IMG/VR virus record: IMGVR_UViG_3300038424_000251
Span: 62,001 to 126,000 of that record
Strand: one strand, 5' to 3'
DNA length: 64,000 nucleotides
In this document: positions 1-64,000 of the stretch, one piece after another
How positions within the stretch are numbered: position 1 is the stretch's first letter
How the letters are laid out: the number at the start of each line of letters is the position of its first letter
Program-made: the position numbers and the translations under genes
The notes under the pieces: model-generated
Told to the model about the DNA's origin: nothing
The model's database searches: none
The model's input: only the letters and a program-made list of their open reading frames with translations

Positions 1-153
1 TTCAACACCATTACAACCGATAAGAAAAGACAGTTGACGTTAAGAGAACTATTTTATATAATGTATGGAAAAGATGCACAATTTATTGATGTTGAGAATG
101 TTATGGAGATTGCTAGAACCATCAATAAACTTTTTTTATTGAGAGAAGTATAA
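1..153 (+). CDS. 3' end of a gene truncated by the window edge (…MYGKDAQFIDVENVMEIARTINKLFLLREV*), possibly a vWA/CobT-like C-terminus
   Basis: Frame 1 is open from base 1 to TAA at 151-153; the product guess is weak. Confidence 0.55.
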   Translation, partial: FNTITTDKKRQLTLRELFYIMYGKDAQFIDVENVMEIARTINKLFLLREV

Positions 154-160
154 ATAGATG

Positions 161-189
161 TTGACAAAACAAAGAATTTATGATATAGT
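161..189 (+). promoter_or_regulatory. sigma70-like promoter TTGACA-17-TATAGT with extended -10 TG
   Basis: Direct motif match upstream of ORF 241. Confidence 0.75.
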
Positions 190-240
190 GATTATAATAT
201 AAGTTCTATATTTAATAGAGCACAACAAGAAGGTATAGTT

Positions 241-642
241 ATGAGTATTAGAAAAACACAACGTAAAAATAAAACAAAGCAAGTTATTTCTTGGCCACCA
301 CACGATTCATATTTTACTATTGATAGTTTGGTAGAAATAAATCCTCATATGCTTACATCATCAGGTTCAGATATCACTCTGAGAGTTCGATTGAACAAAG
401 CAACAGATGAAGAAGGATTGGTAGCAGTAATAGGCCAAAAAAATTGTGGTAAAGGAAGACCGCAAAAAGTTTGGGCTATGCGACCTGTTAAACAATCTGC
501 TATTGACAAAGCAAAAGCTGATGGCATTTCTTTAGATATACCAAAAATTATGACCGTTATGGAAATTTCCACACAAACAGCTACTCCTGCCGTAACACCC
601 GTTACAAATATAGCGTCAACCGCCAAGACAGTAAATGCTTAA
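241..642 (+). CDS. putative winged-helix DNA-binding protein
   Basis: ITLRVRL helix followed by GKGRPQKVW wing-like motif; low-complexity Thr/Ala tail. Confidence 0.5.
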   Translation: MSIRKTQRKNKTKQVISWPPHDSYFTIDSLVEINPHMLTSSGSDITLRVRLNKATDEEGLVAVIGQKNCGKGRPQKVWAMRPVKQSAIDKAKADGISLDIPKIMTVMEISTQTATPAVTPVTNIASTAKTVNA

Positions 643-665
643 TCATATTAAAAAATATCATACAT

Positions 666-860
666 ATGAAAAGAAAAAAGATTGCGAAAAAGAAATCGCA
701 TTTGATTGACTTACATATGTATGGTATTTTTGATGTCAAGAGAAATACAATAATCAAAATTAGCCTTGACCCAACAGAAATACAAATGGAAATAGCCCTT
801 TCAGGTGGGTTAAATGAAAATCTTACAGAATGTGAATTTAACGTTAAACTAGCTATTTAA
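666..860 (+). CDS. hypothetical protein
   Basis: 64 aa ORF in operon position. Confidence 0.55.
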   Translation: MKRKKIAKKKSHLIDLHMYGIFDVKRNTIIKISLDPTEIQMEIALSGGLNENLTECEFNVKLAI

Positions 861-1369
861 CTTTTTCCTTTGTAAGTCATAAAAAGTTTGAAGGAATTTT
901 TAACTGCAATGTCTTCTTTATAGTAAAAAATAGTTGATGTTTTACTAATTTTATTTATTACTGCTTGAATTCTTTGATTAGACCCATAGGCCAAAGGCAT
1001 ACCAAATTCATCGTCAAATATCACCGATAAAACAGGACTGATTTTGAAATGATGATAGAAGAATTTATTAGGGTCCAGATAATGATATCTTAATGGTGGT
1101 TTTTGATGTAAGCCTTCTCCTTTGATTTCTATATATTTATTTGGTCCTTTTTCAAAAAACATTTGAGAATTCAATTCATAGTAAAACACAAAAGAATTTG
1201 GAGGAAGTTTGGTAGATTTTATAATAGCTATTGAACCTATCACAATAGGCATATCCATTTTAGCATCAAACAAAGCATCATTAGTCTCACTAAGTTTAAA
1301 ACAATGATAATATTTTGGTTTCGGTTGTTTTTTTATAACTTCTTTATCATTGACTTTATTTGTTGGCAT
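857..1369 (-). CDS. hypothetical protein with internal duplication (YHCFKLS…FDAKMDMPIVIGS / YHHFKIS…FDDEFGMPLAYGS)
   Basis: 170 aa ORF with two similar ~80 aa halves. Confidence 0.7.
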   Translation of the reverse strand: MPTNKVNDKEVIKKQPKPKYYHCFKLSETNDALFDAKMDMPIVIGSIAIIKSTKLPPNSFVFYYELNSQMFFEKGPNKYIEIKGEGLHQKPPLRYHYLDPNKFFYHHFKISPVLSVIFDDEFGMPLAYGSNQRIQAVINKISKTSTIFYYKEDIAVKNSFKLFMTYKGKS

Positions 1370-1377
1370 AATACAAT
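1350..1377 (+). promoter_or_regulatory. sigma70-like promoter TTGACT-16-TACAAT, 6 nt before the ATG at 1384 (leaderless)
   Basis: Motif match; lies inside the start of the divergent gene. Confidence 0.6.
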
Positions 1378-1383
1378 ATAAGT

Positions 1384-2724
1384 ATGAGTGAAGAATCTTT
1401 TTTCAATTTTGAACCACGGTCTGATGATATCAAGAAGAAAATATCAGAAGAAAGAAAAAAGATGAATGAGCCATTGGGGAAATATGCAAACAATGACATC
1501 GTTAAATCTACAACGGGAGAAGATATTTTTAATTTTGAAAAAAATAAGCAGAAACTTATAGATGATTTGAATTGGTTAAAATCTCTCAAAGTTGAAGAAT
1601 TTACATTTCGTAAAAAATTTGAAGAAATTCAATTGGTAAATGATTTTATTAAAAAATATGATACTAGAGCAAAAGCTAGAATATGGGAACCGACAAATAT
1701 CAATGATGAAGAACTTACCATTAAGGAAATCAACATTCTTCAACCGAAAGTAATTGTTGTTGTTGATGAATTTCAAGAACGGCTTTGGACTACTTTGAGA
1801 ATTTATTGCAGCACAGCAGAATATAACCAAGCACCCGGACGATTCATAAAATTCCTAATGATAGATAATATATCAAATCAAGTGTTGGGTATAGCTTCTA
1901 TTGCTAGTGATGTTATTTCTATATCTGCCAGAGATAAATTTATTGGTTGGACATCAGAAGATAAATTACAACACAAAATGTTGAAATATTCTGCTATAGG
2001 AACTACTATTGTTCCTACACAGCCACTTGGAATAAATTTTTTAGGTGGAAAACTTATAGCAGCATTGGTGACTTCTGATGTAGTTAGAAATGAATGGGAA
2101 AATGAAGATTTAGATAAAACAAAATCTAAACCCTGTAAGTTAGTTGGAATGACAACTACCAGCTTATATGGTCGTCCCTCTATGTATGATGCCATGAAAT
2201 GGTGGAAAGGTGTTGGACTTTCAAAGGGTAAAATACCCATTAAACCCTATGAAGATGTTTATAAAGATTGGCATGATTGGTTAAAGCAATATAAAAAAGA
2301 AAAGTATGATGAAGCTATGAAACAGAAAGAAGGCGTATCTGGCCCAGTTACAGGCGCAAAAATGAGAGTATTGTCGATGATATTTGATGCTTGCGACATT
2401 AAGCAATCAGAATATTGCCATGGATATGAAAGAGGTGTTTATTATTCGTGTTTTTATGAAAATACAAAAGAATTTCTCTGTAGAAAAATTACAGAGAATA
2501 AATTAGTTATGAAACCACTATTTAAAGATGGGGTAAAAGCTATTTTGGAATGGTGGCGACCAAAAGCTATACAAAGATATAAAAAATTGAAAGCAGAAGG
2601 AAGATTGAATCCGAACAAACTGTTTTATAATGAAATGGATAGAAATATAGTTTATCCTTCCATGACGGATAAAGAGGCATATAATGAAGTAAAGAAAAAA
2701 TTCTTCATTGATGTAGGCCGATAA
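1384..2724 (+). CDS. DUF4338/DruA-like protein (GNAT/Mom-related fold), long form
   Basis: PGRFIKFL…LGIASIASD…RDKFIGW…IVPTQPLG.NFLGGKLIA…TTSLYG motifs typical of DUF4338. Confidence 0.8.
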   Translation: MSEESFFNFEPRSDDIKKKISEERKKMNEPLGKYANNDIVKSTTGEDIFNFEKNKQKLIDDLNWLKSLKVEEFTFRKKFEEIQLVNDFIKKYDTRAKARIWEPTNINDEELTIKEINILQPKVIVVVDEFQERLWTTLRIYCSTAEYNQAPGRFIKFLMIDNISNQVLGIASIASDVISISARDKFIGWTSEDKLQHKMLKYSAIGTTIVPTQPLGINFLGGKLIAALVTSDVVRNEWENEDLDKTKSKPCKLVGMTTTSLYGRPSMYDAMKWWKGVGLSKGKIPIKPYEDVYKDWHDWLKQYKKEKYDEAMKQKEGVSGPVTGAKMRVLSMIFDACDIKQSEYCHGYERGVYYSCFYENTKEFLCRKITENKLVMKPLFKDGVKAILEWWRPKAIQRYKKLKAEGRLNPNKLFYNEMDRNIVYPSMTDKEAYNEVKKKFFIDVGR

Positions 2725-2735
2725 TAATAAACCCT

Positions 2736-2909
2736 ATGGGAAGAACATACAGAAAAAATGACAGGTGGAAGAAGGACCGAAGGGACCAAAACTTCAAGAA
2801 AAGTAAAAAATTCAAAAAATTTAAAAATGGTAAATTTAAACCATCTAAATTAAATCTGCCAAAAGTAGAAAATGAACTAACCGATACAGATGATTCTATT
2901 GATTCTTAA
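2736..2909 (+). CDS. small highly basic protein (57 aa, MGRTYRKNDRWKKDRR…), not on the ORF track
   Basis: ATG 2736 to TAA 2909 fills the intergenic gap; K/R-rich with acidic tail. Confidence 0.6.
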   Translation: MGRTYRKNDRWKKDRRDQNFKKSKKFKKFKNGKFKPSKLNLPKVENELTDTDDSIDS

Positions 2910-3258
2910 AATTTTAATTTGGATATTACTTTGCGGAATAATATATTATCTACTGTTGCGTATCCAAAAACTAAAAATACGTTTGGATGCGTTCACATAT
3001 GCTACATTGATATCCAATGGAAAAGATTTGAAAAGTATTTGTGACAAATGTAAAAAATATGGATTAACTAGAGATGAAATAGAATCAGTTGTTAGTGTAT
3101 ATAACTTACATACCAATATAAATTCTTTACATAAGAGTCAAAAAGTGTTAGTGTCATCTATTAAAGAGTTATACAGAGTATTAAGAAGGTATGATAAAAA
3201 TTTCAGACGACAAATCAAAATCGACATTGGTAAAGAAACGAGGACGGAAGAAACTTGA
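2890..3258 (+). CDS. hypothetical membrane-anchored protein
   Basis: N-terminal hydrophobic helix. Confidence 0.6.
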   Translation: MILLILKILIWILLCGIIYYLLLRIQKLKIRLDAFTYATLISNGKDLKSICDKCKKYGLTRDEIESVVSVYNLHTNINSLHKSQKVLVSSIKELYRVLRRYDKNFRRQIKIDIGKETRTEET

Positions 3259-3727
3259 AAACCCGACAATAAAAGGAATAGGGTTGTTTGACCATGTTAA
3301 ACATATTCGTTCTATTCAAAACTCCGATTACTTTAAAAGTTTGACTGAATTAGACGTGAAATCGTTTAATCATTTTATGATACTTAAAGCATTAAGTATG
3401 AATCCCGCTCTTTTAGAAGATATTTCTACTTTATTCAGATATTTTGATAAAATACCATCACCACAATTTTATCAACTTCTTATCGGTTTAATTCCTCCAG
3501 ATAAAAGATTTTATCCTTGGGTTAAAGCTAAAAAAGTTCCGTTCAATGTAAAATTGATTGAATTGATATCAATGTATTTTGAAATTTCTCAAAAAGAAGC
3601 TGCAGAATACGCAACGTTGTTATTCTCAACTGATAAAGGTAAAAAAGAATTGGAAAACCTTTGTAGAGCTTATGGATTGACGGATAAGGAAGTTGAAGAA
3701 ATTATGAAAGGATATGATGATGAATAA
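3191..3727 (+). CDS. clamp loader small subunit, T4 gp62-like
   Basis: FNHFMILKALS…QFYQLLIGLIPPDKRFYPWVKAK…LISMYFEISQKEAAEY pattern matches the gp62 family. Confidence 0.75.
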   Translation: MIKISDDKSKSTLVKKRGRKKLENPTIKGIGLFDHVKHIRSIQNSDYFKSLTELDVKSFNHFMILKALSMNPALLEDISTLFRYFDKIPSPQFYQLLIGLIPPDKRFYPWVKAKKVPFNVKLIELISMYFEISQKEAAEYATLLFSTDKGKKELENLCRAYGLTDKEVEEIMKGYDDE

Positions 3728-4133
3728 AAGTATTATAACTAAGAAAATAATAACAGATTCTAAACCAAGTTTTGTAATTAAAGATTCGGGTAATAGGCAA
3801 AAATATATTACTGGTGCTCAAAGAGATACGCAAGAAGGAAAAGGTAGATTTGACCTTCTTCCTGTTCATGCTATAACTAGGCTTGCCCAACATTTTGAAA
3901 ATGGTGCAAAAAAATATGATGCAGATAATTGGAGAAGAGGAATACCTCTTAATCGTTATTTAGATTCTGCTCTTAGACATTTGTTTGAATTTGCTGATGG
4001 CGAAAAGGATGAAGACCATGCTATTGCTGCTGCGTGGAATATTCTTTGTCTTGTAGAAACGGAATATATGATTAAAAAAGGTATTCTCCCAAAAGAATTG
4101 AATACTCTTAGAAAATTACCAAAAGAAAATTAA
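3714..4133 (+). CDS. dATP/dGTP diphosphohydrolase-domain protein (DUF5664)
   Basis: GKGRFDLLP…GAKKYDADNWRRGI…DSALRHL…EDHAIAAAWN. Confidence 0.85.
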   Translation: MMMNKSIITKKIITDSKPSFVIKDSGNRQKYITGAQRDTQEGKGRFDLLPVHAITRLAQHFENGAKKYDADNWRRGIPLNRYLDSALRHLFEFADGEKDEDHAIAAAWNILCLVETEYMIKKGILPKELNTLRKLPKEN

Positions 4134-4136
4134 ATC

Positions 4137-4877
4137 ATGTCTGTTGAAGTTTCTTTTTTTGATATCAAAGTAAAACCTAATTCTCCTGTATATTTGGTGG
4201 AATGTGATTCACCAGAACAAAACAAGATTTTCAGAAATACCATTGATAATTTTCACAGTTATGTAAAATATACCGATTCTCCTACACGAAATCTTAGATG
4301 GTTAGTCTATGAAACAGAGTCAGGCAATCAAATAGGCGCAATTGGGCTATCTTCTGCTACTATTGCTGTATCAATCAGAGATAAATTTATAGGTTGGGAT
4401 AATAAAACCAAAATAAAAAACTTATGTAACTTAGCAAATAATTCACGATTTTGTTTAGCTCAACCTAGGATTTCCATAAAGAATGCTGCATCTTCAACTC
4501 TTAAACAATTGAGGATTGAGGGAGCTAAACGGTGGAAAGAAAAATATGGAGATGAACTTATTTTATTAGAAACTTTTGTTCAACCTGAAAGAGATGAAGA
4601 ATATCAAGGAAACAAAACTCGTCGTGGTTCATGTTATCGTGCTGATAATTGGATGGAGTTAGGTCTTACCAGTGGAAGTTCTTTCAAAAAATGTCCATTA
4701 TTACTATGGCAAAAGGAAACTGGAGAAAGAGGAAGAATTGCAAGAGAGAATCCTAAACTTGCTATGGAAACGTATGGAAATTATGGTGGTAAACAATATA
4801 TTGTAACTCAATCTAAGCAAAAACTAATGTTTATAAAACCCCTAGTTAAAAATTGGAAAAAAAGACTAACCCAATAG
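4137..4877 (+). CDS. DUF4338/DruA-like protein, short form
   Basis: HSY…RNLRWLV…IGAIGLSS…RDKFIGW…ANNSRFC…LETFV…GSCYRADNW. Confidence 0.85.
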   Translation: MSVEVSFFDIKVKPNSPVYLVECDSPEQNKIFRNTIDNFHSYVKYTDSPTRNLRWLVYETESGNQIGAIGLSSATIAVSIRDKFIGWDNKTKIKNLCNLANNSRFCLAQPRISIKNAASSTLKQLRIEGAKRWKEKYGDELILLETFVQPERDEEYQGNKTRRGSCYRADNWMELGLTSGSSFKKCPLLLWQKETGERGRIARENPKLAMETYGNYGGKQYIVTQSKQKLMFIKPLVKNWKKRLTQ

Positions 4878-4881
4878 AAGA

Positions 4882-5169
4882 TTATCGTGAAAGTGTAGAA
4901 ATTATCTGATTGTTGAGATAAAATTGTATTCTATTGTCATTAGTTTTGGATAATAATGTATAAGCAAAATTTTGTGACCTACATGCAAAAGCAGTATAAT
5001 GCCGTTTACATTGGTTGTATCTATCTTGTTTTGCTTGTGGTGGTTCACAGGCACACATACGGACTAATATATCCATACATGTAACTAGATTTTGAGATTC
5101 AGGACACATTCCTGCTAATCCATTTCTTATTAGGAAATTATATAAATCATTGGGACCGTTTATATTCAT
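4882..5169 (-). CDS. hypothetical Cys-rich protein
   Basis: 95 aa ORF, coupled to the upstream gene. Confidence 0.6.
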   Translation of the reverse strand: MNINGPNDLYNFLIRNGLAGMCPESQNLVTCMDILVRMCACEPPQAKQDRYNQCKRHYTAFACRSQNFAYTLLSKTNDNRIQFYLNNQIISTLSR

Positions 5170-5540
5170 GTTGAAAATTTAATTAATCCATTAATAATTC
5201 CGTATGTTATAAGTGATAAAATACATACTGTAGGGATTAATACCAAAATGTAGAAATCTAACAAGGTAATAGAGATTATTGAGCATAATATTATTGATAA
5301 CCATACTGATAAGCATAATGGACATGATAACATTTTAGTAATGAAATTATGATATTTTATGTCAAGAAAATGTGGATAATCAATCATTAATGAATTTTCT
5401 TCACGCTTCATTGAGTAAAACTCATTTACTTTTAACAATTTTGATAAACCTAGCAATGAACCCCATTCAATTATTGCATCGGATTTTAGCCATACTAACA
5501 TTATGAGTGTTATTAGATTTACTAAGTAAAATAATTCCAT
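5166..5540 (-). CDS. membrane protein with CPLCLSVW motif (DUF1360-like)
   Basis: Three hydrophobic segments, CxxC; preceded by TATTTAT motif. Confidence 0.6.
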   Translation of the reverse strand: MELFYLVNLITLIMLVWLKSDAIIEWGSLLGLSKLLKVNEFYSMKREENSLMIDYPHFLDIKYHNFITKMLSCPLCLSVWLSIILCSIISITLLDFYILVLIPTVCILSLITYGIINGLIKFST

Positions 5541-5576
5541 TGTATCAATAAATAGATTATGTGCAATTAAAAAAAC

Positions 5577-5604
5577 TTGTAACGTGAAAAGTTTGTGTTA
5601 AAAT
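5577..5604 (+). promoter_or_regulatory. sigma70-like promoter TTGTAA-16-TAAAAT for the rfbH/epimerase pair
   Basis: Motif match with TG extension. Confidence 0.45.
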
Positions 5605-5617
5605 TATAATTTAAAAT

Positions 5618-6916
5618 ATGAATCAACGTTCTCCGAAAGACAAAATAAGGGATTTAATATCAGATTTAAAAAAAGATGCATCTATACCTCAATTTTGTTA
5701 TAATATAAATAGCAAAAATGATTCTGTGTATTATGGTGGCCCATTATATGATGACGAAGAATTGACAGAAGCTATATACACATTATTATTTGGAAAGTGG
5801 TTAGTATCAGGTGAAAATGTGAACAAATTTGAGAAAGAGTTTTCTGTTTATATAAATTTAAAATATTCTCTCATGGTAAATTCTGGAAGTTCTGCTAACT
5901 TACTTATTGTTTTAACTCTTAAAAAATATCTCGGATGGAAAGACAATGATGAAATAATAGTATCATCTGTTGGATTTCCTACTACTGTAAATCCAATTAT
6001 TCAATCTAATTTAAAACCTGTCTTTTGTGATATAGAATTAGATACATTGAATTTTGACATAAATGAGATAAAGAAAAAAATAAACAAAAAAACAAAGGCT
6101 ATCATAGTCTCCCCTGTATTGGGAAATCCACCCAATATGACAGAATTGAAATCTTTGTGTAAAAATCATGATATCATAATGATAATGGATGGGTGTGACT
6201 CTTTGGGAAGTAAGTGGGATGATAAACATTTGGCTGAGTATGGTATAATGTCCAGTTGTTCTTTTTATCCAGCACACCATATCACGACAGGAGAAGGAGG
6301 TATGATATCAACCAATAATGAAGAGTTGATTAATTTATCAAGAAGTTTAGCTTGGTGGGGAAGAGGATGTCATTGTGTTGGTCCTGCTAATTTATTAAAA
6401 AATGGAAGTTGTGGAAGTAGATTTTCAAATTGGATACCAGAATTAGACTTTATAACAGACCATAGATATTTTTATCCCAATATAGGATACAATCTAAAAC
6501 CATTAGATTTACAGGGTGCAATTGGATTAGCTCAATTGAAAAAACTAAATTATATACACTCCAAAAGAACAGAATATAAGAATAGAATTCAAAAAATTTT
6601 ATCAAGGGTAAAAAAATTATCATTTCCAAAGCAATATAATAATGCATATGTATCTTGGTTTGGAGTTCCAATAATTTGTGAATCGTCAGGTGTAAAAGAA
6701 AGATTTGTGAAGTATTTGGAATCTAATAGAATACAGACTAGAAATTATTTTGCAGGTAATTTACTTTTGCATCCTGCATATAAGCATTTAGATAACTGGA
6801 AATTGTATCCGAATGCTAATATGGTATTGGAAAAAATATTTTTCATAGGATGTTCTCCAACTATGACAGACAAAAATATAGATTACATTGAAGAAGTAAT
6901 ATCAAAATATGAATAA
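5618..6916 (+). CDS. rfbH: CDP-4-keto-6-deoxyglucose 3-dehydratase (E1, DegT/DnrJ family)
   Basis: VNSGSSAN, SFYPAHHITTGEGG (His in place of the PLP Lys), GRGCHC…SCG Fe-S cysteines, GYNLKPLDLQGA. Confidence 0.85.
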   Translation: MNQRSPKDKIRDLISDLKKDASIPQFCYNINSKNDSVYYGGPLYDDEELTEAIYTLLFGKWLVSGENVNKFEKEFSVYINLKYSLMVNSGSSANLLIVLTLKKYLGWKDNDEIIVSSVGFPTTVNPIIQSNLKPVFCDIELDTLNFDINEIKKKINKKTKAIIVSPVLGNPPNMTELKSLCKNHDIIMIMDGCDSLGSKWDDKHLAEYGIMSSCSFYPAHHITTGEGGMISTNNEELINLSRSLAWWGRGCHCVGPANLLKNGSCGSRFSNWIPELDFITDHRYFYPNIGYNLKPLDLQGAIGLAQLKKLNYIHSKRTEYKNRIQKILSRVKKLSFPKQYNNAYVSWFGVPIICESSGVKERFVKYLESNRIQTRNYFAGNLLLHPAYKHLDNWKLYPNANMVLEKIFFIGCSPTMTDKNIDYIEEVISKYE

Positions 6917-7751
6917 AATAGATTTATTTGGTGGAACAGGTTTTATAGGTTCTCATTTTAAGAAGTTATATGGTGATGATGTGTATGTTCATCCAAGAAA
7001 TTCTGCCAAACCAGTTACAGACAACGTGTTATACATGATAAGTACCACCGACAATTATAATGTATATAGCGACTTGATGGTGGATATTGATACAAATTTG
7101 ACTCACTTATTAAGAGTTTTGGATTATTATAGAGATGATGAATCATTAAGAAAAAATTCTATTTTTAATTTTGTAAGTTCGTGGTTTGTGTATGGAAAAA
7201 TTTATGATTTACCTGCTAAAGAAACGTCTATTTGTAATCCCAAAGGATTTTATTCCATAACTAAAAAATGCGCAGAAGATTTATTAATATCTTTTTGTGA
7301 AACATATGATTTGAAGTACAGAATTTTTAGATTATGTAATGTCTATGGTATAGGTGATAAAGACGTATCGAAAAGAAAAAATGCTTTACAATACTTAATA
7401 AATGAAATAAAAAATAATAGACCTATACAATTATATTATGGTGGGAATTTTATCAGGGATTATATGGATGGAGATGATATTTGTAGAGCTATTAATTTGT
7501 GTATGAACGTTTCTAATGTCAATCAAATCATAAACATAGGAAGCGGAATACCACAAAATTTTGGAGAAATTATACATTCTGTAGTTAAAGAAACCGGTTC
7601 GACCAGTTTAATAACTGCTATAGACCCTTCTGATTTCCACAAGCATGTTCAAGTGAAAGATATGTATTTAGATATTACTAAACTTAAAAATTTGGGATTT
7701 ATACAACAGGTCAAAATATTTGATGGCATTAAAAAGATTTTAAATTCGTAA
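6909..7751 (+). CDS. NAD-dependent epimerase/reductase (nucleotide-sugar SDR)
   Basis: GGTGFIG, YSITK (YxxxK), RLCNVYG, RDY. Confidence 0.85.
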   Translation: MNKIDLFGGTGFIGSHFKKLYGDDVYVHPRNSAKPVTDNVLYMISTTDNYNVYSDLMVDIDTNLTHLLRVLDYYRDDESLRKNSIFNFVSSWFVYGKIYDLPAKETSICNPKGFYSITKKCAEDLLISFCETYDLKYRIFRLCNVYGIGDKDVSKRKNALQYLINEIKNNRPIQLYYGGNFIRDYMDGDDICRAINLCMNVSNVNQIINIGSGIPQNFGEIIHSVVKETGSTSLITAIDPSDFHKHVQVKDMYLDITKLKNLGFIQQVKIFDGIKKILNS

Positions 7752-8496
7752 CAGGGTCATGTTTTGGATAACTACCCCATTTATATTTGAAATACTCAAA
7801 TCCTTCTACTTCTTTTTTTCTTGTATTTTCTGCTTGTTCAGATGACCTAGTTCCAATACTGACAAAATGGTAAAAATTACAGTTGTAATTTCTATTCAAA
7901 TTCATTTTACATAAATTACATTTTAAGAAAAAGTCCCAATCAACAACGTTTCCACTAGGATATGTTTCATCCCAACCACCAACTTTTAGATAATTGGTTT
8001 TGGACATTAAAAACGGCAATGTTGACCCGCAAGAATCAACTTTATTTTGTCGCATTGTAGATTCCAATCTATAAAAATTATTCAAGTCAAATGTTTTTGC
8101 ATTTGTTCCAAAATCATATTTTATGAACTGCTTGAACATACTGTCATAAGGCTCTATTTGATTTGGACTTACAACATCGGTTTCCTTGTTGAAATTCTCT
8201 AGCAAAATTTTATCCCATTCTTTAGGGAATACGTTATCATCGTTGACAACTAAAATATTTTCAAAAGATGCATTATATACTCCAAAATTGGTTGACTTTG
8301 ATTGTCCATAATTACTTTCAAATATAATTGGAATTATTTGACTCTCATACTTTTTCAATATAGAATTGTTTATATCCAACGTTCCATCTATAACTACAAT
8401 TATCTCATTCTTGTAAATTTGGCTGCTTAATGCAGACCTGATGCACAAATCAAGATAATCGGGTTCTTTGTATGTTGGAATTATTACAGAAATCAT
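7729..8496 (-). CDS. glycosyltransferase family 2
   Basis: ISVIIPTY, VVIDG, NDDN, VGGWDE…DWDF. Confidence 0.85.
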   Translation of the reverse strand: MISVIIPTYKEPDYLDLCIRSALSSQIYKNEIIVVIDGTLDINNSILKKYESQIIPIIFESNYGQSKSTNFGVYNASFENILVVNDDNVFPKEWDKILLENFNKETDVVSPNQIEPYDSMFKQFIKYDFGTNAKTFDLNNFYRLESTMRQNKVDSCGSTLPFLMSKTNYLKVGGWDETYPSGNVVDWDFFLKCNLCKMNLNRNYNCNFYHFVSIGTRSSEQAENTRKKEVEGFEYFKYKWGSYPKHDPVTNLKSF

Positions 8497-9200
8497 AAAA
8501 TCTCATTGTCCCAATTTATTAGTGGCGCTAACCAAGGCAAATCGCCATGTGTGGAATAACTTGGAATCGGTGTTATCAATGTTCTTCCTTTGTCTCTTAA
8601 TTTCAAGAACATTCTGAAATCTTCGGGATAAGAACCAACTGTCCATTTTCTAAGTATAGGTTCATCTTCTCGTAATGTCTTTAATTTAGCTGCAAATGTC
8701 ATTGTTGTGGAATTGGTAAGTTTCCAATGACAGGATTTGCTTAGAAATACTTTGGTTATTTCACCACCATTTTCAATAAAAGGATTTCCACCTTTATCAC
8801 CATTCAAATATTTGTCAGGATGGTCATATAAGGAAATATAATCTGTACCTATATCAAATCCTTCTTCCATTATTGACTTTGAATTTTTACGGTGGATATA
8901 ATCATTTTCAACAAAATAGATTATTTCATCATCATTTTTTTGTTTTAATGCTAAATCTAACACTCTGTTGAAAGTCTGTGCGCTACTGCCCAAATTTGAT
9001 GAAATAATTGTATCTGCTGAAACTATATCTTGGACCATTTTATAAGTCTCATCGCAAACTCTATCAACTAAAATAAAAAAATTGTTGAGTTTATTATTGA
9101 GGAAATTTCGCTTAAAATTTTCGAGACAATTTTTATTGTTTATAAGGGGATGTTTTATTTTCTTATAACCAGCATCACTTAATCTGTAAAATATTATCAT
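8493..9200 (-). CDS. putative GT-A fold glycosyltransferase
   Basis: IIYFVENDYIH (DxD-like); cluster context. Confidence 0.6.
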   Translation of the reverse strand: MIIFYRLSDAGYKKIKHPLINNKNCLENFKRNFLNNKLNNFFILVDRVCDETYKMVQDIVSADTIISSNLGSSAQTFNRVLDLALKQKNDDEIIYFVENDYIHRKNSKSIMEEGFDIGTDYISLYDHPDKYLNGDKGGNPFIENGGEITKVFLSKSCHWKLTNSTTMTFAAKLKTLREDEPILRKWTVGSYPEDFRMFLKLRDKGRTLITPIPSYSTHGDLPWLAPLINWDNEIL

Positions 9201-9837
9201 AACTTTTATTTTTAAATATCAAATCTTCCTGTAATAGTTCACCATTCAAATAATGAGAATAAGGACTATCAACTACTATAAAATTTATATATTTCAAATA
9301 ATTTACAACCTCATCTTTTAATGGAGCGCCTTCGTTACAACTTTTTAAGGAAACTTCCAACAATAGATATTTTGATTTTTTTATGGTGTTTATTCCACCT
9401 TTTATGATATCTAATTCAGAACCTTGAGTATCTATTTTTATCAAATCGTATGTATCAGTTACAAGATTATCTAATATATTCATTGGAAGATATATAATTT
9501 CACAATTTTTATCATTAAAAAATTCTGATATTTCTCTATAAATTGAATTTCCTGTTGAACCTCTTTCTGTTTTATTGATATAGAATTTAACACTTGATTT
9601 CTCTTTATCTCCTAATAATGCTATTATGTAATGAATGCCCATACTCTTTAAAGCGTTTTCAAAAAAAGGATTAGCTTCAATCATTGTAAAACTAGCAGCC
9701 GGCCATACAGTTTTACATAAATTTGTAAACCATCCATTACTAGCACCAATATCCAAAATAGTATTTGGTGTAAAATTGAATTTATTTTTTATACCGTGTA
9801 AAGCACTTAAATCCATATTATACTTTTGTTTTATCAA
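9175..9837 (-). CDS. FkbM-family SAM methyltransferase
   Basis: LDIGASNG, EANP, LIKIDTQGSELDIIKG. Confidence 0.9.
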   Translation of the reverse strand: MIKQKYNMDLSALHGIKNKFNFTPNTILDIGASNGWFTNLCKTVWPAASFTMIEANPFFENALKSMGIHYIIALLGDKEKSSVKFYINKTERGSTGNSIYREISEFFNDKNCEIIYLPMNILDNLVTDTYDLIKIDTQGSELDIIKGGINTIKKSKYLLLEVSLKSCNEGAPLKDEVVNYLKYINFIVVDSPYSHYLNGELLQEDLIFKNKSYDNILQIK

Positions 9838-10765
9838 TCACATATTTTACTATATGTTCTGTTGTTAAATTATTTGTTAAATATGTATGTAGTTTATCAT
9901 TGATTTCGTGATATTTGTCATAATCAATTTCTATATCATTGAAAGTATTCAAGTCAAAATTTGTTATAGCATTTTTATCATTATATATGAATTTATTTTC
10001 TAATACAGTTTTATCAAATCCTTTGAATATATTAAAAACTTCTTCCAATGTTTTCTTAGGAAGCTTTTGTAAACTTTGTTTTGGACAATGTTTTATGTCT
10101 ATAAACAGTGGAATACATTTATTCATTATTATTTCATAATGACGAAGAGAATCCCAAGATGCTTTCTTCCAAGTATATCCAAACATAGATTGTTGGTAAT
10201 CTTCATAATAAGATTTTTCATCATTAAATACTAATGTTTCTATTATTCCCGGAATATTAGTTCCTATTAATTTATTTTTCTGTAATTCTCCTATATATAT
10301 TTTTTCTTTTGGTATTGAAAAATTTATAGGAATGACATCTTTTGTCTCATTTTCTATAAATGTTTTAAAATACAAACCTTTATTTAGTAGAGAATAATTC
10401 ACATCTGATGTATCACTACCATCTATAAAAACTATTTTATTTTTATCATAACAAGAAAATACTAAATCAATCAAATCCAAATTTCTATAAATTGCTCCAT
10501 AAATAACCAAGTCAAAATATTTATTTTTTATTTTATTTTCTATGTCTGTCCTATCTATGTTGTCGGATTTTTTCACAGTTCCACATAAAGTAAAACCTCT
10601 TCCATGAAAAGTATTAATTAGTGAAGATTTATTTATGTCATCATACATATACCATTGCGGATATAAGTCTATTATATCATCACCAAATAGAGATTTCAAT
10701 CCATGAAACAGAGAATCTGCCATGAAATCACTCATATGAAATTTAAAGATGTATAATATTTTCAT
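9818..10765 (-). CDS. putative glycosyltransferase (GT-B/exostosin-like)
   Basis: YYEDYQQSMFG…KKASWDSLRHYEIIMNKCIP; cluster context. Confidence 0.55.
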   Translation of the reverse strand: MKILYIFKFHMSDFMADSLFHGLKSLFGDDIIDLYPQWYMYDDINKSSLINTFHGRGFTLCGTVKKSDNIDRTDIENKIKNKYFDLVIYGAIYRNLDLIDLVFSCYDKNKIVFIDGSDTSDVNYSLLNKGLYFKTFIENETKDVIPINFSIPKEKIYIGELQKNKLIGTNIPGIIETLVFNDEKSYYEDYQQSMFGYTWKKASWDSLRHYEIIMNKCIPLFIDIKHCPKQSLQKLPKKTLEEVFNIFKGFDKTVLENKFIYNDKNAITNFDLNTFNDIEIDYDKYHEINDKLHTYLTNNLTTEHIVKYVIDKTKV

Positions 10766-10791
10766 TATAATTTACATTATATAGCATATTT

Positions 10792-11529
10792 TTATTTCCT
10801 GTATAGTTTAAATTCTGTTATACTTTGCCATTCTGTTAAGTCACCGTAATATTTTTTGAACATATCTGTTGGCACATGTTTATAACTTGAGTCGTTAAAT
10901 GGGATAGTGTATGTATAGTTTCCCCACTTTTTTGTAACATATTCAGCATTGTATGTTCTGGTTTCTGATGGAATCGGTGAGTTAAGATAAGTGGATGAAT
11001 TTCCGTTAAAGTAATGGGGTATGTTTAAACTGATTACTTTTACATCATTTAATTTACAACGGTATTTATAATCATTATCCTCACATCCAGCAAATAAAAA
11101 ATTTTCATCAAATCTTCCTACGGTGTTCCATGTATCTTTGTGTATTCCATATAAAGAGAATTCAAAAGAATTATCATAGGTTCCACATAATACTTTAGGA
11201 GATGTTTGTATGGTTATTTCATTTAAAATTTCTTCTGAAAATCTAGCATCTTCTTCTCCTATTATTATCTTATCTAACTTCATTGTATTAAATGCTATAT
11301 CACAGATTAAATTCCAACCAGCAGAACAGCAAATTTTCTTTGTGGTAAGATAGATGACATTATTTTTAATGTAATCAGGTATTTTTTGTTGGCCATTATC
11401 TATGAAGTACATTTTTGTATTTGGATTATCTTCATGTTTATACCATTCACAAAAATAGTCCACGGCATTATATCCTAATATGAATAAATTATTTTTTATA
11501 TTAAATTCTCTCATAACATGCCCAAGCAA
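10792..11529 (-). CDS. GT2-like glycosyltransferase
   Basis: FIDNG, SAGWN, EED, VGRFDENF..AGCEDNDY. Confidence 0.75.
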   Translation of the reverse strand: MLGHVMREFNIKNNLFILGYNAVDYFCEWYKHEDNPNTKMYFIDNGQQKIPDYIKNNVIYLTTKKICCSAGWNLICDIAFNTMKLDKIIIGEEDARFSEEILNEITIQTSPKVLCGTYDNSFEFSLYGIHKDTWNTVGRFDENFLFAGCEDNDYKYRCKLNDVKVISLNIPHYFNGNSSTYLNSPIPSETRTYNAEYVTKKWGNYTYTIPFNDSSYKHVPTDMFKKYYGDLTEWQSITEFKLYRK

Positions 11530-12133
11530 CTTGCTTAAAATCTGTTTTTGTATATTCTTTCAGATTATTTTTGGTTATAATATCTTTTATATTCTCATAT
11601 CTTATTTCTATCCAACCCCAACCTGAATATGGACCATAATCATGAGCCATTATAACATCTTGTGACTTTAGGAAATCTGCAAAATGATTAAATTCTTTTG
11701 GTTTGTCGCCACCGTCACACAATAAGCATACTTTTTTATTTGATGCTAGTATATCTTTTATGTATTTAATCGATGCTTCGGAAAAACAATCGTCATAAAT
11801 GCCTTTTATATTATTTTTATCAAAATATTCACGCAATCTATCTGAATATTCTTTACTCATATCTGTCATTTTTGTGGTATCATATAAATGGATATCAAAT
11901 GTATGAATATTATACGAAAGATTATGCTTTCTCTTTATTTCATTTAATATTATCGTAAGACCGCCTTTATTGGTTCCAATTTCTATTACTTCATCAAATT
12001 TCTTATCTATCATCAATTTCTCAAAATAATCAATTACAATAAACATTTGAGAAGCAATCCATTCTTCTTTGGAGTTTTTGATTGTAAAACCAAATCCTCC
12101 TCCAGTTCCCCATTTACTAATAATTTCTTCCAT
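11501..12133 (-). CDS. class I SAM-dependent methyltransferase (CmcI/Methyltransf_24-like)
   Basis: VIEIGTNKGG, TFDI, CDGG, AHDY. Confidence 0.75.
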   Translation of the reverse strand: MEEIISKWGTGGGFGFTIKNSKEEWIASQMFIVIDYFEKLMIDKKFDEVIEIGTNKGGLTIILNEIKRKHNLSYNIHTFDIHLYDTTKMTDMSKEYSDRLREYFDKNNIKGIYDDCFSEASIKYIKDILASNKKVCLLCDGGDKPKEFNHFADFLKSQDVIMAHDYGPYSGWGWIEIRYENIKDIITKNNLKEYTKTDFKQVAWACYERI

Positions 12134-12143
12134 AAAATATATT

Positions 12144-13037
12144 TTATTTCATTATTTTTTTAATTTCATCAATAACTTCATCGTCTGTTAAATACGGGTC
12201 CAATACTATATGCCTTTTATCTTTAAAATAATAAATAGGTCCAAGTTTCGGTTCTTTTATTTTTTTTATCACTCCATTCCATCCGTATAGTTGAAGGACA
12301 AAATCGCCCGTTGTAATAGTTCTGCATCCAACGCCACAAGCCATATTACACAGACCGCCTTCTGCTCCAAGGAAAACATCACAATGCTTCATCAAAGAGC
12401 ACTCAAATAAAAGAGATTTCTGATTGCCATCTGTAATGGAAATAGTAGATACTTGTGGTGTTTTTGGGGGAAACCCTATTTCAACAAAATTGAATGTGTC
12501 AGATAAACAAGATAAAATATAGTTTGTATTTCTGTGTTTTCCACCATAACCGAAATCAGGAACATCAATTCCTAATTCATATTCTTTTTTTGTGAATAGA
12601 AAACTTCTTTCAGACCAATTGGCAGCATGTGCTACCACTTTTTTACCATTCTTTCTTAGTTCATCTATAATGTTTTTTGCTACTTCATCATAGGATGAGT
12701 CTGTATAGACAGTAAATTCTGTATCTGGATTTTTTACACTAGCCCATTTTTGGCACTCTAATGGTGGTGGTTCTAAGAAAGAAAACGGTTTCATGTTTAT
12801 TACTTCATCATAATTTTCTAATATGTCTTCGGGAACAGTTGGATATGGCGTTGGAAAAGGAAGTAATCTTACTTTGTCTATGTATGGATTATTAGATAAG
12901 AGTCTGTAAATTTGAGGGAAGGCTATCACATACTCTATTTCATCAAATTTCTTTTCTTCTTTTAATTTTTTAGCAATTGAACTCTGGAAAAAGATATCTC
13001 CAAAATATCCAAAAGTTATTATCAAACATTTATGCAT
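12144..13037 (-). CDS. GT9 (heptosyltransferase-like) glycosyltransferase
   Basis: FGDIF, LSNNPYIDKV, CDVFLGAEGGLCNMACGVG. Confidence 0.75.
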   Translation of the reverse strand: MHKCLIITFGYFGDIFFQSSIAKKLKEEKKFDEIEYVIAFPQIYRLLSNNPYIDKVRLLPFPTPYPTVPEDILENYDEVINMKPFSFLEPPPLECQKWASVKNPDTEFTVYTDSSYDEVAKNIIDELRKNGKKVVAHAANWSERSFLFTKKEYELGIDVPDFGYGGKHRNTNYILSCLSDTFNFVEIGFPPKTPQVSTISITDGNQKSLLFECSLMKHCDVFLGAEGGLCNMACGVGCRTITTGDFVLQLYGWNGVIKKIKEPKLGPIYYFKDKRHIVLDPYLTDDEVIDEIKKIMK

Positions 13038-13395
13038 ATGACTTTTCTTCTATTAGATTAGAATTGGTTTTTTCGTTGATTACTCTTTTTATCCATGATC
13101 TTGCATCATTATTGATATAAATTGTTCTAGCTATTTCAATAAATTCTTTATCAAATAATTGTTGGTCTTCCTTATATCGTATTTTATCTTCGGCATCCCA
13201 TAATATTTTGTTTACTGTTTTTAACGAAACTAAGAAAGAATTAATAGTAGGGTCTTCTAAATTAAAAATGGATTTTAATTGTTCTAGTTCTTTCAATACA
13301 TTTTTTCGTTTTTCTTCGTCGGTTATATTCTCTAATTTAATCATTAAAATAGATATTTTGTCAAGTATTTCTCCATTTGATACTTCAATCTTCAT
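13030..13395 (-). CDS. DUF6165-family protein
   Basis: EVSNGEILDKISIL.IK…LWDAEDKIR…IYINNDAR..IKR.IN…EEKSY. Confidence 0.8.
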   Translation of the reverse strand: MKIEVSNGEILDKISILMIKLENITDEEKRKNVLKELEQLKSIFNLEDPTINSFLVSLKTVNKILWDAEDKIRYKEDQQLFDKEFIEIARTIYINNDARSWIKRVINEKTNSNLIEEKSYA

Positions 13396-13399
13396 AAAA

Positions 13400-14119
13400 T
13401 TAAAATTTTATATTTATATTGTTTATTTTTAACCACTTAACGTTTTCCAAATCTGATTCAAATTTAGAAACATTACAAGAAGAATCATTAATGCCTTTCT
13501 TCCGTGAATATTCTCTATTTGCAAGAATAGCTCTATTTCGTAATTCATCGGGGTCATTTTGTGGTGGTTCGCTATTTGGATGATATAGAGAGTAAAACAA
13601 ACCTTCCTTGTTTCTATGCCATGCGTAACCATTTTCTATCAGTCTGTCTCTTGTATCCATATCGGAACATCCCCAACCAATAAAACATGGATTTAATCCA
13701 TTCATCTTATAGAATACTTTTCTACTAAATATGAATACCCCACCATAATGTTGACTAGCATCGTATTTAAAATGTTTATATCCACCGGGTATTTTAGATT
13801 CATCTAGTTCTTCACCATTTTCATTTAAAAAAATTACCTGCCTCACGGGTGACATGGGCGTATCTTCGTTTGGTAAATCATAACTTACATTATCAGAAGG
13901 AACATAATCTACATCGTGGAATATTAATGTATCACCAGTGGCAAAAGAGGCACCTGTATTATATAACGCATGCTTCTTGAATATTTCTTTGTCATCTTGT
14001 TCACATATGATTATTTCATAATTTTTATCTTTAAACTTAGTCTGAAATACAGGTAGAATAGTTTGTAAATGTGATTCCCTGTCCCTATATGAAATTATTA
14101 TTGAATATTTGTTATTCAT
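13400..14119 (-). CDS. GT7-like galactosyltransferase
   Basis: SYRDRESHL, EQDD, FHDVD, GGV, MNG…GWG..D. Confidence 0.8.
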   Translation of the reverse strand: MNNKYSIIISYRDRESHLQTILPVFQTKFKDKNYEIIICEQDDKEIFKKHALYNTGASFATGDTLIFHDVDYVPSDNVSYDLPNEDTPMSPVRQVIFLNENGEELDESKIPGGYKHFKYDASQHYGGVFIFSRKVFYKMNGLNPCFIGWGCSDMDTRDRLIENGYAWHRNKEGLFYSLYHPNSEPPQNDPDELRNRAILANREYSRKKGINDSSCNVSKFESDLENVKWLKINNINIKF

Positions 14120-14969
14120 ACTTCTTGTTTATCATTTTATTCAATTCTTCCACTCTATCATATTGGTGAATAATACAATATGGTTCATTATTATTTCGAC
14201 AATAAATTATACCATCTTTGATTTCAGATATGTTGGACAACTGATTGATTTTTGTTCCTATTTGTAACGCCCAAGAGTCTTTAAAATTAACGACTTGGCA
14301 ATTATCTTTCAAAATACCTCTTGTTAAAATATTAAAAGATGGCTGATCACAATGACCAACCCCAACCGACATCAAATACATTATTAAGCAAAAATCAGGC
14401 ATTAATTTGGCATCACAAGCAAAAGTTCCTACATTACATGCTTCTTCATATTTGAGAAAATATTCATAAAGATATATCCCAAAATTTTTAATTAGGTTAT
14501 CTTTATTCCACGGTTCTGATTCATAAGTTATTCCTTCGGATGGAACCAATATAGGTTTATTACAATTTTTAGTTAACCAATCGCTGGGATTAATTTGAAA
14601 TATTATATCTCTACTATCGGTGTTTATGACATATCTATACAAAATTTGGCACTCTTTCAAATATTGCCATATATGGAACAAACGAACGTTGTGTATCAAC
14701 AAATGTGAATTTTGAGGCGTCACCAAACCACTATGCCATATGAAGTTTGTACCAATTTCATTACCTCTCATATCAGATGTAGGTATTAAGATATTTTTTA
14801 CATTCAATTCCTGTAGTTTCTGAATATATTCGTGATTATTGTTTTCAAAATTGTATGCAAGAATAAGAATATCTCCTGAATAGCTTGTATCTATTAAAGA
14901 GCGAATCCAATTTCGAATTTCACTCCATTGATAATTTTGGCTTATTGTAGTTATTACCAAATCCTTCAT
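14112..14969 (-). CDS. putative GT-A glycosyltransferase
   Basis: TDSRDIIFQINP, NVGT, DQPSFN, IIHQYDR. Confidence 0.65.
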   Translation of the reverse strand: MKDLVITTISQNYQWSEIRNWIRSLIDTSYSGDILILAYNFENNNHEYIQKLQELNVKNILIPTSDMRGNEIGTNFIWHSGLVTPQNSHLLIHNVRLFHIWQYLKECQILYRYVINTDSRDIIFQINPSDWLTKNCNKPILVPSEGITYESEPWNKDNLIKNFGIYLYEYFLKYEEACNVGTFACDAKLMPDFCLIMYLMSVGVGHCDQPSFNILTRGILKDNCQVVNFKDSWALQIGTKINQLSNISEIKDGIIYCRNNNEPYCIIHQYDRVEELNKMINKKYE

Positions 14970-16705
14970 AAACCTAACGATTTTATTATATTGTTTGTAA
15001 TATTTGGATATGATAGATTTTTAATATACCACTCTCTAGCATTTTTAGCAATATAATCTAAAAATTCATTATCCTTGATAACTTTCTTATATTTTTCACA
15101 AATATCTGATGCAAGTTTTTCTGGATTTTTATATCTAAATTTTTCATCAAGTTCTGCATCGACAGAAATATAATGGTAATCAGGTATCAATGGGTCAAAG
15201 TTTTTTGTTATATATTTTGGCCGTATTGTAGGGATACCAATTCCATATAGTTCAATATCTCTGAGGCAATGGTCCCCGCATGTATAACCACCACCAACTC
15301 CCGAACAAAGTATTAATTTGAAACCCAAACATTCATTAATATAACTGTCAAATGGCGTAGGAAAATTTCCAAAATGAAATTCGTGTTTTAATATTTGTGA
15401 TATGATTTTTATATATTCTCTACATTTATATTCTACTTGAGAAGGATTTTCATATATTGACCCTCGCCAACACAAATTATTATTCAAATCGGTTGATTTT
15501 CTATATTGTTGTATTGCTTCATAATTTGTTATTCCAAATTGCCAGAAAGTTTCAGGATACGGACCCGGATTTATATTTTTTCTTAGATTACTATCTTTTA
15601 TTGTTTCATCCCATAATGTTTCATTATATTGTCCTATTGAAGCTCCTATAAAATTTTTTGATTTAGAAAGTTTAACAGATAATGTTGGAGCATCCCCAAA
15701 ATCATAGGTTTTGAAATGCTTTGTATCATTAAATTCAATAATAGATATTGACCCTTGATTTATTAAAACTTCACAGTCATTTTTATAAGTAAACTTATCG
15801 ATTCCGTCCAAATTTTGCCAGTTTACTTTATACCCCTTTTCTTCCAGATGTTCTATAAACTTTCTAGTAGAATATTGGTCAAATCTTTCATCTATTATGC
15901 TTCTATGAAAGGTATATAAGTTTATAATATTAGTTTTTTGATTGTATCTCCTTAATACCTTTTTCCATGTATCTGTTGCTTTTTTTGTTGGGTTATAAAC
16001 AGCCCAAGGCCTACTAAAACCGCAATGTTTACAAAATACAGAGAATGATTCAATCATTTTTTCAAGAGTTACATCCTTCAATTCAGTAGCAACTGGAGGG
16101 AAATTAAATACACGAGATGCAGCTGCAGCATTTGTACACACAAAAAATCCCTCAGAGTTTAAAGCTTGTCCACAATCAACAGGACTATTACATCCGAGGG
16201 TATATGGTTCATCCATATCTTCTGGGCTATAAAGATGTGGTAAATGTTTAATACTCTTTGCTATATATGGTGTCTTATTCACTGTAAAAATTTCGAAGTT
16301 AAATTCTTTAACAATTTCTATTCCTTTTTTTACTTCATCGCCATATCCGCCTGTACACAAAATTAATTTTACATTAGGATTTGATTCTGCTTTATAGTCT
16401 GACAGTATTTTGCATATTTCTCTTAATCGAGGATGTAAAGCAGATTCTCCACCGTGAAGAACCAACCATTCCCATTTCCAATTTAATTTTTTGGAATCAT
16501 CCACTAATTTTTGTATTTGTTCCACGGTCATTTCTTTGTTGGTTGGAGCTTGCCACGTTAAACTTATACAATTTGGACATTTTAGTGTACACCTATAGGT
16601 AAGATGAATTTCTAAACGATTTAGTGTTGGAACACAATTTAATCTAGCAGTTGGTCCCATATAGAAATTGTTTGGTTTCGTTGGGTCATTTGGAATAGCT
16701 GGCAT
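14966..16705 (-). CDS. radical SAM domain fused to a C-terminal glycosyltransferase-like domain
   Basis: CTLKCPNC, GGES, extra Cys cluster (C…C…C…CKHC); C-terminal WRGS…LRDIELYGIG…PLIPDYHY…IAKNAREWY. Confidence 0.7.
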   Translation of the reverse strand: MPAIPNDPTKPNNFYMGPTARLNCVPTLNRLEIHLTYRCTLKCPNCISLTWQAPTNKEMTVEQIQKLVDDSKKLNWKWEWLVLHGGESALHPRLREICKILSDYKAESNPNVKLILCTGGYGDEVKKGIEIVKEFNFEIFTVNKTPYIAKSIKHLPHLYSPEDMDEPYTLGCNSPVDCGQALNSEGFFVCTNAAAASRVFNFPPVATELKDVTLEKMIESFSVFCKHCGFSRPWAVYNPTKKATDTWKKVLRRYNQKTNIINLYTFHRSIIDERFDQYSTRKFIEHLEEKGYKVNWQNLDGIDKFTYKNDCEVLINQGSISIIEFNDTKHFKTYDFGDAPTLSVKLSKSKNFIGASIGQYNETLWDETIKDSNLRKNINPGPYPETFWQFGITNYEAIQQYRKSTDLNNNLCWRGSIYENPSQVEYKCREYIKIISQILKHEFHFGNFPTPFDSYINECLGFKLILCSGVGGGYTCGDHCLRDIELYGIGIPTIRPKYITKNFDPLIPDYHYISVDAELDEKFRYKNPEKLASDICEKYKKVIKDNEFLDYIAKNAREWYIKNLSYPNITNNIIKSLGL

Positions 16706-16725
16706 ATATTTTTTATGTTAAATTT

Positions 16726-17715
16726 TTATGTTAAAAAGATTTCTTTGTATTTATTAATGACATTTTTTTCATTAAATCTATTTGAATACATATCCCAATT
16801 ATTGTTTTCAATAAAGGATTTATTTATACTATATAGTGTATCCATTAGTTCTTGCTCATCTTTATATAAAATTGCTTTCTCTCCTAATATTTCTATATGA
16901 TTTTTATCATATGTTGGGTCGCCCTCTCCTGTCCAAGTAATGACAGGTTTATTAGCAGCAGAAAATTCTCCACATGCAAGTCCAAATGTTTCTCCACCAA
17001 TTCTTCCATGTAACATAACATCACATGAATGAATAAAATTAAATATTTTTTCCTCTGTTCCTTCCCACGGTAAATAAATTATTCTTTCGTGTTCATAAAA
17101 TTTATTTGTAGCTAAAAATATAAAATATATGTCCTTACGAAAATTAAGTATTTGTTTAACACAATTTTGAACAAATGGTACATTAAAACTATCATATCCT
17201 CCATGACGACCAACAATAAGAGAATCGTCTGATATATTAAGTTCCTTTCTCAAATTTTTTGTTGGATTATAATTTTTAACAATATGAGGAACATATAGTG
17301 TTTGCCCAAATTTTCTAGCAAGATATTCTGACACACCAGCATATACAGTACCATGTGGTTCATGCATAAGAAAAACACAATGAACTCCTGATTTGCAATT
17401 GAAAGGAACTATATTGTCATATTGCCCGGATTTTATTAGATGAATAAAATCTATGTTATTTTCTTCTATAATTTTTTCTATTAGATAATTGGTTTCTATT
17501 TGACCTTGTTGAGATTGATTGTGTATTGGTGGTCTGTCATAAACAATAACTTCAAATTGAGATTTGAGTTTGTCTAGCCCCTCATTTTTGTTTTGAAGTG
17601 ATGTGACAAAAATAATATCATGTTTTAGAAGGTTTCTTAATCCTATACCATAATCGTATGAAAGTCTTGTAGAACCTCTACCATCAAATTGATTACAATG
17701 TATTACTATTTTCAT
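16726..17715 (-). CDS. GT4-like glycosyltransferase
   Basis: VGRHGG, FIHSCDVMLHGRIGGETFGLACGEF…KPVIT. Confidence 0.8.
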   Translation of the reverse strand: MKIVIHCNQFDGRGSTRLSYDYGIGLRNLLKHDIIFVTSLQNKNEGLDKLKSQFEVIVYDRPPIHNQSQQGQIETNYLIEKIIEENNIDFIHLIKSGQYDNIVPFNCKSGVHCVFLMHEPHGTVYAGVSEYLARKFGQTLYVPHIVKNYNPTKNLRKELNISDDSLIVGRHGGYDSFNVPFVQNCVKQILNFRKDIYFIFLATNKFYEHERIIYLPWEGTEEKIFNFIHSCDVMLHGRIGGETFGLACGEFSAANKPVITWTGEGDPTYDKNHIEILGEKAILYKDEQELMDTLYSINKSFIENNNWDMYSNRFNEKNVINKYKEIFLT

Positions 17716-17718
17716 ACT

Positions 17719-19149
17719 TTACCTCAAAACTGAACCTATTACATTATTAAATTTAACTCTAGTGTTGGTTATATTAACATTATTTGTAATATCTAATTTA
17801 AATTTTACTTCCTGCTCAACAATATCCCTACATTTTACTATTTCTTCTGAATTTATAAAATCTGTAAATACATAAGACTTATAATTTCTCGGTATTCCTT
17901 TATAAAATTGTGAAGTTTTTGAATAATCTATATTTATAGAATACAATTTATCTTTTGTTTTCATTGCTTCATATTCCCATACATCATCATATTTGTGCGT
18001 TGATAAATCATAATAATGACTTCCGGGATATGGAGTTATTATAGACAAGTCCATATCTTCTACTTTATTGGTTATTAACCAATCTTTAATATCTAATATT
18101 GATTTTTTTGTTTCACCGGGATGACCACAAGACATCAATGCTTTTATTTTGATATTGTATTTTTTGCATAGACGCACAACATTCTCATTATCTTCTTTAT
18201 TTGATTTTTTGTTTATATTTACCAAAATTCTATCATTGGCAGATTCAAATCCACATAATAACCATCTGAATCCACAAATTTCCATTAAAGAAGCTTGTTC
18301 CTCATTAAAAAGTTCAGATTTTATAAATCCTCTAAAAGTAAATTTTATATTTAATGTATTTTGAAATTCTATAAGTTTTTTTAACAGTAATGGTAGATTC
18401 TTATTGACATTTAATTCATCATCATAAAACATAAATGATTTATAACCATACGTCTTGTATAAGAATTCTACCTCTTTAACTACAGAATCTACTGACCTAT
18501 TTCTGATTTTTCTTAGGTTATTGCTAAATCTTCCACAACAAAAAGCACAATTAAACGGACATCCTAGTTGAGATATTATGCTAGTACAAGGTTCTTCATC
18601 TATAAAAAAATGATATGATTTTAAATCAACCAAATTCCTATTTGAAAATGGTAATTTATCTAATTGAACATTAGTTAAAAACAATCGTTTATCTGTATTA
18701 GCGTCTATAATTTTGTTATCAAACAACTTATTATTTAAATAATTAAGTATTGATAATTCTCCATCTCCAATAAAAATCGTATCAAAATTATTTAACATAT
18801 GATTCTTATTAGTTTCTATTCGTTGATTTTGATTCTGTGGTGAAAAACACGATGTAGCATGTGGACCACCCAATATTTTTTTAACTTCTTGAGGAATATG
18901 TTTAATTAGTTCTATAACGTGTGGATATTGTGGAGTGCTGGATGTAAATCCGATTATATCAAACTTTTTATGATTTAATACAATAGAAAATGTTTCTTCA
19001 TAATTTTCTATTCCTGACAAATCTAAAACATTAATAGGATATTCTGTATAAGTTTTTGTAACATTAGCTACACTAAGTATTCCAAGATGTGGCAGTGACT
19101 TTTCATCAATTAAGAATGGTGACGGTGGTATTACAAATAAGATGTTCAT
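17719..19149 (-). CDS. cobalamin-binding radical SAM protein (class B methyltransferase-like)
   Basis: PHLG, ILGGPHAT, GDGE, GCPFNCAFC, YDDE, GFESAN, PGET, PYPGS. Confidence 0.9.
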   Translation of the reverse strand: MNILFVIPPSPFLIDEKSLPHLGILSVANVTKTYTEYPINVLDLSGIENYEETFSIVLNHKKFDIIGFTSSTPQYPHVIELIKHIPQEVKKILGGPHATSCFSPQNQNQRIETNKNHMLNNFDTIFIGDGELSILNYLNNKLFDNKIIDANTDKRLFLTNVQLDKLPFSNRNLVDLKSYHFFIDEEPCTSIISQLGCPFNCAFCCGRFSNNLRKIRNRSVDSVVKEVEFLYKTYGYKSFMFYDDELNVNKNLPLLLKKLIEFQNTLNIKFTFRGFIKSELFNEEQASLMEICGFRWLLCGFESANDRILVNINKKSNKEDNENVVRLCKKYNIKIKALMSCGHPGETKKSILDIKDWLITNKVEDMDLSIITPYPGSHYYDLSTHKYDDVWEYEAMKTKDKLYSINIDYSKTSQFYKGIPRNYKSYVFTDFINSEEIVKCRDIVEQEVKFKLDITNNVNITNTRVKFNNVIGSVLR

Positions 19150-19160
19150 TATTGGATATC

Positions 19161-19832
19161 CTATATTACATTATGACCTTTATTATCTTCAACACTAAAC
19201 AGTTGATTATATCTTAGATTGGTTTGTATTTGTTTTTCTATTGTTTTGTCATGATAAAGAGCTAAATCTTCATCTGCTGGTAGAAAAGCATATTGGTCAT
19301 GGCCAACAATTTTCTCGTGTAATTTTCTATCCCATTTGATTTTTTCTGGAATTCTTTTGTAAATACGACTTTGAAAATCAGGCCAATTAACTATATATCT
19401 GTTTTCACAAAATGGAGAAAATGTTAATCTCCATCCCCATTGTTTAGCATGTTCAGTTGTAACGCCTCTAAAATCATTAATTCTTGGAACGTATATCAAT
19501 TCCACATTTAAATTAGTAGAAATGATGTCCCTCACGTTGAAAATTAATGTTTCAGATGGTAGTTCATCTCCGTCAATTTGGAAAACCCAATCACCAGAAC
19601 ATTTTTCATTTCCATAATTTTTATGTGACCCATAATCATTATTTAGTAAATGCTGAAATACGGTTATTTTTCCCTTAGCTTTGTTTATAATTTTTTTGGT
19701 TTCTTCATTATCTGAAAAATCATCCAATACAACAATTTCATCATCATCAAACTTATTATTTATTAATCGTTCCAAAAGTTTGATTAAAGTATCGGTTTCA
19801 TTATGAATAGTAACTAGGTAAGATATTTTCAT
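19161..19832 (-). CDS. glycosyltransferase family 2
   Basis: ISYLVTIHNE, VLDDFS, FQIDGDE, WPDFQSR, LHE. Confidence 0.85.
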   Translation of the reverse strand: MKISYLVTIHNETDTLIKLLERLINNKFDDDEIVVLDDFSDNEETKKIINKAKGKITVFQHLLNNDYGSHKNYGNEKCSGDWVFQIDGDELPSETLIFNVRDIISTNLNVELIYVPRINDFRGVTTEHAKQWGWRLTFSPFCENRYIVNWPDFQSRIYKRIPEKIKWDRKLHEKIVGHDQYAFLPADEDLALYHDKTIEKQIQTNLRYNQLFSVEDNKGHNVI

Positions 19833-21217
19833 AGTACCGAGCTAGTTACTGAATTGGTTGCTTCAGAACTTGAACTTGTTATTGGTGAAGGTGGATTTAT
19901 AGGTTTTAATTTCGGTAATTCTATCTTTTTCAATTTTGGTAAAATTAGCTTTTGTTCTGTAGCAAATTTAGGAACGTATTTTTCCAGAAGTTCGTAAAAT
20001 CTTTTATCCATAGCTTGAATAGAAAATTCTTCAACATTTTTTTTGCGAAGTTGTTCAGCTTTTTCAAGGAATGCTTTATAAAAATTAAAACAATTTCTCA
20101 TAGATTCCATTGCTTTAGGATAATCAACTGTAAACCATGATGATTCTTTAATCAGCCATTCATTTGCGCAATCTTCTGGAATTTTTTTTATTTCACCATG
20201 TAATAATTTACAAAATTTTGAGTCAAGAAAATCCAAATGACCGCTCCAATTAGAAGCTAATACAGGTTTACCACTTAAAGTAGAAAGCAATAATGGAAGA
20301 CCAAATCCTTCACCATGAGTGAAAGAAATATGTGCTTTAATCTTTGGATGATTATAGAGAGCATTCATTTCTGATTCCGTTAATTCGCCATATAGAATAT
20401 AAACGTTGGGAAGGTCTTTGGTATTTTTTTCCTGTTCAACTATGGACCTAACGGATTTTAATCGGTTAATCATATCGTGTTTATCCATGTTACATATTGC
20501 TGCTCCATTAGTCTTAATAACCAGAGCTGGTTTTCTTTTAGGTCCCATATTGGAAAATGTTATTAAGAAGGTTTTAATCAAATTACCAATATCTTTTCTG
20601 TCATTAAACAAACCACCACTTGTCCATTGACCAACAAAAAGAAAACAAAAATCTTCTTTAATAACAGACAATTCTTCTTCAATTCTTGGTTCAAATGATT
20701 TGTCATTTCCGTAAATTGATGTATCTGCTCCCCAAAATAACACTTCTATTGGTTTTATAGATTTTAATATTATAGGTGATTGGTTTGGTGCGGCTGGTTT
20801 TTGATATAATGGTTCTTCAAATACACTTTTAGCATGATTTGAAGTAACAATATTAAAATTCATTCTATTCAATCCTTCAATCCAATCTGTTCTGGCTAAG
20901 GTCGTCTCAATACCAGCAGTTATACCAATATTATATTTTGCTGGTGGTTGAAATTCATTAGGAATAGAACACTGAATAAATAATTCTGGTTGTTTAGACA
21001 ATGGTTGTCTAACAATTCTTTTGTATAATTCTTGCTCTGCAGAATCAGTTACATCTGAAAATAAATATTTTCTACTGCAATTACCCCAACGAGTAGGAAC
21101 TATCATCAAGTCATATTTGTCATATCTGAGCAAGCTTTTAGCTAAGGCTAATCCCAGATCACCATAGCCTGACCTAGTCCAAACCGGGGATTGAAAAATA
21201 CATATTGGTTTGTTCAT
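19829..21217 (-). CDS. GT4 glycosyltransferase
   Basis: SGYG, FLFVGQW…RKD, HGEGFGLP…KPVLASNWSGHLDF. Confidence 0.85.
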   Translation of the reverse strand: MNKPICIFQSPVWTRSGYGDLGLALAKSLLRYDKYDLMIVPTRWGNCSRKYLFSDVTDSAEQELYKRIVRQPLSKQPELFIQCSIPNEFQPPAKYNIGITAGIETTLARTDWIEGLNRMNFNIVTSNHAKSVFEEPLYQKPAAPNQSPIILKSIKPIEVLFWGADTSIYGNDKSFEPRIEEELSVIKEDFCFLFVGQWTSGGLFNDRKDIGNLIKTFLITFSNMGPKRKPALVIKTNGAAICNMDKHDMINRLKSVRSIVEQEKNTKDLPNVYILYGELTESEMNALYNHPKIKAHISFTHGEGFGLPLLLSTLSGKPVLASNWSGHLDFLDSKFCKLLHGEIKKIPEDCANEWLIKESSWFTVDYPKAMESMRNCFNFYKAFLEKAEQLRKKNVEEFSIQAMDKRFYELLEKYVPKFATEQKLILPKLKKIELPKLKPINPPSPITSSSSEATNSVTSSVL

Positions 21218-21227
21218 ATTATGATAC

Positions 21228-21926
21228 TCATTTCTCTCTTTCTTTTATCATGGTTTCATATTTTTTTGGAGCGGGGATTTCTGATGCTCCTGTTTTCTTC
21301 CATCTATCCATTAAATTATTAGCTTCTTTAGGAGATTCAATTTTTTTTTCTGTAATATGAATAGTATTGGTACCACTGCTGCCAAATCCACCAGAACCAC
21401 GTTCGGTAGTTGTCAAGTCAGCAACTACAACCCAATCAATGGGGTTTGTTACTTCTGACACAAGTTGACCGATTTTGTCGCCTTTTTTGTAGATTTTTTC
21501 CATATTGATTTTACCTCTTAAAGTTTTTCTTCCCCAACCAAATTCTTTTGTATTTACAGTTTCATTAATTGGAACAACACAAGAAAACATGTCATCCGGT
21601 TGCCAGATATATTTAAAACAAAGAAGTAATTCGCCTCTATAATCATTATCAATTAACCCAATACTGTTTGCTAGAATCAAATTATATTTTCTCAAGCTTG
21701 AACGTGGAAAAATAAGCGTATGATAATTTTGATTGTATGTGTCTGTTTGTGGAGAAATGAATAACCCTGTTTTATATTCAATATAATCTATTGATTTCCA
21801 ATCATCTCCGTCTTGTTTTCCAATAATTTTGGGGTCTTCCAATGCTATAACGTCATAGCCAGAAGATTGTGAAGTAGCTGCTTGAGGTATAACTAAACCA
21901 TCTGAATTTTTAACGTGTATTTTCAT
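21228..21926 (-). CDS. dut: trimeric dUTPase
   Basis: SSGYD, PRSS, GLIDNDYRGEL, GDKIGQL, RGSGGFGSSG. Confidence 0.95.
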   Translation of the reverse strand: MKIHVKNSDGLVIPQAATSQSSGYDVIALEDPKIIGKQDGDDWKSIDYIEYKTGLFISPQTDTYNQNYHTLIFPRSSLRKYNLILANSIGLIDNDYRGELLLCFKYIWQPDDMFSCVVPINETVNTKEFGWGRKTLRGKINMEKIYKKGDKIGQLVSEVTNPIDWVVVADLTTTERGSGGFGSSGTNTIHITEKKIESPKEANNLMDRWKKTGASEIPAPKKYETMIKEREK

Positions 21927-21933
21927 GTAACCA

Positions 21934-21961
21934 ATTATATCGTAAAAATTGGATTATTCAA
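21934..21961 (-). promoter_or_regulatory. sigma70-like promoter TTGAAT-16-TATAAT, 7 nt before the dut ATG
   Basis: Motif match on the minus strand. Confidence 0.65.
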
Positions 21962-21965
21962 GTTT

Positions 21966-22172
21966 CTATAATTTTATTTCTAAAAGGTCTATGGTTGTAG
22001 ATGATTTATCATATATGATAATAGGTAATTTTTTGTTACTAATTCCTATTTCTTTTGACATTTCATCACCTATTTTATTGGCATATTTTTTATAATCTTC
22101 CTGTTTTCCGAAACGATTACTATCAAGACCTATCAATAAAACCGTCTTAGTTTTGGGTTTTATTTTTTTCAT
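21966..22172 (-). CDS. hypothetical protein
   Basis: 68 aa ORF coupled to the upstream GT. Confidence 0.55.
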   Translation of the reverse strand: MKKIKPKTKTVLLIGLDSNRFGKQEDYKKYANKIGDEMSKEIGISNKKLPIIIYDKSSTTIDLLEIKL

Positions 22173-23671
22173 ATATTTGCACTTTCTATTTGTTGTTTAA
22201 TTTTTTCTTGGTCAAATTTGGGAATTTCAAATCCCATTCCACCCGGCATCAAATTACCTACATAATCATTTTCGGTAAAAATACTAAAAGGTTTTACGGA
22301 CTTGAAATTATTCAAAGTATAATCCATACATTTGATAAATTCATTACACATGTTTTCAGAATTGATACCACCTTCATTCATTGCCCATCTTCTTCCTTCT
22401 TCACCACATTTTGTTCTTTTTTCATCTCCCATCAAATACCAGTACATTAATCCTTCAGCCGCATCTTCCCAACGTGTCATATCATCAAAAATATATGGTG
22501 TTGGAATAGAACCCTGAATGCATTGAACGAGTGGATATACAGGATACGCCCATATACCATGTTTCTTATATTTACCTATATTATTAGAACCAAAATGTAA
22601 ATCAAATTCTATGGGTGAACCATCATCCTTGGTTTGCCCTATTTGGTCTTGAAGTCCACCAGTTACAGCTGTAATAATAGGTGTGCCAGCCATAAGTGAT
22701 TCTGCAGTTGAAAGACCAAATCCTTCATTTGATGACAGATTAATAGTGACATCAGCAATGTTATATAATAAGTTTAAATCTTCTGGTGGATATTTTGCTG
22801 TTGAAAACATAACATCATAGTTTGGACAGAAGGCTTCTTTAACGGCCAGCAAATCTGTTCCAGCTTCTTGACGAACTTCTGTATGTAATATCAATATACA
22901 TTTTTCTGATTCTTCTTTTGGAAGATTGTCACAAAATGCTTTATAGGCTAACATGATATTACTTGTTCTCTTTCTTTGAACATTTCGTGAATTGTAAAAG
23001 ATTATGAAGTTATAATCCTTATTATGAAACATATCTTTGCGTCGTTTTTGTAAATTGGTATCATCTTTTGGAAGAGGATGGAATATTTTACTATTAATTC
23101 CATGAGGAACATAATGTAATACAGTCTTATTATCTGTATCTTTAGAATCGATGGTGGAAACTTTATCTGGTCCTAACACCCATTTGTTTATGTTATACGT
23201 TTGTTTGCTGATTGACATTAATAAATCACATGATTCGTAGTATGGTCTGTTGTACATTGGAAATGGGATATCATCCCAAATATTCAAGTAAGTTAAGGGC
23301 ATTTTAGAACGAATTTGCCTTTCTATAGCATATAACCATCCCCAGAATCTTGGATCTGTAAAATGAAGAAGTGCATCAGGTTTTTCTCTCTCAACAATAC
23401 TAAATAAAATTTCTTCATTTCCATAACCATCAACAGGATATAAAGTTACTTTTGCATCTTTAATGCCTGAAATTTGTGCGGTAGCTGCATCCATGTTGAC
23501 TATTTTACCTTTTTCAGGATGTTGAATTGCACCGGCAATCTGAACCCAATCATAATGTTTGACGGTCCCTAAAACGACTTCTCTTGTCATAGTAGCCACA
23601 CCTGAATGCATCCTCAAGTCATCGGACAAACATATTATTTTTGGTTTAGCCATAATGATTTTAAGAACCAA
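22169..23671 (-). CDS. GT4 glycosyltransferase
   Basis: HSGVA, VPHG, SRNVQRK, YNIADVTINLSSNEGFGLSTAESLMAGTP. Confidence 0.9.
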   Translation of the reverse strand: MVLKIIMAKPKIICLSDDLRMHSGVATMTREVVLGTVKHYDWVQIAGAIQHPEKGKIVNMDAATAQISGIKDAKVTLYPVDGYGNEEILFSIVEREKPDALLHFTDPRFWGWLYAIERQIRSKMPLTYLNIWDDIPFPMYNRPYYESCDLLMSISKQTYNINKWVLGPDKVSTIDSKDTDNKTVLHYVPHGINSKIFHPLPKDDTNLQKRRKDMFHNKDYNFIIFYNSRNVQRKRTSNIMLAYKAFCDNLPKEESEKCILILHTEVRQEAGTDLLAVKEAFCPNYDVMFSTAKYPPEDLNLLYNIADVTINLSSNEGFGLSTAESLMAGTPIITAVTGGLQDQIGQTKDDGSPIEFDLHFGSNNIGKYKKHGIWAYPVYPLVQCIQGSIPTPYIFDDMTRWEDAAEGLMYWYLMGDEKRTKCGEEGRRWAMNEGGINSENMCNEFIKCMDYTLNNFKSVKPFSIFTENDYVGNLMPGGMGFEIPKFDQEKIKQQIESANI

Positions 23672-23876
23672 ATGAACCAGTAGAACTTAGAACAGGAACA
23701 ATATAATTGTTTATAAGTGTTCTGAATGATGAAGAAGAGGAAGTATCGCCTACATAAAGGTGTACACATTTCTCAACGAATGTTTGAAGGGTAAGATTAT
23801 TTTGAATACCTAATATCTTAAAAGAATCATAAAGGCTCTTTTCAATCTTTACCGTAGTAGCTGTTTTTGTTTTCAT
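23661..23876 (-). CDS. putative ribbon-helix-helix regulator (start reassigned to MKTKTATTVKI)
   Basis: TTVKIEKSLYDSFK…LTLQTFVEKCV beta-alpha-alpha pattern; upstream inverted repeat. Confidence 0.55.
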   Translation of the reverse strand: MKTKTATTVKIEKSLYDSFKILGIQNNLTLQTFVEKCVHLYVGDTSSSSSFRTLINNYIVPVLSSTGSFGS

Positions 23877-23935
23877 ATGTATGTAAACGTTTTTACGTTT
23901 GACTATACATATTAGTAATTTTTGGATATGATAAT

Positions 23936-24466
23936 TTATATTTTGGGAATGTGTTTCCACATTCGGCCTTTAGCAATCTTACATACTAATCCTCTGGAAA
24001 TATTGAATTTTTGACCTATTTGGGAATAAGAAAAATTGTTCTTTTTTATAAGTTTATTGATTTGAATAACTTTTTTATCATTTAATTTTTTAACAGATGA
24101 TTTCTGTTTTTTAGAAGTAGATTTTTCTATATTTTCTTTATGTGTTATGTATTCAAGATTTTTATAGAAATTATTTCTTGAATTTTCATCTTTGTGATTT
24201 ATATCAAATGAATTTTTACATAAAGGACAATATGAATTGCCTGAAAGAAATGCATCGGCAACAAGTTTGTGGACATTATAAGTTTTACTTTGACCATCTT
24301 TACATAAAGTGATAAGAGCGTAATTACCTTTTGAAGATTGTTTTAACATTTTAGGTTTTTTGTTGGCCACGAGTCTGTGAATATAAGAAATTCTTTTTAT
24401 GTTTCCTATAGAGGAAACTTGATACAGACCCTCATATCCCTTTACATCTTTCCAAATCTCATTCAT
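23936..24466 (-). CDS. NUMOD4-HNH homing endonuclease with C-terminal HTH
   Basis: EIWKDVKGYEGLYQVSSIG (NUMOD4), VHKLVADAF, INHKDENSRNN..NLEY. Confidence 0.9.
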   Translation of the reverse strand: MNEIWKDVKGYEGLYQVSSIGNIKRISYIHRLVANKKPKMLKQSSKGNYALITLCKDGQSKTYNVHKLVADAFLSGNSYCPLCKNSFDINHKDENSRNNFYKNLEYITHKENIEKSTSKKQKSSVKKLNDKKVIQINKLIKKNNFSYSQIGQKFNISRGLVCKIAKGRMWKHIPKI

Positions 24467-24473
24467 AATACTA

Positions 24474-24503
24474 ACATTACAGCATTATTTATTCGATTGT
24501 CAA
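24474..24503 (-). promoter_or_regulatory. sigma70-like promoter TTGACA-18-TAATGT, 7 nt before the NUMOD4-HNH ATG
   Basis: Motif match on the minus strand. Confidence 0.45.
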
Positions 24504-24531
24504 TTTTATATTCGTCAAATTGAAAAATTGC

Positions 24532-25077
24532 TTATTTTATTCTTTTCGGATAAAGCTTTGGTGGCAACTTATTTCTGAGAGCTTTTATATTACCACGAAG
24601 AATATAAGCGTATTTATGAAATCCTGTTTTGGATTTACCAAGATATATTGCGTTGGTGGCTTGATAAACTGTTCCAATATGACCAGCTTTTTCATTGGCA
24701 TTTGTTATCACCACTTTTACGTTGGGTTCGTCTTGTTTTAGGAGTTTTAGTGTTTGTGCGATAACATAAGATTCCAGATTAGGAATACCAACGTCAGCAA
24801 GATATAATCTTTTCAAATCCAACACTTCTCCCGACATAGCTTCTGGGCTTAGAAATTTTGAAGCAGAATACATTGGAAGTCCATATATAGCCATCCCAAT
24901 TGCCATCTTTTGTTGGCCATGAGGATATTTGTATCTCACGACATATATTCTTTTGACGCGAGCTGGTATAGTATGAAGATAATGTTTCTTAGCTAGTTGT
25001 ATTATTGCTTCCCTTGTAGCAGGAACAACCTCTACTTCATCTTGTAATCCTTCAATAATAAGCTTTTTAAGATTCAT
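24532..25077 (-). CDS. Mom-like (GNAT fold) DNA modification protein
   Basis: KHYL, IGMAIYG.P, LKRLY…PNLES..IAQTLK, GHIGTVYQATN..YLG. Confidence 0.75.
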   Translation of the reverse strand: MNLKKLIIEGLQDEVEVVPATREAIIQLAKKHYLHTIPARVKRIYVVRYKYPHGQQKMAIGMAIYGLPMYSASKFLSPEAMSGEVLDLKRLYLADVGIPNLESYVIAQTLKLLKQDEPNVKVVITNANEKAGHIGTVYQATNAIYLGKSKTGFHKYAYILRGNIKALRNKLPPKLYPKRIK

Positions 25078-26425
25078 ACCCTTTCATCTGTTGTTCAGAA
25101 GTTTGAATAAGTTTTTTGATAATATCTTCTGCTTTACCACCACCCAATAAAACCTCTTTTATATGTGGTATGGATAATCTGTAAAAAAGTTTTTTAACAA
25201 TAGGGAGATATTCTATTTTATCTGCTGGTATCAATTGTCGGAGTCTATTATCCAAACCCGGACCTGCTAGAAATTGTTTTAATTCATCACTCAATGGTTC
25301 CACATCCAATTCTTTTTGAGAAGCAATATCCATAGAAAGATACTCACCTATACCTTTAACTAATTCATGAATCAATAATACAAAATTTCTTCCTCTAACT
25401 TTAATAGTATATTTGTCACCTGTAGGAATTATTTCTTCACTTCCAACCGCAGCAGTATCTACAAACATTCTAGTAAATCGTATTTTGGGTAATCTATAAT
25501 TGAGAACCAGAGATACAGCCGATACAAGTCCATATTTTTGTGGTAAGGTTCGGTCTATTTTTTGTAATTCCTCATTTACTTCATTAAAAAGGAAAAATTT
25601 GTTAAGAGCATCTCCTTGAGTGATATAATTTGCCAAAGTTCTTCTTAATTTACTTTCAATGTCTCCCGATAATGCTGAATAAATTTGAGCATTAAGATTT
25701 TCAGCAACAGTCAGTTCATTACCCATCATTTGGTTCATTTCATCTTCAGCAATAGCATTTGTCAAATCAGCAGAAGCTAGTTTAACGTCTATAATGATTT
25801 CTCCCGACTGAACAAGTTGTTTTATGAATTTATACTCTCGAAGATTTAGAACCAAATTGACGGCAAGTTTTTCAAGTTGTGATTTTCTATTTCTTTCTAT
25901 ATCTTCAATTTGGATTGCTGTTGTCATAAGTAATTCCAACATAGATGGTAGAGTTGGAAACAATCTTTGAAGATTTGCTACAGGTTGTTCGACATAATGA
26001 GCAAGTCTATCTACTGCTTTACGATAACCTTCACTTGTAATAATTTCAAGGTATTTATCTGCATTACTTCCAAGATTTGGAAATATTGCTTCAACATAAT
26101 CAGTTTCATTTTCTATTGCTGCTCTTTTTTCAGGATGAATGAAATCTGGGTAGTCTCCAATATTTATGGTTTCTTTTATACCTTTTCTTGCGTTTATGAA
26201 TAATTGAACATCGTGTGATAAAGCTTTTGGTTTAGGACGAATGCCCGGTCTTGTTGGTTGAAGTGGATGGGGTGTTTTTGGAGTAGGCGGCTGAATAGGA
26301 GTAGGTTGTCTAACTGGAGATGGAGCAGGTTTAGTTGGTGGTGGTGGTGCAGTTGTTTGTTCGTTGGGTGATAAAGTCTCTTCAACTACTAACTTGATTA
26401 TATTCCTCAACTGACTTCTTTTCAT
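25067..26425 (-). CDS. putative internal virion protein (start reassigned to MKRSQLRNIIKLVVEE)
   Basis: K..L..II..V.EE leader, Pro-rich linker, VLLIHELVKG motif; ATG at 26425 avoids overlap with the divergent gene. Confidence 0.6.
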   Translation of the reverse strand: MKRSQLRNIIKLVVEETLSPNEQTTAPPPPTKPAPSPVRQPTPIQPPTPKTPHPLQPTRPGIRPKPKALSHDVQLFINARKGIKETINIGDYPDFIHPEKRAAIENETDYVEAIFPNLGSNADKYLEIITSEGYRKAVDRLAHYVEQPVANLQRLFPTLPSMLELLMTTAIQIEDIERNRKSQLEKLAVNLVLNLREYKFIKQLVQSGEIIIDVKLASADLTNAIAEDEMNQMMGNELTVAENLNAQIYSALSGDIESKLRRTLANYITQGDALNKFFLFNEVNEELQKIDRTLPQKYGLVSAVSLVLNYRLPKIRFTRMFVDTAAVGSEEIIPTGDKYTIKVRGRNFVLLIHELVKGIGEYLSMDIASQKELDVEPLSDELKQFLAGPGLDNRLRQLIPADKIEYLPIVKKLFYRLSIPHIKEVLLGGGKAEDIIKKLIQTSEQQMKGYES

Positions 26426-26441
26426 AATATGTACATATAAC

Positions 26442-27959
26442 ATGAAATTGTTTGAGTTAAAGTCATTGATAGAAAGCATCGTTTCTGAGGAAATAAATAA
26501 AGAACAGTTAAACTCTGTAGCTAAAACTTTACATATTCCTGTTGGTAAATTGAACGCATGGGTAAAAGGTGTTGACCCTACTTCAAGGCAATCTTTTTCT
26601 GTATGGATACTTCGGATGCTAAAAAATCAACAAATAAGATTTGAAGACAGTCTTAGAGTAGGAAGTGCTATAAACCGATTTATTCAACTTAGAAATGCTA
26701 ATAGGATAGAAGACATAATGAGATTTCCAACAATTCATGAATTGGAAACAAGAATGGACCAACTAGAAGGTCAGGGTTCAAAAAGACAGGGATTTGCTGG
26801 GGTAAATCCATTAACTCTTCCGGGAGTTGAAATATTGGAAAAGAGACCTGATATAACATTCTATAAGGTAACTAATCCAAGTTCATTGGCAAAAATGGGA
26901 GAGGGAACAAAATGGTGTACTAGATTTTCTTTTAATAAAAGTATAAGTACTGCAAAAGGATATATAGATAGATACGGATATTTGGTAATTGGATATAAAG
27001 ATGGAAAACCTTATGTTCAATACAACCCCGATTACAGTCAAGTAATGGATGTTAATGATGTAAGTTTTCATCATGTTAGTAGAGAAATAGCAAAACAATT
27101 AAATCTTCCACCACCAGAAATTATTAAAAGACCTCTGCCTAAAATAGACCCAAGTAAATATCCACCACTTCGTACTACAAAAAAAAGAGAATTTAAACCT
27201 GAAACTCCTGCTCAAACTAAATTAAGAAGTTGGTTAAAATTTACGACTCAACGAAAACCAGAATGGGAAAAATTTATTAAATCTAAATCTGACCGCAAGA
27301 GTACAAAAGGAAAAGATATAGATTATGAACAAAGGGTTGCTAGAGCAATTACAAGAAGTACTCATCCATTTCATATTGACCGAGTAATGTATTATTTTGT
27401 AGATTATGCTAAAAAGGAAATTCCCGGAGAACGTTCTCCTGTAATAGAAAAAGCAATATTGGAAAAAGACTTTAAACCAACTATGGTGGCAGGAAAAGGA
27501 GGACGTGGTTCTGGTTCAAGAACTCGAATACCCGGTATTGATGGCATAATATTTTATGTTAAAAATAATATTAAATCAAATTGGCCTGAATTTGAACAAA
27601 AAATACAAAATGATGCAGCCAATTCTGTAAAATATTATACGAATACTGGATTAAATCCAGATAATATACCTGATGGAATAGTAAAAGATATGGTATTATT
27701 TGTAAAATTTATCAAGGATAAACACATTACACCATCAAAAGAAAAATTTGAAGCATCTATAGTAGATTTCATTTCAAGAGCAAGAAATCAGTTTAAATAT
27801 GGTCAATTTTCTCCTATTTTATATAATGTTATTATTCCATACATGGAATTGGTTAAAAAACCATTAATAAGAATTGTTGGTTCTAAATTATACAACATTC
27901 TTACACGTAGTAATGCAACATTTAGGGGTGTTGTAAAAAGAACGGAAAATGGATTTTAG
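26442..27959 (+). CDS. putative internal virion protein with GTKWC motif
   Basis: MKLFELKSLIESIVSEE leader; MGEGTKWCT motif of the kind seen in large-phage proteins. Confidence 0.6.
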   Translation: MKLFELKSLIESIVSEEINKEQLNSVAKTLHIPVGKLNAWVKGVDPTSRQSFSVWILRMLKNQQIRFEDSLRVGSAINRFIQLRNANRIEDIMRFPTIHELETRMDQLEGQGSKRQGFAGVNPLTLPGVEILEKRPDITFYKVTNPSSLAKMGEGTKWCTRFSFNKSISTAKGYIDRYGYLVIGYKDGKPYVQYNPDYSQVMDVNDVSFHHVSREIAKQLNLPPPEIIKRPLPKIDPSKYPPLRTTKKREFKPETPAQTKLRSWLKFTTQRKPEWEKFIKSKSDRKSTKGKDIDYEQRVARAITRSTHPFHIDRVMYYFVDYAKKEIPGERSPVIEKAILEKDFKPTMVAGKGGRGSGSRTRIPGIDGIIFYVKNNIKSNWPEFEQKIQNDAANSVKYYTNTGLNPDNIPDGIVKDMVLFVKFIKDKHITPSKEKFEASIVDFISRARNQFKYGQFSPILYNVIIPYMELVKKPLIRIVGSKLYNILTRSNATFRGVVKRTENGF

Positions 27960-27961
27960 AG

Positions 27962-28873
27962 TTAATCACGTTCTTCTTTTGGAATATCTGAAATTGCGTT
28001 ACAATTTATACCCTTATGGGGACAATAACGGCAATTCTTTTTTCCTTTTCCGGGATTTTTTAAGTAAATTTTGGAATCCTCTATAAAATTACCCTCGGGT
28101 GTAAAACATTCCGCAACAAATTCAGCAAATCTATTCAATGCTTTAGCTACAGATTGTTGATTATTTTTTGGAATGAATGTTTGAATACGACTTTGAGGAA
28201 ATGCATAATTTTCCCAAAGTTTTCTTCTGAGGATGAAAAATTCAACGTCAATCATATTAATATCAACATTATATTTCCTACTGAAAAATGCTTTGTATAA
28301 AAGAATTTGAGAAATTTTAGCTTCATCATCTCTTTGATAATGATTCCATCCACTTGTGGAAGTTTTAATATCAATAATTTTGTATCTACCTGTTGCTTTT
28401 TCTTTTAGAACAACATCAATGTAACAAATAAATTCCACATTGTTTTTAATTGGCATTATAATTTCATCTTCAATGGCAATAAATTCATATTTACCTGACG
28501 GGAAATGTTTAATACGGTTAGTAATATTAGTAAATGCAATAATGATATTATCACCGTCTTCATAATATTCTTTCTTGATTGCCGGTTCGACCACAACTTT
28601 TGTTTTTTCTAATTCTCTATCAAAAGCAATTTTGAATATTTCATAAAGGTTATGTGCATCAGCATCTTTTGCAGATTTTTTATATAAAGTTTTAATGTAT
28701 AATTGAGTAGCTTCGTGCATCGCTGTGCCGAAACAAGTATTTACATTATCTTCAAATTCACGCAATCCTTTTACGTGGTCGAGATACCATCTGTGTCGGC
28801 AATTAAACCAGTTAGAAAATTGAGAGAAACTGACGCGCTTTTTTCCATTGGTTGGTGTAGAATTTCTTTCCAT
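27962..28873 (-). CDS. PD-(D/E)XK exonuclease, Cas4/RecB-like (start reassigned to MERNS)
   Basis: SFSQ…C, FGTAMHE, YIDVV…IIDIKT, QILLY, C-terminal CRYCP….C. Confidence 0.85.
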   Translation of the reverse strand: MERNSTPTNGKKRVSFSQFSNWFNCRHRWYLDHVKGLREFEDNVNTCFGTAMHEATQLYIKTLYKKSAKDADAHNLYEIFKIAFDRELEKTKVVVEPAIKKEYYEDGDNIIIAFTNITNRIKHFPSGKYEFIAIEDEIIMPIKNNVEFICYIDVVLKEKATGRYKIIDIKTSTSGWNHYQRDDEAKISQILLYKAFFSRKYNVDINMIDVEFFILRRKLWENYAFPQSRIQTFIPKNNQQSVAKALNRFAEFVAECFTPEGNFIEDSKIYLKNPGKGKKNCRYCPHKGINCNAISDIPKEERD

Positions 28874-28880
28874 TGATGTT

Positions 28881-28909
28881 ACTTTATCAATATTAGAGAT
28901 ACTTGTCAA
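28881..28909 (-). promoter_or_regulatory. sigma70-like promoter TTGACA-17-TAAAGT, 7 nt before the ATG at 28873
   Basis: The TTG start on the ORF track is the -35 box. Confidence 0.7.
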
Positions 28910-28959
28910 ATATTTATACTATATGAAAACCATGTTATTTTATATGGTATTATAATACA

Positions 28960-28987
28960 TTGACTTTTCCTTAAAACGTGATATAAT
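28960..28987 (+). promoter_or_regulatory. sigma70-like promoter TTGACT-16-TATAAT (TG-extended) for the polymerase operon
   Basis: Motif match, 9 nt before the ATG at 28997. Confidence 0.7.
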
Positions 28988-28996
28988 TTATCTATA

Positions 28997-29299
28997 ATGA
29001 GAATTAGTCAACTCCAATCACTGACACAAGAAGAACTTCAACTTCTTTTTTACATAATAAACGTAATAGAACCATTGACTTCTCCTAAAATAGAAATAGG
29101 TTCTAAAGAAATTTTATGGTTTAAACATGATACGTTAGTTTGGAAACTTTCTAAACAAGAATCAAAATTAACTCCCGAAGGAAAAACTATATTTCAGGGG
29201 TTAATGACTAAACTAAACAAAATAGCAACACAAGAAGCGAAAGAATATTATGAATGTGCCTCAAATTCAACATCTACACAGCCAGAATTTCAATTCTGA
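28997..29299 (+). CDS. hypothetical protein
   Basis: 100 aa ORF at the head of the polymerase operon. Confidence 0.65.
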   Translation: MRISQLQSLTQEELQLLFYIINVIEPLTSPKIEIGSKEILWFKHDTLVWKLSKQESKLTPEGKTIFQGLMTKLNKIATQEAKEYYECASNSTSTQPEFQF

Positions 29300-29588
29300 A
29301 TTCGTAGAATTTGTTTGGCAGTTTCCTGCCAGAGAAGATTTACAAGAACAAGTAATCTTACAAGTTTATAAAAATGGTACCCTATATATCGAAGGCGGTA
29401 TTATCAATGCTGATGGAAATTATACATCAGAACATGCGGAGAGTGATTATGCCGTTTCTGAAATTACTGTAGATTGGCTTAAAAGTACTCAATTTAATTC
29501 ACTCATCAACTATATCAAGAAATTTTTCTCTCTTGAAAAAGAACTTGCCGAATTGGTTGAAGAAACTGTAAAATATTTAAAAGAATAA
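29250..29588 (+). CDS. hypothetical protein
   Basis: 112 aa ORF; TAATG coupling to the polymerase. Confidence 0.65.
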   Translation: MNVPQIQHLHSQNFNSEFVEFVWQFPAREDLQEQVILQVYKNGTLYIEGGIINADGNYTSEHAESDYAVSEITVDWLKSTQFNSLINYIKKFFSLEKELAELVEETVKYLKE

Positions 29589-32185
29589 TGTATCAAAATA
29601 TATACATCAACAGGAAAGATTGGATTGTTCATCTTTGGGATGATATTAAAGGTTATTCATCATTCCCGTATCCAAAATACGCTTATAAAAGACAAGTAGG
29701 TGGACCTGAAAAGTCAATATATGGTGATGAATTAGTAAAAGTATTTGATTATAAAGACAATGACACAGAGTTATTTGAGTCAGATGTTCCAGCAGAAACA
29801 AGAGTTCTTATGGATACTTACTCCGATTCAGATGAACCATCAATAGGTCATAGGGTGGGTGTAATTGATATTGAAGTATCAACAGAGGGTGGATTTCCAA
29901 ATATAGAAACTGCTGATAAAAAGATTACTGCTATTTCATTGTTTGATTATTTAACTAAAACTTGTTGTATATTTGTTCTTGATAAAGACCATAAAATTGA
30001 CAATAAAGAAGAGGAAGTTGACCCGTGGTTGCCAAAAGATTGGAAAATTACAACAGAAGAAATACAAAAAATAAAAATTGTTGTACGGTCATATGACGAT
30101 GAAGACAATCTTTTAATAGATTTCGTGGATAAATGGCAAGAATGTGCATTTACCATTGTTACAGGTTGGAATGTAGATTATTTTGACCTCCCTTATTTGT
30201 ATCTCCGATTAAAAAATTGTCTTGGTATAAAAGCAGCTAAATGTTTATCGCCCACTGGTGCAGCATATGTAAATGGTTTTACCAAAAAACTAACGCTTGG
30301 TGGTATATCGGTTCTTGATTATATCCTACTATATAAGAAGTTTTCTGGAAAGATGGAACCAACTTATGCTTTAGGTCCTATTGGTTTAAAAACTGTTGGT
30401 ATCGGTAAAATTCAATATCACGGTAATTTAGACGATTTATACAAATCAGATATAAACAAATTTTTAGAATATAACATGACCGATGTTAAAATTATTGTTG
30501 CATTGGATAAAAAACTTAAATTTATTGATTTAGCTAGAAATATTTGTCATGTAGGCCACGTTCCATATGATAATTTTCATATGTCATCACGATATCTTGA
30601 TGGAGCTACATTGATTTATTTGAAACGAAATGGCGGTCTTATTTCTCCAAATAAACCAGCAGAGGGAAAAGAAGAATATACTGAAAGGTTGGAAGAAGGA
30701 GAAGAAGGATTTTCTGGTGCATTTGTCAAGGAGCCCGTGCCGGGAAGATATAATTGGGTTTTTGACCTTGATTTAACTTCAATGTATCCCAATATTATTA
30801 TTTCCCTGAATATATCTCCAGAAACGAAAGTAGGTAAAATAGAAAATTATTCACTCGAAAAGCGTATAAAAGGAGAGACTACAATGTATGAAATTGGTCA
30901 AACAAATTATACACCTGATGAGTTTGAAGAGTTGGTTGAAAAATCAAATTATTCTATTAGTTCTAACGGTATATTATATCGTACAGATAAAGCCGGTGTA
31001 ATTCCTACTCTTTTGTCGTTATGGTTTCAACAGCGCAAGAATATGAGGAAAAAAGCTGCTGAATTCAAAAAAGCTGGTGATATGGAACAATATAATTTCT
31101 ACAACCAACGTCAAGCGGTTTGGAAAATTTTACTCAATTCATTTTACGGAGTATTAGGGTTGCCTTTATTCCGATTTTATGATGTGGATAATGCTGAAGC
31201 AGTAACTACTACAGGTGTAGATATTATTCAAACTACTGCCAAGGCAATTAACATCTATTACAAACAAGCATTGGAAACTGATGAAGATGGTGATTGGGTT
31301 ATTTATAGTGATACCGATTCGTGTTTTGTTGATTCAATTCCCATTATTAAAAAGAGATTTCCAGATATAGATTTGAATAATGAAGATGAAATGACTAAAG
31401 CCATTATGAGCGTGACTACGGAAGTTCAGAGTTATGTGAATCAATTTTATCATGTGATGGCTAAAAAATTCTTCAATTTAAATAAACACACATTTGATGC
31501 TAAGCAGGAAGTAATTAGTAAATCATCGTTTTGGCTTGCTAAGAAACGATATGCGCAATGGATTATTCATGAAGAAGGTGCCTTATTAAAACAACCAAGA
31601 TTGGAAGTAAAAGGTATCGACGTTGTCCGAACATCATTTCCAGCTTCATTTCGGACATTTATGGATTCTTTCTTGAGAAAATTATTGACTGCAGCTCCAA
31701 AAAAGGAACTTGATGATATGATTCTCAAATTCAGAGAAGATATAAAAACACTTGATGTTCTTGATATTGCAAAAAATACTTCTGTAAAATTTGTAAGTCA
31801 GGACGGTGTTCATAACTATAATCCAGATAATAGAAGGCCTCTTCAATTTGTCAAAGGAACGCCGGCACAAGTAAAAGCATGCTTAGCTTACAATGATTTG
31901 TTAATTAAAATGAAGTTAGAAAAACAATTTGAACCAATTCATCATGGTCAGAAAATCAAATGGGTATATTTACAAGATAATCAATATAACTTAGATGCTT
32001 TAGCTTTAAAAGGTGATGGAAATGACCCCGATGAAATATTGGAAATAGTTAATCGGTTAGTTGATAGGAAGAAAATGTTCGAACAGGAATTAAAGAGTAA
32101 ACTAATAGATTTTTACAATGTATTTAAGTGGACATTTCCAAATTCGTCAATGGAAACTGCAAGCCAATTTTTTGATTTTTCTTAA
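29588..32185 (+). CDS. family B DNA polymerase (T4 gp43-like)
   Basis: ExoI DIEV, ExoII GWNVDYFD, ExoIII YNMTD; DLTSMYP, KILLNSFYG, YSDTDS, KKRY. Confidence 0.97.
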   Translation: MYQNIYINRKDWIVHLWDDIKGYSSFPYPKYAYKRQVGGPEKSIYGDELVKVFDYKDNDTELFESDVPAETRVLMDTYSDSDEPSIGHRVGVIDIEVSTEGGFPNIETADKKITAISLFDYLTKTCCIFVLDKDHKIDNKEEEVDPWLPKDWKITTEEIQKIKIVVRSYDDEDNLLIDFVDKWQECAFTIVTGWNVDYFDLPYLYLRLKNCLGIKAAKCLSPTGAAYVNGFTKKLTLGGISVLDYILLYKKFSGKMEPTYALGPIGLKTVGIGKIQYHGNLDDLYKSDINKFLEYNMTDVKIIVALDKKLKFIDLARNICHVGHVPYDNFHMSSRYLDGATLIYLKRNGGLISPNKPAEGKEEYTERLEEGEEGFSGAFVKEPVPGRYNWVFDLDLTSMYPNIIISLNISPETKVGKIENYSLEKRIKGETTMYEIGQTNYTPDEFEELVEKSNYSISSNGILYRTDKAGVIPTLLSLWFQQRKNMRKKAAEFKKAGDMEQYNFYNQRQAVWKILLNSFYGVLGLPLFRFYDVDNAEAVTTTGVDIIQTTAKAINIYYKQALETDEDGDWVIYSDTDSCFVDSIPIIKKRFPDIDLNNEDEMTKAIMSVTTEVQSYVNQFYHVMAKKFFNLNKHTFDAKQEVISKSSFWLAKKRYAQWIIHEEGALLKQPRLEVKGIDVVRTSFPASFRTFMDSFLRKLLTAAPKKELDDMILKFREDIKTLDVLDIAKNTSVKFVSQDGVHNYNPDNRRPLQFVKGTPAQVKACLAYNDLLIKMKLEKQFEPIHHGQKIKWVYLQDNQYNLDALALKGDGNDPDEILEIVNRLVDRKKMFEQELKSKLIDFYNVFKWTFPNSSMETASQFFDFS

Positions 32186-32224
32186 CATTCTATATTATGA
32201 TGGAATGAATAATCTATTATAATA

Positions 32225-32253
32225 TTGACGTAACTTTGAAAAGAAGTTACAAT
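32225..32253 (+). promoter_or_regulatory. sigma70-like promoter TTGACG-17-TACAAT with overlapping inverted repeat GTAACTT-N7-AAGTTAC
   Basis: Direct sequence; precedes the R-M pair. Confidence 0.7.
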
Positions 32254-32289
32254 AATACGATGTTGAAAATAAAACAAAGTATATAAATT

Positions 32290-33012
32290 ATGAATTATCC
32301 AACTGAAAAAGAACTCAAAGACTTACTAGAATCAGACCTAGAACTTAATGCTATTGCTCAATCAGGCCCTTCTCTTGAAAAGGGACATCATGTTGCTCCA
32401 GAGGTTGAAAGAATTGTCCGTGAAAAATTGTATAATGCTTATGGGGGCAAATATGAAGAATTTATTGACATATATAAAATAGGTCCCAATAAAGGCCAAC
32501 CAAAACCTAAGAAGCAAGGAAAGGGAGTTAGAAAGGAACCAGATTACAAACTAAAAGATTTTCCTGACCAACCGGGTAATGTAAAAGCAGCATGTGTGTC
32601 TGAAAAAGATGGTGGACCTAATCTTTCATCTCTCTCTAAATACGCTACCCAATATATCGATGGTCAAATAAAAGCTTATTGGTTTCTTATTGTCAATTTA
32701 ATAGATGGTAAAGTTTCTGTCAACTTTCATGAATTGTTTAGTGAACTTCTTCCAGTTTGCCGATTTGATTTTGGTCATGGACAATTAATGCTTGATAAAA
32801 GTAGATATTACAAATGGTTAAAAGAACCAAATCATACAAAACTTTCGCCAACAGAATCTATTGATTATTTATTGGAACTTATATCCAAACCAAAAAGAGA
32901 AAAATTTTACGAAAAAAGAGAAAAGAAATATTCCAAACTTGAAGAGAATTTACTTAAGAAAAAATTGGCGTTGAAACCTTCTTATGAGAACACGGAAGCA
33001 CCAAAGGAATAA
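32290..33012 (+). CDS. putative type II restriction endonuclease
   Basis: EPDY…GNVK PD-(D/E)XK-like pattern; overlaps the MTase gene. Confidence 0.55.
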   Translation: MNYPTEKELKDLLESDLELNAIAQSGPSLEKGHHVAPEVERIVREKLYNAYGGKYEEFIDIYKIGPNKGQPKPKKQGKGVRKEPDYKLKDFPDQPGNVKAACVSEKDGGPNLSSLSKYATQYIDGQIKAYWFLIVNLIDGKVSVNFHELFSELLPVCRFDFGHGQLMLDKSRYYKWLKEPNHTKLSPTESIDYLLELISKPKREKFYEKREKKYSKLEENLLKKKLALKPSYENTEAPKE

Positions 33013-34594
33013 TAAACGTCAAATGGGTCAATTTATGACCCCCAGATTATTGGCACAGAAAGTAATAGGAAATGACATTAAGAAAGAAGAGAATATTTTA
33101 GAGCCATCTTTCGGTGATGGCTCTTTTATTATAGAGATAGCAAAAAAATTGATGCCCATATATGACTATAATCTGGATAATGTATTTGACCACATATACG
33201 GCATAGAATTAGACCCAATTCTTTATAACAAGTGTTTACTGAATATAAAAAAAGAATTTGGTAAAATACCTGAAAAACACCATCTTATTAATGAGGATTT
33301 TTTACTGCATAATTTTGATGGAATATTTTTCAAACATATTTTGGGAAATCCACCGTTTGGGGGAACTATACCAATTAAATATCAAAATAAATTAGAAGAA
33401 TTATATGGTAAAAGATATGGAAAAACTATAAAAAGAGAAAGTTATTCATATTTTTTAGTAAAAAGTGTAGGAATGTTGGAAGTAGAAGGAAAATTATCAT
33501 TTATATGTAGTGATACTTTTCTTACAATAAAAACCATGTGCGGATTACGGAATTTTTTAATGCAAGAAGGACTTGTGTCAATCAAAGAATTGCCTGAATT
33601 TTCAGAGGAAACCAATTATGGCATGGTAATTATTGATTTCATAAAATCAAATAAAAAAGAATCTAACTATATTGAAGTCTTTGGACAAAAAATCTTCAAA
33701 AAGGATATGGAAAAAATAGGGAATTTGTCTTGGGGAAATGTTAATGAATACATGAAATATTTTATAGGCCCTCATTTATCAACTTATATTATTTGTAGTA
33801 GTGGGATGACTATAGGAAAAAATGAATATTTTGTCAGAGAAATAGTTGATGATAAAATAATAGAGCCATACAACTTTACATTTTATAATAAACCGATTAC
33901 ATTAAAAGATGAATTGAATAGAGCACATTTTAATAAGTTATCAGAATCACAAAAAGTAAAAATCACACACAAAGAACAAATGGGAGAAACAAAAAAAGAT
34001 GTCAAAATTGAACCTTTAACAGTACCTGAATCAATAATGATTCCAAATGATTACTATAAATATTATAATAAAATGGTCCCCGGTGATGTATATGTAGAAC
34101 CAAAATATGTAATTTATTGGAGAAATGATGGTGAAGCGGTTAAAATGTTTAAAAAAAATGGAAATTGGTATCTTCATGGTATAGGGGGATTGCCCTTCTT
34201 TGGAAGAGAAGGAATTACATGGAATCTAATAGGTTCTAAAATCAACCCAAGATATTTGCCAAAAGGTTATATTTTGGATAGTGGGTGCCCATGTGGATTT
34301 CTGAAAAATGGTGTTGAAAAAGACGAATTATTCTTTATTATGGGGTGGCTTTTAACTTCCATGGCAAATGATATTCTCAAAAATGTTATAAATCATACCA
34401 GAAATATTCAGGGAAAAGATGTTGAAAAACTTCCATATCCTATATGGGTTTCAGATTCTACAAAACATAAAATAATAGATTATGTTAAGTCGATTATTGA
34501 TTTAAAGAAAAATGGAACTCCGTTGGAAAATAGTTATGTTGAAGTTCTAACAGAGTTATTTGATTTTCAGATTGAAAAAAGTGGTGTTGACTAA
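32984..34594 (+). CDS. amino (N6-adenine-type) DNA methyltransferase, gamma class (TaqI/Eco57I-like)
   Basis: GQFMTP, LEPSFGDGSF, YGIELD, GNPPF, C-terminal TRD. Confidence 0.9.
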   Translation: MRTRKHQRNNKRQMGQFMTPRLLAQKVIGNDIKKEENILEPSFGDGSFIIEIAKKLMPIYDYNLDNVFDHIYGIELDPILYNKCLLNIKKEFGKIPEKHHLINEDFLLHNFDGIFFKHILGNPPFGGTIPIKYQNKLEELYGKRYGKTIKRESYSYFLVKSVGMLEVEGKLSFICSDTFLTIKTMCGLRNFLMQEGLVSIKELPEFSEETNYGMVIIDFIKSNKKESNYIEVFGQKIFKKDMEKIGNLSWGNVNEYMKYFIGPHLSTYIICSSGMTIGKNEYFVREIVDDKIIEPYNFTFYNKPITLKDELNRAHFNKLSESQKVKITHKEQMGETKKDVKIEPLTVPESIMIPNDYYKYYNKMVPGDVYVEPKYVIYWRNDGEAVKMFKKNGNWYLHGIGGLPFFGREGITWNLIGSKINPRYLPKGYILDSGCPCGFLKNGVEKDELFFIMGWLLTSMANDILKNVINHTRNIQGKDVEKLPYPIWVSDSTKHKIIDYVKSIIDLKKNGTPLENSYVEVLTELFDFQIEKSGVD

Positions 34595-34615
34595 ATACAT
34601 TATTTGTGATATAAT
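34587..34615 (+). promoter_or_regulatory. strong sigma70-like promoter TTGACT-17-TATAAT (TG-extended), 8 nt before the ATG at 34624
   Basis: Near-consensus motif. Confidence 0.8.
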
Positions 34616-34623
34616 GTACTATT

Positions 34624-34812
34624 ATGAATATGACACCTTTAATCAATCGACAAGCGATTAAACGAATGGCTCTTAAATTGAGTAAATCAATCAGAGCAGG
34701 TAGATTTACTAGAGTTGGTAGTGAATTTTTTATTCGCGTGAATTCACGGTTGGATGCAATTATTCGTGAAGAAGTTCACAAACATCCAAGCATTGGAAAG
34801 ACATTGAAATGA
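34624..34812 (+). CDS. small basic protein with histone-fold-like pattern
   Basis: LINRQAIKRMA (a1) … RVGSEF (L1) … long a2 … GKTL (L2); 62 aa. Confidence 0.55.
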   Translation: MNMTPLINRQAIKRMALKLSKSIRAGRFTRVGSEFFIRVNSRLDAIIREEVHKHPSIGKTLK

Positions 34813-35150
34813 AAAAACATGGGAAAACATATAAGCCTGTAGGTAGGTTAAAAATTCCTACAACGATTCCTATCTTGATTTCAGGAGTAGGTATGATTAA
34901 TACAAATAAAAATATGAAAATAACAATTGAATGTGAAATGAAAGATAAGTGGGTTCCTCATTTTTTGGGAATGCTTTATCATATGGAAAAATTGGGTAAA
35001 CTGGGAAGTTCAAGAAGAATATCAATATATGCAGATGGTGATGGCGATTTTAGACCAAGATTTAAGTGTATTCAATCAAGTGAACCACTTCCTTTGCCTG
35101 CTAAACCTGTTGAGGAAATTGATGGCAATACGATATTTGATGCTGGTTAA
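34809..35150 (+). CDS. hypothetical protein (YADGDGDFRP motif)
   Basis: ORF in operon; the true start may be downstream (MKITIEC). Confidence 0.6.
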   Translation: MKKHGKTYKPVGRLKIPTTIPILISGVGMINTNKNMKITIECEMKDKWVPHFLGMLYHMEKLGKLGSSRRISIYADGDGDFRPRFKCIQSSEPLPLPAKPVEEIDGNTIFDAG

Positions 35151-35152
35151 TT

Positions 35153-35638
35153 ATGTCAGATAAAATTTTCAATTTTGATGACCAATTAAAAATCGGTAAC
35201 AATGGAGAAACCGATTTTATGAGGATTTATGAAAAGCTTGAACCTAAAAAAAGTTTAGATAATTTTCGTATTGACTTTCTTCTTAATAATGGTAAGACTA
35301 TAGAATTAAAGACTGATAATTATGACATGAATAAAACCCCAAATTTTTTCATGGAACAATATACAGTTTCAGGAAATAAAAGTGATTTGGGTGGTCCTTG
35401 GCGTTCAAAAGAACATAACGTTGATTATTTTGTTTATTATTTTATTAAAAATAAAGTATTCTTTTGGTTTGACCCTGTTTCATTGTGTGAATGTTTGGAT
35501 AAGTTCATAAGAGAAAATGAACTCAAACAAATTTCAATACCAAATGTAGATAAGAATGGTGGATGTTATAAAGCGTTGGGATTTAAGATTCCAAGAGATA
35601 GTTTAAAATCTGTTCTTCTTAAAGAACATAAAATATGA
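35153..35638 (+). CDS. PD-(D/E)XK nuclease-like protein
   Basis: GE..F, IDF…TIELKTD…NFFME, GGPW, DYFVYYF. Confidence 0.7.
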   Translation: MSDKIFNFDDQLKIGNNGETDFMRIYEKLEPKKSLDNFRIDFLLNNGKTIELKTDNYDMNKTPNFFMEQYTVSGNKSDLGGPWRSKEHNVDYFVYYFIKNKVFFWFDPVSLCECLDKFIRENELKQISIPNVDKNGGCYKALGFKIPRDSLKSVLLKEHKI

Positions 35639-35868
35639 AAATAAAAAGTAAAAAATTAAGTAAAATTGAAAAAGAAATTGGTAAATGTATGGAAAAGTAT
35701 ATAGGAGAGCCTATAGATGATATCACTTTGTCAAAAATTGAAAAATCAGTCCAAAAATTAATAAATAATTGTTTTCCAAATCAATATAAAGTTATAATGG
35801 ACAGGTCAAATAATTCTCCAAAAAATATAGACAATCAAATTTTAAATATTGACCTAATTTTAAAATGA
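35635..35868 (+). CDS. mini-protein resembling the contractile tail sheath C-terminal domain
   Basis: IGEPIDDIT…YKVIMDRSNNSPKNIDNQILNIDLILK compared with the sheath consensus FEPND..T…V.CDE.NNTP..ID.N.L..DI. Confidence 0.55.
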   Translation: MKIKSKKLSKIEKEIGKCMEKYIGEPIDDITLSKIEKSVQKLINNCFPNQYKVIMDRSNNSPKNIDNQILNIDLILK

Positions 35869-36662
35869 AGTTTGATTACACAATCAAAGAAGTAAATAAA
35901 TTTACCGCAGCTAAATTAGTTCAACAACATCACTATTCCAAGGTAATGCCTAAACTTACCAAGCATTATCTTGGTGTATTTATTGGTGATAAGATGGTTG
36001 GTGTACTAACTCTTGGATGGGGAACGCAACCCCGCCAAACTATCAATAAACTTTTTCCCGGTCTTACAACCAAGGACTATTATGAAATTGGTAAGATGTG
36101 TATGCTTCCTGAAATGCCCAAAAATTCTGAATCACAAATGTTATCTGCAATTATCAAATGGATAAAAATACATTTGCCAGAAAAGCTATTTCTATATACA
36201 TGGGCTGATGGTATTGTTGGTAAAGTTGGTTATGTGTATCAATCAGCAAATTTCTATTATGGTGGTTTCATTTGGACGGATATTTATATTAGCCCTGATG
36301 GGGAGAAAATTCATCCAAGAACCTCACATAATCTTTGTATAGAGAATGCTAAGTTTTGTAATAAAGAAAAGATATTCTGGTTGACCCGAGATTTTATGAA
36401 ATTGAAAGGAATCACTAGAATAAGAGGAAAACAATTCAGATATATTATGCCTTTATCTAAAATGGCTAGAAAAATGCTTGACAAATCTACTGTTAGATGG
36501 ACAATAGATTATCCTAAAGAAGAAGATTTAGAATGGAAAAAACAAATTGATGGTGGTTATGAACTAATTAAAGAATTGCCAAAAATTGATTTGGGAATGG
36601 TCAATATAAATAAAAAGAATGTCAATTCTTATAAAAGGGAAGAAAATCAATTTTTTGGATAA
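35865..36662 (+). CDS. Mom-like (GNAT fold) DNA modification protein
   Basis: HHYS, VGVLTLG, EIGKMC…PKNSESQMLS, TWAD….GYVYQSANFYYGG. Confidence 0.8.
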   Translation: MKFDYTIKEVNKFTAAKLVQQHHYSKVMPKLTKHYLGVFIGDKMVGVLTLGWGTQPRQTINKLFPGLTTKDYYEIGKMCMLPEMPKNSESQMLSAIIKWIKIHLPEKLFLYTWADGIVGKVGYVYQSANFYYGGFIWTDIYISPDGEKIHPRTSHNLCIENAKFCNKEKIFWLTRDFMKLKGITRIRGKQFRYIMPLSKMARKMLDKSTVRWTIDYPKEEDLEWKKQIDGGYELIKELPKIDLGMVNINKKNVNSYKREENQFFG

Positions 36663-36673
36663 TAAAAGGAAAT

Positions 36674-36991
36674 ATGCATTATAAAGATGGAACAGAAGCA
36701 ATGGTTGGAGATATAGCTCGTGGTAAAGGATTTAATATTCCTTATGAAATTGTAGCTCCAGTGACAAAATTAAAACCTGAAGGTGGTAAATGCAATCTTG
36801 AACTTAAAGTTGTTAAAGCTACACTGATACCGGGATACAATGATGGTGATGGTGGAATCGGATGGATTCCCGAACAATGGACTTTTGATATGATTGACGA
36901 ATATGGTGACGTTTCTGAATTTGAATTGATTTACCGAAAAGGTTGGAAGAGAGTTCAATCCCGTAATCTTGTTTGGGAAAAAAGCTGTTAA
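36674..36991 (+). CDS. hypothetical protein (MHYKDG.EA.VGD motif)
   Basis: SD-like AAGGA upstream; 105 aa ORF. Confidence 0.65.
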   Translation: MHYKDGTEAMVGDIARGKGFNIPYEIVAPVTKLKPEGGKCNLELKVVKATLIPGYNDGDGGIGWIPEQWTFDMIDEYGDVSEFELIYRKGWKRVQSRNLVWEKSC

Positions 36992-37002
36992 TTATAGTTT
37001 TA

Positions 37003-37548
37003 ATGAGTGAAAAATTTACAATAGGTTATAAATCCATTTTTGATACACCTGCTGATGCTTATGTCAATACCATTAACTGTGTGGGTATAATGGGCGCTGG
37101 TATTGCTTTGGAGTTTAAGAAACGTTATCCTTTGATGTTTGAACATTATAAAGAACTATGCTCTAAACATGCAATTCGTCCCGGTGATTGTTACACTTAT
37201 TTTGACCACGAACATCAGATTTATCTTCTTGGATTAGCAGTAAAAAATGATTGGCATTATTGGAGTACTCTTGAATGGATTGAATCATCAATTAAATCGT
37301 TAAAACTTGCTATATTGGAGAATGACATTAAATCAGTAAATATGCCTTTACTCGGAGGAAAGAATGGAAGAAGAGGCCCATATGGAAAAGTGGAGGGATT
37401 TACACCGCCGCCAGACAGAATTGAATTGAAAAAATTGATTGAAGAAGAACTTAAACCATTCGCTGAAAAATTTCAGATAATTATCAATTTGTGTTTACCT
37501 GATGAACAACCAAAAAAACAAGAAGTTACATTGGATTCATTTATATGA
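37003..37548 (+). CDS. macro domain ADP-ribose hydrolase (DarG/Poa1p-like)
   Basis: VNTINCVGIMGAGIALEFKKRYP, K..W…S.LEWI, MPLLG. Confidence 0.85.
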   Translation: MSEKFTIGYKSIFDTPADAYVNTINCVGIMGAGIALEFKKRYPLMFEHYKELCSKHAIRPGDCYTYFDHEHQIYLLGLAVKNDWHYWSTLEWIESSIKSLKLAILENDIKSVNMPLLGGKNGRRGPYGKVEGFTPPPDRIELKKLIEEELKPFAEKFQIIINLCLPDEQPKKQEVTLDSFI

Positions 37549-37967
37549 ACAGAGAAATAAAATTTAGAGTTTGGGATGATGTTGAAAAGAAAATGCTTTA
37601 TCCAAAGGATATTTTTAATGAACAGAGTATTTTTTATGAAGATGATGAAAATGGTAATCTTTTGATAAATAGAGTTATTGATAGTTATGGTGTAAGGCGA
37701 AGTCTGGCCATCCAACAATATACCGGTCTTAAAGATAAACATAGCAAAGAAATTTATGAAGGAGATATCATAGAAACTATATACCAATCCAAAGGTTCAA
37801 TAATTTACTTAAACGAATTTGGTGGATTTAGAATTATAGTCAATGAAATATGTCTTCCTATTGTGACGGTTAGATTTATTGATGAAAAACCAAATGGATT
37901 ATTATTAGTTGTTGATAAAATAATAGGTAACATTTTTGAAACACCAGAATTACTAAATAAAATATAA
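37545..37967 (+). CDS. YopX family protein
   Basis: REIKFRVWD…QYTGLKDK..KEIYEGDI…IGNIFETPELL. Confidence 0.9.
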   Translation: MNREIKFRVWDDVEKKMLYPKDIFNEQSIFYEDDENGNLLINRVIDSYGVRRSLAIQQYTGLKDKHSKEIYEGDIIETIYQSKGSIIYLNEFGGFRIIVNEICLPIVTVRFIDEKPNGLLLVVDKIIGNIFETPELLNKI

Positions 37968-37971
37968 AAAA

Positions 37972-38007
37972 TAGACAAAGAATAAAACGTATGGTAATAT
38001 ATTACCA
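37972..38007 (+). promoter_or_regulatory. promoter TAGACA-17-TAATAT overlapped by the perfect 16-bp palindrome TGGTAATATATTACCA
   Basis: Direct sequence; upstream of the clamp/clamp-loader genes. Confidence 0.6.
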
Positions 38008-38025
38008 AAATTGGAGAATATAAAT

Positions 38026-38778
38026 ATGGAAAAGAAACACATTGAAACATTTATTAAAAAATATAATTTGGGCGGTACCATCGAGGGCGTTCTTTGGTCT
38101 AATAATAACAACGATTTGTCAGTAACCGCGATGACTTCTGATAGGAAGTTGTTCACTTCTGTTCAGTTGGAAAAAGCGGCTACATTCTTTAGCGGTATAG
38201 AAATAGGTATATCAGACACCAACAAACTTAAAAAAATGTTGTCGCCTCTCGCAGATAATATTGCCTTATCGTTGGATATTGATGAAAACGATGTGACAAG
38301 AGTTCGTCAACTAATTGCCGAAGATGGAAAAATCGGAATCAACTATGTAACAGCTGGCGTTGATGTTATTGACCCTGTTCCAACTATGAAGAATGTTCCA
38401 CCATTTACGGTAGAAATTGTTTTTACACCTGAATTTATTGATGCTTTTAATAAATCATTTGGTGCTATTGATGATAAGGATGCCTTATTTACCCTTATTA
38501 TGAGTAAAAAGAAACAGAAATTGGAAATGGTATTAGGTTATAAACAAAAAAATTTGTCAGATAGAATTGCTATGGAAGTCACTGCTACTGCTGGTAAAGA
38601 TATAGTGAAAAATCCAATAAGTTTTAGTGCCAAGCATCTTAAAGAAATTTTATCTGCTAATGGTGAAGTGAATAATCCAGTTCTAAACGTGTCAGAAGCT
38701 GGATTGGCTAGTATAGCTTTTAATGATAGTGGATTTAAGAGTCAATATTATTTAGTTAAAATTGATGTAGAAGATTAA
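38026..38778 (+). CDS. DNA sliding clamp (gp45/PCNA-like)
   Basis: ~250 aa, two-domain beta-rich pattern, IGISD..KLKKML, F.AKHLKEIL, YYLV C-terminus; adjacent to the clamp loader. Confidence 0.75.
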   Translation: MEKKHIETFIKKYNLGGTIEGVLWSNNNNDLSVTAMTSDRKLFTSVQLEKAATFFSGIEIGISDTNKLKKMLSPLADNIALSLDIDENDVTRVRQLIAEDGKIGINYVTAGVDVIDPVPTMKNVPPFTVEIVFTPEFIDAFNKSFGAIDDKDALFTLIMSKKKQKLEMVLGYKQKNLSDRIAMEVTATAGKDIVKNPISFSAKHLKEILSANGEVNNPVLNVSEAGLASIAFNDSGFKSQYYLVKIDVED

Positions 38779-38792
38779 AAAATGGAATAAAT

Positions 38793-38969
38793 ATGAAAAT
38801 AAATAAAAATACACAAAAATACTATGGTTTGTTTTACAAGAGTCACGGTGAGTGGATTGGCCCGTGGTTTCAAGAAATTCTTACAAAGAAACAAATAAGA
38901 GAAGAACTACCCGGACTCAGACGTGTTCTGAAATCCAAAGTCATTGCTAAAAAAGTTAAGTTCGTGTAA
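38793..38969 (+). CDS. small hypothetical protein (58 aa, YGLFYKSHGEWIGPW), not on the ORF track
   Basis: ATG to TAA exactly fills the gap between clamp and clamp loader. Confidence 0.65.
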   Translation: MKINKNTQKYYGLFYKSHGEWIGPWFQEILTKKQIREELPGLRRVLKSKVIAKKVKFV

Positions 38970-38971
38970 TT

Positions 38972-39955
38972 ATGGATTTCTTGGTTGAATATAGTAAACC
39001 CCTCAAAAAAGACCATTCATTGTGGGTGGAAAAATATAGACCATCCACAATGGATGAATATATTGGGAATGAAAGTGTTAAAGAGAAAATCAATCAATAT
39101 ATTCAGAAGAATGACATTCCGCATATTCTTTTATTTGGCCCTGCTGGAACAGGTAAAACTTCACTGGCTAAGCTTCTAACAAAAAATATTAATTGTGATT
39201 ATCTTTATATTAATGCTTCAGACCAAAATGGAGTTGAAGATGTAAGAATCCAAATGAAGAATTATGCTTCTTCAGCAGGGTTTAAGCCTCTTAAAGTTAT
39301 TATTCTTGATGAAGCTGATAGATTAACTGCTGATGCTCAAGGTGTTCTTAGAAATATGCTGGAGGCTTATTCAGCTCATACAAGATTTATTCTCACATGT
39401 AATTTTGTGGAAAAAATGATTGCTCCAATTTCTTCTAGGGTTCAATCATTTGAAATTAAACCAATATCAAAAAAAGATGTAGCTTTAAGGTTGGTGGAAA
39501 TTTTACAAAGTGAAAATATATCGTTTACACAAGAAGATATTATTTTTATAATAAATACTTATTATCCTGATATTAGAAAAATAATTAACTTTGCTCAACA
39601 ATCAACAGTAGAAACAAAAGATGAAAATGGAAATGTTTCTCTCAAAATTAAGATTTCTAAAGAAAATGCTGTAGAGATGGATATGTTGAATAAATTAGTA
39701 GATTTATTGAAAAACCCCAATAAAGCTGGGGTATTTAATGAAATTCGTCAAATGACTACGGAATTTGATGCAGGTTCGTTAGAAACAGTATATAGATATT
39801 TATTTGATAAAGTAGAAGAATATGCTAAAGGAAAAGAAGCATTGATTATATATGAGTTAGCTGATTCTATATATCAAGCAGAGTTAGTTATACCAAAAGC
39901 TAGAGATATAACATTTTTAGCATGTATATATAAAATACTTAAACATTTAAAATAA
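38972..39955 (+). CDS. clamp loader AAA+ subunit (gp44/RFC small subunit-like)
   Basis: LWVEKYRP, GPAGTGKT, INASD, ILDEAD, FILTCN, SR. Confidence 0.95.
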   Translation: MDFLVEYSKPLKKDHSLWVEKYRPSTMDEYIGNESVKEKINQYIQKNDIPHILLFGPAGTGKTSLAKLLTKNINCDYLYINASDQNGVEDVRIQMKNYASSAGFKPLKVIILDEADRLTADAQGVLRNMLEAYSAHTRFILTCNFVEKMIAPISSRVQSFEIKPISKKDVALRLVEILQSENISFTQEDIIFIINTYYPDIRKIINFAQQSTVETKDENGNVSLKIKISKENAVEMDMLNKLVDLLKNPNKAGVFNEIRQMTTEFDAGSLETVYRYLFDKVEEYAKGKEALIIYELADSIYQAELVIPKARDITFLACIYKILKHLK

Positions 39956-39963
39956 AGGAAAAT

Positions 39964-40212
39964 ATGGAATTACCACGCACATTACCAAAAGGTAGAGAAC
40001 AAAAAAGAATTCTTGGTGAATTTTATGACCTCTATAAAGATAGAAAATGGTTATCTAGAGCTGAATTAATTGAAATGCATCCTGTACATTTGAAACCGAC
40101 ACTCCAAATTTATTGTGAATATGAACCCGCATTAGAAAGAAGAGAATTAGTTCAATTTTCTGCTCTCTATAATTTAGCATTGGAAATTTTTATTCGTTCA
40201 AATCAAGCATAA
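39964..40212 (+). CDS. hypothetical protein, paralog A
   Basis: Shares LGEFYD…W..RAE.IE.HP.H.KPTL.IYC.Y.P.LE…LALEI..RS with the next ORF. Confidence 0.75.
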   Translation: MELPRTLPKGREQKRILGEFYDLYKDRKWLSRAELIEMHPVHLKPTLQIYCEYEPALERRELVQFSALYNLALEIFIRSNQA

Positions 40213-40239
40213 CATTGTCAATTTAAAATAAGAAAAATT

Positions 40240-40521
40240 ATGGATAATCAACCAGAACAAACAACCCAAATAGAATTACCACACTATTACAAACAGTTAC
40301 CAGATAGATTTAGATTAGCCTTAGGCGAATTTTACGATAATTCCAAAACTAAACAGTGGTTTCGCAGGGCAGAAATTATTGAAAATCATCCTACACATAT
40401 GAAACCTACTCTTGAAATTTACTGTGATTATAATCCGGTATTGGAAATGAAGGACATACTTCAATTTATTGACAAGTATGGTTTAGCGTTGGAAATTATT
40501 GCTCGTTCACACCAAGGGTAA
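40240..40521 (+). CDS. hypothetical protein, paralog B
   Basis: Tandem paralog of 39964..40212. Confidence 0.75.
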   Translation: MDNQPEQTTQIELPHYYKQLPDRFRLALGEFYDNSKTKQWFRRAEIIENHPTHMKPTLEIYCDYNPVLEMKDILQFIDKYGLALEIIARSHQG

Positions 40522-40552
40522 AAATAAGTTTTAGTAAATATTTAGCATAATT

Positions 40553-41092
40553 GTGAAAAATCTATTATACAGAACAAAAACGTACTTAGTAGGTCCAATG
40601 CAATATAAGAACGGGGAAGATTGGAGAAATAAAATTACGGTTATATTGAAAAAAATGGGGGTTGTAGTTTTCAATCCTTATCACAAACCATTCTTAAAAG
40701 ACATAAAAGAAGACGATAATACAAGAAAACATATTAGTGAATTGATGGAAGAAGAAAAATACGATGAAGTTCAAGAGAGAATGAGAGAAGTTCGTGCGTA
40801 TGATTTAAACTTGGTTGATAGGTCAGATTTTATTATAGCATATATTGACCCAAAAACTCCCACTTTTGGTGCAGTAGAAGAATTGGTCACTGCTGTAAGA
40901 ATGAAGCGGCCAACTTTCATTGCTGTTGAAGGGGGTAAAAAACTTTGCCCTTATTGGTTACTTGGGATGTTTCCACACAAATACATCTATGATAGCGTAG
41001 ATAATATATCAAAGATGTTGATTAAAATTGATAATGGTAAAAAAGAAATTGACTCTGATAGATGGCGTTTATTAAAAAAAGAATATAGATAA
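40553..41092 (+). CDS. nucleoside 2-deoxyribosyltransferase-like / nucleotide N-glycosidase
   Basis: YLVGPM, WR, VFNP, DL..VDRSD.IIA, T.G…EL..A. Confidence 0.8.
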   Translation: MKNLLYRTKTYLVGPMQYKNGEDWRNKITVILKKMGVVVFNPYHKPFLKDIKEDDNTRKHISELMEEEKYDEVQERMREVRAYDLNLVDRSDFIIAYIDPKTPTFGAVEELVTAVRMKRPTFIAVEGGKKLCPYWLLGMFPHKYIYDSVDNISKMLIKIDNGKKEIDSDRWRLLKKEYR

Positions 41093-41094
41093 TT

Positions 41095-41187
41095 ATGATA
41101 ATAAAAATTTTATTAGCGTGTGGAATATTGCTTTTTCTTACTTGGTTGTTAAATAGAAAACCAAATTCTCCATCAGAAGGAATATGA
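41095..41187 (+). CDS. 30-aa single-TM peptide (MIIKILLACGILLFLTWLLNRKPNSPSEGI)
   Basis: Fills the gap between two genes; hydrophobic helix. Confidence 0.45.
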   Translation: MIIKILLACGILLFLTWLLNRKPNSPSEGI

Positions 41188-41190
41188 GGA

Positions 41191-41499
41191 ATGAAAACCG
41201 GAGTCCAGATAATAGAAGAAGAACGCCAACGACAAATTTTAGTTGAGGGTTGGACTCCAGAACATGATGATACACATACATTAGCAAGCATGACAATGGC
41301 TGCTATTTCTTATGCTGTTATTGCTGCCTCCAAATCTGGTCGTTCAATTACTGGAGATTGGAATGGACTTTCTGAAATAATGTGGCCAGTAGAATGGGAT
41401 AAAAAATGGTGGAAACCAACTGATAACCCAATCCGAAATCTTGCTAAAGCTGGCGCTCTCATTGCTGCAGAAATTGATAGACTTCAAAGATTACATTAA
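41191..41499 (+). CDS. conserved phage hypothetical protein (ERQRQ…EGWTPEHDD…KAGALIAAEIDRL)
   Basis: Recognisable widespread phage domain; GAGGA SD. Confidence 0.75.
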   Translation: MKTGVQIIEEERQRQILVEGWTPEHDDTHTLASMTMAAISYAVIAASKSGRSITGDWNGLSEIMWPVEWDKKWWKPTDNPIRNLAKAGALIAAEIDRLQRLH

Positions 41500-41543
41500 G
41501 TAATTCTTACCTTAAATAGACAAAGTTTTAGACAATGCCATAC

Positions 41544-41551
41544 TATTTATA
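41544..41551 (+). promoter_or_regulatory. putative late-promoter motif TATTTATA immediately before the ATG
   Basis: Same motif recurs at 42346, 52938, 53566, 5548-5554(-) and 49780-49786(-). Confidence 0.6.
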
Positions 41552-41554
41552 TGC

Positions 41555-42304
41555 ATGGCAAAAAAAGTCATTAAAAGAGTTATTAAGGAAAATACCTTTG
41601 AAGCAGGACCATCAGGGGGAACGGGCGCAACAAACTACCAAACTCCCTACGGTACTCCAAGCGGTGGAAATACCACACAAGGTCCATCTCATTTTTCTTC
41701 TTCCGATAAAGCAGACCATTTTTATCCTAATACTCCTTCTGGTTCTGCTATGCCTTCTTCATCTGATGAAACAGGTAATAGAAGCAAAATAAAAACAGGA
41801 TATCCAGATGGTAAAATAGTTGATATGGACAAAAGTGAAACTGATGATGGTGAAGGAATAGCTGGGAAAAATATGGGAACTCAGATTATGAGTCCTGCTG
41901 GAGCAGCTGGCAATAAACAAGCAGACAGACCTTTAAATCCAGACCAACGTTTTGACCCACAGGTTGACAAACTATTTCAAGGAAAAAGACATACTCCATC
42001 TCCCGATGAAATAATGTCAGCACTTCAATACGAATTAAGTCAGATGGTTAAGAAAGATAAATCTATAGCTAAACAAACAGTATTGAAAAATCTTAAAACC
42101 GACCCACATTACTACAGTAGGCTACTTATGTTAAATATTGATGATAAAAAAATGAAAGTTGATGAAACCACTTTTTCTAAAACTAAAGCAGTTCTTGATG
42201 AAATGATTGCTGCTAAAAAGAAAAATAGAGCAGTAGAAAATTCTCCTGAAATAACCGAAATCTTTAAGGATTTATACGATAAAAGAAATGCCTTAAGAAA
42301 ATAA
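41555..42304 (+). CDS. putative internal head protein with DUF5661-like helical domain
   Basis: MAKKVIKRVIKE leader, G/S/T-rich region, AKQTVLKNLKTDPHYYSRL. Confidence 0.6.
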   Translation: MAKKVIKRVIKENTFEAGPSGGTGATNYQTPYGTPSGGNTTQGPSHFSSSDKADHFYPNTPSGSAMPSSSDETGNRSKIKTGYPDGKIVDMDKSETDDGEGIAGKNMGTQIMSPAGAAGNKQADRPLNPDQRFDPQVDKLFQGKRHTPSPDEIMSALQYELSQMVKKDKSIAKQTVLKNLKTDPHYYSRLLMLNIDDKKMKVDETTFSKTKAVLDEMIAAKKKNRAVENSPEITEIFKDLYDKRNALRK

Positions 42305-42330
42305 ACCAACCTTAATATTTTGTTGGTTTT
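42303..42330 (+). terminator. possible intrinsic terminator AAACCAAC…GTTGGTTT
   Basis: 8-bp stem directly after the stop codon. Confidence 0.4.
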
Positions 42331-42359
42331 AACAAAACAAATGAATATTTATATACATT

Positions 42360-44207
42360 ATGGAATATCGAGATTTCTTCAAAAATAAAAAGGCAACTGT
42401 GAAAGACATTGAACAACTTCTACCAGAAGGTGTTGACCCAAAAGAATTTCAAAAAGGCATCATTGCTGAATTTAAGCATACCGAAGATGAATTTACCGCT
42501 GCAAAAATTGCAAGTAAAAATCTACAAGAGGATGCAAATTACTATTCTAAAATTCAAGAATCAATCGAAGATGAAGAAGAATGCGTAGGAGAAGGTTGTG
42601 AAGAAGAAGAAGAATGCGCAGAATGTATAGATGATAATGGTGGACTTCCTCTTATGGGTGGTGCTCTAAATATTCCCCATCATGGCCAACCTATTCGCCT
42701 TGGTAAAATTATTCAAGTGGGTAAAGAATTTGGTGGTCCAGCTAGTGGTGAATTATCAGGTATGACTAAAACAGGAGTAACTAAAGACAGGGGTGGTGTT
42801 CCAGCCATTGAACCCGGTGATAAAGAACCTATAACAGCTGCAGGTAAAGGAACTAATAAGAGTTCTATTGCTTCTAAATCTGTTGGTGGTACTGTAGTAC
42901 CGGGAGAAGGTCAGAAACAAGGCGGTCTAAATACTAAAGGAACTATTGCTAGCACACCTAGATTAGATGAAAATAAAAAACAAGTTCGTGAAATTGTCAA
43001 GGAAGTTTTAAAAGAAGTTAGATTTGATGAAAATTCAGGTAAATGGGTAAAAATTGATGAAGGCAAACACAAACCCGGATGTAAATGTGCATTTTGTATG
43101 AATAAAGGAAAATTTGGTAAGAAATCTAAAACGGATAATGAAAAAGAAGATGTTGATGAAAGTACAGTTGATATGAAAATGGGACCATCTTACAAAGTTG
43201 TTCAACCTACATTAGCAAAAACTTCTGAACCAGACTTCTTTGCAAGAACTAATCAGTATGACCCAGAAATAAGTGAAATGTATGATGAAGAAGAAGAATG
43301 CAAGATGAATAATCGTTATGTTGAATTGGCAAATGCACAACGTAATCTTAATGAAAATGAATTATCCGAATTAAAGTCTCTTCGTGAAAAAATTGATAGA
43401 CTGGAAGAAAAGAAAAGAAAAAAAAGATTTCTCAAACAAGCAATCAAAAAATCCCATAAGGGATATTGCACGCCTATGACCAAGCCAACTTGTACCCCAC
43501 ATAGAAAAGCGCTAGCAAAACGATTGAAACCGGGCGGGGACCTTTATCAAAAAGCTCATGGTAAAGAAGAACAGCAAGAAACTTTTAAAAAAACAATGGA
43601 ACCACATTTTGGTTCTGATTGGGCAGAAGAAGAAGAAGAAGAAGGATATGAAGAAGATGAAGGACTTTCTCTTGAAGAAATAGTCAATATGAAGATGGGT
43701 CCAGCCTATAAAGTGGTTCAACCTACATTAGCAAAAACATCTGAACCGGATTTCTTTGCTAGAACAAATGAATACGACCCAGAAGTAAGTGAAGCTATAG
43801 GGGAAGAAGGTGGTGTTGAAAAAGGTCATAAAGGACAAGCTGGATTTAATTTATGGCTATGTCGTGACCCTAAATGTCGCCAAGAAGTAACAGCAAAAGA
43901 AAAACCAGAAGATATTAAATGGAATGATGGTCATGTATGCCGTTTTGAAAAAATAGAAGAAGAATCGGTAGAAGAAGTTGGTGGACAAGCTGTTCAACAT
44001 AGTTCTTATAGAACCGTTGGTCATGGTAATCTTCCACAAAGCGGAAAACAAAGATGGGCTGATGATTTAGATGAAGCAAAAAAAAGAAGTAAAGTAGTTA
44101 AGACCATCCAAAAAGGTATGAAATCAAAAACAGCTACATTTGCTCAAAAATTAAAACACCAACCACCTAAAAAAACAACCAGTGGTGTTCATAAAAGAAA
44201 GCCGTAA
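42360..44207 (+). CDS. putative internal head polyprotein: DUF5661-like N-terminus, acidic linkers, repeated peptide
   Basis: GIIAEFKHT…AAKIASKNLQEDANYYSKI; many (L/V/I)xE sites; preceded by TATTTATA. Confidence 0.65.
   Translation: MEYRDFFKNKKATVKDIEQLLPEGVDPKEFQKGIIAEFKHTEDEFTAAKIASKNLQEDANYYSKIQESIEDEEECVGEGCEEEEECAECIDDNGGLPLMGGALNIPHHGQPIRLGKIIQVGKEFGGPASGELSGMTKTGVTKDRGGVPAIEPGDKEPITAAGKGTNKSSIASKSVGGTVVPGEGQKQGGLNTKGTIASTPRLDENKKQVREIVKEVLKEVRFDENSGKWVKIDEGKHKPGCKCAFCMNKGKFGKKSKTDNEKEDVDESTVDMKMGPSYKVVQPTLAKTSEPDFFARTNQYDPEISEMYDEEEECKMNNRYVELANAQRNLNENELSELKSLREKIDRLEEKKRKKRFLKQAIKKSHKGYCTPMTKPTCTPHRKALAKRLKPGGDLYQKAHGKEEQQETFKKTMEPHFGSDWAEEEEEEGYEEDEGLSLEEIVNMKMGPAYKVVQPTLAKTSEPDFFARTNEYDPEVSEAIGEEGGVEKGHKGQAGFNLWLCRDPKCRQEVTAKEKPEDIKWNDGHVCRFEKIEEESVEEVGGQAVQHSSYRTVGHGNLPQSGKQRWADDLDEAKKRSKVVKTIQKGMKSKTATFAQKLKHQPPKKTTSGVHKRKP
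43167..43793 (+). repeat. two copies of a 37-codon repeat (43167-43277 and 43683-43793)
   Basis: VDMKMGPSYKVVQPTLAKTSEPDFFARTNQYDPEISE vs VNMKMGPAYKVVQPTLAKTSEPDFFARTNEYDPEVSE. Confidence 0.9.
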
Positions 44208-44215
44208 TTTTCAAT

Positions 44216-45844
44216 GTGGGTCTTAAAAAATCACAAAAAAATGTAAGTGCTTATCGCTCTCATATGGAGATGCGAGAAGGTCTTAGTTTTAGTGATTATT
44301 TTGATGATTCTGTTCCTTACGAAGTAAAACCTCTTCCTCCGGTTACTCCAACTATGGAAGAAGATGATAATAAGTTTGTTGGACATTCTGATTTTCCTAC
44401 TCAAGCCAAAGATTTATTTAAAGGTCTTTGGGAAACCGAAAATTTATTAAACAGTAAATATGACTCTTTTTGGTTAGATAAAATAGGGAAATTTTATTCT
44501 GCTGGTAGTTCACATTTCCACTGGGCCCAAATGTATTTAAGACAAAATAATGTTGTGCATGGCGAATATACAGTGTCAGAAAAAATGTTTGAGTTGGGAT
44601 TTATTAAAGTTTCATTGTTTAGATTATACAAAAAGCTTAATTTTGAATATGATAGAAAAATAGGTCCTCCAAATTATCGTCAAATGGCAAAATTAAAAAA
44701 TGCAGCAATAGAGTTAGGATATACTTTACATGATACTATAACAAATAAATCAATAGAACTTACAGAGTCACTTTTACTTAAAAATATCTTAAATTGTCCA
44801 AAAACCAATAAATTGATTTTGAAAGAAGCAGCAAGAATTCTATCTCCAAATACACACTACTTTTTGGATCCCCAAGGAGAATTTCACAACGTTGACATAG
44901 AAGGCAGTCATATGAACTGGACTAAAAAATATATGGCTTCTAAAGGACTTACGTATCATAGTGAAGGAAATCCATACGCAGCAGCATTCAAATTAGGATT
45001 AATTAGAATAGTAACTGATGAAAATATGATGGTTATTGACCATTCAAAAGAAGTATTGCCCACCGAACTTCAATTAAAGATATTAAAAGATACGGCTAAA
45101 AAATCTGGGTTAATTCTGTTTGATAATACTCTTAATAAGACTATAAACCTTACAGAATCATCAAATTTACTTGATAATAGAAGGATTAAAGACCTATTTA
45201 TAGAAGGTATGATGCCCGATGACATAGATACATTTAAATCGCACTTGGTACAGTTATTTGCTCATTTACAAAAAGAGTTAAAATTCAAAATTGTTCCAAA
45301 AGTAAAACTGTTGTCAAATGACAAGAATGCTGCAAAAGTTTTAGGCAAAACAGCTTATTATGACCCTGATACTAGAACAATTAATTTATATGTAACCGAT
45401 AGACATCAAAAGGATATTCTTCGTTCTTTTTCCCATGAAACAGTTCATCATTGGCAACATGAGAATGAAAAATTTCAAACGAGTAGAACCGGAGGTAAGG
45501 CTGGTGAAGACCCCCAATATGCTCAACACAATCCTTGGTTGCGACAGATGGAAAAACAAGCATACTTACTTGGTAATATAATCTTTCGTGATTGGGAAGA
45601 CCAGAAAAAAGCTAAAGACCGAAAAAGTGGTAAAAAAATGGTTGAACTGCATGGGAAGAATAATGTATCCAAAGATTCTCATACTCCTATAATGAAAAAA
45701 TATTATCGTCCATCTCACCCCTATAGAAAGCATACAGAAGGTCCGTATCCTAATCCTGAAGGAGATGATGGCGAATGTATTAGTGAAAAAACATATTTAC
45801 TTGGTAAGGAATATCCACGGAAAAAAATGGATTATAGTGGATAA
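44216..45844 (+). CDS. multidomain protein: duplicated ~100-aa domain plus C-terminal HExxH metallopeptidase-like domain
   Basis: Repeats ending NK.I.LTES; TAYYDP…LRSFSHETVHHWQ…MEKQAY. Confidence 0.7.
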   Translation: MGLKKSQKNVSAYRSHMEMREGLSFSDYFDDSVPYEVKPLPPVTPTMEEDDNKFVGHSDFPTQAKDLFKGLWETENLLNSKYDSFWLDKIGKFYSAGSSHFHWAQMYLRQNNVVHGEYTVSEKMFELGFIKVSLFRLYKKLNFEYDRKIGPPNYRQMAKLKNAAIELGYTLHDTITNKSIELTESLLLKNILNCPKTNKLILKEAARILSPNTHYFLDPQGEFHNVDIEGSHMNWTKKYMASKGLTYHSEGNPYAAAFKLGLIRIVTDENMMVIDHSKEVLPTELQLKILKDTAKKSGLILFDNTLNKTINLTESSNLLDNRRIKDLFIEGMMPDDIDTFKSHLVQLFAHLQKELKFKIVPKVKLLSNDKNAAKVLGKTAYYDPDTRTINLYVTDRHQKDILRSFSHETVHHWQHENEKFQTSRTGGKAGEDPQYAQHNPWLRQMEKQAYLLGNIIFRDWEDQKKAKDRKSGKKMVELHGKNNVSKDSHTPIMKKYYRPSHPYRKHTEGPYPNPEGDDGECISEKTYLLGKEYPRKKMDYSG

Positions 45845-45857
45845 AAAAATTGATAAT

Positions 45858-46322
45858 ATGCTTCTTAATGAAATAGTAAAAGGAGTGATATTGGAAAGAA
45901 AAGCAAGTTCCTTCCTTAAATTTTATCACGAATTGGAAAAAGGATATGACCCTGATGATGCTATTTTGTTTGACTGTTTGATGACTTTAAAAGAATACTA
46001 TGAAGATTATATTGATTGGTATGATAAATATCCAGACAAAAGAAAAACAGATATGGAAGTATATCCACATTTTAAAAAACGACTGGAAGAAATAAATGTG
46101 GCTTTGGAATCAGATGATATAAAGAAAAAAATAATAGCTATTGATAATGGAATTAACCAATGGCATTTAGATTTTCCCGTAGTTTGGCATTTATGGATGG
46201 ATGCTGGTGGTGAGAATGAAGAAGGAAACGAATGGGAACAAGTTAGGGATTTATTAATAAATCTGGATAAATTGCCAAGTGAAAGTCCATATGAAAGAAT
46301 TTATGAACCAACGGCTGTTTAG
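45858..46322 (+). CDS. hypothetical protein with MLLNEIVKGVILE leader (start reassigned)
   Basis: ATG at 45858 avoids overlap; leader resembles the other putative head proteins. Confidence 0.6.
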   Translation: MLLNEIVKGVILERKASSFLKFYHELEKGYDPDDAILFDCLMTLKEYYEDYIDWYDKYPDKRKTDMEVYPHFKKRLEEINVALESDDIKKKIIAIDNGINQWHLDFPVVWHLWMDAGGENEEGNEWEQVRDLLINLDKLPSESPYERIYEPTAV

Positions 46323-46333
46323 GAAATTATTTT

Positions 46334-46756
46334 ATGACCGACTTCAATCAAAGTGAAAATCAGTTGAGTTTGGGATTTGAAGAATATCCAGATTTAAAGA
46401 CTAGCATTATTCCCGACTTTAATCAAGTAATCACCAAGAAAATAGAGACAATCAAAAGTAAGTTTGACCCTTACCAAATAATGATTCAGAAAAAGAAAAT
46501 AAATGATGGTGAAACTGAATATACCACCCCGAAGCAAACTTGGCTTGAAAAAGATATAAAAGTATTAGAAGACTTTTGCGAGCAACATGGGATTATTGGA
46601 TTCAATTGTGGTAGAATGTCACCTATTGCTGCTTTAGCATTTCTTAAGCAAGAACTTGGTATTGTTGATACTCCGTTGAAAGAAAAAATAAACGGTAATA
46701 ATCCAAATTATCCATATACAAATGCAATAAAGAAAAAGATGATTTTGAATAGTTAA
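46334..46756 (+). CDS. hypothetical protein with N-terminal QLSLGF motif
   Basis: 140 aa ORF. Confidence 0.65.
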   Translation: MTDFNQSENQLSLGFEEYPDLKTSIIPDFNQVITKKIETIKSKFDPYQIMIQKKKINDGETEYTTPKQTWLEKDIKVLEDFCEQHGIIGFNCGRMSPIAALAFLKQELGIVDTPLKEKINGNNPNYPYTNAIKKKMILNS

Positions 46757-47649
46757 TCGGATAACACAAATTTTTCCATATCACTGTAGTAATTTTTAAC
46801 CCACTCTTCTCCAACTTTTATTTGCTTATCAGAAAATTTTGCTAAAGAAAAATTTTCTTTTACAGTTGGATTTATACTCAAATAATTTTTTCCAAAAATT
46901 TGTTTCAATTGATAATCGGTTTCTTGTGAACCACTTTCAAACATTACCGAAACAGTTCTAATAATATTCATCAATGCTCCACAATGTATAAAACGAAGAG
47001 GATTCCACCGTTGAGGATATTGGCCGCAATGAAGTGTTAAAATCCTCATATTTTTTACTTTATATTTTAACTTAATAGCATCAGCGTATGTACACATACC
47101 CGGATTATTTGAGTTGGTGTCTCCGCCATCCCAAAATACATTATTACCATCCCTGAATGCTGGAAAATAAAATTGAGCAGAAGATGAAGCTCTAACTGCT
47201 TTCCATAATAAAGTATTATCTCCCTCATACGATTTAAAGAAGAATGGTTCATCGGTTGTCAGATTAAACGCTGGAATTAATATTTCAGTTTTACAATCTT
47301 TGAGAGTTTTATTATCAAATTTTTCTTTCAATAGTTTTTCTATCACTTTATCTGAATACATTGGATAGAAGAATCCAAAAGGATTCCACCATTTTTGATT
47401 ATACCATTTTCTTTTAAAGATTATGGGAGCATCTTCTATAAAAAAATTCATACATTCTTGAGCTGTTTTATCACTTGCTAATAATGCAGCTACTATAGCT
47501 CCAATAGATGTGCCTCCTATCAAATCGAAAATTTCATGGCATTTTTTCCCTGTTTTCTTTTCTAATTTGGCTAATAAACAGCAATACATGTATCCTTTGC
47601 ATCCGCCGCCTTCCAAATTCAAAATCCTTAATATTTTTTTATCTTTCAT
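46753..47649 (-). CDS. patatin-like phospholipase
   Basis: GGGCKG, GTSIG, RASSSA..YF, DGG. Confidence 0.9.
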   Translation of the reverse strand: MKDKKILRILNLEGGGCKGYMYCCLLAKLEKKTGKKCHEIFDLIGGTSIGAIVAALLASDKTAQECMNFFIEDAPIIFKRKWYNQKWWNPFGFFYPMYSDKVIEKLLKEKFDNKTLKDCKTEILIPAFNLTTDEPFFFKSYEGDNTLLWKAVRASSSAQFYFPAFRDGNNVFWDGGDTNSNNPGMCTYADAIKLKYKVKNMRILTLHCGQYPQRWNPLRFIHCGALMNIIRTVSVMFESGSQETDYQLKQIFGKNYLSINPTVKENFSLAKFSDKQIKVGEEWVKNYYSDMEKFVLSD

Positions 47650-47672
47650 TTTAGAAATTTTTGTAATTAAAT

Positions 47673-47708
47673 AACCAAAAAACGGATAGAATAATTATTC
47701 TATCCGTT
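47673..47708 (-). terminator. intrinsic terminator: perfect 28-bp palindrome AACGGATAGAATAATTATTCTATCCGTT followed by a U tract on the minus strand
   Basis: Direct sequence. Confidence 0.75.
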
Positions 47709-47733
47709 ATTGATTGTTCATTTATTGTTATTA

Positions 47734-48243
47734 TTAGTGTTTTATAATAGATGGTCTTCCTACATATGGTTTTGCAATTCTTAACATAGAAACCGTATTT
47801 GTATTATTACTTGTTCCCAAAGCTTCATCAAAACCAGTTGTAATAGCATCTAAAAATGTTACCGCAACAGCATTACTATTGACCTGACTGATTACATATT
47901 GACTGTAAAATCCATCATAAACTACAATCGTTGAATCTATAGCCAATTGTATCCATTGATTTTTTAAGTTAGGACTAATCGCATTTAAGTCTGATTCAAA
48001 TGTTGAGGGACTTAAATCTTTACCTGTAGCAAAAGTTTTGATAGCCGAATCAGCTAAAGAAAACCACACAACATTATTTGTATTTTGTTGAATAGCATAT
48101 TCAGCCCCCATATAGGCTGCTTGTTGAATTACTACGGCTGCAGCATTGATTTGAGATTGATTGTCCGTGGTTACGCAACCAGTGAAGGTAAATAATCCTA
48201 GAACCATTGCTACTAAACTTATATAAGTTGACATTTTTTTCAT
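47734..48243 (-). CDS. lipoprotein
   Basis: MKK-hydrophobic-FTGC lipobox. Confidence 0.75.
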   Translation of the reverse strand: MKKMSTYISLVAMVLGLFTFTGCVTTDNQSQINAAAVVIQQAAYMGAEYAIQQNTNNVVWFSLADSAIKTFATGKDLSPSTFESDLNAISPNLKNQWIQLAIDSTIVVYDGFYSQYVISQVNSNAVAVTFLDAITTGFDEALGTSNNTNTVSMLRIAKPYVGRPSIIKH

Positions 48244-48285
48244 TTATTTTCCTTTTATTTGTTTGTTTGTTTTTCCTCACCGTTG

Positions 48286-49074
48286 TTATATATCTTTCAC
48301 AACAGTCCAAAAATCAGATGCTAAGTTTTGATTTGTAATATAACTATAAGGCATCATAAAATATCCATTATCATTTAATCCCCAACCAGTTCCCCACGAA
48401 TTTCTAATAAGAAATGTTTGTTGAGTATCATCATATCCGACAGCCATTACAGCATGACCACCAATTGCTTGTTCATTAGGTTGAGGCATCTTTAATATTC
48501 CCGTTGATGCCATTTCCGAAGATTCAAAATAGTCATAAACGTTGAATCCGAACACAAAACATTGACCATTGGCCAAACACGTTTTCATATCAGTTATGGT
48601 ATTTAGAGAATAATAACTGTGAATAACATTTGGTAAAGCATCGGTATAACATTGACTTGAAGGCATCTGAGTAAAATTGGCTTCTATATAAGGCCATTCA
48701 CTTTCAATACAAACGCCTTGGTCGGCTAAAGCTTTTGCTCCATCTCTTAATTCAGCACCAGAATCTTGACTAACAGTTCCTTCAATTACCCTTTCATTGT
48801 AATAAATAAATAGGCGACTTAAATCATTGTATGACCCACTACCATTTTGGTTGTTTTTATTCTCATTATATTGAAGTAATCCTGCCCAAGCATTAGATGT
48901 ACAAGACCCTAATTGTCCTTGGTCTTCAACTGGAGAACACCATTGTATATTACTGACAACAGGCGGTAAATCACGAAACAAAAGTTTTTTTAAACTAACC
49001 ATTCTTCCGAAATGATAATCCCTAACATCATCTTTGGATTTCTTCCAACCATATTTTCTTTGTGTTGTTTTCAT
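48286..49074 (-). CDS. papain-like C1 cysteine peptidase
   Basis: DQGQLGSC, LSRLFIYY, GGHAV.AVGY, RNSWG..WG..GYF. Confidence 0.92.
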   Translation of the reverse strand: MKTTQRKYGWKKSKDDVRDYHFGRMVSLKKLLFRDLPPVVSNIQWCSPVEDQGQLGSCTSNAWAGLLQYNENKNNQNGSGSYNDLSRLFIYYNERVIEGTVSQDSGAELRDGAKALADQGVCIESEWPYIEANFTQMPSSQCYTDALPNVIHSYYSLNTITDMKTCLANGQCFVFGFNVYDYFESSEMASTGILKMPQPNEQAIGGHAVMAVGYDDTQQTFLIRNSWGTGWGLNDNGYFMMPYSYITNQNLASDFWTVVKDI

Positions 49075-49110
49075 TTTTATTTTTAACTGATAGTTGTTAT
49101 CATAACTTTA

Positions 49111-49776
49111 TTAGTCTAAATCTAATCTTGTAGCATATGTTTTATATCTGTTTTGACTGCCAAACATGCCAAGGAATCCAGAACCATTACCATATTTGAG
49201 TCCAATATGCGCACCACCTAAGATATCAATTCCAGCTCGGTCAGATGTATTGCATATAGCATATCCAACCCCAGCTTCAAATCTTGACCCTATCACCCAA
49301 TTTTTTTCTTGTCCAGTAAAAGAAAAATTGGCTACTTCACTTCTAGTAAAATTCCATGCTGCACCATCTCCTACAAACGTTCTTACAATTCCTATAAATG
49401 GAATATGATTAGTTATTCCAAATTGCAAGTTTGCATTTGCATCAGCCCAATCTGAACCAATATGATATCCGCCAAAACCAACTGCGGTATGAGTACTGGT
49501 TGGAATGGATAGTAATACTGCTTCAATAGGCTCTTTTGTTTGTGTATTAATACCTCCACCGAATTGAAGATGAGCTTCTCCATTAGTTGTAAATGGTTGA
49601 ATAGTTAAAAATGATTCAACCAAATCAGTACCAAATTTTGACAAATCTGACCCTAACATTTTACTTTTCATCACAACTTTTACTGGTGGAGTATTTGTTT
49701 GCTGTTGAGCATAACCTGAAAATCCTAACGTCAACAATATTGTCGTTACTATAACTAATTTTAGAATCATATACAT
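49111..49776 (-). CDS. secreted / outer-membrane beta-rich protein
   Basis: Signal peptide (…GYA|QQQTNTPP); alternating Gly/aromatic beta strands. Confidence 0.6.
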   Translation of the reverse strand: MYMILKLVIVTTILLTLGFSGYAQQQTNTPPVKVVMKSKMLGSDLSKFGTDLVESFLTIQPFTTNGEAHLQFGGGINTQTKEPIEAVLLSIPTSTHTAVGFGGYHIGSDWADANANLQFGITNHIPFIGIVRTFVGDGAAWNFTRSEVANFSFTGQEKNWVIGSRFEAGVGYAICNTSDRAGIDILGGAHIGLKYGNGSGFLGMFGSQNRYKTYATRLDLD

Positions 49777-49915
49777 GAAATAAATATCAGCACCATAAAA
49801 GAAAACAATTTATTTGTTGATTATATAATATAAATGATGCTTTTCCAATATAAAAACTTGTAATATACACAATCTTAATACATAATGCCAATATTGACAC
49901 TACATATAGTGTGAT

Positions 49916-50212
49916 ATGAATAGATTCTATATACAGGATTCAACGATAGGTAAGTTTGTCACCTTCCCAACGGTGCCTGAACTTGTTAAATATTTGAGTG
50001 ATATGATTCCTCGAGCATTTCATATACCAAGGGAGCAATATGTTCAAAATCTTATAGATTTAGGATATGGTTATGATGACCCTGATGGTGCTATGCTTAC
50101 TCGTGCAATATCTGAAGAATTTAATATTGGAGTTATTAGTAAAGACAACATCTACGTAAAAACTGACGTTCACACAGCCGCTGCCTTCCAAAAAGAAGAA
50201 TACGGTGATTAA
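49916..50212 (+). CDS. hypothetical protein
   Basis: 98 aa ORF. Confidence 0.65.
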   Translation: MNRFYIQDSTIGKFVTFPTVPELVKYLSDMIPRAFHIPREQYVQNLIDLGYGYDDPDGAMLTRAISEEFNIGVISKDNIYVKTDVHTAAAFQKEEYGD

Positions 50213-50236
50213 CAAGTGTAGGTCATTTGTTAAAGA

Positions 50237-51892
50237 ATGATAAACTTGGATATTCAGTGGAGCGATCCTTATCAATGGGAAAATAAAGACGGTGAACTTG
50301 TGTGGCGCCGTGTTTGGAAAATTCCTGTAGAATACCGTCCACCGTTTTTTGCTTTTTGGAACAAAGCTAAATATAAATTGTGGGGTGAAGGTTTCTCTGT
50401 TGCCAAAGTTGATGACGATTGGTGTCTTTATGAAACCAAAGTTTGTATAGAAAATTTTAGTGAGCTTGATGGCCAGAAGCCACCCTCCCCCCCTTTAGAG
50501 GCTGAAGATTTCTGGCTACCCCCCTACAAGGTTGAAAATGAGAAAGGTCTTAGGTCTTGGCAGATAGAATCTGTGAGTAAGCTAGTTACTGCTATTAATA
50601 AAACCGGTTGTGCAATAGATGGTTCTGATACAGGTGTTGGTAAGACTTATGTAGCTTGTGCTGTTGCCAGAGAACTTAAAATGAAAATGCTTGTAGTATG
50701 TCCAAAAGCTGTAATGGAACCTTGGAAACGAGTAATAGTTAATCATTTTAAGATGAAGGATTTATTGATTGGTATTATTAATTATGAACAAATACGAATA
50801 GGTAAAATAGATTCTCCATTTGCTTCATATATTGAAAGCAAAAAAACTCATAAACGAAAATTTATATGGAAAATTCCAAAAGATACGTTGATTATTTGGG
50901 ATGAATCACAAAAACTTAAAAATTGGAAAACTAAAAATTCGAAGACGTGCATTGAAGCACTCAAGCAAAACTATAAGATGTTATTCTGTTCAGCTACTAA
51001 TGCAACCAATCCCCTCGAACTTAGAACAGTGGGCACTTGTTTAAAATTATTTAAGGGCGCAACAGCCTATTATCAGTGGTGTTATGAACATGGAGTTTAT
51101 AAAGGTCGTTTTGGTTTAGAGTTTACTTCTGATATGAAACTTAGGCAAAAAGTTTTAAAAAAATTACATACAGATATTTTCATTAATAGGGGAGTTCGGT
51201 TGACCCGTGATACAATTCCTAATTTTCCTGAATCTGAAATTATTGCTGAATGTTATAACATGGATGACGAAGATGTTAAGAAAATTAACAAGTGTCATGA
51301 GGAAATGCAGAAAGAATTAAAAGAATTAGCCAAGTTGACCAAGGCTGATAAGGCTAGTGAATTGACTGCAATCCTGCGCGCGCGTCAAGGTATAGAATTA
51401 GTGAAAGTTCCTCTATTTATGGACATGATTGAAGAGGGGTTAGAAGATGGAATGTCTGTAGTGGTCTTTGTCAATTTTACTGAAACTCTTCGAGCTATAG
51501 CGAAAAGATTAAATACTCTATGTATTTTTGATGGTAAAACCAAGGATGAAGTTCGTCAACAAAGTGTAGATGATTTTCAATCTGGCAAAGAAAAGGTGAT
51601 TTTGGTGAATATAGCTAGTGGGGGTGCGGGCTTGTCTCTTCATGATATAAATGGTATGAATCCACGTTTAACCTTGATATCACCAAGTTATTCTGCTGTA
51701 TTGATGAGGCAAGCTACTGGTAGAGTGTGGAGAGAAAATGCAAAAAGTAAAAGTGTTCAAAAAATAGTATTTGTAGCTGGAACAGTTGAAGAGCAAGTTT
51801 GTGACAATGTTAGAGAAAAACTTAAAAATCTTGACCTTCTAAATGATGGAGATTTAAAATATGAAAAAAGATATGAAAGCGTCAGCGCTTAA
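50237..51892 (+). CDS. SF2 (SNF2-like) helicase
   Basis: SDTGVGKT, WDESQ, SAT, GGAGLSL, QATGRVWR. Confidence 0.9.
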   Translation: MINLDIQWSDPYQWENKDGELVWRRVWKIPVEYRPPFFAFWNKAKYKLWGEGFSVAKVDDDWCLYETKVCIENFSELDGQKPPSPPLEAEDFWLPPYKVENEKGLRSWQIESVSKLVTAINKTGCAIDGSDTGVGKTYVACAVARELKMKMLVVCPKAVMEPWKRVIVNHFKMKDLLIGIINYEQIRIGKIDSPFASYIESKKTHKRKFIWKIPKDTLIIWDESQKLKNWKTKNSKTCIEALKQNYKMLFCSATNATNPLELRTVGTCLKLFKGATAYYQWCYEHGVYKGRFGLEFTSDMKLRQKVLKKLHTDIFINRGVRLTRDTIPNFPESEIIAECYNMDDEDVKKINKCHEEMQKELKELAKLTKADKASELTAILRARQGIELVKVPLFMDMIEEGLEDGMSVVVFVNFTETLRAIAKRLNTLCIFDGKTKDEVRQQSVDDFQSGKEKVILVNIASGGAGLSLHDINGMNPRLTLISPSYSAVLMRQATGRVWRENAKSKSVQKIVFVAGTVEEQVCDNVREKLKNLDLLNDGDLKYEKRYESVSA

Positions 51893-52250
51893 AAAAATAG
51901 TAGTAAAATGTGCAGATTTCTGGGTGGATGAATTTGAAATCGATTCAGAAATCTTTGATGACGTTTACGTTGAAGCTGCTACTCGTGCTATTGAAAAAAG
52001 GAAAGATTTGCCGGGATTCAGAGTGACTGTTGTTATTGAATGTTGGGAAAAAAAAGATTTTAAAAAACCCGAAAAACATTTTTGTTATAATACCTATCGT
52101 GTTTTAATCAATGCTGGATTACATGGAAAAGCTGAAATGCTTCGTCTTAACTTTATGAGATTACATAATATTGACCTTCAAAAAGAAAGTTTGAGAGGAG
52201 AAAATGGAAACACAACAAACCAATCAAGTACCGGTGACAATGGAAAATAA
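51861..52250 (+). CDS. hypothetical protein
   Basis: 129 aa ORF in operon. Confidence 0.65.
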   Translation: MKKDMKASALKKIVVKCADFWVDEFEIDSEIFDDVYVEAATRAIEKRKDLPGFRVTVVIECWEKKDFKKPEKHFCYNTYRVLINAGLHGKAEMLRLNFMRLHNIDLQKESLRGENGNTTNQSSTGDNGK

Positions 52251-52929
52251 AGTTCTGGATATTGTAGTGAAGGAATTACAAGAAGTTAAAAAAAAGGTTG
52301 CTAACATTGAAAATAAAACTGTTTTAGAAGAATTACAACTTCCAGAAGAAGATTTAAAAGCTCTTGGTGTTATTAAAGATAATCCTAGAAGACTTAGAAG
52401 AGGTAGAGGCGCTAGACCACTTCTTGAATCAGAAATAAAAGAAGCTCAAGAACATTGTGATAATGCTATGGCTTGTGCTAGATATCTTAATGTAGGATAT
52501 AATTGTTATAAAAAGTGGGCAAAAACTTATAACTTGTTTAAAACAAATCCTTGGGGTAAAAATGCTAAAAAAAGATATTGGGCTCCCAATAAAGGCAAAT
52601 ATCCACTTAATCAAATACTTGAGGGCAAATTTCCAAATTATCCCATTTATAGGCTTAAAGACCTTCTTATAAGAAGTGGAATAAAAAAAGCAGAATGTGA
52701 AAACTGTGGATTTGATGAACACCGATTAACCGATAATAAAATGCCACTTCTGATAAGTTTTAAAGATGGTAATGAAAAAAATCATCTGTTAGAAAATATA
52801 GAAATATTGTGCTATAATTGTATGTTTCTTACTGGACGGGGATACATACGAAAAGGTAAAGTAGAATTTAATTTTTTAGATCCCGATAGAATTCAAGGTT
52901 CTTCCCGAAAAATCGAAGCTCGATTCTAA
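52204..52929 (+). CDS. HTH plus degenerate HNH/zinc-finger protein
   Basis: ACARYLNVGYNCYKKWAK (HTH); CENCG…DGNEKNHLLENIEILCYNC lacking the catalytic His. Confidence 0.7.
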   Translation: METQQTNQVPVTMENKVLDIVVKELQEVKKKVANIENKTVLEELQLPEEDLKALGVIKDNPRRLRRGRGARPLLESEIKEAQEHCDNAMACARYLNVGYNCYKKWAKTYNLFKTNPWGKNAKKRYWAPNKGKYPLNQILEGKFPNYPIYRLKDLLIRSGIKKAECENCGFDEHRLTDNKMPLLISFKDGNEKNHLLENIEILCYNCMFLTGRGYIRKGKVEFNFLDPDRIQGSSRKIEARF

Positions 52930-52952
52930 ATGCGTTCTATTTATAGTATAGA

Positions 52953-53393
52953 ATGCAAACAGCAAATCACATATTAGCAAAAGAAGGTATCTTAACCACA
53001 TTCTCCATAGCTAAGAAAGTTACCGCGAAGGATGTAAAAAAACTTCGTGAAAAACTGAAAACTGCTAATTTGGATTCTGATAAATTAAAAGAACTATTGA
53101 GAAACACTGTCATCAAGGAAACACAAGCTGACATTGAAGCTCATAAGATTCCGGGATTAATAATCTCTGGTTTTGAAGAAAACGAAGAGAAAAAAAGGAT
53201 AATGGAATTGACCTACTTTGCTTCTGTTATAGCTAAAAAACTATCAGAAAAGAATATAGGAAAATATCATTCCTGTTATATCATTAATGCAATTGTAAAT
53301 GTGTTAGGATTAACGGAGGAAGATTTTGATGAGTTTCACAGGAAGTTTTCAAAATTCAGAGACGGCATCAATGGCAACGATGAATTGGATTAA
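52953..53393 (+). CDS. hypothetical protein
   Basis: Preceded by TATTTATA. Confidence 0.7.
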   Translation: MQTANHILAKEGILTTFSIAKKVTAKDVKKLREKLKTANLDSDKLKELLRNTVIKETQADIEAHKIPGLIISGFEENEEKKRIMELTYFASVIAKKLSEKNIGKYHSCYIINAIVNVLGLTEEDFDEFHRKFSKFRDGINGNDELD

Positions 53394-53511
53394 CTCTGAT
53401 TGGATGAAAGAGTGGTTGCGATTAACGTTTCAGGACAAAATCAATAGGAAACGTGATGGTTACTGGTATTACGATAGCGCCGATAAAACATACAAATATG
53501 TTAGAATATGA
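53380..53511 (+). CDS. possible 43-aa aromatic-rich peptide (MNWINSDW…)
   Basis: Fills a gap; weak support. Confidence 0.35.
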   Translation: MNWINSDWMKEWLRLTFQDKINRKRDGYWYYDSADKTYKYVRI

Positions 53512-53584
53512 TAAAAAAGAACGAATCAAAACTATTTTTCTTTCTCTGTTCCAATTACTTAACTATATTTATCCAAACCCAAAT

Positions 53585-54631
53585 ATGTCTAGAAAAAATA
53601 ACAAAAATTTAGATGATGTAAGTCTGGCTATCTTTTTTAAAGATTTTGCTCACTGGATAAGGTCTAGCTGTGTAGGATTAAATGTAGCTGGATTTACCAC
53701 TGCTAAATATCTTAATAAATGCGGTATAAATGCTTCTGCATTTCCCGTTCGTCATAATGTGGATATAGTTTATACTATAGACCATTACAATGAAACACAT
53801 AAAAAACGATTGACTCATGTAGTTATTTCAGCTCCTTGGTTAAGTGTTTATGATATGAAACACTTAATAAAAAACTTTTCTGATATTCAATTTGTCATAT
53901 TATCCCATTCTAACGTTGGGTTTTTACAAGCAGACCCACATGGAGTGGAACTTTTTAGAAAATATGCTGAATTATCTAAAATACATAAAAATTTGAAAGT
54001 GGGTGGTAACTCTCCACAGTTTGTTAATTGGTTTAGAACATCATATAATGAAGAATGTGTTTGTCTTCCAAATTTATATCCTGTCTCACATATTAGTAGC
54101 AAAGTTTGGAATGGATCCTATCCAATAAAAATAGGAATATTTGGAGCTATACGGCCAGAAAAAAATTTTATGACTGCCGCTGCGGCTGCGCTGGCCATGC
54201 ATTCAATATTAAGTATTCCAGTTGAAATACACATGTCAACTGGTGGAGAAGAATGTAAATCCACTACATTGTCATCTATCATAGAGATGACAGAACATAT
54301 TAAAGGCATAACTTTAATAAAAGAAAATTGGGAAACATGGGACAAATTTATTGAACTTGTAAAACAAATGGATTTACTGATACAAGTGTCATACACAGAA
54401 TCATTCAATATGATAACCGCTGATGGAATTTCTGTTGGAGTCCCATCTGTTGTATCACCGGTCATTCGTTGGGCACCCAATTCTTGGAAAGCTGATGCAG
54501 ATGATGCTCTAGATGTTTCTAAAGTGGGTATCAAATTACTTACCACTAATCAACATCATATTGGTAGTGATACTTTGCATAAAAGTAATGAACGCAATTT
54601 AAAATATTGGTTGAACTTCTTAAGAAATTAA
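53585..54631 (+). CDS. GT4-like glycosyltransferase (start reassigned to MSRKNNK)
   Basis: IGIFGAIRPEKN, MDLLIQVSYTESFNMITAD…GVPSV; TATTTAT upstream. Confidence 0.75.
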   Translation: MSRKNNKNLDDVSLAIFFKDFAHWIRSSCVGLNVAGFTTAKYLNKCGINASAFPVRHNVDIVYTIDHYNETHKKRLTHVVISAPWLSVYDMKHLIKNFSDIQFVILSHSNVGFLQADPHGVELFRKYAELSKIHKNLKVGGNSPQFVNWFRTSYNEECVCLPNLYPVSHISSKVWNGSYPIKIGIFGAIRPEKNFMTAAAAALAMHSILSIPVEIHMSTGGEECKSTTLSSIIEMTEHIKGITLIKENWETWDKFIELVKQMDLLIQVSYTESFNMITADGISVGVPSVVSPVIRWAPNSWKADADDALDVSKVGIKLLTTNQHHIGSDTLHKSNERNLKYWLNFLRN

Positions 54632-54691
54632 AAAAAGACAAATAAAATTTTACTAAGCATGTTATAAAATTAATAATACAATTAAAAAATC

Positions 54692-54720
54692 TTTACATAT
54701 AATTTGATTCATGGTAATAT
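54692..54720 (+). promoter_or_regulatory. sigma70-like promoter TTTACA-17-TAATAT, 9 nt before gmd
   Basis: Motif match. Confidence 0.55.
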
Positions 54721-54729
54721 TTTTTATAA

Positions 54730-55878
54730 ATGAAAATAAATAAAATTCAAGATATTAAACATTCCGAAGGAACAGTAATATTTGTTACAGGTGTTACAGG
54801 TCAAGATGGTTCTTATATGGTTGATTATCTTCTTAGGGAAACAAGTGCTTTAATTGTTGGTGGTGCTCGTCGTTTAAGTGTAGAAAATCATGACAATATT
54901 AAACATCTTGAGAACGAACCAAGATTTCAATTGGTTAATTTTGATTTAACCGATTCACATTCTATATACAAAATTATAGAATATGTTAAACCAGACTATT
55001 TTATAAATTTTGCTGCTCAAAGTTTTGTGGCTTCTTCATGGGATTTTGCTCGTCAAACATGGGAATGTAATTCTACAGCAGTATTAGATTGTTTGGAGGC
55101 TATCAGGCAACTTCGACCTTCTTGTAGATTCTATAATGCTGGTTCATCCGAAGAATTTGGTAATGTAGTATATGAACCACAAGACGAAAATCATCCATTA
55201 AGACCAAGAAGCCCTTATGGCGCATCAAAAGCGGCTGCCAGAACGTTAGTGAAGGTTTATAGAGAGTCTTATGGACTTTATGCTGTCCAAGGATGGTTAT
55301 TTAATCATGAAGGACCAAGGCGTGGTGAGGAATTTGTTACAAGAAAGATTACAAAGGGTGTTGCCAATATATTTGATGCAATAATCAATAATAAGCCAAT
55401 AATTCCAATAGAATTAGGAAATCTTGATACTAAACGGGACTGGTCTGATGCAGAAGATATGATGGATGCAGTTTGGAAAATGTTAAATCAAGATAAATAT
55501 AATATGGCTTTTTTCTGTAGGTCTGATTGTTCTATGTTTCCATCACAAATAGGAAAGCACATTAAAGATTATGTTGTTGGTAGTGGAGAAAATCATACTA
55601 TTCGTGAATTTATTGAAAAGGGATTTGACTTGGTGGGAATAAAAGGATATTGGAATTATATTCCTGACAAACCAGAAAGTGAACATTTTTCACAGATAGA
55701 CTACCCTGATAGAATACTTGTTAAGATAAATCCAAAATTCTACCGTCCTGCTGAAGTAGATATATTGAGAGCTAATTCTGATAAAATTAAAAAAGAATTA
55801 GGATGGCAACCGAAAATTACATTTGACGGTATGATTGAAAAAATGATAACCAATGACCTTAAAAAATTTGATACGTGA
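54730..55878 (+). CDS. gmd: GDP-mannose 4,6-dehydratase
   Basis: TGVTGQDGSY, AAQSFV, SSEEFG, PRSPYGASK, FNHE..RRG..FVTRKI, RPAEVD. Confidence 0.95.
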   Translation: MKINKIQDIKHSEGTVIFVTGVTGQDGSYMVDYLLRETSALIVGGARRLSVENHDNIKHLENEPRFQLVNFDLTDSHSIYKIIEYVKPDYFINFAAQSFVASSWDFARQTWECNSTAVLDCLEAIRQLRPSCRFYNAGSSEEFGNVVYEPQDENHPLRPRSPYGASKAAARTLVKVYRESYGLYAVQGWLFNHEGPRRGEEFVTRKITKGVANIFDAIINNKPIIPIELGNLDTKRDWSDAEDMMDAVWKMLNQDKYNMAFFCRSDCSMFPSQIGKHIKDYVVGSGENHTIREFIEKGFDLVGIKGYWNYIPDKPESEHFSQIDYPDRILVKINPKFYRPAEVDILRANSDKIKKELGWQPKITFDGMIEKMITNDLKKFDT

Positions 55879-56867
55879 AATATAAAAAATTACTTTCTAC
55901 AATAGTTTGTTTTCTATGTTGCCTTTTCTTTGGAGAAATTTCTTTACAAGCAACACAAAATGTGACTCTTGCGTGGAATCCAAGTACTGACTCAACTGTT
56001 GCGGGATATAAAATTTATTACGGGTCAGCTAGTGGTAATTACACTAATGTAGTTGATGTTGGTAATGTAACAAATGCTACTATTAGTGGATTAGTTGAAG
56101 GTGTCACTTATTATTTTGCAGCTACCTGCTATAATAGTTCTGGTATTCAAAGTCCATTTTCAAATGAAGTCTCTTATACCGTACCAAATTTGTGTCCTAC
56201 AATAAATTCTGTAAGTAATATTTTTATTAATGAGAATGCTGGTCAACAAGTAGTTAATCTGTCCGGTATTACTGGAGGATTTGGTACATATTCAACTATT
56301 ACTATCACTGCATCTTCAGGTAATACCAATTTAATACCTAATATTACAGTAATTTATACAAGTCCAAATACAAATGGGACTTTGGTTTTTACACCGCTAA
56401 CATATGCTTATGGTGTAATTACTAATACAGTGACCGTTAAGACTGATAAAACTAATACTAATTATAATACTACTGCAACAAGTTTTATAATTACAATAAG
56501 TGCTGTTAACCAATGGCCAACATTGACTCTTCCAATTACTAATTTAACTATCAATGAGAACAACGGGTCAACAAATGTAAGCTTTTCCAATGTTACTTCT
56601 GGTGCTCCGAATGAAAGTCAAATACTTACTGTTACTAATTCATCCAGTAATACTAATTTAATTCCAAATCCAATTGTTAATTATACTAACCCATTCACAA
56701 TAGGATCCTTGACTCTTACACCAAAAACTAATATCAGTGGTTTATCTACTATTTTTGTGACTGTAAATGATGGTGGTATTACTAATAATGCTACAACAAA
56801 TAAATTTACAACAACAGTTTTACCATTGCCACCACCAAACTTTCATATTATTAGCGCAACTCAATAA
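55875..56867 (+). CDS. secreted fibronectin type III plus Ig/cadherin-like repeat protein
   Basis: Signal peptide; VTLAWNPS….AGYKIYYG…GL.EG.TYYFAAT.Y; two Thr/Asn-rich INEN…SSGNTNLIPN repeats. Confidence 0.85.
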   Translation: MKYKKLLSTIVCFLCCLFFGEISLQATQNVTLAWNPSTDSTVAGYKIYYGSASGNYTNVVDVGNVTNATISGLVEGVTYYFAATCYNSSGIQSPFSNEVSYTVPNLCPTINSVSNIFINENAGQQVVNLSGITGGFGTYSTITITASSGNTNLIPNITVIYTSPNTNGTLVFTPLTYAYGVITNTVTVKTDKTNTNYNTTATSFIITISAVNQWPTLTLPITNLTINENNGSTNVSFSNVTSGAPNESQILTVTNSSSNTNLIPNPIVNYTNPFTIGSLTLTPKTNISGLSTIFVTVNDGGITNNATTNKFTTTVLPLPPPNFHIISATQ

Positions 56868-56872
56868 TTTTA

Positions 56873-56901
56873 TTGACATCATTGTTAGATTATAGTATCC
56901 T
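56873..56901 (+). promoter_or_regulatory. sigma70-like promoter TTGACA-17-TATCCT, 6 nt before the ATG at 56908
   Basis: Motif match. Confidence 0.65.
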
Positions 56902-56907
56902 TATAAT

Positions 56908-57618
56908 ATGAAAAGTGGACTTACATATATTATATTTGTCATTGACCGTTCAGGTTCAATGCACATAATTTGCAACGACATGATTGGTGGATTTAATTCA
57001 TTCATCAAGACACAACAGGAAGCTAAACTCGGTGATTGCCGTGTTTTTGCTTATAAATTTGATACCGAATATGAAACAATGTTCGAAAATATTGACTTGA
57101 ATCAAGTTCCTCTTTTGGATAGAAATAATTATATTCCAAGAGGCAATACTGCTCTCTATGATTCCCTTGGCAAAACCATTAACGATATTGGAGTTCGTTT
57201 AACTGCTATGCCCGAAGAGGAAAGACCTGAAAAAGTTTTAATAGTCACTATCACTGACGGTGAAGATAATGACCATTTGGAAAAACCCGAAGATGCTATT
57301 AAATACGATTCCGATAGTGTAAAGGAAATGGTTGAACATCAAAGAAATAAATACAATTGGGATTTTGCTTATATTGGTGCTAATCAGGATTCTTGGGCGG
57401 TAGGGTCAAGCATGGGATACATGAAAGGTACTACGCTTAACTATGTAGCAGATTCGGAAGGGACTGCTGTAGCTTTTGATACTTTAGATAGAAGTGTTAC
57501 AAGCTATCGTGCTGCTGCTAAGGGTACAAGATTTAGTTTTTCACCCAAAGATGCAGACACACAGCTTAAAACGTCTGTAAAAACTTCCAAGAAGACTACT
57601 GCAAACAAAACAATTTAA
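56908..57618 (+). CDS. vWA domain protein
   Basis: MIDAS DRSGSM, TALYD, ITDGEDN, YIGANQD. Confidence 0.9.
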   Translation: MKSGLTYIIFVIDRSGSMHIICNDMIGGFNSFIKTQQEAKLGDCRVFAYKFDTEYETMFENIDLNQVPLLDRNNYIPRGNTALYDSLGKTINDIGVRLTAMPEEERPEKVLIVTITDGEDNDHLEKPEDAIKYDSDSVKEMVEHQRNKYNWDFAYIGANQDSWAVGSSMGYMKGTTLNYVADSEGTAVAFDTLDRSVTSYRAAAKGTRFSFSPKDADTQLKTSVKTSKKTTANKTI

Positions 57619-57640
57619 GATTGTTTATACACAAAAAATC

Positions 57641-57667
57641 AAAACCCCCGTTTTCACGGGGGTTTTT
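57641..57667. terminator. bidirectional intrinsic terminator AAAACCCCCG-TTTTCA-CGGGGGTTTT
   Basis: GC stem with A/T tracts between convergent genes. Confidence 0.9.
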
Positions 57668-57677
57668 GTTTATTATT

Positions 57678-58340
57678 TTAATCTTCAACCAAATGCGGAA
57701 GATGTGGCTTCCAATCTGGGTGTTTCACTTCTCTAATTAAATTAGATAAAGGAATAGGTCGTGGAGCTTTCGGTTCACGAATTAATTTCAAACCAATTTC
57801 ATTATTAAGCTTATTACCTTTCTTGGAATTAATTTCCTTAGCTGTTAAGGCAAGATTTTCCCAAGTGTGTTGACCACCCCTAGATTGAGGAATAACGTGG
57901 TCAATGGTAGCTTCATCACGTCTTAATTTTTTACCAGTGTATTGGTCAATACCACCATCACGAATCCAAATAGCATCCTTGGATGGTTTGCCTTTGAAAG
58001 TTTTCTTTGGCATCCTAGCAAAGTTTTTAGCAATAATGACTGTGGGAGCTCTTATAGTTTTTTCACCATTTCTACCATAATGAATAGCATCATCAAAAGG
58101 ACGAACAGGCAATGTAATCCATTCTTCCCAAGTCACAGGACGAGGCCATGATTGACCAGACGGCCAATCATTTTCATCAAGAATGTATTCGCCCCTTTCA
58201 TTCTTTTCATATTCAATGTCAAGCGCCAAAGCGCATTTACCCGCAGCCAAGTCAACCAAAGCTTTACCAACGGTGGATTGACCCACAGCTTGCCAAGCTT
58301 TATTTAACTTTAAGACCTGCGTTCTGTTAATGATGCTCAT
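57678..58340 (-). CDS. HNH endonuclease (McrA/HNH_5-like)
   Basis: VLKLN, RDGGIDQYTG, TIDHVIPQSRGG..TWENL….N..KGN. Confidence 0.9.
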   Translation of the reverse strand: MSIINRTQVLKLNKAWQAVGQSTVGKALVDLAAGKCALALDIEYEKNERGEYILDENDWPSGQSWPRPVTWEEWITLPVRPFDDAIHYGRNGEKTIRAPTVIIAKNFARMPKKTFKGKPSKDAIWIRDGGIDQYTGKKLRRDEATIDHVIPQSRGGQHTWENLALTAKEINSKKGNKLNNEIGLKLIREPKAPRPIPLSNLIREVKHPDWKPHLPHLVED

Positions 58341-58399
58341 ATTATCTTTGTTGTTCTATTTCATATGGTTATATATTTTAGTTTTAATGTTACATTATA

Positions 58400-58427
58400 A
58401 TTATACTACTTCTAAAAGAAATGTCAA
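58400..58427 (-). promoter_or_regulatory. sigma70-like promoter TTGACA-16-TATAAT upstream of the HNH gene
   Basis: Consensus boxes on the minus strand. Confidence 0.7.
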
Positions 58428-58461
58428 TACCAAAAATATAAAAACCCGCACGGCATTAATA

Positions 58462-59082
58462 TTAATTCAATATTCTTAAATTTAATGGGGGGAAGAGTAA
58501 AGAATTTGTTAATCCGGGAATAGAAATTACCGTCAAATTTAAACGTGTCCCCCTCCAAGGAGGGTCAATAATGAAGTAAGAGCTATTAGTGGTAAGAGTT
58601 GACATTCGTAAATTAAGAAAGTTATGGCCAGCATTAATTGCGGATTGCACTGCAGAAGTCAAATCTAAAGTGTGAATACCATAATCATCCCCAAAACTTT
58701 GATAAAATATTCCTTCATTCCAATCATTTGTCTGAATCGTTGATTCATCATAAAAAGTAAATATATCTATAATTGATTTTTCACCATTTTGCTGATTTTG
58801 AATAAAAAATGTTAATGTCGCGTTTGAAACAGATGTAGCTGAAATACTACTCAGGTCAAAATCAATAATTGTCCTATCTTCCATCGGATAAGACGATGAG
58901 TTAATAACACCACCATACCCCCAACCACAAGCAAAAGGTGCTATTCCATATATAGTCCTAAGATTATCTTCTTGTATAGGAGTAAGAATCACTGTTTGTC
59001 CTCCTATTATTAAACAATACAAAAAAGATATAACAAATAAAATTAAATATTTATATCTTTTCGTGTATATCGTCTGCTTCAT
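58462..59082 (-). CDS. secreted beta-sandwich protein (DNRLRE/CBM96-like)
   Basis: Hydrophobic N-terminus; RTIIDFDLSSI….VSNATLTF, LDLTSAVQ; C-terminal PPLNLRI. Confidence 0.55.
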   Translation of the reverse strand: MKQTIYTKRYKYLILFVISFLYCLIIGGQTVILTPIQEDNLRTIYGIAPFACGWGYGGVINSSSYPMEDRTIIDFDLSSISATSVSNATLTFFIQNQQNGEKSIIDIFTFYDESTIQTNDWNEGIFYQSFGDDYGIHTLDLTSAVQSAINAGHNFLNLRMSTLTTNSSYFIIDPPWRGTRLNLTVISIPGLTNSLLFPPLNLRILN

Positions 59083-59878
59083 GTATTGTAAGTTGTTTAT
59101 TTTCATAAATAGCATAATATTTGGAGCCGGGATGAAAATCCAAACATAAATTGTAAGAATTTTTATCCGTTAATATTGGATTAGACACTTCTTCTAAAGA
59201 AAGAGTCTTGAAGCTACTTTCATTTTCATCAACAATATGCCAAGTAAGTTTAAAATCAGGAGTATGACCTACTATTTGATGAATACCACGAATAGGATGA
59301 AATTCATTATTCCAATCGCACCATGTGATACCACCATAATAAGGACAACTAGACCTAGAAAATCCCGGCATAGCAAACCAATGCATACTGTTTGCATAAA
59401 ATAATTTTTTCGCTTCAGCAGATTCACCGATTAATCTCCGATTGATAGCACGAAGAGAATATTCACTTATTACATTTGGCTTAAATTTTGATGATTCTAT
59501 CCAACTTGGATGAACACCTGCATGACTTAATAACCATCGGTTATCAAGAATATAGAAAAATTTTAACTTTTCCCAGTCCTGTTTAGTAACAAAATCATTA
59601 ATAGTTACAGATTTGAATTGTTCGTAACCAGAACAACGCATGTTCTTATTATCTTTGAACCAATAATGAAGGTCGTGATTTCCGCAAACATGAACACGGT
59701 CTTTTTGGTTCACAGAATGATGAAACCAATCGGCCACATCTGCAATGATATGCGGATTATCCCCGAAATCGTCAAAATAATCGCCAAGAAAAATCGTCTT
59801 ATCGGGCTTTACTGATTTGATGATTTTCTCTACTTTTTCCCAACGATTGTGGACATCTGGTAATATTAGATACTTCAT
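59051..59878 (-). CDS. calcineurin-like metallophosphoesterase
   Basis: DVH, LGDYFD, GNHD, SHAG, QIVGHT. Confidence 0.9.
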   Translation of the reverse strand: MKYLILPDVHNRWEKVEKIIKSVKPDKTIFLGDYFDDFGDNPHIIADVADWFHHSVNQKDRVHVCGNHDLHYWFKDNKNMRCSGYEQFKSVTINDFVTKQDWEKLKFFYILDNRWLLSHAGVHPSWIESSKFKPNVISEYSLRAINRRLIGESAEAKKLFYANSMHWFAMPGFSRSSCPYYGGITWCDWNNEFHPIRGIHQIVGHTPDFKLTWHIVDENESSFKTLSLEEVSNPILTDKNSYNLCLDFHPGSKYYAIYENKQLTIHEADDIHEKI

Positions 59879-59884
59879 TCTATA

Positions 59885-59912
59885 ATGATAACACAGTAAT
59901 TATAAAAGTCAA
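59885..59912 (-). promoter_or_regulatory. sigma70-like promoter TTGACT-16-TATCAT, 6 nt before the phosphoesterase ATG
   Basis: Motif match on the minus strand. Confidence 0.6.
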
Positions 59913-60121
59913 GCGTCAACAAATTCAGCTATTAGTTTGTCCATTTCTTCGTATGTTTTTTCGTCTAAAATAAAATTATTTTCCTTTTTACAATAAAAAC
60001 ATCTTTGTATCTGATTAATATAAATAATTATTTTTCCATCTTCTATGGATTGTGAGATAAGAACATTTTCTGCGCCACAGTGTTCACAATATCTTTTAAC
60101 AGTTTTAATAATTTTAGTCAT
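59909..60121 (-). CDS. small zinc-ribbon protein
   Basis: CEHC…CFYC. Confidence 0.65.
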   Translation of the reverse strand: MTKIIKTVKRYCEHCGAENVLISQSIEDGKIIIYINQIQRCFYCKKENNFILDEKTYEEMDKLIAEFVDA

Positions 60122-60612
60122 TATGAGAGAGTAATGATTCTACTAGGTTCTTTTTTAACCCATCCTGCTCTTTCCATATCTTCTTCGGGCATTATTGAAA
60201 TGTCATCATCAGATTGCATAAACAAAATACAAACATGTTTTTCTTTTAATTTTTCTATTCTTGGTTCAAAAACCTGTTTAGTAATAATGCGCTGCATCAT
60301 CTGAATACGAAATGGGTCATCAATTTTTAATTTAACCAATACCACAGCATTTTGTGGAATATTGTCAAAATTCAATGTATTACCCCATTTGACTATATCC
60401 CCTAATAGGGGAGGGGGGTTTGGTGGGGATGGTACTGCTGGTAAATCGGATAGTGGATGCCAACATATTCCACCCACTTCTTTAACATAAATCCATTCTC
60501 CACTATCGTTGGAAACTTTTTCATTAAGTTCATCAATGAGTTTTAACGTTTTATCTGTAGGTTCATTTTCTGGTATTACTGCTGCTTCTATATCAATTAC
60601 TTCATTTTCCAT
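60121..60612 (-). CDS. hypothetical protein
   Basis: 163 aa ORF. Confidence 0.65.
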   Translation of the reverse strand: MENEVIDIEAAVIPENEPTDKTLKLIDELNEKVSNDSGEWIYVKEVGGICWHPLSDLPAVPSPPNPPPLLGDIVKWGNTLNFDNIPQNAVVLVKLKIDDPFRIQMMQRIITKQVFEPRIEKLKEKHVCILFMQSDDDISIMPEEDMERAGWVKKEPSRIITLS

Positions 60613-60630
60613 ATTTTTTACTTTTTGTTA

Positions 60631-62883
60631 CTACATAAAATCTGTTAAGTCTAATCGTTGTTTCCCATCCCACATATAACCAACTTTTTTCCAACCTGAA
60701 TGGTTGGGGTCTAAAGCATCTGCGCAAATTATATTATGATTTAAGATATCCCATATTTCTTTATCAGATTTTCCTAGTGATAACCGGTGTTTACATTCCT
60801 CAATATTTGTTTCATTTATATCAACTCCATATATTGTTTGAAGAGCATCTAAATGAGTTATTCCATTTAACATTTTTCTTTGAAGAACTTCAAGAAGAAA
60901 ATTTCCATTACCACATGAGATATCGCTATCTATTTTAGAATCTATTACATTCGACGTATCCATTATTTTTCTAACAAACGATATGGGTGTAAATACTTCC
61001 CCATTTTTCTTTATATTTTCTATAGTGTGATATTTGTGACCATTTTCATTACTTTCTTGATTATTACATAATCTTTTATCCATCGTGGAAAAATAATTGT
61101 CTATAAATTTTTCTTCTTCATTGGTTAATTGAAAATCTTTTGATATTCGTGGAAGATTTTTCCAAGTGTACATTGAAATCTGATAATTAGAATAAAGACA
61201 TATTTTTAACAAAAATTGAATGATTTTAGAATTTAAAATATCAATCAGTGTTTTGGCTTCATTTTCGTCTTTAACTACTATATAAGGAAAATGACTTGTA
61301 GTTCCTATATTTTCTGCGTAAAATGGTTCAATGGATAAACTATCGGAAACTATTACTTTTTTCTTATCAAAATCTTTAGATTTTTTCTGTAAAAATATTC
61401 TTTTCTTATTAGTAAATATGTGTTCAAATTTATATTTATTATCCTTTACATTTATGTGGTCTTTATAACCAAGGTTATCTCTTTTAAATTCTAATTTATC
61501 ATATTTTTCTAATCTGCTTAATAACGATTTAACACACTCATTATAAACATTAGGAAGAAATTTTATATTATTAGATATTAAACAATTGGCTATAGTCCCA
61601 TCTTCTGATTTTATAATCGTTGGTGTTTTTAATTTAGTCTTTTGACAAATATACCAGTCAATTTTTGTACCTACAGAAGACCCATTAGGATATTTAAATT
61701 TTTTTCTATATTCTGAATTTAACTCTAGATAAATAAAATTATAATTTTTTAAATATAACTCTAAAATTTTATTTGGTTTTTCCCTCCAATTCATAGGATG
61801 AATCATGTATAAAACTCCATTATCTTCTAAATATTTATCTGCTTGAATAATAAATTCTTTCCACAATTCATTTCCTTTACCACCCGTATTGTCTTCTTTA
61901 AATTTTTGATAGGGTGGATTGCTGTAAATTCTTGTAGCTTTCAATTTTTTTCTCCATTTTGAAAAATCTTTAATAACTATCATTTTCCCATTACATATTT
62001 CATTATTAAATTTTTCAGCTAATTTCCGTTTTCTATAATTTTTGGAAATAAAACCTATAGTATTATTAGTAAAATCATATCCATATAAATAAAACCACTC
62101 TAAAAGCTCAAAAGTATCACTTATAATAAGTGTTTCATTTTGCGGTAATCCTCTATATTTTAAATCGGTTTCTATTATTTGTTTGCATAAGTCTGATGGT
62201 GTATGAACATTTTGAATAGATGTTTCTTTTCCATTATTGACTCCATTTACCATTTCATAACTACTAATATACAACTCTCTTTTAGAATGTAAAGAAAATT
62301 TATTAGTGTTTTTATCGTACTTTAAACTTTTTATATAGTCATCATCATTGTCACACTCAAAATATGGAGAATTACAATTTTCATTGTTCATCAAAAACAA
62401 ATTTTTGTTTATAGCTTCTTCTATAGTTTCTAACATTAAGTTACTATGAATATTTAAAATAATGATGTAATCTCTTATCTTTTTGTCTTTTAATAAATCA
62501 TTCATCAATAATTTGTCTTTATAAGCAGACGAAGATGAAATACTCCAATTATACGGACCGTTTAAATAATTTAATACTACAATTGATGGTAATAAAAAGC
62601 AATAAAACTTTGTTCCTCCGAAAAGCATTGTAGGTAATTTTTTATATTTATCTTGATACTCCTTTTTTAAATAATGAATTTGTTGAGCAATAATTTTGTG
62701 ATAATTTCTTTCAAGATATTTATATTCACACATTATCTCATTGTTTTTATATTCAAAATTATTATCTTTTTTGCCTTTAGCGTGAATACAAATTTTTAAT
62801 TTTTTTTCAAAAGCAATTGCATAGGCAAATTTAACTTCATCTTCATTAGAGGCAATTTTAAGTTTTTTATAAAAATTTAGCAT
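60631..62883 (-). CDS. fused restriction-modification-like protein (nuclease-like N-terminus, NPPY MTase region, TRD, C-terminal SAM-binding module)
   Basis: NEDEVK…D…CEYK…AQ..HY; SNPPYQ; GEVFTP, DISCGNGNFL, IYGVDI, NIICADAL. Confidence 0.75.
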   Translation of the reverse strand: MLNFYKKLKIASNEDEVKFAYAIAFEKKLKICIHAKGKKDNNFEYKNNEIMCEYKYLERNYHKIIAQQIHYLKKEYQDKYKKLPTMLFGGTKFYCFLLPSIVVLNYLNGPYNWSISSSSAYKDKLLMNDLLKDKKIRDYIIILNIHSNLMLETIEEAINKNLFLMNNENCNSPYFECDNDDDYIKSLKYDKNTNKFSLHSKRELYISSYEMVNGVNNGKETSIQNVHTPSDLCKQIIETDLKYRGLPQNETLIISDTFELLEWFYLYGYDFTNNTIGFISKNYRKRKLAEKFNNEICNGKMIVIKDFSKWRKKLKATRIYSNPPYQKFKEDNTGGKGNELWKEFIIQADKYLEDNGVLYMIHPMNWREKPNKILELYLKNYNFIYLELNSEYRKKFKYPNGSSVGTKIDWYICQKTKLKTPTIIKSEDGTIANCLISNNIKFLPNVYNECVKSLLSRLEKYDKLEFKRDNLGYKDHINVKDNKYKFEHIFTNKKRIFLQKKSKDFDKKKVIVSDSLSIEPFYAENIGTTSHFPYIVVKDENEAKTLIDILNSKIIQFLLKICLYSNYQISMYTWKNLPRISKDFQLTNEEEKFIDNYFSTMDKRLCNNQESNENGHKYHTIENIKKNGEVFTPISFVRKIMDTSNVIDSKIDSDISCGNGNFLLEVLQRKMLNGITHLDALQTIYGVDINETNIEECKHRLSLGKSDKEIWDILNHNIICADALDPNHSGWKKVGYMWDGKQRLDLTDFM

Positions 62884-62910
62884 TGCTTTTGATTTTTGTT
62901 TGACTTACTT

Positions 62911-63381
62911 TTACTTAATTATCACTTTGTCAACTTCATCTTTTGTTGGACGTTCGTATTTATTTAAAAATTTATCAATAATTTCTGGCCCAACATGGCG
63001 TTCACGTTTAGCATCTCTTCTCAAAAGTTCATCTCTTGGAACTTCAAATGTAACAGCTATAATGAATGCTCCGTGACTTTTTCCTAAGTTAATCCAATCT
63101 CTTCTAGCTTTTCTACTGACACTAGTAGCATCAATCATTACACTTTTATCTGCACTCAATGCTGATGAAACTCTTTGTCTGGCTATTCCGAAGGCTGCAG
63201 CTGAAACAGTCTGGTCATCTTCTCCTGAGCCAATCTCACTCCTTATTTTGTCGGTAGAAACATAAACAATACCATTATCTAAAGCAAATTTTTTCCCCCA
63301 AGTTGATTTACCACTTGCAGGTGGTCCAACAAGAATAATCAAAGCTTTTTCTTCATCATCAATGTCAATTAATTTATTCAC
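62911..63381 (-). CDS. AAA_33 / polynucleotide kinase-like P-loop kinase
   Basis: GPPASGKST, STDKIR, IDAT, R..KR. Confidence 0.85.
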   Translation of the reverse strand: MNKLIDIDDEEKALIILVGPPASGKSTWGKKFALDNGIVYVSTDKIRSEIGSGEDDQTVSAAAFGIARQRVSSALSADKSVMIDATSVSRKARRDWINLGKSHGAFIIAVTFEVPRDELLRRDAKRERHVGPEIIDKFLNKYERPTKDEVDKVIIK

Positions 63382-63736
63382 AAATTTCTTCTTTATCTCT
63401 GTAAGTGGATAAAATCATATTTATATTAGCTCTACCTACGGGGTTAAACGAATGAACTCTCCATTCTGGTAATGGCTTACCTAATTTCATACAATGTTCA
63501 ATCAACCATTTAGCACAATCATATCCCGTTTTTTCTTTATAGTTTTCATAATCGACAGGCTGATTATAATGTTCTTCATCTAAATCATGGTCAAATGATA
63601 TTAAGTCAGGCAAACCTTTTTCAATAATTGTTTCTATAAATTGTTCATAATTGCGAACTACATACCATTCACCTAATTCAGCGTTAAGAAATGAAACAGG
63701 TTCGCGGTTGTCATCAAGGAATAAATTATAGCTCAT
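63374..63736 (-). CDS. cyclic-phosphate processing receiver-domain protein
   Basis: LFLDDNR, VRNY, ISFDHDL, TGYDCAKWL, HSFNPVGR. Confidence 0.85.
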   Translation of the reverse strand: MSYNLFLDDNREPVSFLNAELGEWYVVRNYEQFIETIIEKGLPDLISFDHDLDEEHYNQPVDYENYKEKTGYDCAKWLIEHCMKLGKPLPEWRVHSFNPVGRANINMILSTYRDKEEICE

Positions 63737-63971
63737 TGCCTTCTATTATATCTATAAAGCCAGCATTTGTCAATTCTTTTAATGCTTCTTCATGCGTTCC
63801 ACCATATTCATAAAGCACCGTCAAAGGAACGTTAAGAAATGATCGTGGTATTAAATTATCAAAATCATAATCATCTTGACCCATGAATTCATACCAATAA
63901 ATGAGTTTTCCATTATAAAACTTTTTTCTAGAATGGAAAATTACCGTAATATCTGATGCTTTCTTGTCCAT
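63726..63971 (-). CDS. hypothetical protein
   Basis: 81 aa ORF with AAGGA SD. Confidence 0.6.
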   Translation of the reverse strand: MDKKASDITVIFHSRKKFYNGKLIYWYEFMGQDDYDFDNLIPRSFLNVPLTVLYEYGGTHEEALKELTNAGFIDIIEGNEL

Positions 63972-64000
63972 ATTATCCTTCTCATAATTAGGTGCGTCAT

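What the first reader, a model, noticed from the sequence alone, without database searches (positions are those of the whole stretch)
1..64000. Strong avoidance of CCWGG: Pro-Gly is consistently coded CCS-GGN
Seen: in this AT-rich genome Pro is usually CCA/CCT, yet every Pro-Gly I checked uses CCC or CCG (for example near 1834, 10248, 13785, 15564, 18023, 26820, 27423, 30739, 32572, 36057, 42833, 53150, 59364). I found no CCAGG or CCTGG by eye, while CCSGG and CCGG are common. Inference: long-term selection against an EcoRII/Dcm-type (CCWGG) system of the host, or against the target of one of the phage's own nucleases.
Basis: seen in the sequence. Interest (0 to 1): 0.65.

Follow-up and report, generated by a model that had tools for sequence, protein, structure and literature searches.

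The report
Phage genome purged of CCWGG sites
This 365-kb uncultivated phage from peat has removed almost every CCWGG (and most GATC) from its DNA by swapping synonymous codons, which is the classic way for a phage to escape its host's restriction enzymes, so it is a clear example of a known strategy rather than a new mechanism.

Summary
CCWGG occurs 0 times in the window, against 30-44 expected. It occurs once in the whole 365,299-bp phage genome, against 186-224 expected. All 27 Pro-Gly pairs in the window, and 170 of 171 in the genome, use CCC or CCG, although about 80% of other Pro codons are CCA or CCT. The other two reading frames, the non-coding DNA and the 54 tRNA/tmRNA genes are equally clean. 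The depletion therefore acts on the DNA, not on translation.

GATC is also depleted 14-fold. Of the 30 most avoided 6-mers, 22 are palindromes. Relatives of the same clade (DNA polymerase 66-100% identical) and one basal sister contig (G001) also have 0-1 sites. Most other relatives (46-58%) keep CCWGG and code Pro-Gly with CCA/CCT. The trait is thus specific to certain lineages, which points to the hosts.

Best explanation: long-term selection by a CCWGG-specific host restriction system, as part of avoidance of several restriction sites. The host is unknown.

The "own nuclease" idea is not supported. ORF 60631-62883 looks like a methyltransferase. ORF 32290-33012 does have a HincII/SwaI-like restriction endonuclease fold, but it sits in a cassette found only in this strain, and relatives without it avoid CCWGG equally.

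The parts
1..64000 (.). Whole window: no CCWGG on either strand. It is part of a 365,299-bp phage genome with a single site, which lies outside the window at G000 44450.
   Evidence: 0 observed against 30-44 expected in the window, and 1 against 186-224 expected in the genome.
30740..30745 (+). Example of the codon solution. The invariant Pro385-Gly386 of the family-B DNA polymerase (gene 29588-32185) is coded CCG-GGA. Every member of the avoiding clade, G001 and Mel-JY01 use CCC or CCG here. Of the 42 other relatives, 17 use CCT or CCA.
1834..1838 (+). In-frame CCC-GGN Pro-Gly. It is one of the 27 Pro-Gly pairs in the window, all coded CCS. Others checked lie at 10248, 13785, 15564, 18023, 26820, 27423, 32572, 36057, 53151 and 59364.
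   Evidence: 27 of the 32 CCSGG in the window lie in the Pro-Gly frame.
32290..33012 (+). A 240-aa protein with a type II restriction endonuclease fold (HincII/SwaI/EcoRV branch). It is part of a strain-specific cassette and is not the cause of the CCWGG avoidance.
   Evidence: Pfam, PHROGs and PADLOC gave no hit. Atlas neighbours carry RE_NgoBV, SwaI-like or ThaI domains. The profile of alignment A7 hits HincII in the PDB at E = 0.0016. An AlphaFold2 model with pLDDT 84.5 matches R.SwaI at 5e-5 and HincII at 2.5e-4, probability 1.0. The gene is found only in L005-L007 and L014.
32984..34594 (+). Eco57I-like (gamma-class) N6-adenine DNA methyltransferase. Its start overlaps the end of the endonuclease gene, so it is the likely partner in a phage-borne type II restriction-modification cassette.
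   Evidence: Pfam Eco57I 1.3e-11 and N6_Mtase 2.5e-10. PADLOC MTase_II and PglX-like. Same strain-restricted distribution as the endonuclease gene.
60631..62883 (-). A 750-aa protein with methyltransferase-like domains. No nuclease domain was found.
   Evidence: Pfam N6_Mtase 9e-7 (residues 622-717) and MTS 4.5e-4 (residues 300-366). PHROG DNA methyltransferase 1.7e-8.
27962..28909 (-). PD-(D/E)XK (Cas4/RecB-like) exonuclease. It is conserved in avoiding and non-avoiding relatives alike, so it does not determine the avoidance.
   Evidence: PF12705 3.7e-18. PHROG exonuclease 1.3e-23. tblastn hits in 65 related loci.

Best explanation
The phage lineage has been under long and strong selection to lose every CCWGG from its double-stranded DNA. 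The most likely reason is that its bacterial host, still unidentified, carries a restriction system that cuts unmodified CCWGG, in the way EcoRII, MvaI or BstNI do.

Sites were removed wherever they arose. Synonymous changes were used: CCW-GGN became CCS-GGN, NCC was avoided before TGG and AGG, and CAG/CTG gave way to CAA or other Leu codons between a codon ending in C and one starting with G. Ordinary substitutions did the same in non-coding DNA and RNA genes.

CCWGG is one item in a wider programme of restriction-site avoidance: GATC, GTATAC/GTMKAC, CCCGGG, GACGTC, GGTCTC, CCATGG and GTAC are also depleted. The phage combines this with five DNA methyltransferases and three Mom-like DNA-modification genes.

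Shown: the depletion, its independence of reading frame, the synonymous-codon route, its uniformity along the genome and its distribution among relatives. Inferred: that a host restriction enzyme of this specificity is the selective agent.
For: 1. Size of the effect. One site against 224 expected by the Markov model (z = -18), or 186 +/- 8.5 expected when proteins and each gene's codon usage are kept. The control GGWCC is normal, at 210 against 224. CCSGG is doubled, at 197 against 93, as expected from the codon swap.
2. A DNA-level target. All three frames, non-coding DNA (0 against about 15) and 54 tRNA/tmRNA genes (0 CCWGG, 9 CCSGG) are clean. The Pro-Gly dipeptide itself is no more depleted than Gly-Pro (171 and 196 against 274 expected).
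3. Not mutational decay. The 5mC-deamination products CTWGG/CCWAG are not enriched (O/E 0.76-0.93). The enriched neighbours are ACAGG, CCAGC and CCSGG.
4. Signature of type II restriction pressure. GATC has O/E 0.07. Of the 30 most avoided 6-mers, 22 are palindromes (P = 2e-31). Avoidance is uniform along the genome.
5. Lineage-specific, so probably host-driven. The 11-row clade around the window (polymerase >= 66% identical) has 0 CCWGG in every locus, and G002 has 0/56 and G003 1/25 (observed/expected). G001 has 0/42 while keeping normal GATC. The 37-row sister clade and other relatives keep CCWGG at roughly 0.2-1.2 of expectation and code Pro-Gly with CCW in 75-83% of cases.
6. The genome has no C5-methyltransferase with which to protect such sites itself and no tyrosine integrase, which fits a virulent phage. 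Site avoidance is known to be strongest for orthodox type II sites in non-temperate dsDNA phages (PMC6286503; PMC12707154 section 63).
7. The one surviving site is a CCA-GGC Pro-Gly in the gp32-like gene. It is present in contigs of four runs. From my own knowledge, plus the title of Kruger et al. 1988 as listed: EcoRII needs two sites to cut, so a lone site would be refractory to such an enzyme.
Against: The host is unknown. The only hit in cellular genomes was a 2.6-kb contig in a Terrimicrobiaceae metagenome-assembled genome, with a 44%-identical polymerase. No CCWGG-specific enzyme could therefore be shown in any host.

The avoidance holds across a clade whose polymerases differ by up to a third and whose G+C ranges from 31 to 41%. 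That requires the selective agent to be unusually persistent across hosts, whereas restriction systems usually vary between strains.

Sequence alone cannot separate avoidance of cutting from avoidance of methylation.
Confidence: 0.68

Rival explanations
1. The phage avoids being marked rather than being cut. The host would methylate CCWGG (a Dcm-like orphan enzyme, or the methylase of a DISARM class 2-like system) and GATC (Dam-like). The phage would lose these sites because methylated sites are attacked by methylation-dependent nucleases in the next host, or because they interfere with phage functions.
For: The two most extreme motifs, CCWGG and GATC, are the targets of the widespread Dcm and Dam methyltransferases (own knowledge). 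Class 2 DISARM marks CCWGG with 5mC (bioRxiv 10.1101/2021.12.28.474362). The avoidance persists over a deep clade, which fits a conserved housekeeping methylase better than a strain-variable restriction system.
Against: Many other avoided words (GTATAC, CCCGGG, GACGTC, GGTCTC, CCATGG, GTAC) are ordinary type II targets. The two traits also separate among relatives. G001 avoids CCWGG but not GATC. L062 avoids GATC only in part. A 25-row clade avoids GATC but only partly CCWGG. They are therefore not one Dam-plus-Dcm package.
Confidence: 0.15
2. CCWGG is the target of a nuclease encoded by the phage itself, for instance to shred host DNA. The phage would be immune because it has no sites.
For: The genome holds many proteins of unknown function. 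One of them (32290-33012) proved to be an unannotated type II restriction endonuclease fold, so unrecognised nucleases do exist here.
Against: That endonuclease comes with a methyltransferase, which implies that its sites are present in the phage genome. The cassette is also absent from relatives with 66-88% identical polymerase that avoid CCWGG equally. The conserved PD-(D/E)XK exonuclease is also present in non-avoiders. No EcoRII-C, MvaI/BcnI or Vsr domain was found. For the first two searches no control genome gave a hit, so those negatives are weak. Close relatives in the same phage family keep CCWGG.
Confidence: 0.06
3. Mutational decay. Dcm-type methylation followed by 5-methylcytosine deamination erodes CCWGG without any selection.
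For: 5mC deamination at Dcm sites is a known mutational hotspot (own knowledge).
Against: The expected products CTWGG/CCWAG are not enriched (O/E 0.76 and 0.93). The replacements are synonymous. Decay would turn Pro-Gly into Leu-Gly, yet 170 Pro-Gly pairs survive as CCS-GGN. A near-total loss (1 of about 200) in all frames needs selection.
Confidence: 0.02
4. Artefact or translational effect. Either base-calling or assembly errors at methylated Dam/Dcm motifs removed the sites, or a codon-pair preference of the translation machinery did.
For: Nanopore base-callers are known to err at Dam and Dcm motifs (own knowledge), and these are the two motifs most depleted here.
Against: Reading frames are intact and the replacements are synonymous. 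The same sequence is assembled in contigs of at least 20 runs from different studies. Diverged relatives show the same pattern. Non-coding DNA and RNA genes are also clean. Related phages with the same codon usage code Pro-Gly with CCW.
Confidence: 0.01

Closest known systems
Restriction-site avoidance in virulent dsDNA phages (surveyed by Rusinov et al. [quoted passage not shown]
   Same: Near-complete elimination of short palindromic type II sites, found in a phage without an integrase, achieved without changing proteins, and affecting several sites at once.
   Different: The host and its enzymes are unknown here, so the site-to-enzyme link that defines the published cases is missing. The genome is very large (365 kb), so about 200 sites had to be kept out. 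The trait is shared by a whole uncultivated clade from peat and wetland samples.
Coliphages T7/T3 and EcoRII/Dam (scarce CCWGG and GATC sites; EcoRII refractory to isolated sites). Own knowledge; Kruger et al. 1988 is listed as reference 290 in PMC12707154.
   Same: The same two motifs are counter-selected together. One lone CCWGG remains in the genome, which a two-site enzyme of the EcoRII type would not cut.
   Different: This is a different phage family (distant T4-like replication genes; the nearest cultured relative is Microcystis phage Mel-JY01 at 44-46% polymerase identity). The environment is peat. Among relatives the two avoidances occur independently of each other.
Microcystis phage Mel-JY01 (PP395634.1)
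   Same: It is the nearest cultured relative. In 150 kb it has 1 CCWGG, 0 GATC, and 241 of 242 Pro-Gly pairs coded CCS.
   Different: Its list of avoided sites differs (GGWCC 0, CTAG 0, GAATTC 0, TTATAA 4). This fits a different host restriction repertoire. It is half the size.
HincII / SwaI / EcoRV-like type II restriction endonucleases (for ORF 32290-33012 only)
   Same: The predicted fold matches R.SwaI and HincII (Foldseek probability 1.0, E 5e-5 to 1e-3). The sequence profile hits HincII. A DNA methyltransferase gene lies adjacent.
   Different: Sequence identity is only 14-16% and no Pfam family matches. The putative catalytic triad reads D...N-x-K rather than D...D-x-K. The specificity is unknown. 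It sits in a phage genome as a strain-specific insertion.

Membership tests
Restriction-site avoidance (anti-restriction by site elimination) | Significant under-representation of a short palindromic recognition site against compositional expectation | tested here: met
   CCWGG O/E = 0.004 in the genome (z = -18) and 0/34-44 (observed/expected) in the window. The protein-preserving null expects 186 +/- 8.5 against 1 observed.
Restriction-site avoidance (anti-restriction by site elimination) | The depletion acts on duplex DNA: it is independent of reading frame and strand, and is also seen outside coding sequence | tested here: met
   All three frames, non-coding DNA (0 against about 15) and RNA genes are clean. 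Related non-avoiders use CCW for Pro-Gly.
Restriction-site avoidance (anti-restriction by site elimination) | The host encodes a restriction enzyme of that specificity | not testable with these tools
   The host was not identified. The record comes from peat and wetland metagenomes.
Restriction-site avoidance (anti-restriction by site elimination) | Virulent dsDNA phage with unmodified target bases | tested here: inconclusive
   There is no tyrosine integrase, no C5-methyltransferase, no PurZ, and ThyX plus dCMP deaminase are present. However, three Mom-like genes and five methyltransferases are present, and the real modification state is unknown.
EcoRII/Dcm-type CCWGG specificity of the selective agent | The avoided word is CCWGG itself, not CCNGG, CCSGG or GGWCC | tested here: met
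   CCSGG O/E is 1.25 (2.1 against the synonymous null) and GGWCC is 0.89-0.94.
EcoRII/Dcm-type CCWGG specificity of the selective agent | Enzyme family of the agent (EcoRII two-site type, MvaI/BstNI type, or a methylation-linked system) | not testable with these tools
   Only circumstantial: exactly one site survives in 365 kb and it is seen in four runs.
Self-immunity to a phage-encoded CCWGG nuclease | A nuclease gene whose presence coincides with the avoiding lineages | tested here: not met
   Cassette 32290-34594 occurs only in the 100%-identical contigs. The PD-(D/E)XK exonuclease also occurs in non-avoiders. No EcoRII-C, MvaI_BcnI or Vsr domain was found. About half of the genes have unknown function and were not excluded.
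Type II restriction-modification system (ORF 32290-33012 plus 32984-34594) | An endonuclease with a PD-(D/E)XK restriction-enzyme fold next to a DNA methyltransferase | tested here: met
   Foldseek: R.SwaI 5e-5, HincII 2.5e-4, then EcoRV, NlaIV and ThaI. Profile against the PDB: HincII 0.0016. The neighbour is an Eco57I-like N6A methyltransferase and the genes overlap.
Type II restriction-modification system (ORF 32290-33012 plus 32984-34594) | Conserved catalytic residues and sequence-specific cleavage | tested here: inconclusive
   D85, N97 and K99 are nearly invariant (at least 90%) across the 22 aligned sequences, but the middle acidic residue is Asn. Activity and target are not testable here.
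5mC-deamination decay of Dcm sites | Excess of CTWGG/CCWAG products and non-synonymous Pro-to-Leu changes | tested here: not met
   O/E is 0.76 and 0.93. Pro-Gly is kept as CCS-GGN.

The most novel reading that the evidence does not exclude
CCWGG avoidance stays absolute across a deep clade (polymerase identity down to 66%, G+C 31-41%) and in G001, while the other avoided motifs come and go. This could mean that the agent is not an ordinary strain-variable restriction enzyme. It could instead be a conserved, lineage-wide host system keyed to CCWGG: a housekeeping Dcm-like mark read by a methylation-dependent or DISARM-like defence. It could also be a still unrecognised phage-encoded CCWGG nuclease. 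In either case the motif signature (CCWGG plus GATC plus GTATAC plus CCCGGG) would serve as a fingerprint for matching this uncultivated jumbo phage clade to its host's methylome in peat metagenomes.
Probability: 0.15. Interest if true: 0.55.

Novelty: new member of a known kind. Interest (0 to 1): 0.3.

Why it matters
Restriction-site avoidance is textbook biology, so the mechanism is not new. The case is still useful for three reasons.

1. It is very clean. About 200 expected sites are reduced to one in a 365-kb genome. Protein-preserving controls and non-avoiding sister lineages show that the cause is selection on the DNA, not on translation or through mutation.

2. The list of avoided motifs (CCWGG, GATC, GTATAC/GTMKAC, CCCGGG, GACGTC, GGTCTC, CCATGG, GTAC) is a testable prediction of the restriction-modification repertoire of an unknown peat bacterium. 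It can be matched against methylomes of metagenome-assembled genomes to assign a host to an uncultivated jumbo phage clade.

3. It shows how one phage layers its defences. These are site loss, five methyltransferases, three Mom-like modification genes and a restriction-modification cassette carried by the phage itself.

Tried and rejected
Host identification
- A megablast of a window segment against cultured phages found nothing.
This is too weak and too distant to name a host.
- The phage tmRNA is the standard one-piece type (RF00023), which is uninformative.
- An Atlas look-up of the phage DapB-like gene gave mixed phyla.
- The literature held nothing on Mel-JY01 and nothing that links cyanobacteria to CCWGG systems.

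Searches in the phage's own genome
- C5-methyltransferase, EcoRII-C, MvaI_BcnI, Vsr, PurZ and tyrosine integrase were all negative.
- For EcoRII-C and MvaI_BcnI no control genome gave a hit either, so these two negatives are weak.

ORF 32290-33012
- It has no Pfam, PHROG or PADLOC hit, even at E = 10.
- The word-based protein search found only itself.
- A single-sequence AlphaFold2 model was unusable, with pLDDT 40.
- Only the exhaustive profile-free search supplied homologues for a usable model.

Other points
The records were fetched and counted locally instead.
- The Pfam batch scans list only the top 25 families per batch. ORFs under 120 aa, the last 46 kb of the genome and gene 36248-38608 were not scanned, so the annotation is incomplete.
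- Rejected readings: 5mC-deamination decay, codon-pair or translational bias, sequencing artefact, and recently acquired islands that have not yet lost their sites (avoidance is uniform along the genome).

Full report
**What the window is.** The window is bases 62,001-126,000 of a single 365,299-bp virus record. The record is rated 100% complete by CheckV, has 33.3% G+C (31% in the window), and carries 54 tRNA genes and a tmRNA gene. The same DNA is assembled in contigs of at least 20 peat and wetland metagenome runs. Replication and structural genes are distantly T4-like: family-B polymerase, gp32, clamp loader, sheath and baseplate. The nearest cultured relative is Microcystis phage Mel-JY01, with 44-46% polymerase identity. 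No tyrosine integrase was found. The host is unknown.

**Check of the observation.** CCAGG and CCTGG are both absent from the window. Four null models give these expectations for the window:
- 43.5 +/- 5.6 from dinucleotide-preserving shuffles;
- 34 from a maximal-order Markov model and 44 from orders 1-2;
- 30.0 +/- 3.7 (minimum 19 in 200 trials) when synonymous codons are permuted within each gene, which keeps every protein and each gene's codon usage.

In the whole genome there is one site, against 224 (Markov, z = -18) or 186 +/- 8.5 (synonymous permutation). The control words behave as they should. GGWCC is normal (210 against 224). CCSGG is doubled (197 against 93), as the codon swap predicts.

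All 27 Pro-Gly pairs in the window, and 170 of 171 in the genome, use CCC/CCG, whereas about 80% of other Pro codons are CCA/CCT (Fisher P = 5e-113). Position 42833 is not.

- The other two frames are equally clean. No NCC codon precedes TGG or AGG. Between a codon ending in C and one starting with G, Gln is CAA 84 times and CAG 0 times, and Leu is never CTG.
- Non-coding DNA has 0 sites against about 15 expected. The 54 tRNA/tmRNA genes have none, although they hold nine CCSGG.
- The Pro-Gly dipeptide is no rarer than Gly-Pro, so proteins were not changed.
- The avoidance is uniform along the 365 kb.

The target is therefore the duplex DNA word, not a codon pair.

**Selection, not mutation.** Dcm-type methylation followed by deamination would produce CTWGG/CCWAG. 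Those words are not enriched (O/E 0.76 and 0.93). The enriched neighbours are ACAGG, CCAGC and CCSGG, which are the outcomes of synonymous third-position changes.

**Context: many sites are avoided.**
- GATC is depleted 14-fold (72 against about 1005 in the genome; 10 in the window).
- GTATAC has 2 sites against 51, and GTMKAC 11 against 110.
- CCCGGG has 0 against 26, and GACGTC 0 against 14.
- GGTCTC has 3 against 21, and CCATGG 11 against 44.
- GTAC has O/E 0.40.
- Of the 30 most avoided 6-mers, 22 are palindromes (P = 2e-31).

This is the known signature of type II restriction pressure on virulent dsDNA phages (PMC6286503; PMC12707154).

**Relatives.** Two scans of viral contigs gave 83 loci (82 rows in the polymerase tree) with polymerase 46-100% identical. 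Their CCWGG and GATC counts fall on the tree as follows:
- The well-supported 11-row clade around the window (polymerase at least 66% identical, G+C 31-41%) has no CCWGG in any locus. Its larger fragments give G002 0/56 and G003 1/25 (observed/expected).
- G001, basal in the sister clade, also has none (0/42 in 96 kb) but keeps normal GATC (261 against 301).
- The remaining 37 rows of that sister clade have normal GATC and keep CCWGG at roughly 0.2-1.2 of expectation. The five rows L100-L104 also keep CCWGG, and their GATC is partly depleted.
- A 25-row clade avoids GATC strongly and CCWGG only in part.
- Mel-JY01 has 1 CCWGG and 0 GATC in 150 kb, but otherwise a different list (GGWCC, CTAG and GAATTC all 0).

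Codon counts give the same picture. Pro-Gly is CCW:CCS = 0:48, 1:33, 0:31 and 0:36 in avoiders, against 85:28, 33:7 and 68:20 in non-avoiders that have the same overall Pro codon usage. At the invariant Pro385-Gly386 of the polymerase (window 30740), all avoiders have CCS, while 17 of 42 other relatives have CCT/CCA. The trait thus varies between lineages of one phage family and is uncoupled from GATC avoidance. That is what a host-imposed pressure predicts, and what a property of the shared phage machinery does not.

**The phage's own enzymes.** The genome has no C5-methyltransferase and no EcoRII-C, MvaI/BcnI or Vsr domain. The first two of those nuclease negatives lack a positive control. 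It does encode five DNA methyltransferases:
- an Eco57I-like one at window 32984-34594;
- a 750-aa protein with methyltransferase-like domains at 60631-62883;
- a weak D12-class one and two N6_N4-class ones outside the window.

It also has three Mom-family modification genes, two of them in the window at 35865-36662 and 24532-25077.

ORF 60631-62883 is methyltransferase-like, with no nuclease domain. ORF 32290-33012 has no family hit, but three independent lines make it a type II restriction endonuclease of the HincII/SwaI/EcoRV branch:
- its language-model neighbours carry RE_NgoBV, SwaI-like or ThaI domains;
- a profile of 22 aligned sequences (this ORF plus 21 remote homologues), with conserved D85, N97-x-K99, GQPN and GPGQxML, hits HincII in the PDB at E = 0.0016;
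- an AlphaFold2 model (pLDDT 84.5) matches R.SwaI and HincII at probability 1.0.

Together with the overlapping methyltransferase gene it forms a phage-borne restriction-modification cassette. The cassette occurs only in the contigs that are 100% identical to the window. It is missing between the polymerase and Mom genes of relatives whose polymerase is 66-88% identical, and these lack CCWGG just as completely. It therefore cannot explain the avoidance. Having its own methylase also implies that its target is present in the phage genome. The conserved PD-(D/E)XK exonuclease (27962-28909) is found in avoiders and non-avoiders alike.

**The one surviving site.** It lies at genome position 44450, outside the window. 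It is a CCA-GGC Pro-Gly in the gp32-like gene and is present without variation in contigs of four runs (contigs hide rare variants). From my own knowledge, plus the title of Kruger et al. 1988 as listed, EcoRII needs two sites to cut, so a single site would be refractory. This is suggestive only.

**Verdict.** The best explanation is long-term counter-selection by a CCWGG-specific host restriction activity, as part of avoidance of several restriction sites (confidence about 0.68). A methylation-avoidance or DISARM-like variant is the main rival (about 0.15; class 2 DISARM marks CCWGG). An own-nuclease reading is unlikely (about 0.06). Mutational, translational and artefact readings are contradicted by the data. 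This is a clean new example of a known strategy, not a new kind of system. Its practical value is the motif fingerprint it provides for finding the host.

**Limits.** The host was not identified. The modification state of the phage DNA is unknown. The gene calls are my own ORF-based calls (507 genes covering 91% of the genome). The Pfam batch scans were truncated and left small ORFs and the last 46 kb unscanned.

Noticed in passing
window 1-64000 (GATC at 13097, 14345, 21157, 23353, 44867, 50264, 52879, 54114, 56704, 63841): GATC is depleted about 14-fold: 10 in the window against about 183-200 expected, and 72 in the genome against about 1005. In absolute terms this is a stronger signal than CCWGG. 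Most relatives share it, but G001 and the sister clade do not.
   Followed up: yes
whole genome G000 (window included): Further near-absent words: GTATAC 2/51, GTMKAC 11/110, CCCGGG 0/26, GACGTC 0/14, GGTCTC 3/21, CCATGG 11/44 (observed/expected), and GTAC at O/E 0.40. Of the 30 most avoided 6-mers, 22 are palindromes.
   Followed up: yes
window 32290-34594 (+): An unannotated type II restriction-modification cassette carried by the phage. It consists of a 240-aa endonuclease with a HincII/SwaI-like fold and an Eco57I-like N6A methyltransferase. It is inserted downstream of the DNA polymerase gene in this strain only. Its target is unknown.
   Followed up: yes
window 35865-36662 (+), 24532-25077 (-); G000 56456-57127 (+): Three Mom-family (phage Mu Mom-like) DNA-modification genes. 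The copy next to the polymerase is conserved (77-100%) throughout the CCWGG-avoiding clade. It was not found in the 20-kb polymerase regions of the sister clade. This suggests adenine hypermodification on top of site avoidance.
   Followed up: partly
window about 7729-24466 (-): A long minus-strand operon of sugar-nucleotide and glycosylation genes. Pfam finds GDP-mannose 4,6-dehydratase x2, epimerase, DegT aminotransferase, family 1/2/7 glycosyltransferases, an FkbM methyltransferase and radical SAM enzymes (for example 14966-16705 and 22169-23671). Its purpose is unknown; it could glycosylate the virion or DNA, or remodel the host surface. Most families were not mapped to individual ORFs.
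   Followed up: partly
window 60631-62883 (-): A 750-aa protein with two methyltransferase-like regions (MTS at 300-366, N6_Mtase at 622-717) and no PADLOC hit. Its specificity and partner are unknown.
   Followed up: partly
window 50237-51892 (+) and 63374-63736 (-): An SNF2-type helicase that resembles DpdE/BrxH/DrmD defence helicases, and a cREC_REC (cyclic-phosphate processing receiver) domain protein. These are defence- or counter-defence-like genes in a phage.
   Followed up: no
G000 outside the window (about 128.8-130 kb and 235-295 kb): There are 54 tRNA genes, including one with anticodon CTA (it reads TAG; ARAGORN calls it Pyl), plus a one-piece tmRNA. Only 27 of the 507 called genes end in TAG.
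   Followed up: partly
G000 outside the window (batches A3, A4, A6): Three DruA-like (Druantia) proteins. NAD-related genes: NAPRTase, NAD synthase, PRPP synthetase, several NUDIX proteins, a PARP-like protein and two ADP-ribosylglycohydrolases. Also a MazZ-like dATP/dGTP diphosphohydrolase N-domain without PurZ, and ThyX, DapB and PhoH.
   Followed up: no
G002:C1:68626-72398 (locus L017): In this 80% relative the DNA polymerase gene is split by about 1 kb that contains stop codons. This looks like an intron or another mobile insertion.
   Followed up: no
G003 (L029-L033) and Mel-JY01 (L018, L034-L038): The 4-mer CCAG/CTGG is itself 3-4-fold depleted (93 against 378, and 118 against 373). This goes beyond what loss of CCWGG explains and hints at a further, unidentified target containing CCAG.
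   Followed up: no

What the first reader, a model, noticed from the sequence alone, without database searches (positions are those of the whole stretch)
1..64000. Near-absence of GATC
Seen: I found only about eight GATC sites (21157, 23353, 44867, 50264, 52879, 54114, 56704, 63841) and may have missed a few. Base composition predicts on the order of 150. Asp before a C-starting codon is almost always GAC although GAT dominates elsewhere. Together with CCWGG, both classical Dam and Dcm motifs are purged. Inference: pressure from MboI/Sau3AI/DpnII-like restriction or from methyl-directed nucleases. It also suggests that the phage's own modifications do not protect these sites.
Basis: seen in the sequence. 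Interest (0 to 1): 0.6.

Follow-up and report, generated by a model that had tools for sequence, protein, structure and literature searches.

The report
GATC restriction-site avoidance in jumbo phage
This uncultured 365-kb peat phage has removed almost every GATC and CCWGG site, plus several other restriction-enzyme sites, through silent codon choices; this is the familiar phage tactic of avoiding host restriction sites, seen here in a new lineage.

Summary
The window has 10 GATC sites: the eight listed plus 13097 and 14345. About 183 are expected from composition or a Markov model, and 148 from synonymous-codon shuffles (z about -15). The whole 365,299-bp genome has 72 against about 1,000 expected. 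CCWGG is absent from the window and occurs once in the genome against about 224 expected.

The depletion acts at the DNA level. It appears in all three codon phases (Asp before C is GAT in 6-8% of cases against 78-89% elsewhere) and in non-coding DNA.

It is not limited to the Dam and Dcm motifs. GTATAC, GTMKAC, CCCGGG, CCATGG, GGTCTC and GTAC are also depleted.

The residual GATC sites are scattered, not clustered, and mostly not conserved in relatives, which usually carry GACC there.

Across about 60 related viral contigs, GATC loss follows the PolB tree. It is near-total in this clade and in a Mel-JY01-like clade, and weak in the sister clade. It varies independently of CCWGG loss.

I found no full-length Dam, C5 methylase, hmC pathway, deazaguanine pathway or GATC nuclease in the genome.

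Best reading: ordinary Type II restriction-site avoidance at mutation-selection balance. The host is unknown, so I cannot tell whether the enzymes involved cut unmethylated or methylated sites. This is a known phenomenon in a new lineage.

The parts
1..64000 (.). GATC-depleted and CCWGG-free stretch. It is part of a genome that is uniformly depleted (window = genome 62001-126000).
   Evidence: 10 GATC against 183 expected; 0 CCWGG against about 25-34 expected. Whole genome: 72 against 1,005 and 1 against 224.
13097..13100 (.).
14345..14348 (.).
21157..21160 (.). Residual GATC in a GT1-like ORF 19829-21217 (-), phase GAT|C. Relatives carry AATC, AGTC or ATTC at this position.
23353..23356 (.). 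Residual GATC in the GT4 glycosyltransferase ORF 22169-23671 (-), phase GAT|C. It is one of three residual sites kept in any avoiding-clade relative, and the only one aligned to more than two records: kept in G002 and G001, GGTC in G003 and G005.
44867..44870 (.). Residual GATC in ORF 44216-45844 (+), phase GAT|C. Relative G003 has GACC.
50264..50267 (.). Residual GATC in the SNF2-type helicase ORF 50237-51892 (+), phase GAT|C. G002 and G003 have GACC; G005 keeps GATC.
52879..52882 (.). Residual GATC in ORF 52204-52929 (+), phase GAT|C. G002, G003 and G005 all have GACC.
54114..54117 (.). Residual GATC in ORF 53453-54631 (+), phase NGA|TCN.
56704..56707 (.). Residual GATC in the fn3-domain ORF 55875-56867 (+), phase NGA|TCN.
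63841..63844 (.). Residual GATC in the ORF 63726-64022 (-), which runs off the window end. Not conserved in G002 or G005.
32984..34594 (+). Phage gamma-class N6-adenine DNA methyltransferase (Eco57I / PglX-like). It belongs to the phage's own methylation set and is not a Dam-type enzyme.
   Evidence: Pfam Eco57I 1.3e-11 and N6_Mtase 2.5e-10; NCBIfam BREX PglX 2.7e-24, below its cut-off
60631..62883 (-). 750-aa ORF with two methyltransferase-like regions (MTS-like at residues 300-366, N6_Mtase at 622-717). Its specificity is unknown.

Best explanation
This is restriction-site avoidance. The phage lineage has been under long-lasting selection against short palindromes that Type II restriction enzymes in its host population cut. 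For GATC the candidate enzymes are MboI/DpnII/Sau3AI isoschizomers, for CCWGG they are EcoRII/BstNI-type, and further enzymes would target GTATAC/GTMKAC, CCCGGG, CCATGG, GGTCTC and GTAC. Sites are removed by silent changes: GAC replaces GAT before C, ATT or ATA replaces ATC after G, and GGA or AGA is avoided before TCN. AT-biased mutation, mainly GAC to GAT, keeps creating a few new sites. The 72 residual genomic sites (10 in the window) are therefore a young, scattered mutation-selection residue and not functional elements. Shown here: the size of the depletion, its action at the DNA level, its motif specificity, its distribution over the phylogeny, the turnover of residual sites, and the lack of a recognisable self-protecting modification for these motifs. 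Inferred: that restriction endonucleases are the selective agent, and which enzymes they are.
For: Size of the effect: window 10 against 183, genome 72 against 1,005, z = -15 and -35. The synonymous-shuffle null gives 9 against 148 and 63 against 836. DNA-level selection: all three codon phases are purged, and non-coding DNA too (9 against 56). The target is the 4-bp core: given the GATC count, the 6-mers NGATCN have O/E of about 1 (BclI 1.10, BstYI 1.10, BamHI 1.14). One-mismatch neighbours are in excess (GATG/CATC 1.47). Other Type II sites are purged as well: CCWGG 1/224, CCCGGG 0/26, GTATAC 2/51, GTMKAC 11/110, GGTCTC 3/21, CCATGG 11/44, GTAC 296/749. GGCC, AGCT, CCGG, GANTC and GCNGC are near expectation. 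Composition does not explain it: Flavobacterium phage immuto (GC 34%) has 130/146 and the uncultured 484-kb phage LR756508 has 198/193. The trait is lineage-wide and labile: O/E is 0-0.19 in 16 of 17 contigs with at least 62% PolB identity and GC 31-42% (the exception, L071, has 0.37). It is 0.68-0.89 in the sister clade and 0-0.13 in a 44-46% identity clade. The closest cultured relative, Microcystis phage Mel-JY01, has 0/92. Motifs behave independently: L072, L076, L075 and L106 lack GATC but have CCWGG at about the expected level, and the sister clade shows the reverse. Residual sites are unclustered. Only 3 of 22 site-by-relative comparisons within the avoiding clade are conserved, and the usual alternative is GACC. 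No recognisable self-protection was found: no C5 methylase (19), no PF05869 Dam (58), only a weak and apparently truncated D12-like ORF (18, 24, 79), no ThyA/hydroxymethylase family (46) and no TGT/DpdA (76). Literature: near-total elimination of sites (O/E below 0.1) is typical of orthodox Type II sites in non-temperate dsDNA phages (PMC6286503).
Against: The host is unknown, and no cognate GATC restriction enzyme has been linked to this phage. Two scans of 185,579 species genomes with PolB found nothing. The purge is incomplete: 72 sites would still let a GATC enzyme cut the genome, so either selection on GATC is weaker or more intermittent than on CCWGG, or what matters is site density and not site presence. 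The sister clade with near-normal GATC has no detectable Dam, TGT or other distinguishing gene in the fragments held, which are 27-49% complete, so the contrast remains unexplained. Restriction enzymes are hard to recognise by sequence, so failing to find phage-encoded ones is weak evidence.
Confidence: 0.7

Rival explanations
1. Methyl-directed restriction. The hosts carry orphan Dam-like (GATC) and Dcm-like (CCWGG) methylases, so phage DNA becomes marked at these sites. DpnI-type (Type IIM) or Type IV nucleases in neighbouring strains then cut it. Having no sites is the only state that is safe in both kinds of host.
For: GATC is the one Type IIM site that is under-represented in all 46 phages whose hosts encode such enzymes (PMC6286503). 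The closest cultured relative, Mel-JY01, has 0 GATC in 42.5 kb although its host genus is a cyanobacterium. Almost all cyanobacteria outside the picocyanobacteria carry the GATC methylase DmtA (PMC4390886). In such a host, unmethylated-site cutters alone would give little pressure.
Against: It needs a separate host methylase and a methyl-dependent nuclease for each of the many other purged motifs (GTATAC, CCCGGG, CCATGG, GGTCTC, GTAC). GATC and CCWGG avoidance are decoupled among relatives. The host of this phage is unknown, and no psbA was found to suggest a cyanophage.
Confidence: 0.17
2. Dam-linked host processes other than restriction, as proposed for enterobacteriophages. MutH would nick under-methylated GATC in fast-replicating phage DNA, or mismatch repair would act on it, and this counter-selects GATC.
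For: This is the classical explanation for GATC scarcity in phiX174 and other coliphages (PMC5014478, citing McClelland 1984 and Deschavanne & Radman 1991). Joint scarcity of GATC and CCWGG resembles the pattern in coliphage T7 (my own knowledge).
Against: It explains GATC only, not the parallel purge of at least six other motifs. Among 14 control genomes, MutH was found only in E. coli. The trait occurs in a phage of Microcystis and in peat and wetland contigs with GC 31-42%, which makes a MutH-bearing gammaproteobacterial host unlikely for the whole group.
Confidence: 0.05
3. Self-compatibility with a phage weapon. The phage encodes its own GATC- or CCWGG-specific nuclease to shred host DNA and has removed the sites from its own genome.
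For: A genome nearly free of a 4-bp site would tolerate such an enzyme. The genome encodes many unannotated ORFs and several methyltransferases.
Against: No DpnII/MboI family and no MutH/Sau3AI family match anywhere in the 365-kb genome. ORFs next to the five methyltransferase genes show no nuclease of restriction type. The 72 residual sites would be self-cut. One enzyme would not explain eight or more avoided motifs.
Confidence: 0.03
4. No selection. The depletion is a by-product of mutational bias (for example deamination of methylated CCWGG), codon usage, or an assembly or library artefact.
For: The genome is AT-rich, and codon bias could in principle distort k-mer counts.
Against: Shuffles that preserve proteins and codon usage still expect 148 sites in the window and 836 in the genome. 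The deamination products CTWGG and CCWAG are not in excess (0.76 and 0.93). Non-coding DNA is depleted too. The sequence recurs in 24 peat and wetland runs from 24 studies (seven of them flagged as the window's possible source) and as a 99.97% identical 189-kb contig with the same 36 sites. Diverged relatives share the trait, while other low-GC phages do not.
Confidence: 0.01

Closest known systems
Type II restriction-site avoidance in non-temperate dsDNA phages (survey by Rusinov et al. 2018, PMC6286503)
   Same: Near-elimination (O/E below 0.1) of orthodox Type II palindromes, with several sites avoided at once. GATC is among the most consistently avoided sites.
   Different: Here the host and its restriction-modification repertoire are unknown. 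The genome is a 365-kb uncultured T4-like jumbo phage from peat. The purge can be traced over a deep clade, with gains or losses motif by motif.
Coliphages T7/T3 and phiX174: scarcity of GATC and, in T7, of CCWGG (McClelland 1984 and Deschavanne & Radman 1991, as cited in PMC5014478; the T7 site counts are from my own knowledge)
   Same: Both the Dam motif (GATC) and the Dcm/EcoRII motif (CCWGG) are strongly under-represented, through silent changes.
   Different: Those phages infect Dam+ MutH+ enterobacteria, where mismatch-repair explanations apply. Here many additional motifs are purged, and the relatives and habitat do not point to an enterobacterial host.
Microcystis phage Mel-JY01, the closest cultured relative (PolB 44% identity)
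   Same: A T4-like phage with 0 GATC in the 42.5 kb examined (92 expected). It also carries a glycosyltransferase block near PolB.
   Different: Mel-JY01 also lacks CTAG (0/29) but keeps GTAC and GTATAC. This genome shows the opposite emphasis (GTATAC 2/51, CTAG 0.67). The genomes are 190 kb and 365 kb.
Staphylococcus phage K and related large myoviruses that lack GATC (Sau3AI site); from my own knowledge, not checked here
   Same: A large virulent low-GC myovirus that is essentially free of GATC.
   Different: In phage K the cognate host enzyme (Sau3AI) is known. Here the agent is inferred.

Membership tests
Restriction-site (palindrome) avoidance in virulent dsDNA phages | The motif is far below expectation under nulls that respect composition and coding. 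| tested here: met
   10 against 183 (Markov) and 9 against 148 (synonymous shuffle) in the window; 72 against 1,005 in the genome
Restriction-site (palindrome) avoidance in virulent dsDNA phages | The depletion acts on DNA, not on protein or codon preference: it is present in every codon phase and in non-coding DNA. | tested here: met
   GAT|C 6-8% against 78-89%; ATC after NNG 0-0.5% against 11-14% after other third bases; GGA or AGA before TCN nearly absent; non-coding 9 against 56
Restriction-site (palindrome) avoidance in virulent dsDNA phages | Several unrelated Type II recognition sites are avoided while other palindromes are not. | tested here: met
   CCWGG, CCCGGG, GTATAC, GTMKAC, GGTCTC, CCATGG and GTAC are depleted. 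GGCC, AGCT, CCGG, GANTC and GCNGC are about as expected.
Restriction-site (palindrome) avoidance in virulent dsDNA phages | The host population encodes restriction enzymes of the avoided specificities. | not testable with these tools
   Host unidentified. PolB scans of species genomes found no relative, and no host-specific marker was found.
Restriction-site (palindrome) avoidance in virulent dsDNA phages | The phage has no self-protecting modification that covers the avoided motif. | tested here: inconclusive
   No C5 methylase, PF05869 Dam, ThyA-family hydroxymethylase or TGT/DpdA. However, there are four adenine methylases of unknown specificity and one weak D12-like ORF ending 14 aa after DPPY.
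Dam/MutH-driven GATC counter-selection (enterobacteriophage model) | The host carries Dam together with MutH. | not testable with these tools
   Host unknown. MutH was found only in E. coli among 14 control genomes.
Dam/MutH-driven GATC counter-selection (enterobacteriophage model) | The effect is specific to GATC. | tested here: not met
   Seven or more other motifs are purged as strongly or more strongly.
Protection by base hypermodification (T4 hmC/glucosyl-hmC; 7-deazaguanine phages) | A dCMP/dUMP hydroxymethylase (ThyA family) or a DpdA/TGT transglycosylase is encoded. | tested here: not met
   No PF00303 and no PF01702 match in the complete 365-kb record.
Phage-encoded GATC restriction-modification (chlorovirus-like R.CviAI/M.CviAI logic) | A GATC endonuclease (DpnII/MboI or MutH/Sau3AI family) is encoded with a GATC methylase. 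| tested here: not met
   No match to PF04556 or PF02976, and no confident Dam.

The most novel reading that the evidence does not exclude
GATC loss in this group of T4-like phages is deep. It is shared by this peat jumbo-phage clade, by a second uncultured clade, and by the Microcystis phage Mel-JY01, whose hosts methylate GATC constitutively. It may therefore reflect pressure from methyl-directed (DpnI-like or Type IV) defence in Dam-positive hosts, not from classical cutters of unmethylated sites. Under this reading, the clade-by-clade, motif-by-motif avoidance profile would serve as a usable fingerprint of the unknown hosts' methylomes and restriction repertoires.
Probability: 0.15. Interest if true: 0.45.

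Novelty: new member of a known kind. Interest (0 to 1): 0.3.

Why it matters
Restriction-site avoidance is a long-known anti-defence strategy, so this finding does not change the picture. Its value is practical and comparative. It shows that an uncultured 365-kb peat phage relies on sequence avoidance, not blanket DNA hypermodification, for at least eight motifs. It gives a motif list (GATC, CCWGG, GTATAC/GTMKAC, CCCGGG, CCATGG, GGTCTC, GTAC) that can be matched against the restriction-modification genes and methylomes of peat MAGs to find the host. It also provides a natural comparison: sister clades with and without GATC loss, and relatives where CCWGG loss is decoupled from GATC loss. These show how quickly such profiles turn over.

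Tried and rejected
1. Residual sites clustering in recently acquired genes. Rejected: there are 13 pairs closer than 1 kb against 12.8 at random, the sites lie in 56 different ORFs, and GC content is unremarkable.
2. Decay of CCWGG by m5C deamination. Rejected: no excess of CTWGG or CCWAG.
3. A 6-bp target such as BamHI, BclI or BstYI in place of the 4-bp core. Rejected: the conditional O/E is about 1.
4. Host identification. Two genome-contig scans with PolB, one with the single protein and one with a clade alignment, found no relative. There was no Por_Secre_tail domain and no psbA. Tail-protein tblastn gave only weak, mixed hits to Microcystis, Flavobacterium, Xanthomonas and Synechococcus phages. 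The IMG/VR 'provirus' flag on the 189-kb twin contig is spurious, because that contig is fully colinear with this genome and has no host flank.
5. Explaining the GATC-normal sister clade by a Dam, N6_N4 methylase, TGT or ThyA gene. No association was found. ThyA occurs in both kinds of clade, and the records are only 27-49% complete.
6. A phage-encoded GATC nuclease. No DpnII or MutH/Sau3AI family match, and nothing restriction-like next to the methylase genes.
7. Read laying on window 50201-56200 in four peat runs. Only assembled contigs were available. No listed variant fell on the three GATC sites, but 66 rows were hidden and coverage was patchy, so this says nothing either way.
8. megablast of 12 kb against GenBank phages found no match. 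A literature search for Mel-JY01 found no paper.
9. The careful maximum-likelihood tree did not finish in the time allowed, so the quick IQ-TREE result was used. Four PolB genes with internal stops were left out of the tree (L013, L106, L118, L125).

Full report
WHAT THE WINDOW IS. The window is bases 62001-126000 of a single-contig virus record of 365,299 bp with 33% GC. CheckV estimates it to be complete. It is a T4-like jumbo phage. It encodes a family-B DNA polymerase at window 29588-32185, a Gp23 capsid protein, a Gp20 portal, 53 tRNAs and a tmRNA. The best cultured relative is Microcystis phage Mel-JY01, at 44% PolB identity. All other T4-like phages are at about 30%, and a 12-kb stretch of the window found no nucleotide match among GenBank phages. 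The same sequence occurs in 24 peat and wetland metagenome runs from 24 studies, seven of them flagged as the window's possible source. A 189-kb IMG/VR contig is 99.97% identical and fully colinear with it.

THE OBSERVATION. An exact search gives ten GATC sites in the window.
- Expectation is 182 from base composition and 183 from a second-order Markov model.
- Shuffling synonymous codons within genes, with proteins and codon usage fixed, gives 148 +/- 9 for the coding part. The observed coding count is 9 (z = -15, minimum of 200 shuffles 123).
- Poisson P(X<=10 | 183) is about 4e-64.
- GATC is the most depleted 4-mer in both the window and the genome (O/E 0.05 and 0.07).
- The whole genome has 72 sites against about 1,005 expected, with 0-8 per 20 kb throughout.
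- CCWGG is absent from the window against about 25-34 expected. It occurs once in the genome, at 44450 outside the window, against about 224 expected.

The codon statement is also correct. In the window, Asp before a C-starting codon is GAT 6 times and GAC 87 times. Before A, G or T, GAT makes up 78-89%.

WHAT KIND OF DEPLETION IT IS. All three reading phases are purged (genome-wide).
- GAT|C: 44 GAT against 529 GAC.
- NGA|TCN: GGA precedes TCN 8 times and AGA 5 times, although each is among the two commonest codons for its amino acid.
- NNG|ATC: 5 of 967 Ile codons after NNG are ATC, against 11-14% after other third bases.

Non-coding DNA is depleted too (9 against 56). No amino-acid pair forces a GATC, so the entire purge is silent. 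Once the GATC count is taken into account, the flanking 6-mers (BclI, BstYI, BamHI) are at O/E of about 1.1, so the 4-bp core is the target. One-mismatch neighbours are in excess, notably GATG/CATC at 1.47. For CCWGG, the products expected from m5C deamination are not in excess (CTAGG 0.76, CCAAG 0.93). That argues against a mutational origin.

NOT JUST DAM AND DCM. A survey of classical Type II sites gives these observed/expected counts:
- CCWGG 1/224
- CCCGGG 0/26
- GTATAC 2/51
- GATC 72/1,005
- GTMKAC 11/110
- GGTCTC 3/21
- CYCGRG 11/45
- CCATGG 11/44
- GTAC 296/749

SpeI, XbaI, AflII, SphI and SacI sites are depleted more mildly. GGCC, AGCT, CCGG, GANTC, GGWCC, GCNGC and GCGC are near or above expectation. 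The synonymous-shuffle null confirms GTAC, GTATAC, CCATGG and CCWGG, and leaves GGCC unchanged. This is the pattern of multi-enzyme restriction avoidance, not a Dam/Dcm-specific effect.

THE RESIDUAL SITES.
- Location: the 72 genomic sites lie in 56 ORFs and 9 intergenic positions. Two are inside tRNA genes, judged from the site and gene coordinates.
- Clustering: there is none. 13 pairs are closer than 1 kb against 12.8 expected.
- Codon phase: 44 of the 63 coding sites are in the GAT|C phase.
- Conservation: at orthologous positions in three diverged relatives of the same avoiding clade, only 3 of 22 comparisons keep GATC. The commonest alternative is GACC.
- Population: the 99.97% identical twin contig carries the same 36 sites.

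The residue therefore looks like recent C-to-T changes at Asp third positions in an AT-biased genome. That is mutation-selection balance, not conserved functional sites or imported islands.

RELATIVES.
- I collected 76 PolB-bearing IMG/VR contigs and scored about 60 loci, mostly 12-23 kb and four of them about 5.5-6 kb.
- In the clade with at least 62% PolB identity to this phage (GC 31-42%), GATC O/E is 0-0.19 in 16 of 17 contigs. The exception is L071 at 0.37.
- In its sister clade (53-56% identity), GATC O/E is 0.68-0.89.
- In a further clade (44-46% identity) it is 0-0.13, and Mel-JY01 has 0 of 92 expected.
- A 35% identity outgroup has 0.62-0.72.
- On a quick maximum-likelihood PolB tree the low-GATC state needs about 3-4 changes, and no label shuffle out of 500 gave as few.
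- Other motifs vary independently. L072, L076, L075 and L106 lack GATC but have CCWGG at the expected level. The sister clade lacks CCWGG but keeps GATC. The Mel-JY01-like clade lacks CTAG, which this genome only mildly avoids. GTATAC is purged only in this phage's own clade.
- Two unrelated low-GC large phages show no GATC or CCWGG depletion: Flavobacterium phage immuto at 130/146 and uncultured LR756508 at 198/193.

Independent gain and loss motif by motif, tracking phylogeny, is what changing host restriction repertoires would produce.

THE PHAGE'S OWN MODIFICATION GENES.
- Present, with unknown specificity: two beta-class N6/N4 methylases (genome about 48.0-48.8 kb and 268.6-269.4 kb), two gamma-class N6-adenine methylase-like ORFs in the window (32984-34594, PglX/Eco57I-like; 60631-62883), and one weak D12-class ORF.
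- The D12-like ORF scores 28.6 bits on the Dam model against a cut-off of 115. Its product ends 14 residues after its DPPY motif. It is therefore not a confident Dam and may be truncated.
- Absent: C5 methylase, phage-type Dam PF05869, ThyA-family hydroxymethylase and TGT/DpdA.

It rests on not finding recognisable genes, not on chemistry.

The window also carries a large block of glycosyltransferases with two radical-SAM ORFs, and a GDP-mannose dehydratase. Whether these act on DNA is unknown. Without a hydroxymethylase, a T4-style sugar-on-hmC scheme is unlikely.

MECHANISM AND RIVALS.
- Best supported, about 0.7: selection by Type II restriction enzymes of the host population, resolved by silent site loss. 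This fits the survey showing that near-total elimination is typical of orthodox Type II sites in non-temperate dsDNA phages (PMC6286503).
- Why 72 GATC sites remain while only 1 CCWGG does: possibly weaker or intermittent selection. Alternatively, the enzymes may need two sites in proximity. Type IIE behaviour of EcoRII and Sau3AI is my own knowledge and was not tested, but it would make site density matter more than site presence.
- Main rival, about 0.17: methyl-directed restriction in Dam-positive hosts. GATC is consistently under-represented in phages whose hosts have DpnI-type enzymes. Mel-JY01 has no GATC in the part examined although almost all cyanobacteria outside the picocyanobacteria carry the GATC methylase DmtA (PMC4390886).
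- The enterobacterial MutH model (PMC5014478) explains only GATC. It requires a host type that the habitat and relatives do not suggest, and MutH was found only in E. coli among 14 control genomes.
- A phage-encoded GATC nuclease was not found.
- Artefact or neutral bias is excluded.

LIMITS. The host is unknown. ORFs were called crudely, as the longest non-overlapping ORFs of at least 50 aa. Relatives were sampled as loci of up to about 23 kb around PolB. The tree is a quick search. Absence of gene families in fragmentary relatives is weak evidence. The reads tool gave only assembled contigs and added nothing.

VERDICT. The restriction-avoidance interpretation is the best explanation. The Dam/Dcm framing is too narrow, and the choice between cutters of unmethylated sites and methyl-directed cutters stays open. 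This is a known phenomenon in a new, uncultured jumbo-phage lineage. Its added value is the motif fingerprint and the clade-level contrasts.

Noticed in passing
window 7729-23671 (-), and 54730-55878 (+): A long minus-strand block encodes GT2, GT7-like, GT1 and GT4 ('conflict-system' type) glycosyltransferases and two radical-SAM proteins (14966-16705; 17719-19149, B12-binding type). A GDP-mannose 4,6-dehydratase lies further on. The target is unknown: virion, host surface or DNA. Mel-JY01 has a similar glycosyltransferase block near its PolB.
   Followed up: partly
window 1384-2724 (+): A phage ORF matches the Druantia defence protein DruA (Pfam 5.6e-26). It is unusual to see a bacterial defence-system component carried by a phage.
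   Followed up: no
window 36973-37548 (+); elsewhere in the genome (not mapped): The window has a Macro-domain ORF. Outside the window the genome has two ADP-ribosylglycohydrolases, a PARP catalytic domain, and NAD salvage genes (NAPRTase, PRPP synthetase, NAD synthase). Together they suggest an NAD/ADP-ribose counter-defence toolkit.
   Followed up: no
genome 128814-295096 (outside the window); tRNA(CTA) at 266814-266888; tmRNA at 260388-260791: The genome has 53 tRNA genes, a tmRNA with a 25-aa tag, and a suppressor-like tRNA that reads TAG. Coding density is 92% under the standard code, so recoding is not required. Stop-codon usage was not examined.
   Followed up: no
genome about 267988-268453 (L016 768-1233, +): A GOLLD RNA (Rfam RF02032, 165.5 bits, above the gathering score) lies among the tRNA genes, just upstream of a beta-class DNA methylase.
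   Followed up: no
genome 149664-150401 (L014 1408-2145, +): A D12/Dam-class methyltransferase-like ORF has its FxGxG motif near the N-terminus and ends 14 residues after its DPPY motif, so the C-terminal catalytic-domain motifs are missing. It may be a decayed or split Dam-like gene. No counterpart was found in 20 related records.
   Followed up: partly
whole genome, for example GTAGAC/GTCTAC 2 against 26, GGTCTC/GAGACC 3 against 21, CTGAAG/CTTCAG 52 against 94: Non-palindromic motifs are also depleted, including BsaI/Eco31I-type and Eco57I/AcuI-type sites. The phage itself encodes an Eco57I/PglX-like methylase (window 32984-34594).
   Followed up: partly
L013, L106, L118, L119, L125 (PolB genes of relatives): The PolB match is about 1 kb longer than in the other relatives in L013, L106, L119 and L125. 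The translation has internal stops in L013, L106, L118 and L125. This suggests introns, homing-endonuclease insertions or frameshifts. L013, L106, L118 and L125 were left out of the tree.
   Followed up: no
IMG/VR contig behind L001 (G004, 189,152 bp): IMG/VR classes it as a 'provirus', but it is colinear with genome 87676-276840 at 99.97% identity (41 mismatches) and has no host flank. The provirus label looks spurious.
   Followed up: yes
L071 (79% PolB identity, 18 kb): This is the one member of the avoiding clade with partly relaxed GATC avoidance (21 against 56, O/E 0.37), while CCWGG and GTATAC are still absent. It may be a recent change of host or of defence exposure.
   Followed up: no

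What the first reader, a model, noticed from the sequence alone, without database searches (positions are those of the whole stretch)
1384..4877. Two DruA-like genes bracket gp62 and a dATP/dGTP diphosphohydrolase in one operon, with no other Druantia genes
Seen: one plus-strand unit from a leaderless sigma70 promoter encodes long DUF4338, a basic peptide, a TM protein, gp62, DUF5664 and short DUF4338. Established: DruA is known from the Druantia type I defence system, which depends on a DruE helicase; none is adjacent here. DUF5664-type enzymes can reshape purine dNTP pools. Inference: DUF4338 is co-opted as a replication-associated purine-modifying enzyme or an anti-defence decoy, working with purine-pool editing.
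Basis: partly seen in the sequence, partly recalled or inferred. Interest (0 to 1): 0.7.

Follow-up and report, generated by a model that had tools for sequence, protein, structure and literature searches.

The report
Mom-like DruA enzymes in phage replication operon
A 365-kb wetland jumbo phage carries, next to its clamp-loader gene 62, two enzymes of the DruA family that turn out to be relatives of the phage Mu DNA-modifying enzyme Mom, so they most likely modify nucleic acid for the phage and are not part of a Druantia defence system.

Summary
Window 1384-4877 is a tight plus-strand run of six genes: long DruA/DUF4338 (446 aa), a basic peptide, a membrane protein, a gp62-like clamp-loader subunit, a DUF5664 dNTP pyrophosphohydrolase and short DruA/DUF4338 (246 aa). 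A promoter-like element conserved in nine related phages precedes it. The 365-kb phage genome has no DruB, C or D, no DruE hallmark domain and no PurZ.

Both DruA-like proteins model confidently as GNAT folds. For both, the best solved match is phage Mu Mom, which transfers glycine from Gly-tRNA to adenine N6 in DNA. The short form aligns to the Mom family (hhalign 96.5%) and keeps Mom's H58/Y59, R111, N121, S124 and Y159 equivalents. The long form is a full-length structural homologue of E. coli DruA with a different conserved motif set.

The long gene sits in the replisome module in cyanophages and pelagiphages, and beside gene 62 in 77 of the 80 best IMG/VR loci (525 related contigs). The short gene is a lineage-specific addition; in other phages it lies beside tandem Mom genes.

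The DUF5664 link is weak, because sister phages carry a dNMP-kinase-like gene in that slot.

Most likely both are nucleic-acid-modifying acyl or aminoacyl transferases. Substrate and chemistry are untested.

The parts
1350..1384 (+). Conserved promoter-like element TTGACT-N16-TACAAT-ATAAGTA that abuts the ATG of ORF A. It could be read as a sigma-70-type promoter giving a leaderless mRNA, or its 3' part TATAAGTA could be read as a T4-late-like box.
   Evidence: Consensus scan. Hexamers are invariant and the spacer varies in 9 related loci. The motif is unique in the window, with 0 expected. The transcription start is not mapped.
1384..2724 (+). ORF A, the long DruA/DUF4338 protein (446 aa). 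It has an N-terminal helical region, a GNAT core at about residues 115-368 and a C-terminal helical region.
   Evidence: PF14236 5.6e-26; PADLOC DruA PDLC00002 5.6e-24; phrog_19197 3.9e-28. Model pLDDT 85.8. E. coli DruA P0DW34: Foldseek E 1.5e-17, TM 0.62/0.67 over residues 48-428. Best PDB match is Mom 8bv8: Foldseek E 6.8e-3, VIA Z 9.9. More than 1000 homologues found.
2736..2909 (+). ORF B, a 57-aa lysine/arginine-rich peptide with an acidic tail.
   Evidence: ORF list. Conserved in 19 related loci. No family match.
2890..3258 (+). ORF C, a 122-aa protein with a hydrophobic N-terminal segment.
   Evidence: ORF list. Conserved in 17 related loci. No significant family match.
3191..3727 (+). 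ORF D, a gp62-like clamp-loader small (A) subunit (178 aa).
   Evidence: PF16790 1.9e-6 (28.8 bits, cut-off 27); phrog_225 4.4e-15. BLASTP 6e-6 to cyanophage gp62. Found downstream of the long DruA gene in 77 of 80 related loci. The RFC-like gp44 lies 35 kb away at 38972-39955.
3714..4133 (+). ORF E, a stand-alone DUF5664 protein (139 aa), probably a dNTP pyrophosphohydrolase.
   Evidence: PF18909 1.5e-23; phrog_18716 1.1e-34; phrog_801 2.6e-22. It is the only copy in the genome. The stand-alone DUF5664 of phage Wayne converts dATP, dUTP and dGTP to dNMP, with dATP preferred (PMC12884076).
4137..4877 (+). ORF F, the short DruA/DUF4338 protein (246 aa). It is a Mom-like GNAT with three short helices inserted at residues 186-215, between the last core strands.
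   Evidence: PF14236 1.9e-22. Model pLDDT 92. Best PDB match is Mom 8bv8: Foldseek E 2.8e-7; VIA Z 15.1 over 178 aligned residues, against Z 13.5 or less over about 135-150 residues for generic GNATs. hhalign to the Mom family: 96.5%, E 7e-10, pairing H40/Y42, R104, N116, S119, Y167 and N171 with Mom H58/Y59, R111, N121, S124, Y159 and N163.
35865..36662 (+). Mom-family paralogue (265 aa) in the replication module. It belongs to the same GNAT superfamily and to the same genome's modification repertoire.
   Evidence: PF25680, 3.4e-55. Alignment with Mu Mom.
24532..25077 (-). Short Mom-family paralogue (181 aa) that lacks the region of Mom's HTH-like insertion.
   Evidence: PF25680, 1.1e-23. Alignment A4.

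Best explanation
The region is a conserved early or replication-module gene cluster of a T4-related jumbo phage from peat and wetland samples. It is not a defence system.

Its two 'DruA' genes encode enzymes of the Mom/DUF4338 branch of the GNAT superfamily.

Short form (ORF F). It has Mom's fold, a helical insertion at about the place of Mom's HTH-like insertion, and equivalents of Mom's H58/Y59, R111, N121, S124 and Y159. I infer that it works like Mom: it binds duplex DNA, takes an activated acyl group (most likely an aminoacyl group from a charged tRNA) and transfers it to an exocyclic amine of a base. This would protect phage DNA from host nucleases.

Long form (ORF A). It is the true structural counterpart of Druantia DruA. 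It lacks the Mom Arg/Ser pair but has its own invariant motifs: QPxGxN-FLGGKL after strand 4, where GNATs bind the CoA pyrophosphate, and TTTSLYG. I infer that it is also an active acyl-transferase, perhaps with a CoA-type donor, acting on newly replicated DNA or on a replisome-linked substrate. The basis is that its gene has stayed within the replisome gene block (gp44, gp62, DNA polymerase) in distant phage lineages.

ORF E is a dNTP pyrophosphohydrolase that trims the dNTP pool. Its link to the two GNATs is loose.

Shown: the folds, the family relations, the residue conservation, the synteny and the absence of Druantia and PurZ genes. Inferred: the substrate (DNA), the donor, the chemistry and the protective role.
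For: Fold and family:
- ORF F model: pLDDT 92.
- Mom 8bv8 is the top solved match by Foldseek (E 2.8e-7) and by VIA (Z 15.1, with 178 aligned residues against 135-150 for other GNATs).
- Among viral models, F's matches include Mom of Salmonella phage FSL SP-031 (rank 3) and many fusion proteins annotated as (homing) endonuclease-like.
- The short-DruA profile against the Mom profile gives 96.5%, E 7e-10. The alignment puts F H40/Y42, R104, S119 and Y167 on Mom H58/Y59, R111, S124 and Y159. R111 and S124 are essential in Mom (PMC13219725).
- The same H, R, S and Y positions are at least 90% conserved in 58 bacterial homologues. Of those 58, 11 score on both Pfam DruA and Pfam Mom, with a best Mom E-value of 1.8e-11.
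- ORF A model: pLDDT 85.8. Full-length match to E. coli DruA (E 1.5e-17). The GNAT core is best matched by Mom. The A and F families are homologous (98.9%).

Context pointing to DNA:
- The long gene lies between gp44 and gp62 in Synechococcus phages S-SCSM2R and S-PRM1, and directly after the DNA polymerase gene in pelagiphage HTVC008M.
- gp62 lies downstream of it in 77 of the 80 best IMG/VR loci, out of 525 related contigs.
- In this genome gp62 stays with the DruA gene although gp44 is 35 kb away.
- In other viral contigs the short gene is followed by two tandem Mom genes (L109-L111) or by one (L106).
- This genome also has three Mom genes and an N6-adenine methylase beside its DNA polymerase.
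- Bacterial short-type domains are fused to Tn5-type, DDE_5 and IS66 transposases and to LAGLIDADG endonucleases.

Enzyme, not decoy: 20 residues are invariant across jumbo-phage, pelagiphage and cyanophage long forms.
Against: - No biochemical or DNA-chemistry evidence exists for any DUF4338 protein. The authors of the Mom study state that donor and substrate could not be predicted from the structure.
- ORF F lacks direct equivalents of Mom D149 and R151. It has Q149 and E151, with only a neighbouring R152. R151 is essential in Mom.
- ORF A lacks the Arg/Ser pair, and its family shows no profile match to Mom. Its Mom match is barely above generic GNATs (Z 9.9 against 9.5).
- Neither ORF A nor ORF F reaches Pfam's Mom model at E 0.1 or better.
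- Conserved gene order in T4-like replication modules can be inherited without any functional coupling.
- A fold of gp62 together with ORF A gave no answer.
- GNATs acylate proteins, small molecules, tRNA and aminoacyl-tRNA as well as DNA.
Confidence: 0.5

Rival explanations
1. Pre-replicative pathway. One or both GNATs act on free purine nucleotides, and the neighbouring nucleotide enzyme completes the pathway. DUF5664 would make dAMP or dGMP from dATP or dGTP, the GNAT would acylate the dNMP, and a kinase would re-phosphorylate it so that a modified purine is incorporated during replication.
For: The slot just upstream of the short DruA gene always holds a nucleotide-metabolism gene. Here and in 3 other loci it is DUF5664. 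In the other sister loci it is a P-loop kinase resembling dNMP kinase; PF21448 and PF04275 pass their cut-offs only in L026. Pelagiphage Mosig has a MazG-domain gene directly after its DUF4338 gene. Stand-alone DUF5664 hydrolyses dATP, dUTP and dGTP to dNMP.
Against: The pyrophosphohydrolase and the kinase replace each other and do not co-occur; this genome has no homologue of the kinase. Most phages with the long DruA gene have neither enzyme beside it. Mom, the closest characterised relative, acts after replication on duplex DNA. There is no PurZ. The Mosig MazG protein and ORF E are unrelated in sequence.
Confidence: 0.12
2. The GNATs acylate something other than DNA: a replisome or host protein (as the phiKMV Rac acetyltransferase does with RNA polymerase), a tRNA (as TmcA does), or an aminoacyl-tRNA (as TacT-type toxins do). 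The purpose would be to take over host functions early in infection.
For: Generic GNAT acetyltransferases, RimI and the TmcA/NAT10 RNA cytidine acetyltransferases follow closely behind Mom and DruA in the fold searches. Jumbo phages carry many GNATs predicted to modify host proteins (PMC7824862). The genome encodes 53 tRNAs, and a tRNA cluster that includes two tRNA-Gly genes lies about 2.7 kb from the third DruA paralogue.
Against: Mom is the top solved match for both proteins, and ORF F shares Mom-specific residues and extra aligned elements. The domain is repeatedly fused to DNA-acting enzymes and clustered with Mom genes. The long gene keeps its place among replisome genes.
Confidence: 0.2
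3. Anti-defence decoy. A catalytically irrelevant DruA mimic binds and blocks host Druantia type I partners (DruB-E).
For: ORF A is a full-length structural mimic of E. coli DruA, and no DruB-E is present in the phage.
Against: Invariant enzyme-like motifs are kept across very distant phages. The gene is present in phages of Pelagibacter and Synechococcus and in hundreds of environmental contigs, always inside the replication module. There are three paralogues in one genome. The host is unknown, as is whether it has Druantia type I.
Confidence: 0.05

Closest known systems
Phage Mu Mom (PF25680; PDB 8bv8), a Gly-tRNA(Gly)-dependent transferase that modifies adenine N6 in duplex DNA
   Same: GNAT fold. 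It is the top solved match for both ORF F and ORF A. ORF F shares the H-Y, R, N..S and Y..N motifs, a helical insertion late in the fold, and a profile-profile match at 96.5%. It is phage-encoded. Multiple paralogues per jumbo phage are already known for Mom, and this genome has three Mom genes as well.
   Different: ORF A and ORF F do not reach Pfam's Mom model. ORF F lacks D149 and R151 equivalents. ORF A lacks R111 and S124 equivalents and has extra N- and C-terminal helical domains. No activity is known. The genes sit in a replication module, not at a late, Com-regulated locus as in Mu.
DruA of Druantia type I (E. coli P0DW34; PF14236, DUF4338)
   Same: ORF A matches it over nearly its whole length (TM 0.62/0.67). 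All three paralogues of this genome pass the Pfam cut-off, and ORF A and the third copy match PADLOC's 407-position DruA model across the core.
   Different: No DruB, C, D or E is present. The genome is a phage, not a defence island. ORF F shares only the core. The function of DruA in Druantia is itself unknown.
DruA-like genes of T4-like cyanophages and pelagiphages (phrog_19197). The Phold preprint noted them as structural look-alikes of DruA, and one GenBank record annotates its copy as 'methylcarbamoylase mom'.
   Same: Homologues of ORF A at 24-33% identity that share its 20 invariant residues. They lie beside gp44/gp62 or the DNA polymerase gene.
   Different: Those phages have one or two long copies and no short form next to gp62. 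Here gp44 has moved 35 kb away, and a short Mom-like paralogue, a DUF5664 gene, a basic peptide and a membrane protein have joined the unit.
DUF5664 / MazZ-type dNTP pyrophosphohydrolases of Z-genome (2-aminoadenine) phages
   Same: ORF E has the same Pfam domain (83 bits) and is stand-alone, like the characterised phage Wayne enzyme.
   Different: There is no PurZ, and the domain is not fused to DUF550. DatZ and DpoZ were not searched for. DUF5664 also occurs in phages with canonical DNA.

Membership tests
Druantia type I defence system (DruABCDE) | DruE helicase with the MZB/DUF1998 domain | tested here: not met
   PF09369 finds nothing in the 365-kb genome. The control rang in 8 of 14 genomes. 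The largest ORF is 1620 aa.
Druantia type I defence system (DruABCDE) | DruB, DruC and DruD genes next to druA | tested here: not met
   PADLOC models PDLC00003, 00005, 00007, 00009 and 00012 give no match anywhere in the genome. No control genome rang, so sensitivity is unverified.
Druantia type I defence system (DruABCDE) | DruA (PF14236) protein | tested here: met
   ORF A 91.8 bits, ORF F 80.2 bits, third copy 96.7 bits, against a cut-off of 27. ORF A is structurally full-length DruA-like.
Mom family (PF25680), momylation enzymes | Match to the family model | tested here: inconclusive
   No Pfam Mom hit at E 0.1 or better for ORF A or ORF F. The short-DruA family profile matches a Mom profile at 96.5%, E 7e-10. 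Of 58 bacterial short-type homologues, 11 hit both models. The long-form profile has no match.
Mom family (PF25680), momylation enzymes | GNAT fold with an extra HTH-like insertion near the C-terminal strands | tested here: inconclusive
   The GNAT fold is met. ORF F has three short helices at 186-215 between late strands and aligns 178 residues to Mom 21-230. A residue-level superposition of the insertion was not available.
Mom family (PF25680), momylation enzymes | Essential residues R111, S124 and R151, plus H58, Y59, D149 and Y159 | tested here: inconclusive
   ORF F has R104, S119, H40, Y42 and Y167 aligned. Q149 and E151 take the places of D149 and R151, and R152 is adjacent. ORF A does not have the R/S pair, judged from the A1-A3 alignment.
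Mom family (PF25680), momylation enzymes | Transfer of glycine from Gly-tRNA(Gly) to adenine N6 in dsDNA | not testable with these tools
   Needs the biochemistry used in PMC13219725.
GNAT acyl-CoA N-acyltransferases | Motif A (Q/R-x-x-G-x-G/A) after strand 4, which binds the CoA pyrophosphate | tested here: inconclusive
   ORF A has an invariant Q213-P-x-G216-x-N218 followed by G221-G222-K223 after strand 203-211. ORF F and Mom have N..S there instead. No ligand modelling was done.
T4 gp62 clamp-loader subunit (PF16790) | Family model match, and partnership with the gp44 gene | tested here: inconclusive
   The Pfam score is just above the cut-off (28.8 against 27). PHROG gives 4.4e-15, and cyanophage gp62 gives 6e-6. 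gp44 exists but lies 35 kb away.
DUF5664 dNTP pyrophosphohydrolase / Z-genome pathway | PF18909 domain; for the Z pathway, PurZ as well | tested here: not met
   The domain is present (83 bits), but PF00709 (PurA/PurZ) is absent and the control rang in 14 of 14 genomes. ORF E is therefore a DUF5664 member, but not part of a Z-DNA pathway.

The most novel reading that the evidence does not exclude
The whole DUF4338/DruA family, in phages and in Druantia type I alike, consists of Mom-like enzymes that install a still undescribed acyl or aminoacyl mark on DNA bases. In aquatic T4-like phages (cyanophages, pelagiphages and this jumbo clade) the long form would be a replisome-coupled modifier that marks nascent DNA. 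Abundant environmental phages would then carry an unknown DNA hypermodification. In Druantia type I, DruA would be the self-marking component, as the methylase is in type II.
Probability: 0.2. Interest if true: 0.85.

Novelty: new variant of a known kind. Interest (0 to 1): 0.55.

Why it matters
DruA is a defining but mechanistically blank component of Druantia type I. Mom's chemistry, charged tRNA as the donor for a DNA base modification, was solved only recently.

The DruA family bridges to Mom. One phage sub-family keeps Mom's catalytic residues. Another sub-family is fixed inside the replisome gene block of cultured cyanophages and pelagiphages and of hundreds of uncultured phages. Together these give a concrete hypothesis that can be tested in cultured phages: unknown DNA base modifications in ecologically dominant phages, and a modification role for DruA in defence.

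It also warns annotators that a PF14236 hit does not indicate a Druantia system.

Tried and rejected
- **Mu Mom as a single sequence against the long-DruA profile:** no similarity. The long-DruA profile against the four-member Mom profile also gave none. Only the short family bridges to Mom.
- **Nucleotide search of the region against GenBank phages:** no match. tblastn with ORF F against the same collection found nothing either.
- **ORF E against PDB sequences:** no match.
- **Co-fold of gp62-like ORF D with ORF A (residues 46-446):** score 0.00, with the verdict 'no answer'. This is not evidence either way.
- **Scan of bacterial genome contigs with the long-DruA alignment:** a single MAG hit, because the search patterns were specific to the phage clade. 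Bacterial Druantia DruA sequences could therefore not be compared residue by residue.
- **Upstream neighbours compared with pelagiphage genes:** the 755-aa protein and the AAA_5 ATPase were compared with the pelagiphage 'peptidase' and CobS-like genes. The AAA match is generic (2e-7) and the 755-aa protein gave nothing. The upstream ATPase is not the clamp loader; it is AAA_5.
- **Pelagiphage Mosig MazG protein against ORF E:** unrelated in sequence.
- **RNA runs to test the operon and the transcription start:** none was listed. The DNA holders are peat and wetland metagenomes.
- **Search of viral contigs with the short-family alignment:** The single-protein search reaches only close relatives.
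- **First structure job:** It was re-run without them.

Full report
**What is there**

The window is G000:C1:62001-126000 of a 365,299-bp IMG/VR phage record that CheckV rates as 100% complete. GC content is about 30%. Near-identical sequence is held by at least 24 peat and wetland metagenome runs.

Positions 1384-4877 hold six co-directional ORFs that abut or overlap, bounded by minus-strand genes on both sides. Their family matches are:
- ORF A (446 aa): Pfam DruA/DUF4338 at 5.6e-26.
- ORF F (246 aa): the same family at 1.9e-22.
- ORF D: the phage clamp-loader A subunit. Pfam is marginal at 28.8 bits against a cut-off of 27. phrog_225 gives 4.4e-15, and BLASTP to a cyanophage gp62 gives 6e-6.
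- ORF E: PF18909 (DUF5664) at 1.5e-23.
- ORF B (a basic peptide) and ORF C (an N-terminal membrane segment): no family, but conserved in 19 and 17 related loci.

**Promoter**

TTGACT-16-TACAAT ends 6 nt before the ATG of ORF A. On its own this is not above chance in such AT-rich DNA. However, in nine related loci the TTGAC and TACAATATAAGTA blocks are invariant or nearly so, while the spacer and flanks vary. The composite motif is unique in the window. It is a real conserved element.

Whether it gives a leaderless mRNA is open. Its 3' part, TATAAGTA, is one mismatch from the T4 late-promoter box TATAAATA, as recalled from memory. If that box is the working element, transcription would start inside the annotated N-terminus. 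No RNA run was listed that could decide this.

**Not Druantia, not a Z-genome**

The genome has three PF14236 genes; the third, of the long type, lies at G000:132607-133419. It has no MZB/DUF1998 domain, no match to the PADLOC DruB, DruC or DruD models, and no adenylosuccinate-synthetase/PurZ homologue.

**What the DruA-like proteins are**

ORF F gave a high-confidence model (pLDDT 92):
- Its best solved match is the crystal structure of phage Mu Mom (8bv8): Foldseek E 2.8e-7, and VIA Z 15.1 with 178 aligned residues. Ordinary GNATs reach Z 13.5 or less over 135-150 residues.
- Its best Swiss-Prot model match is E. coli DruA (E 4e-12).
- Among viral models, its matches include Mom of Salmonella phage FSL SP-031 (rank 3) and many fusion proteins annotated as (homing) endonuclease-like.

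A profile of 51 short-type sequences was aligned to a Mom profile built from Mu Mom and this genome's three Mom paralogues. The result was 96.5% probability, E 7e-10, over 167 columns. It pairs F H40/Y42 with Mom H58/Y59, R104 with R111, N116 with N121, S119 with S124, Y167 with Y159, and N171 with N163.

The 2026 Mom study shows that Mom transfers glycine from Gly-tRNA(Gly) to adenine N6 in duplex DNA. It also shows that R111, S124 and R151 are essential, that H58, Y59 and Y159 are important, and that an HTH-like insertion at about residues 175-209 is required (PMC13219725). ORF F has no direct equivalent of D149 or R151. It does have helices at 186-215, between its late strands.

ORF A gave a model with pLDDT 85.8:
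- It matches E. coli DruA over almost its whole length: A 48-428 on DruA 8-392, E 1.5e-17, TM 0.62/0.67.
- Its GNAT core, at about residues 115-368, is best matched by Mom, but only marginally (Z 9.9 against 9.5).
- The A and F families are clearly homologous (98.9%).
- The long form replaces Mom's Arg/Ser pair with its own invariant set: PGR, RD..GW, QPxGxNFLGGKL, TTTSLYG, Y268 and others. Twenty of these residues remain invariant when pelagiphage and cyanophage homologues are added.
- QPxGxN sits where GNATs carry the CoA-binding motif A. This rests on established knowledge of GNATs, and a CoA-type donor is only an inference.

**The family is not Druantia-specific**

ORF F has 1768 cluster representatives at E 1e-3 or better. 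Among 58 longer homologues:
- 55 hit Pfam DruA.
- 11 also hit Pfam Mom (best 1.8e-11).
- Many are fused to Tn5-type, DDE_5 or IS66 transposases or to LAGLIDADG endonucleases.

The Aravind group had already called DUF4338 a GNAT domain (PMC10853773). The Phold preprint noted DruA-like structures in six Synechococcus phages.

**Synteny**

ORF A has more than 1000 homologues and relatives on 525 IMG/VR contigs. In the 80 best loci, a gp62-like gene lies downstream in 77.

In GenBank, 31 records carry the gene; they are Synechococcus myoviruses, pelagiphages and two marine virus records. Examples:
- S-PRM1 and S-SCSM2R: the gene lies between gp44 and gp62.
- HTVC008M: one copy directly follows the DNA polymerase gene.
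- S-SCSM2R: the depositors annotated it 'methylcarbamoylase mom'.

In this jumbo phage the RFC-like gp44 is at 38972-39955, 35 kb away, next to DNA polymerase B, an N6-adenine methylase and a Mom gene. Even so, gp62 has stayed with the DruA gene.

The short gene is present only in the closest subclade, 15 of the 83 loci examined, not counting the window's own contig. In unrelated viral contigs it is followed by two tandem Mom genes (L109-L111) or one (L106), or it lies near a long DruA gene.

**The DUF5664 link**

DUF5664 lies between gp62 and the short DruA gene in only four loci, one of which is the window's own contig. Elsewhere in the subclade the slot holds a 226-263-aa P-loop kinase resembling dNMP kinase; its Pfam scores are mostly below threshold. 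That kinase has no homologue in this genome.

Stand-alone DUF5664 of phage Wayne is a pyrophosphohydrolase acting on dATP, dUTP and dGTP, with dATP preferred (PMC12884076).

**Interpretation**

The best-supported reading is that both proteins are active Mom-superfamily GNAT transferases acting on nucleic acid. This is most likely for ORF F, by analogy with Mom. ORF A is tied to the replisome module.

The rivals are:
- a dNMP-level pathway that uses the neighbouring nucleotide enzyme;
- acylation of a protein, a tRNA or an aminoacyl-tRNA;
- a DruA decoy.

The decoy fits the conservation pattern worst. Nothing here shows substrate or chemistry. A co-fold of gp62 with ORF A gave no answer.

**Novelty**

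The fold assignment and the presence of DruA look-alikes in cyanophages are already in the literature. The following appear to be new:
- the profile-level and residue-level bridge between the short DUF4338 sub-family and Mom;
- the split of the family into a Mom-like short form and a DruA-like long form with different active-site motifs;
- the breadth and constancy of the long form's place in replisome modules;
- the clustering of the short form with Mom genes.

Together they amount to a testable new variant of a known kind of system.

Noticed in passing
G000 whole genome (outside the window): 128814-129946, 235500-295096, 260388-260791: ARAGORN finds 53 tRNA genes and a tmRNA. They include three tRNA-Gly genes and a tRNA with anticodon CTA, which would read UAG. 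A cluster of six tRNAs (Leu, Leu, Met, Ile, Gly, Gly) lies about 2.7 kb from the third DruA paralogue. All genes studied here read open in code 11, and no recoding was assumed.
   Followed up: no
window 29588-39955: A replication block that is rich in modification genes: DNA polymerase B (29588-32185), an Eco57I-type N6-adenine methylase (32984-34594), a Mom gene (35865-36662), a Macro-domain protein (37003-37548), YopX (37545-37967) and the RFC-like gp44 (38972-39955).
   Followed up: partly
window 24532-25077 (-) and 23936-24466 (-): A 181-aa Mom-family paralogue lacks the region of Mom's essential HTH-like insertion. It sits next to a NUMOD4/HNH homing-endonuclease gene.
   Followed up: no
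window 5618-23653: A large sugar-modification island on both strands. It includes a DegT-type aminotransferase, an NAD epimerase/dehydratase, GT2 and GT4 glycosyltransferases (one borderline to the 'GT4 in conflict systems' family) and a B12-binding radical SAM enzyme. Related phages have different sugar genes at the same place.
   Followed up: no
L097 (P0158), L096 (P0243) and alignment A6: Bacterial short-type DUF4338 domains are often fused to, or lie next to, transposases (Tn5-type, DDE_5, IS66) and LAGLIDADG endonucleases. Of 58 such proteins, 11 score on both the Pfam DruA and the Pfam Mom models. PADLOC's 675-position DruA model has about the length of the fusion proteins seen here (602-796 aa).
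   Followed up: partly
L016:2648-3328, L008:7987-8667, L026:9713-10456 and similar loci: In sister phages the slot that holds DUF5664 here is filled by a 226-263-aa P-loop kinase resembling dNMP kinase and phosphomevalonate kinase. This genome has no homologue of it.
   Followed up: yes
L109-L111 (4001-6040), L106: In other viral contigs of 135-162 kb, a short DruA-like gene is followed directly by two tandem Mom-family genes.
   Followed up: partly
window 38017-38028: AATATAAATATG, which contains TATAAATA (recalled from memory as the T4 late-promoter box), runs directly into the ATG of the 250-aa ORF at 38026. This resembles the TATAAGTA-ATG junction in front of ORF A.
   Followed up: no
G000 58918-62153 (window 1-153 holds the end); L015:2535-5767: Upstream of the unit, and conserved with it in 64-71 of the 80 loci, are an AAA_5 (MoxR/CobS-like) ATPase of 323 aa and a 755-aa protein with no family match. 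A Mom gene lies about 2 kb further upstream. CobS-like ATPase genes also lie near the DruA-like genes of pelagiphages and of S-PRM1.
   Followed up: partly
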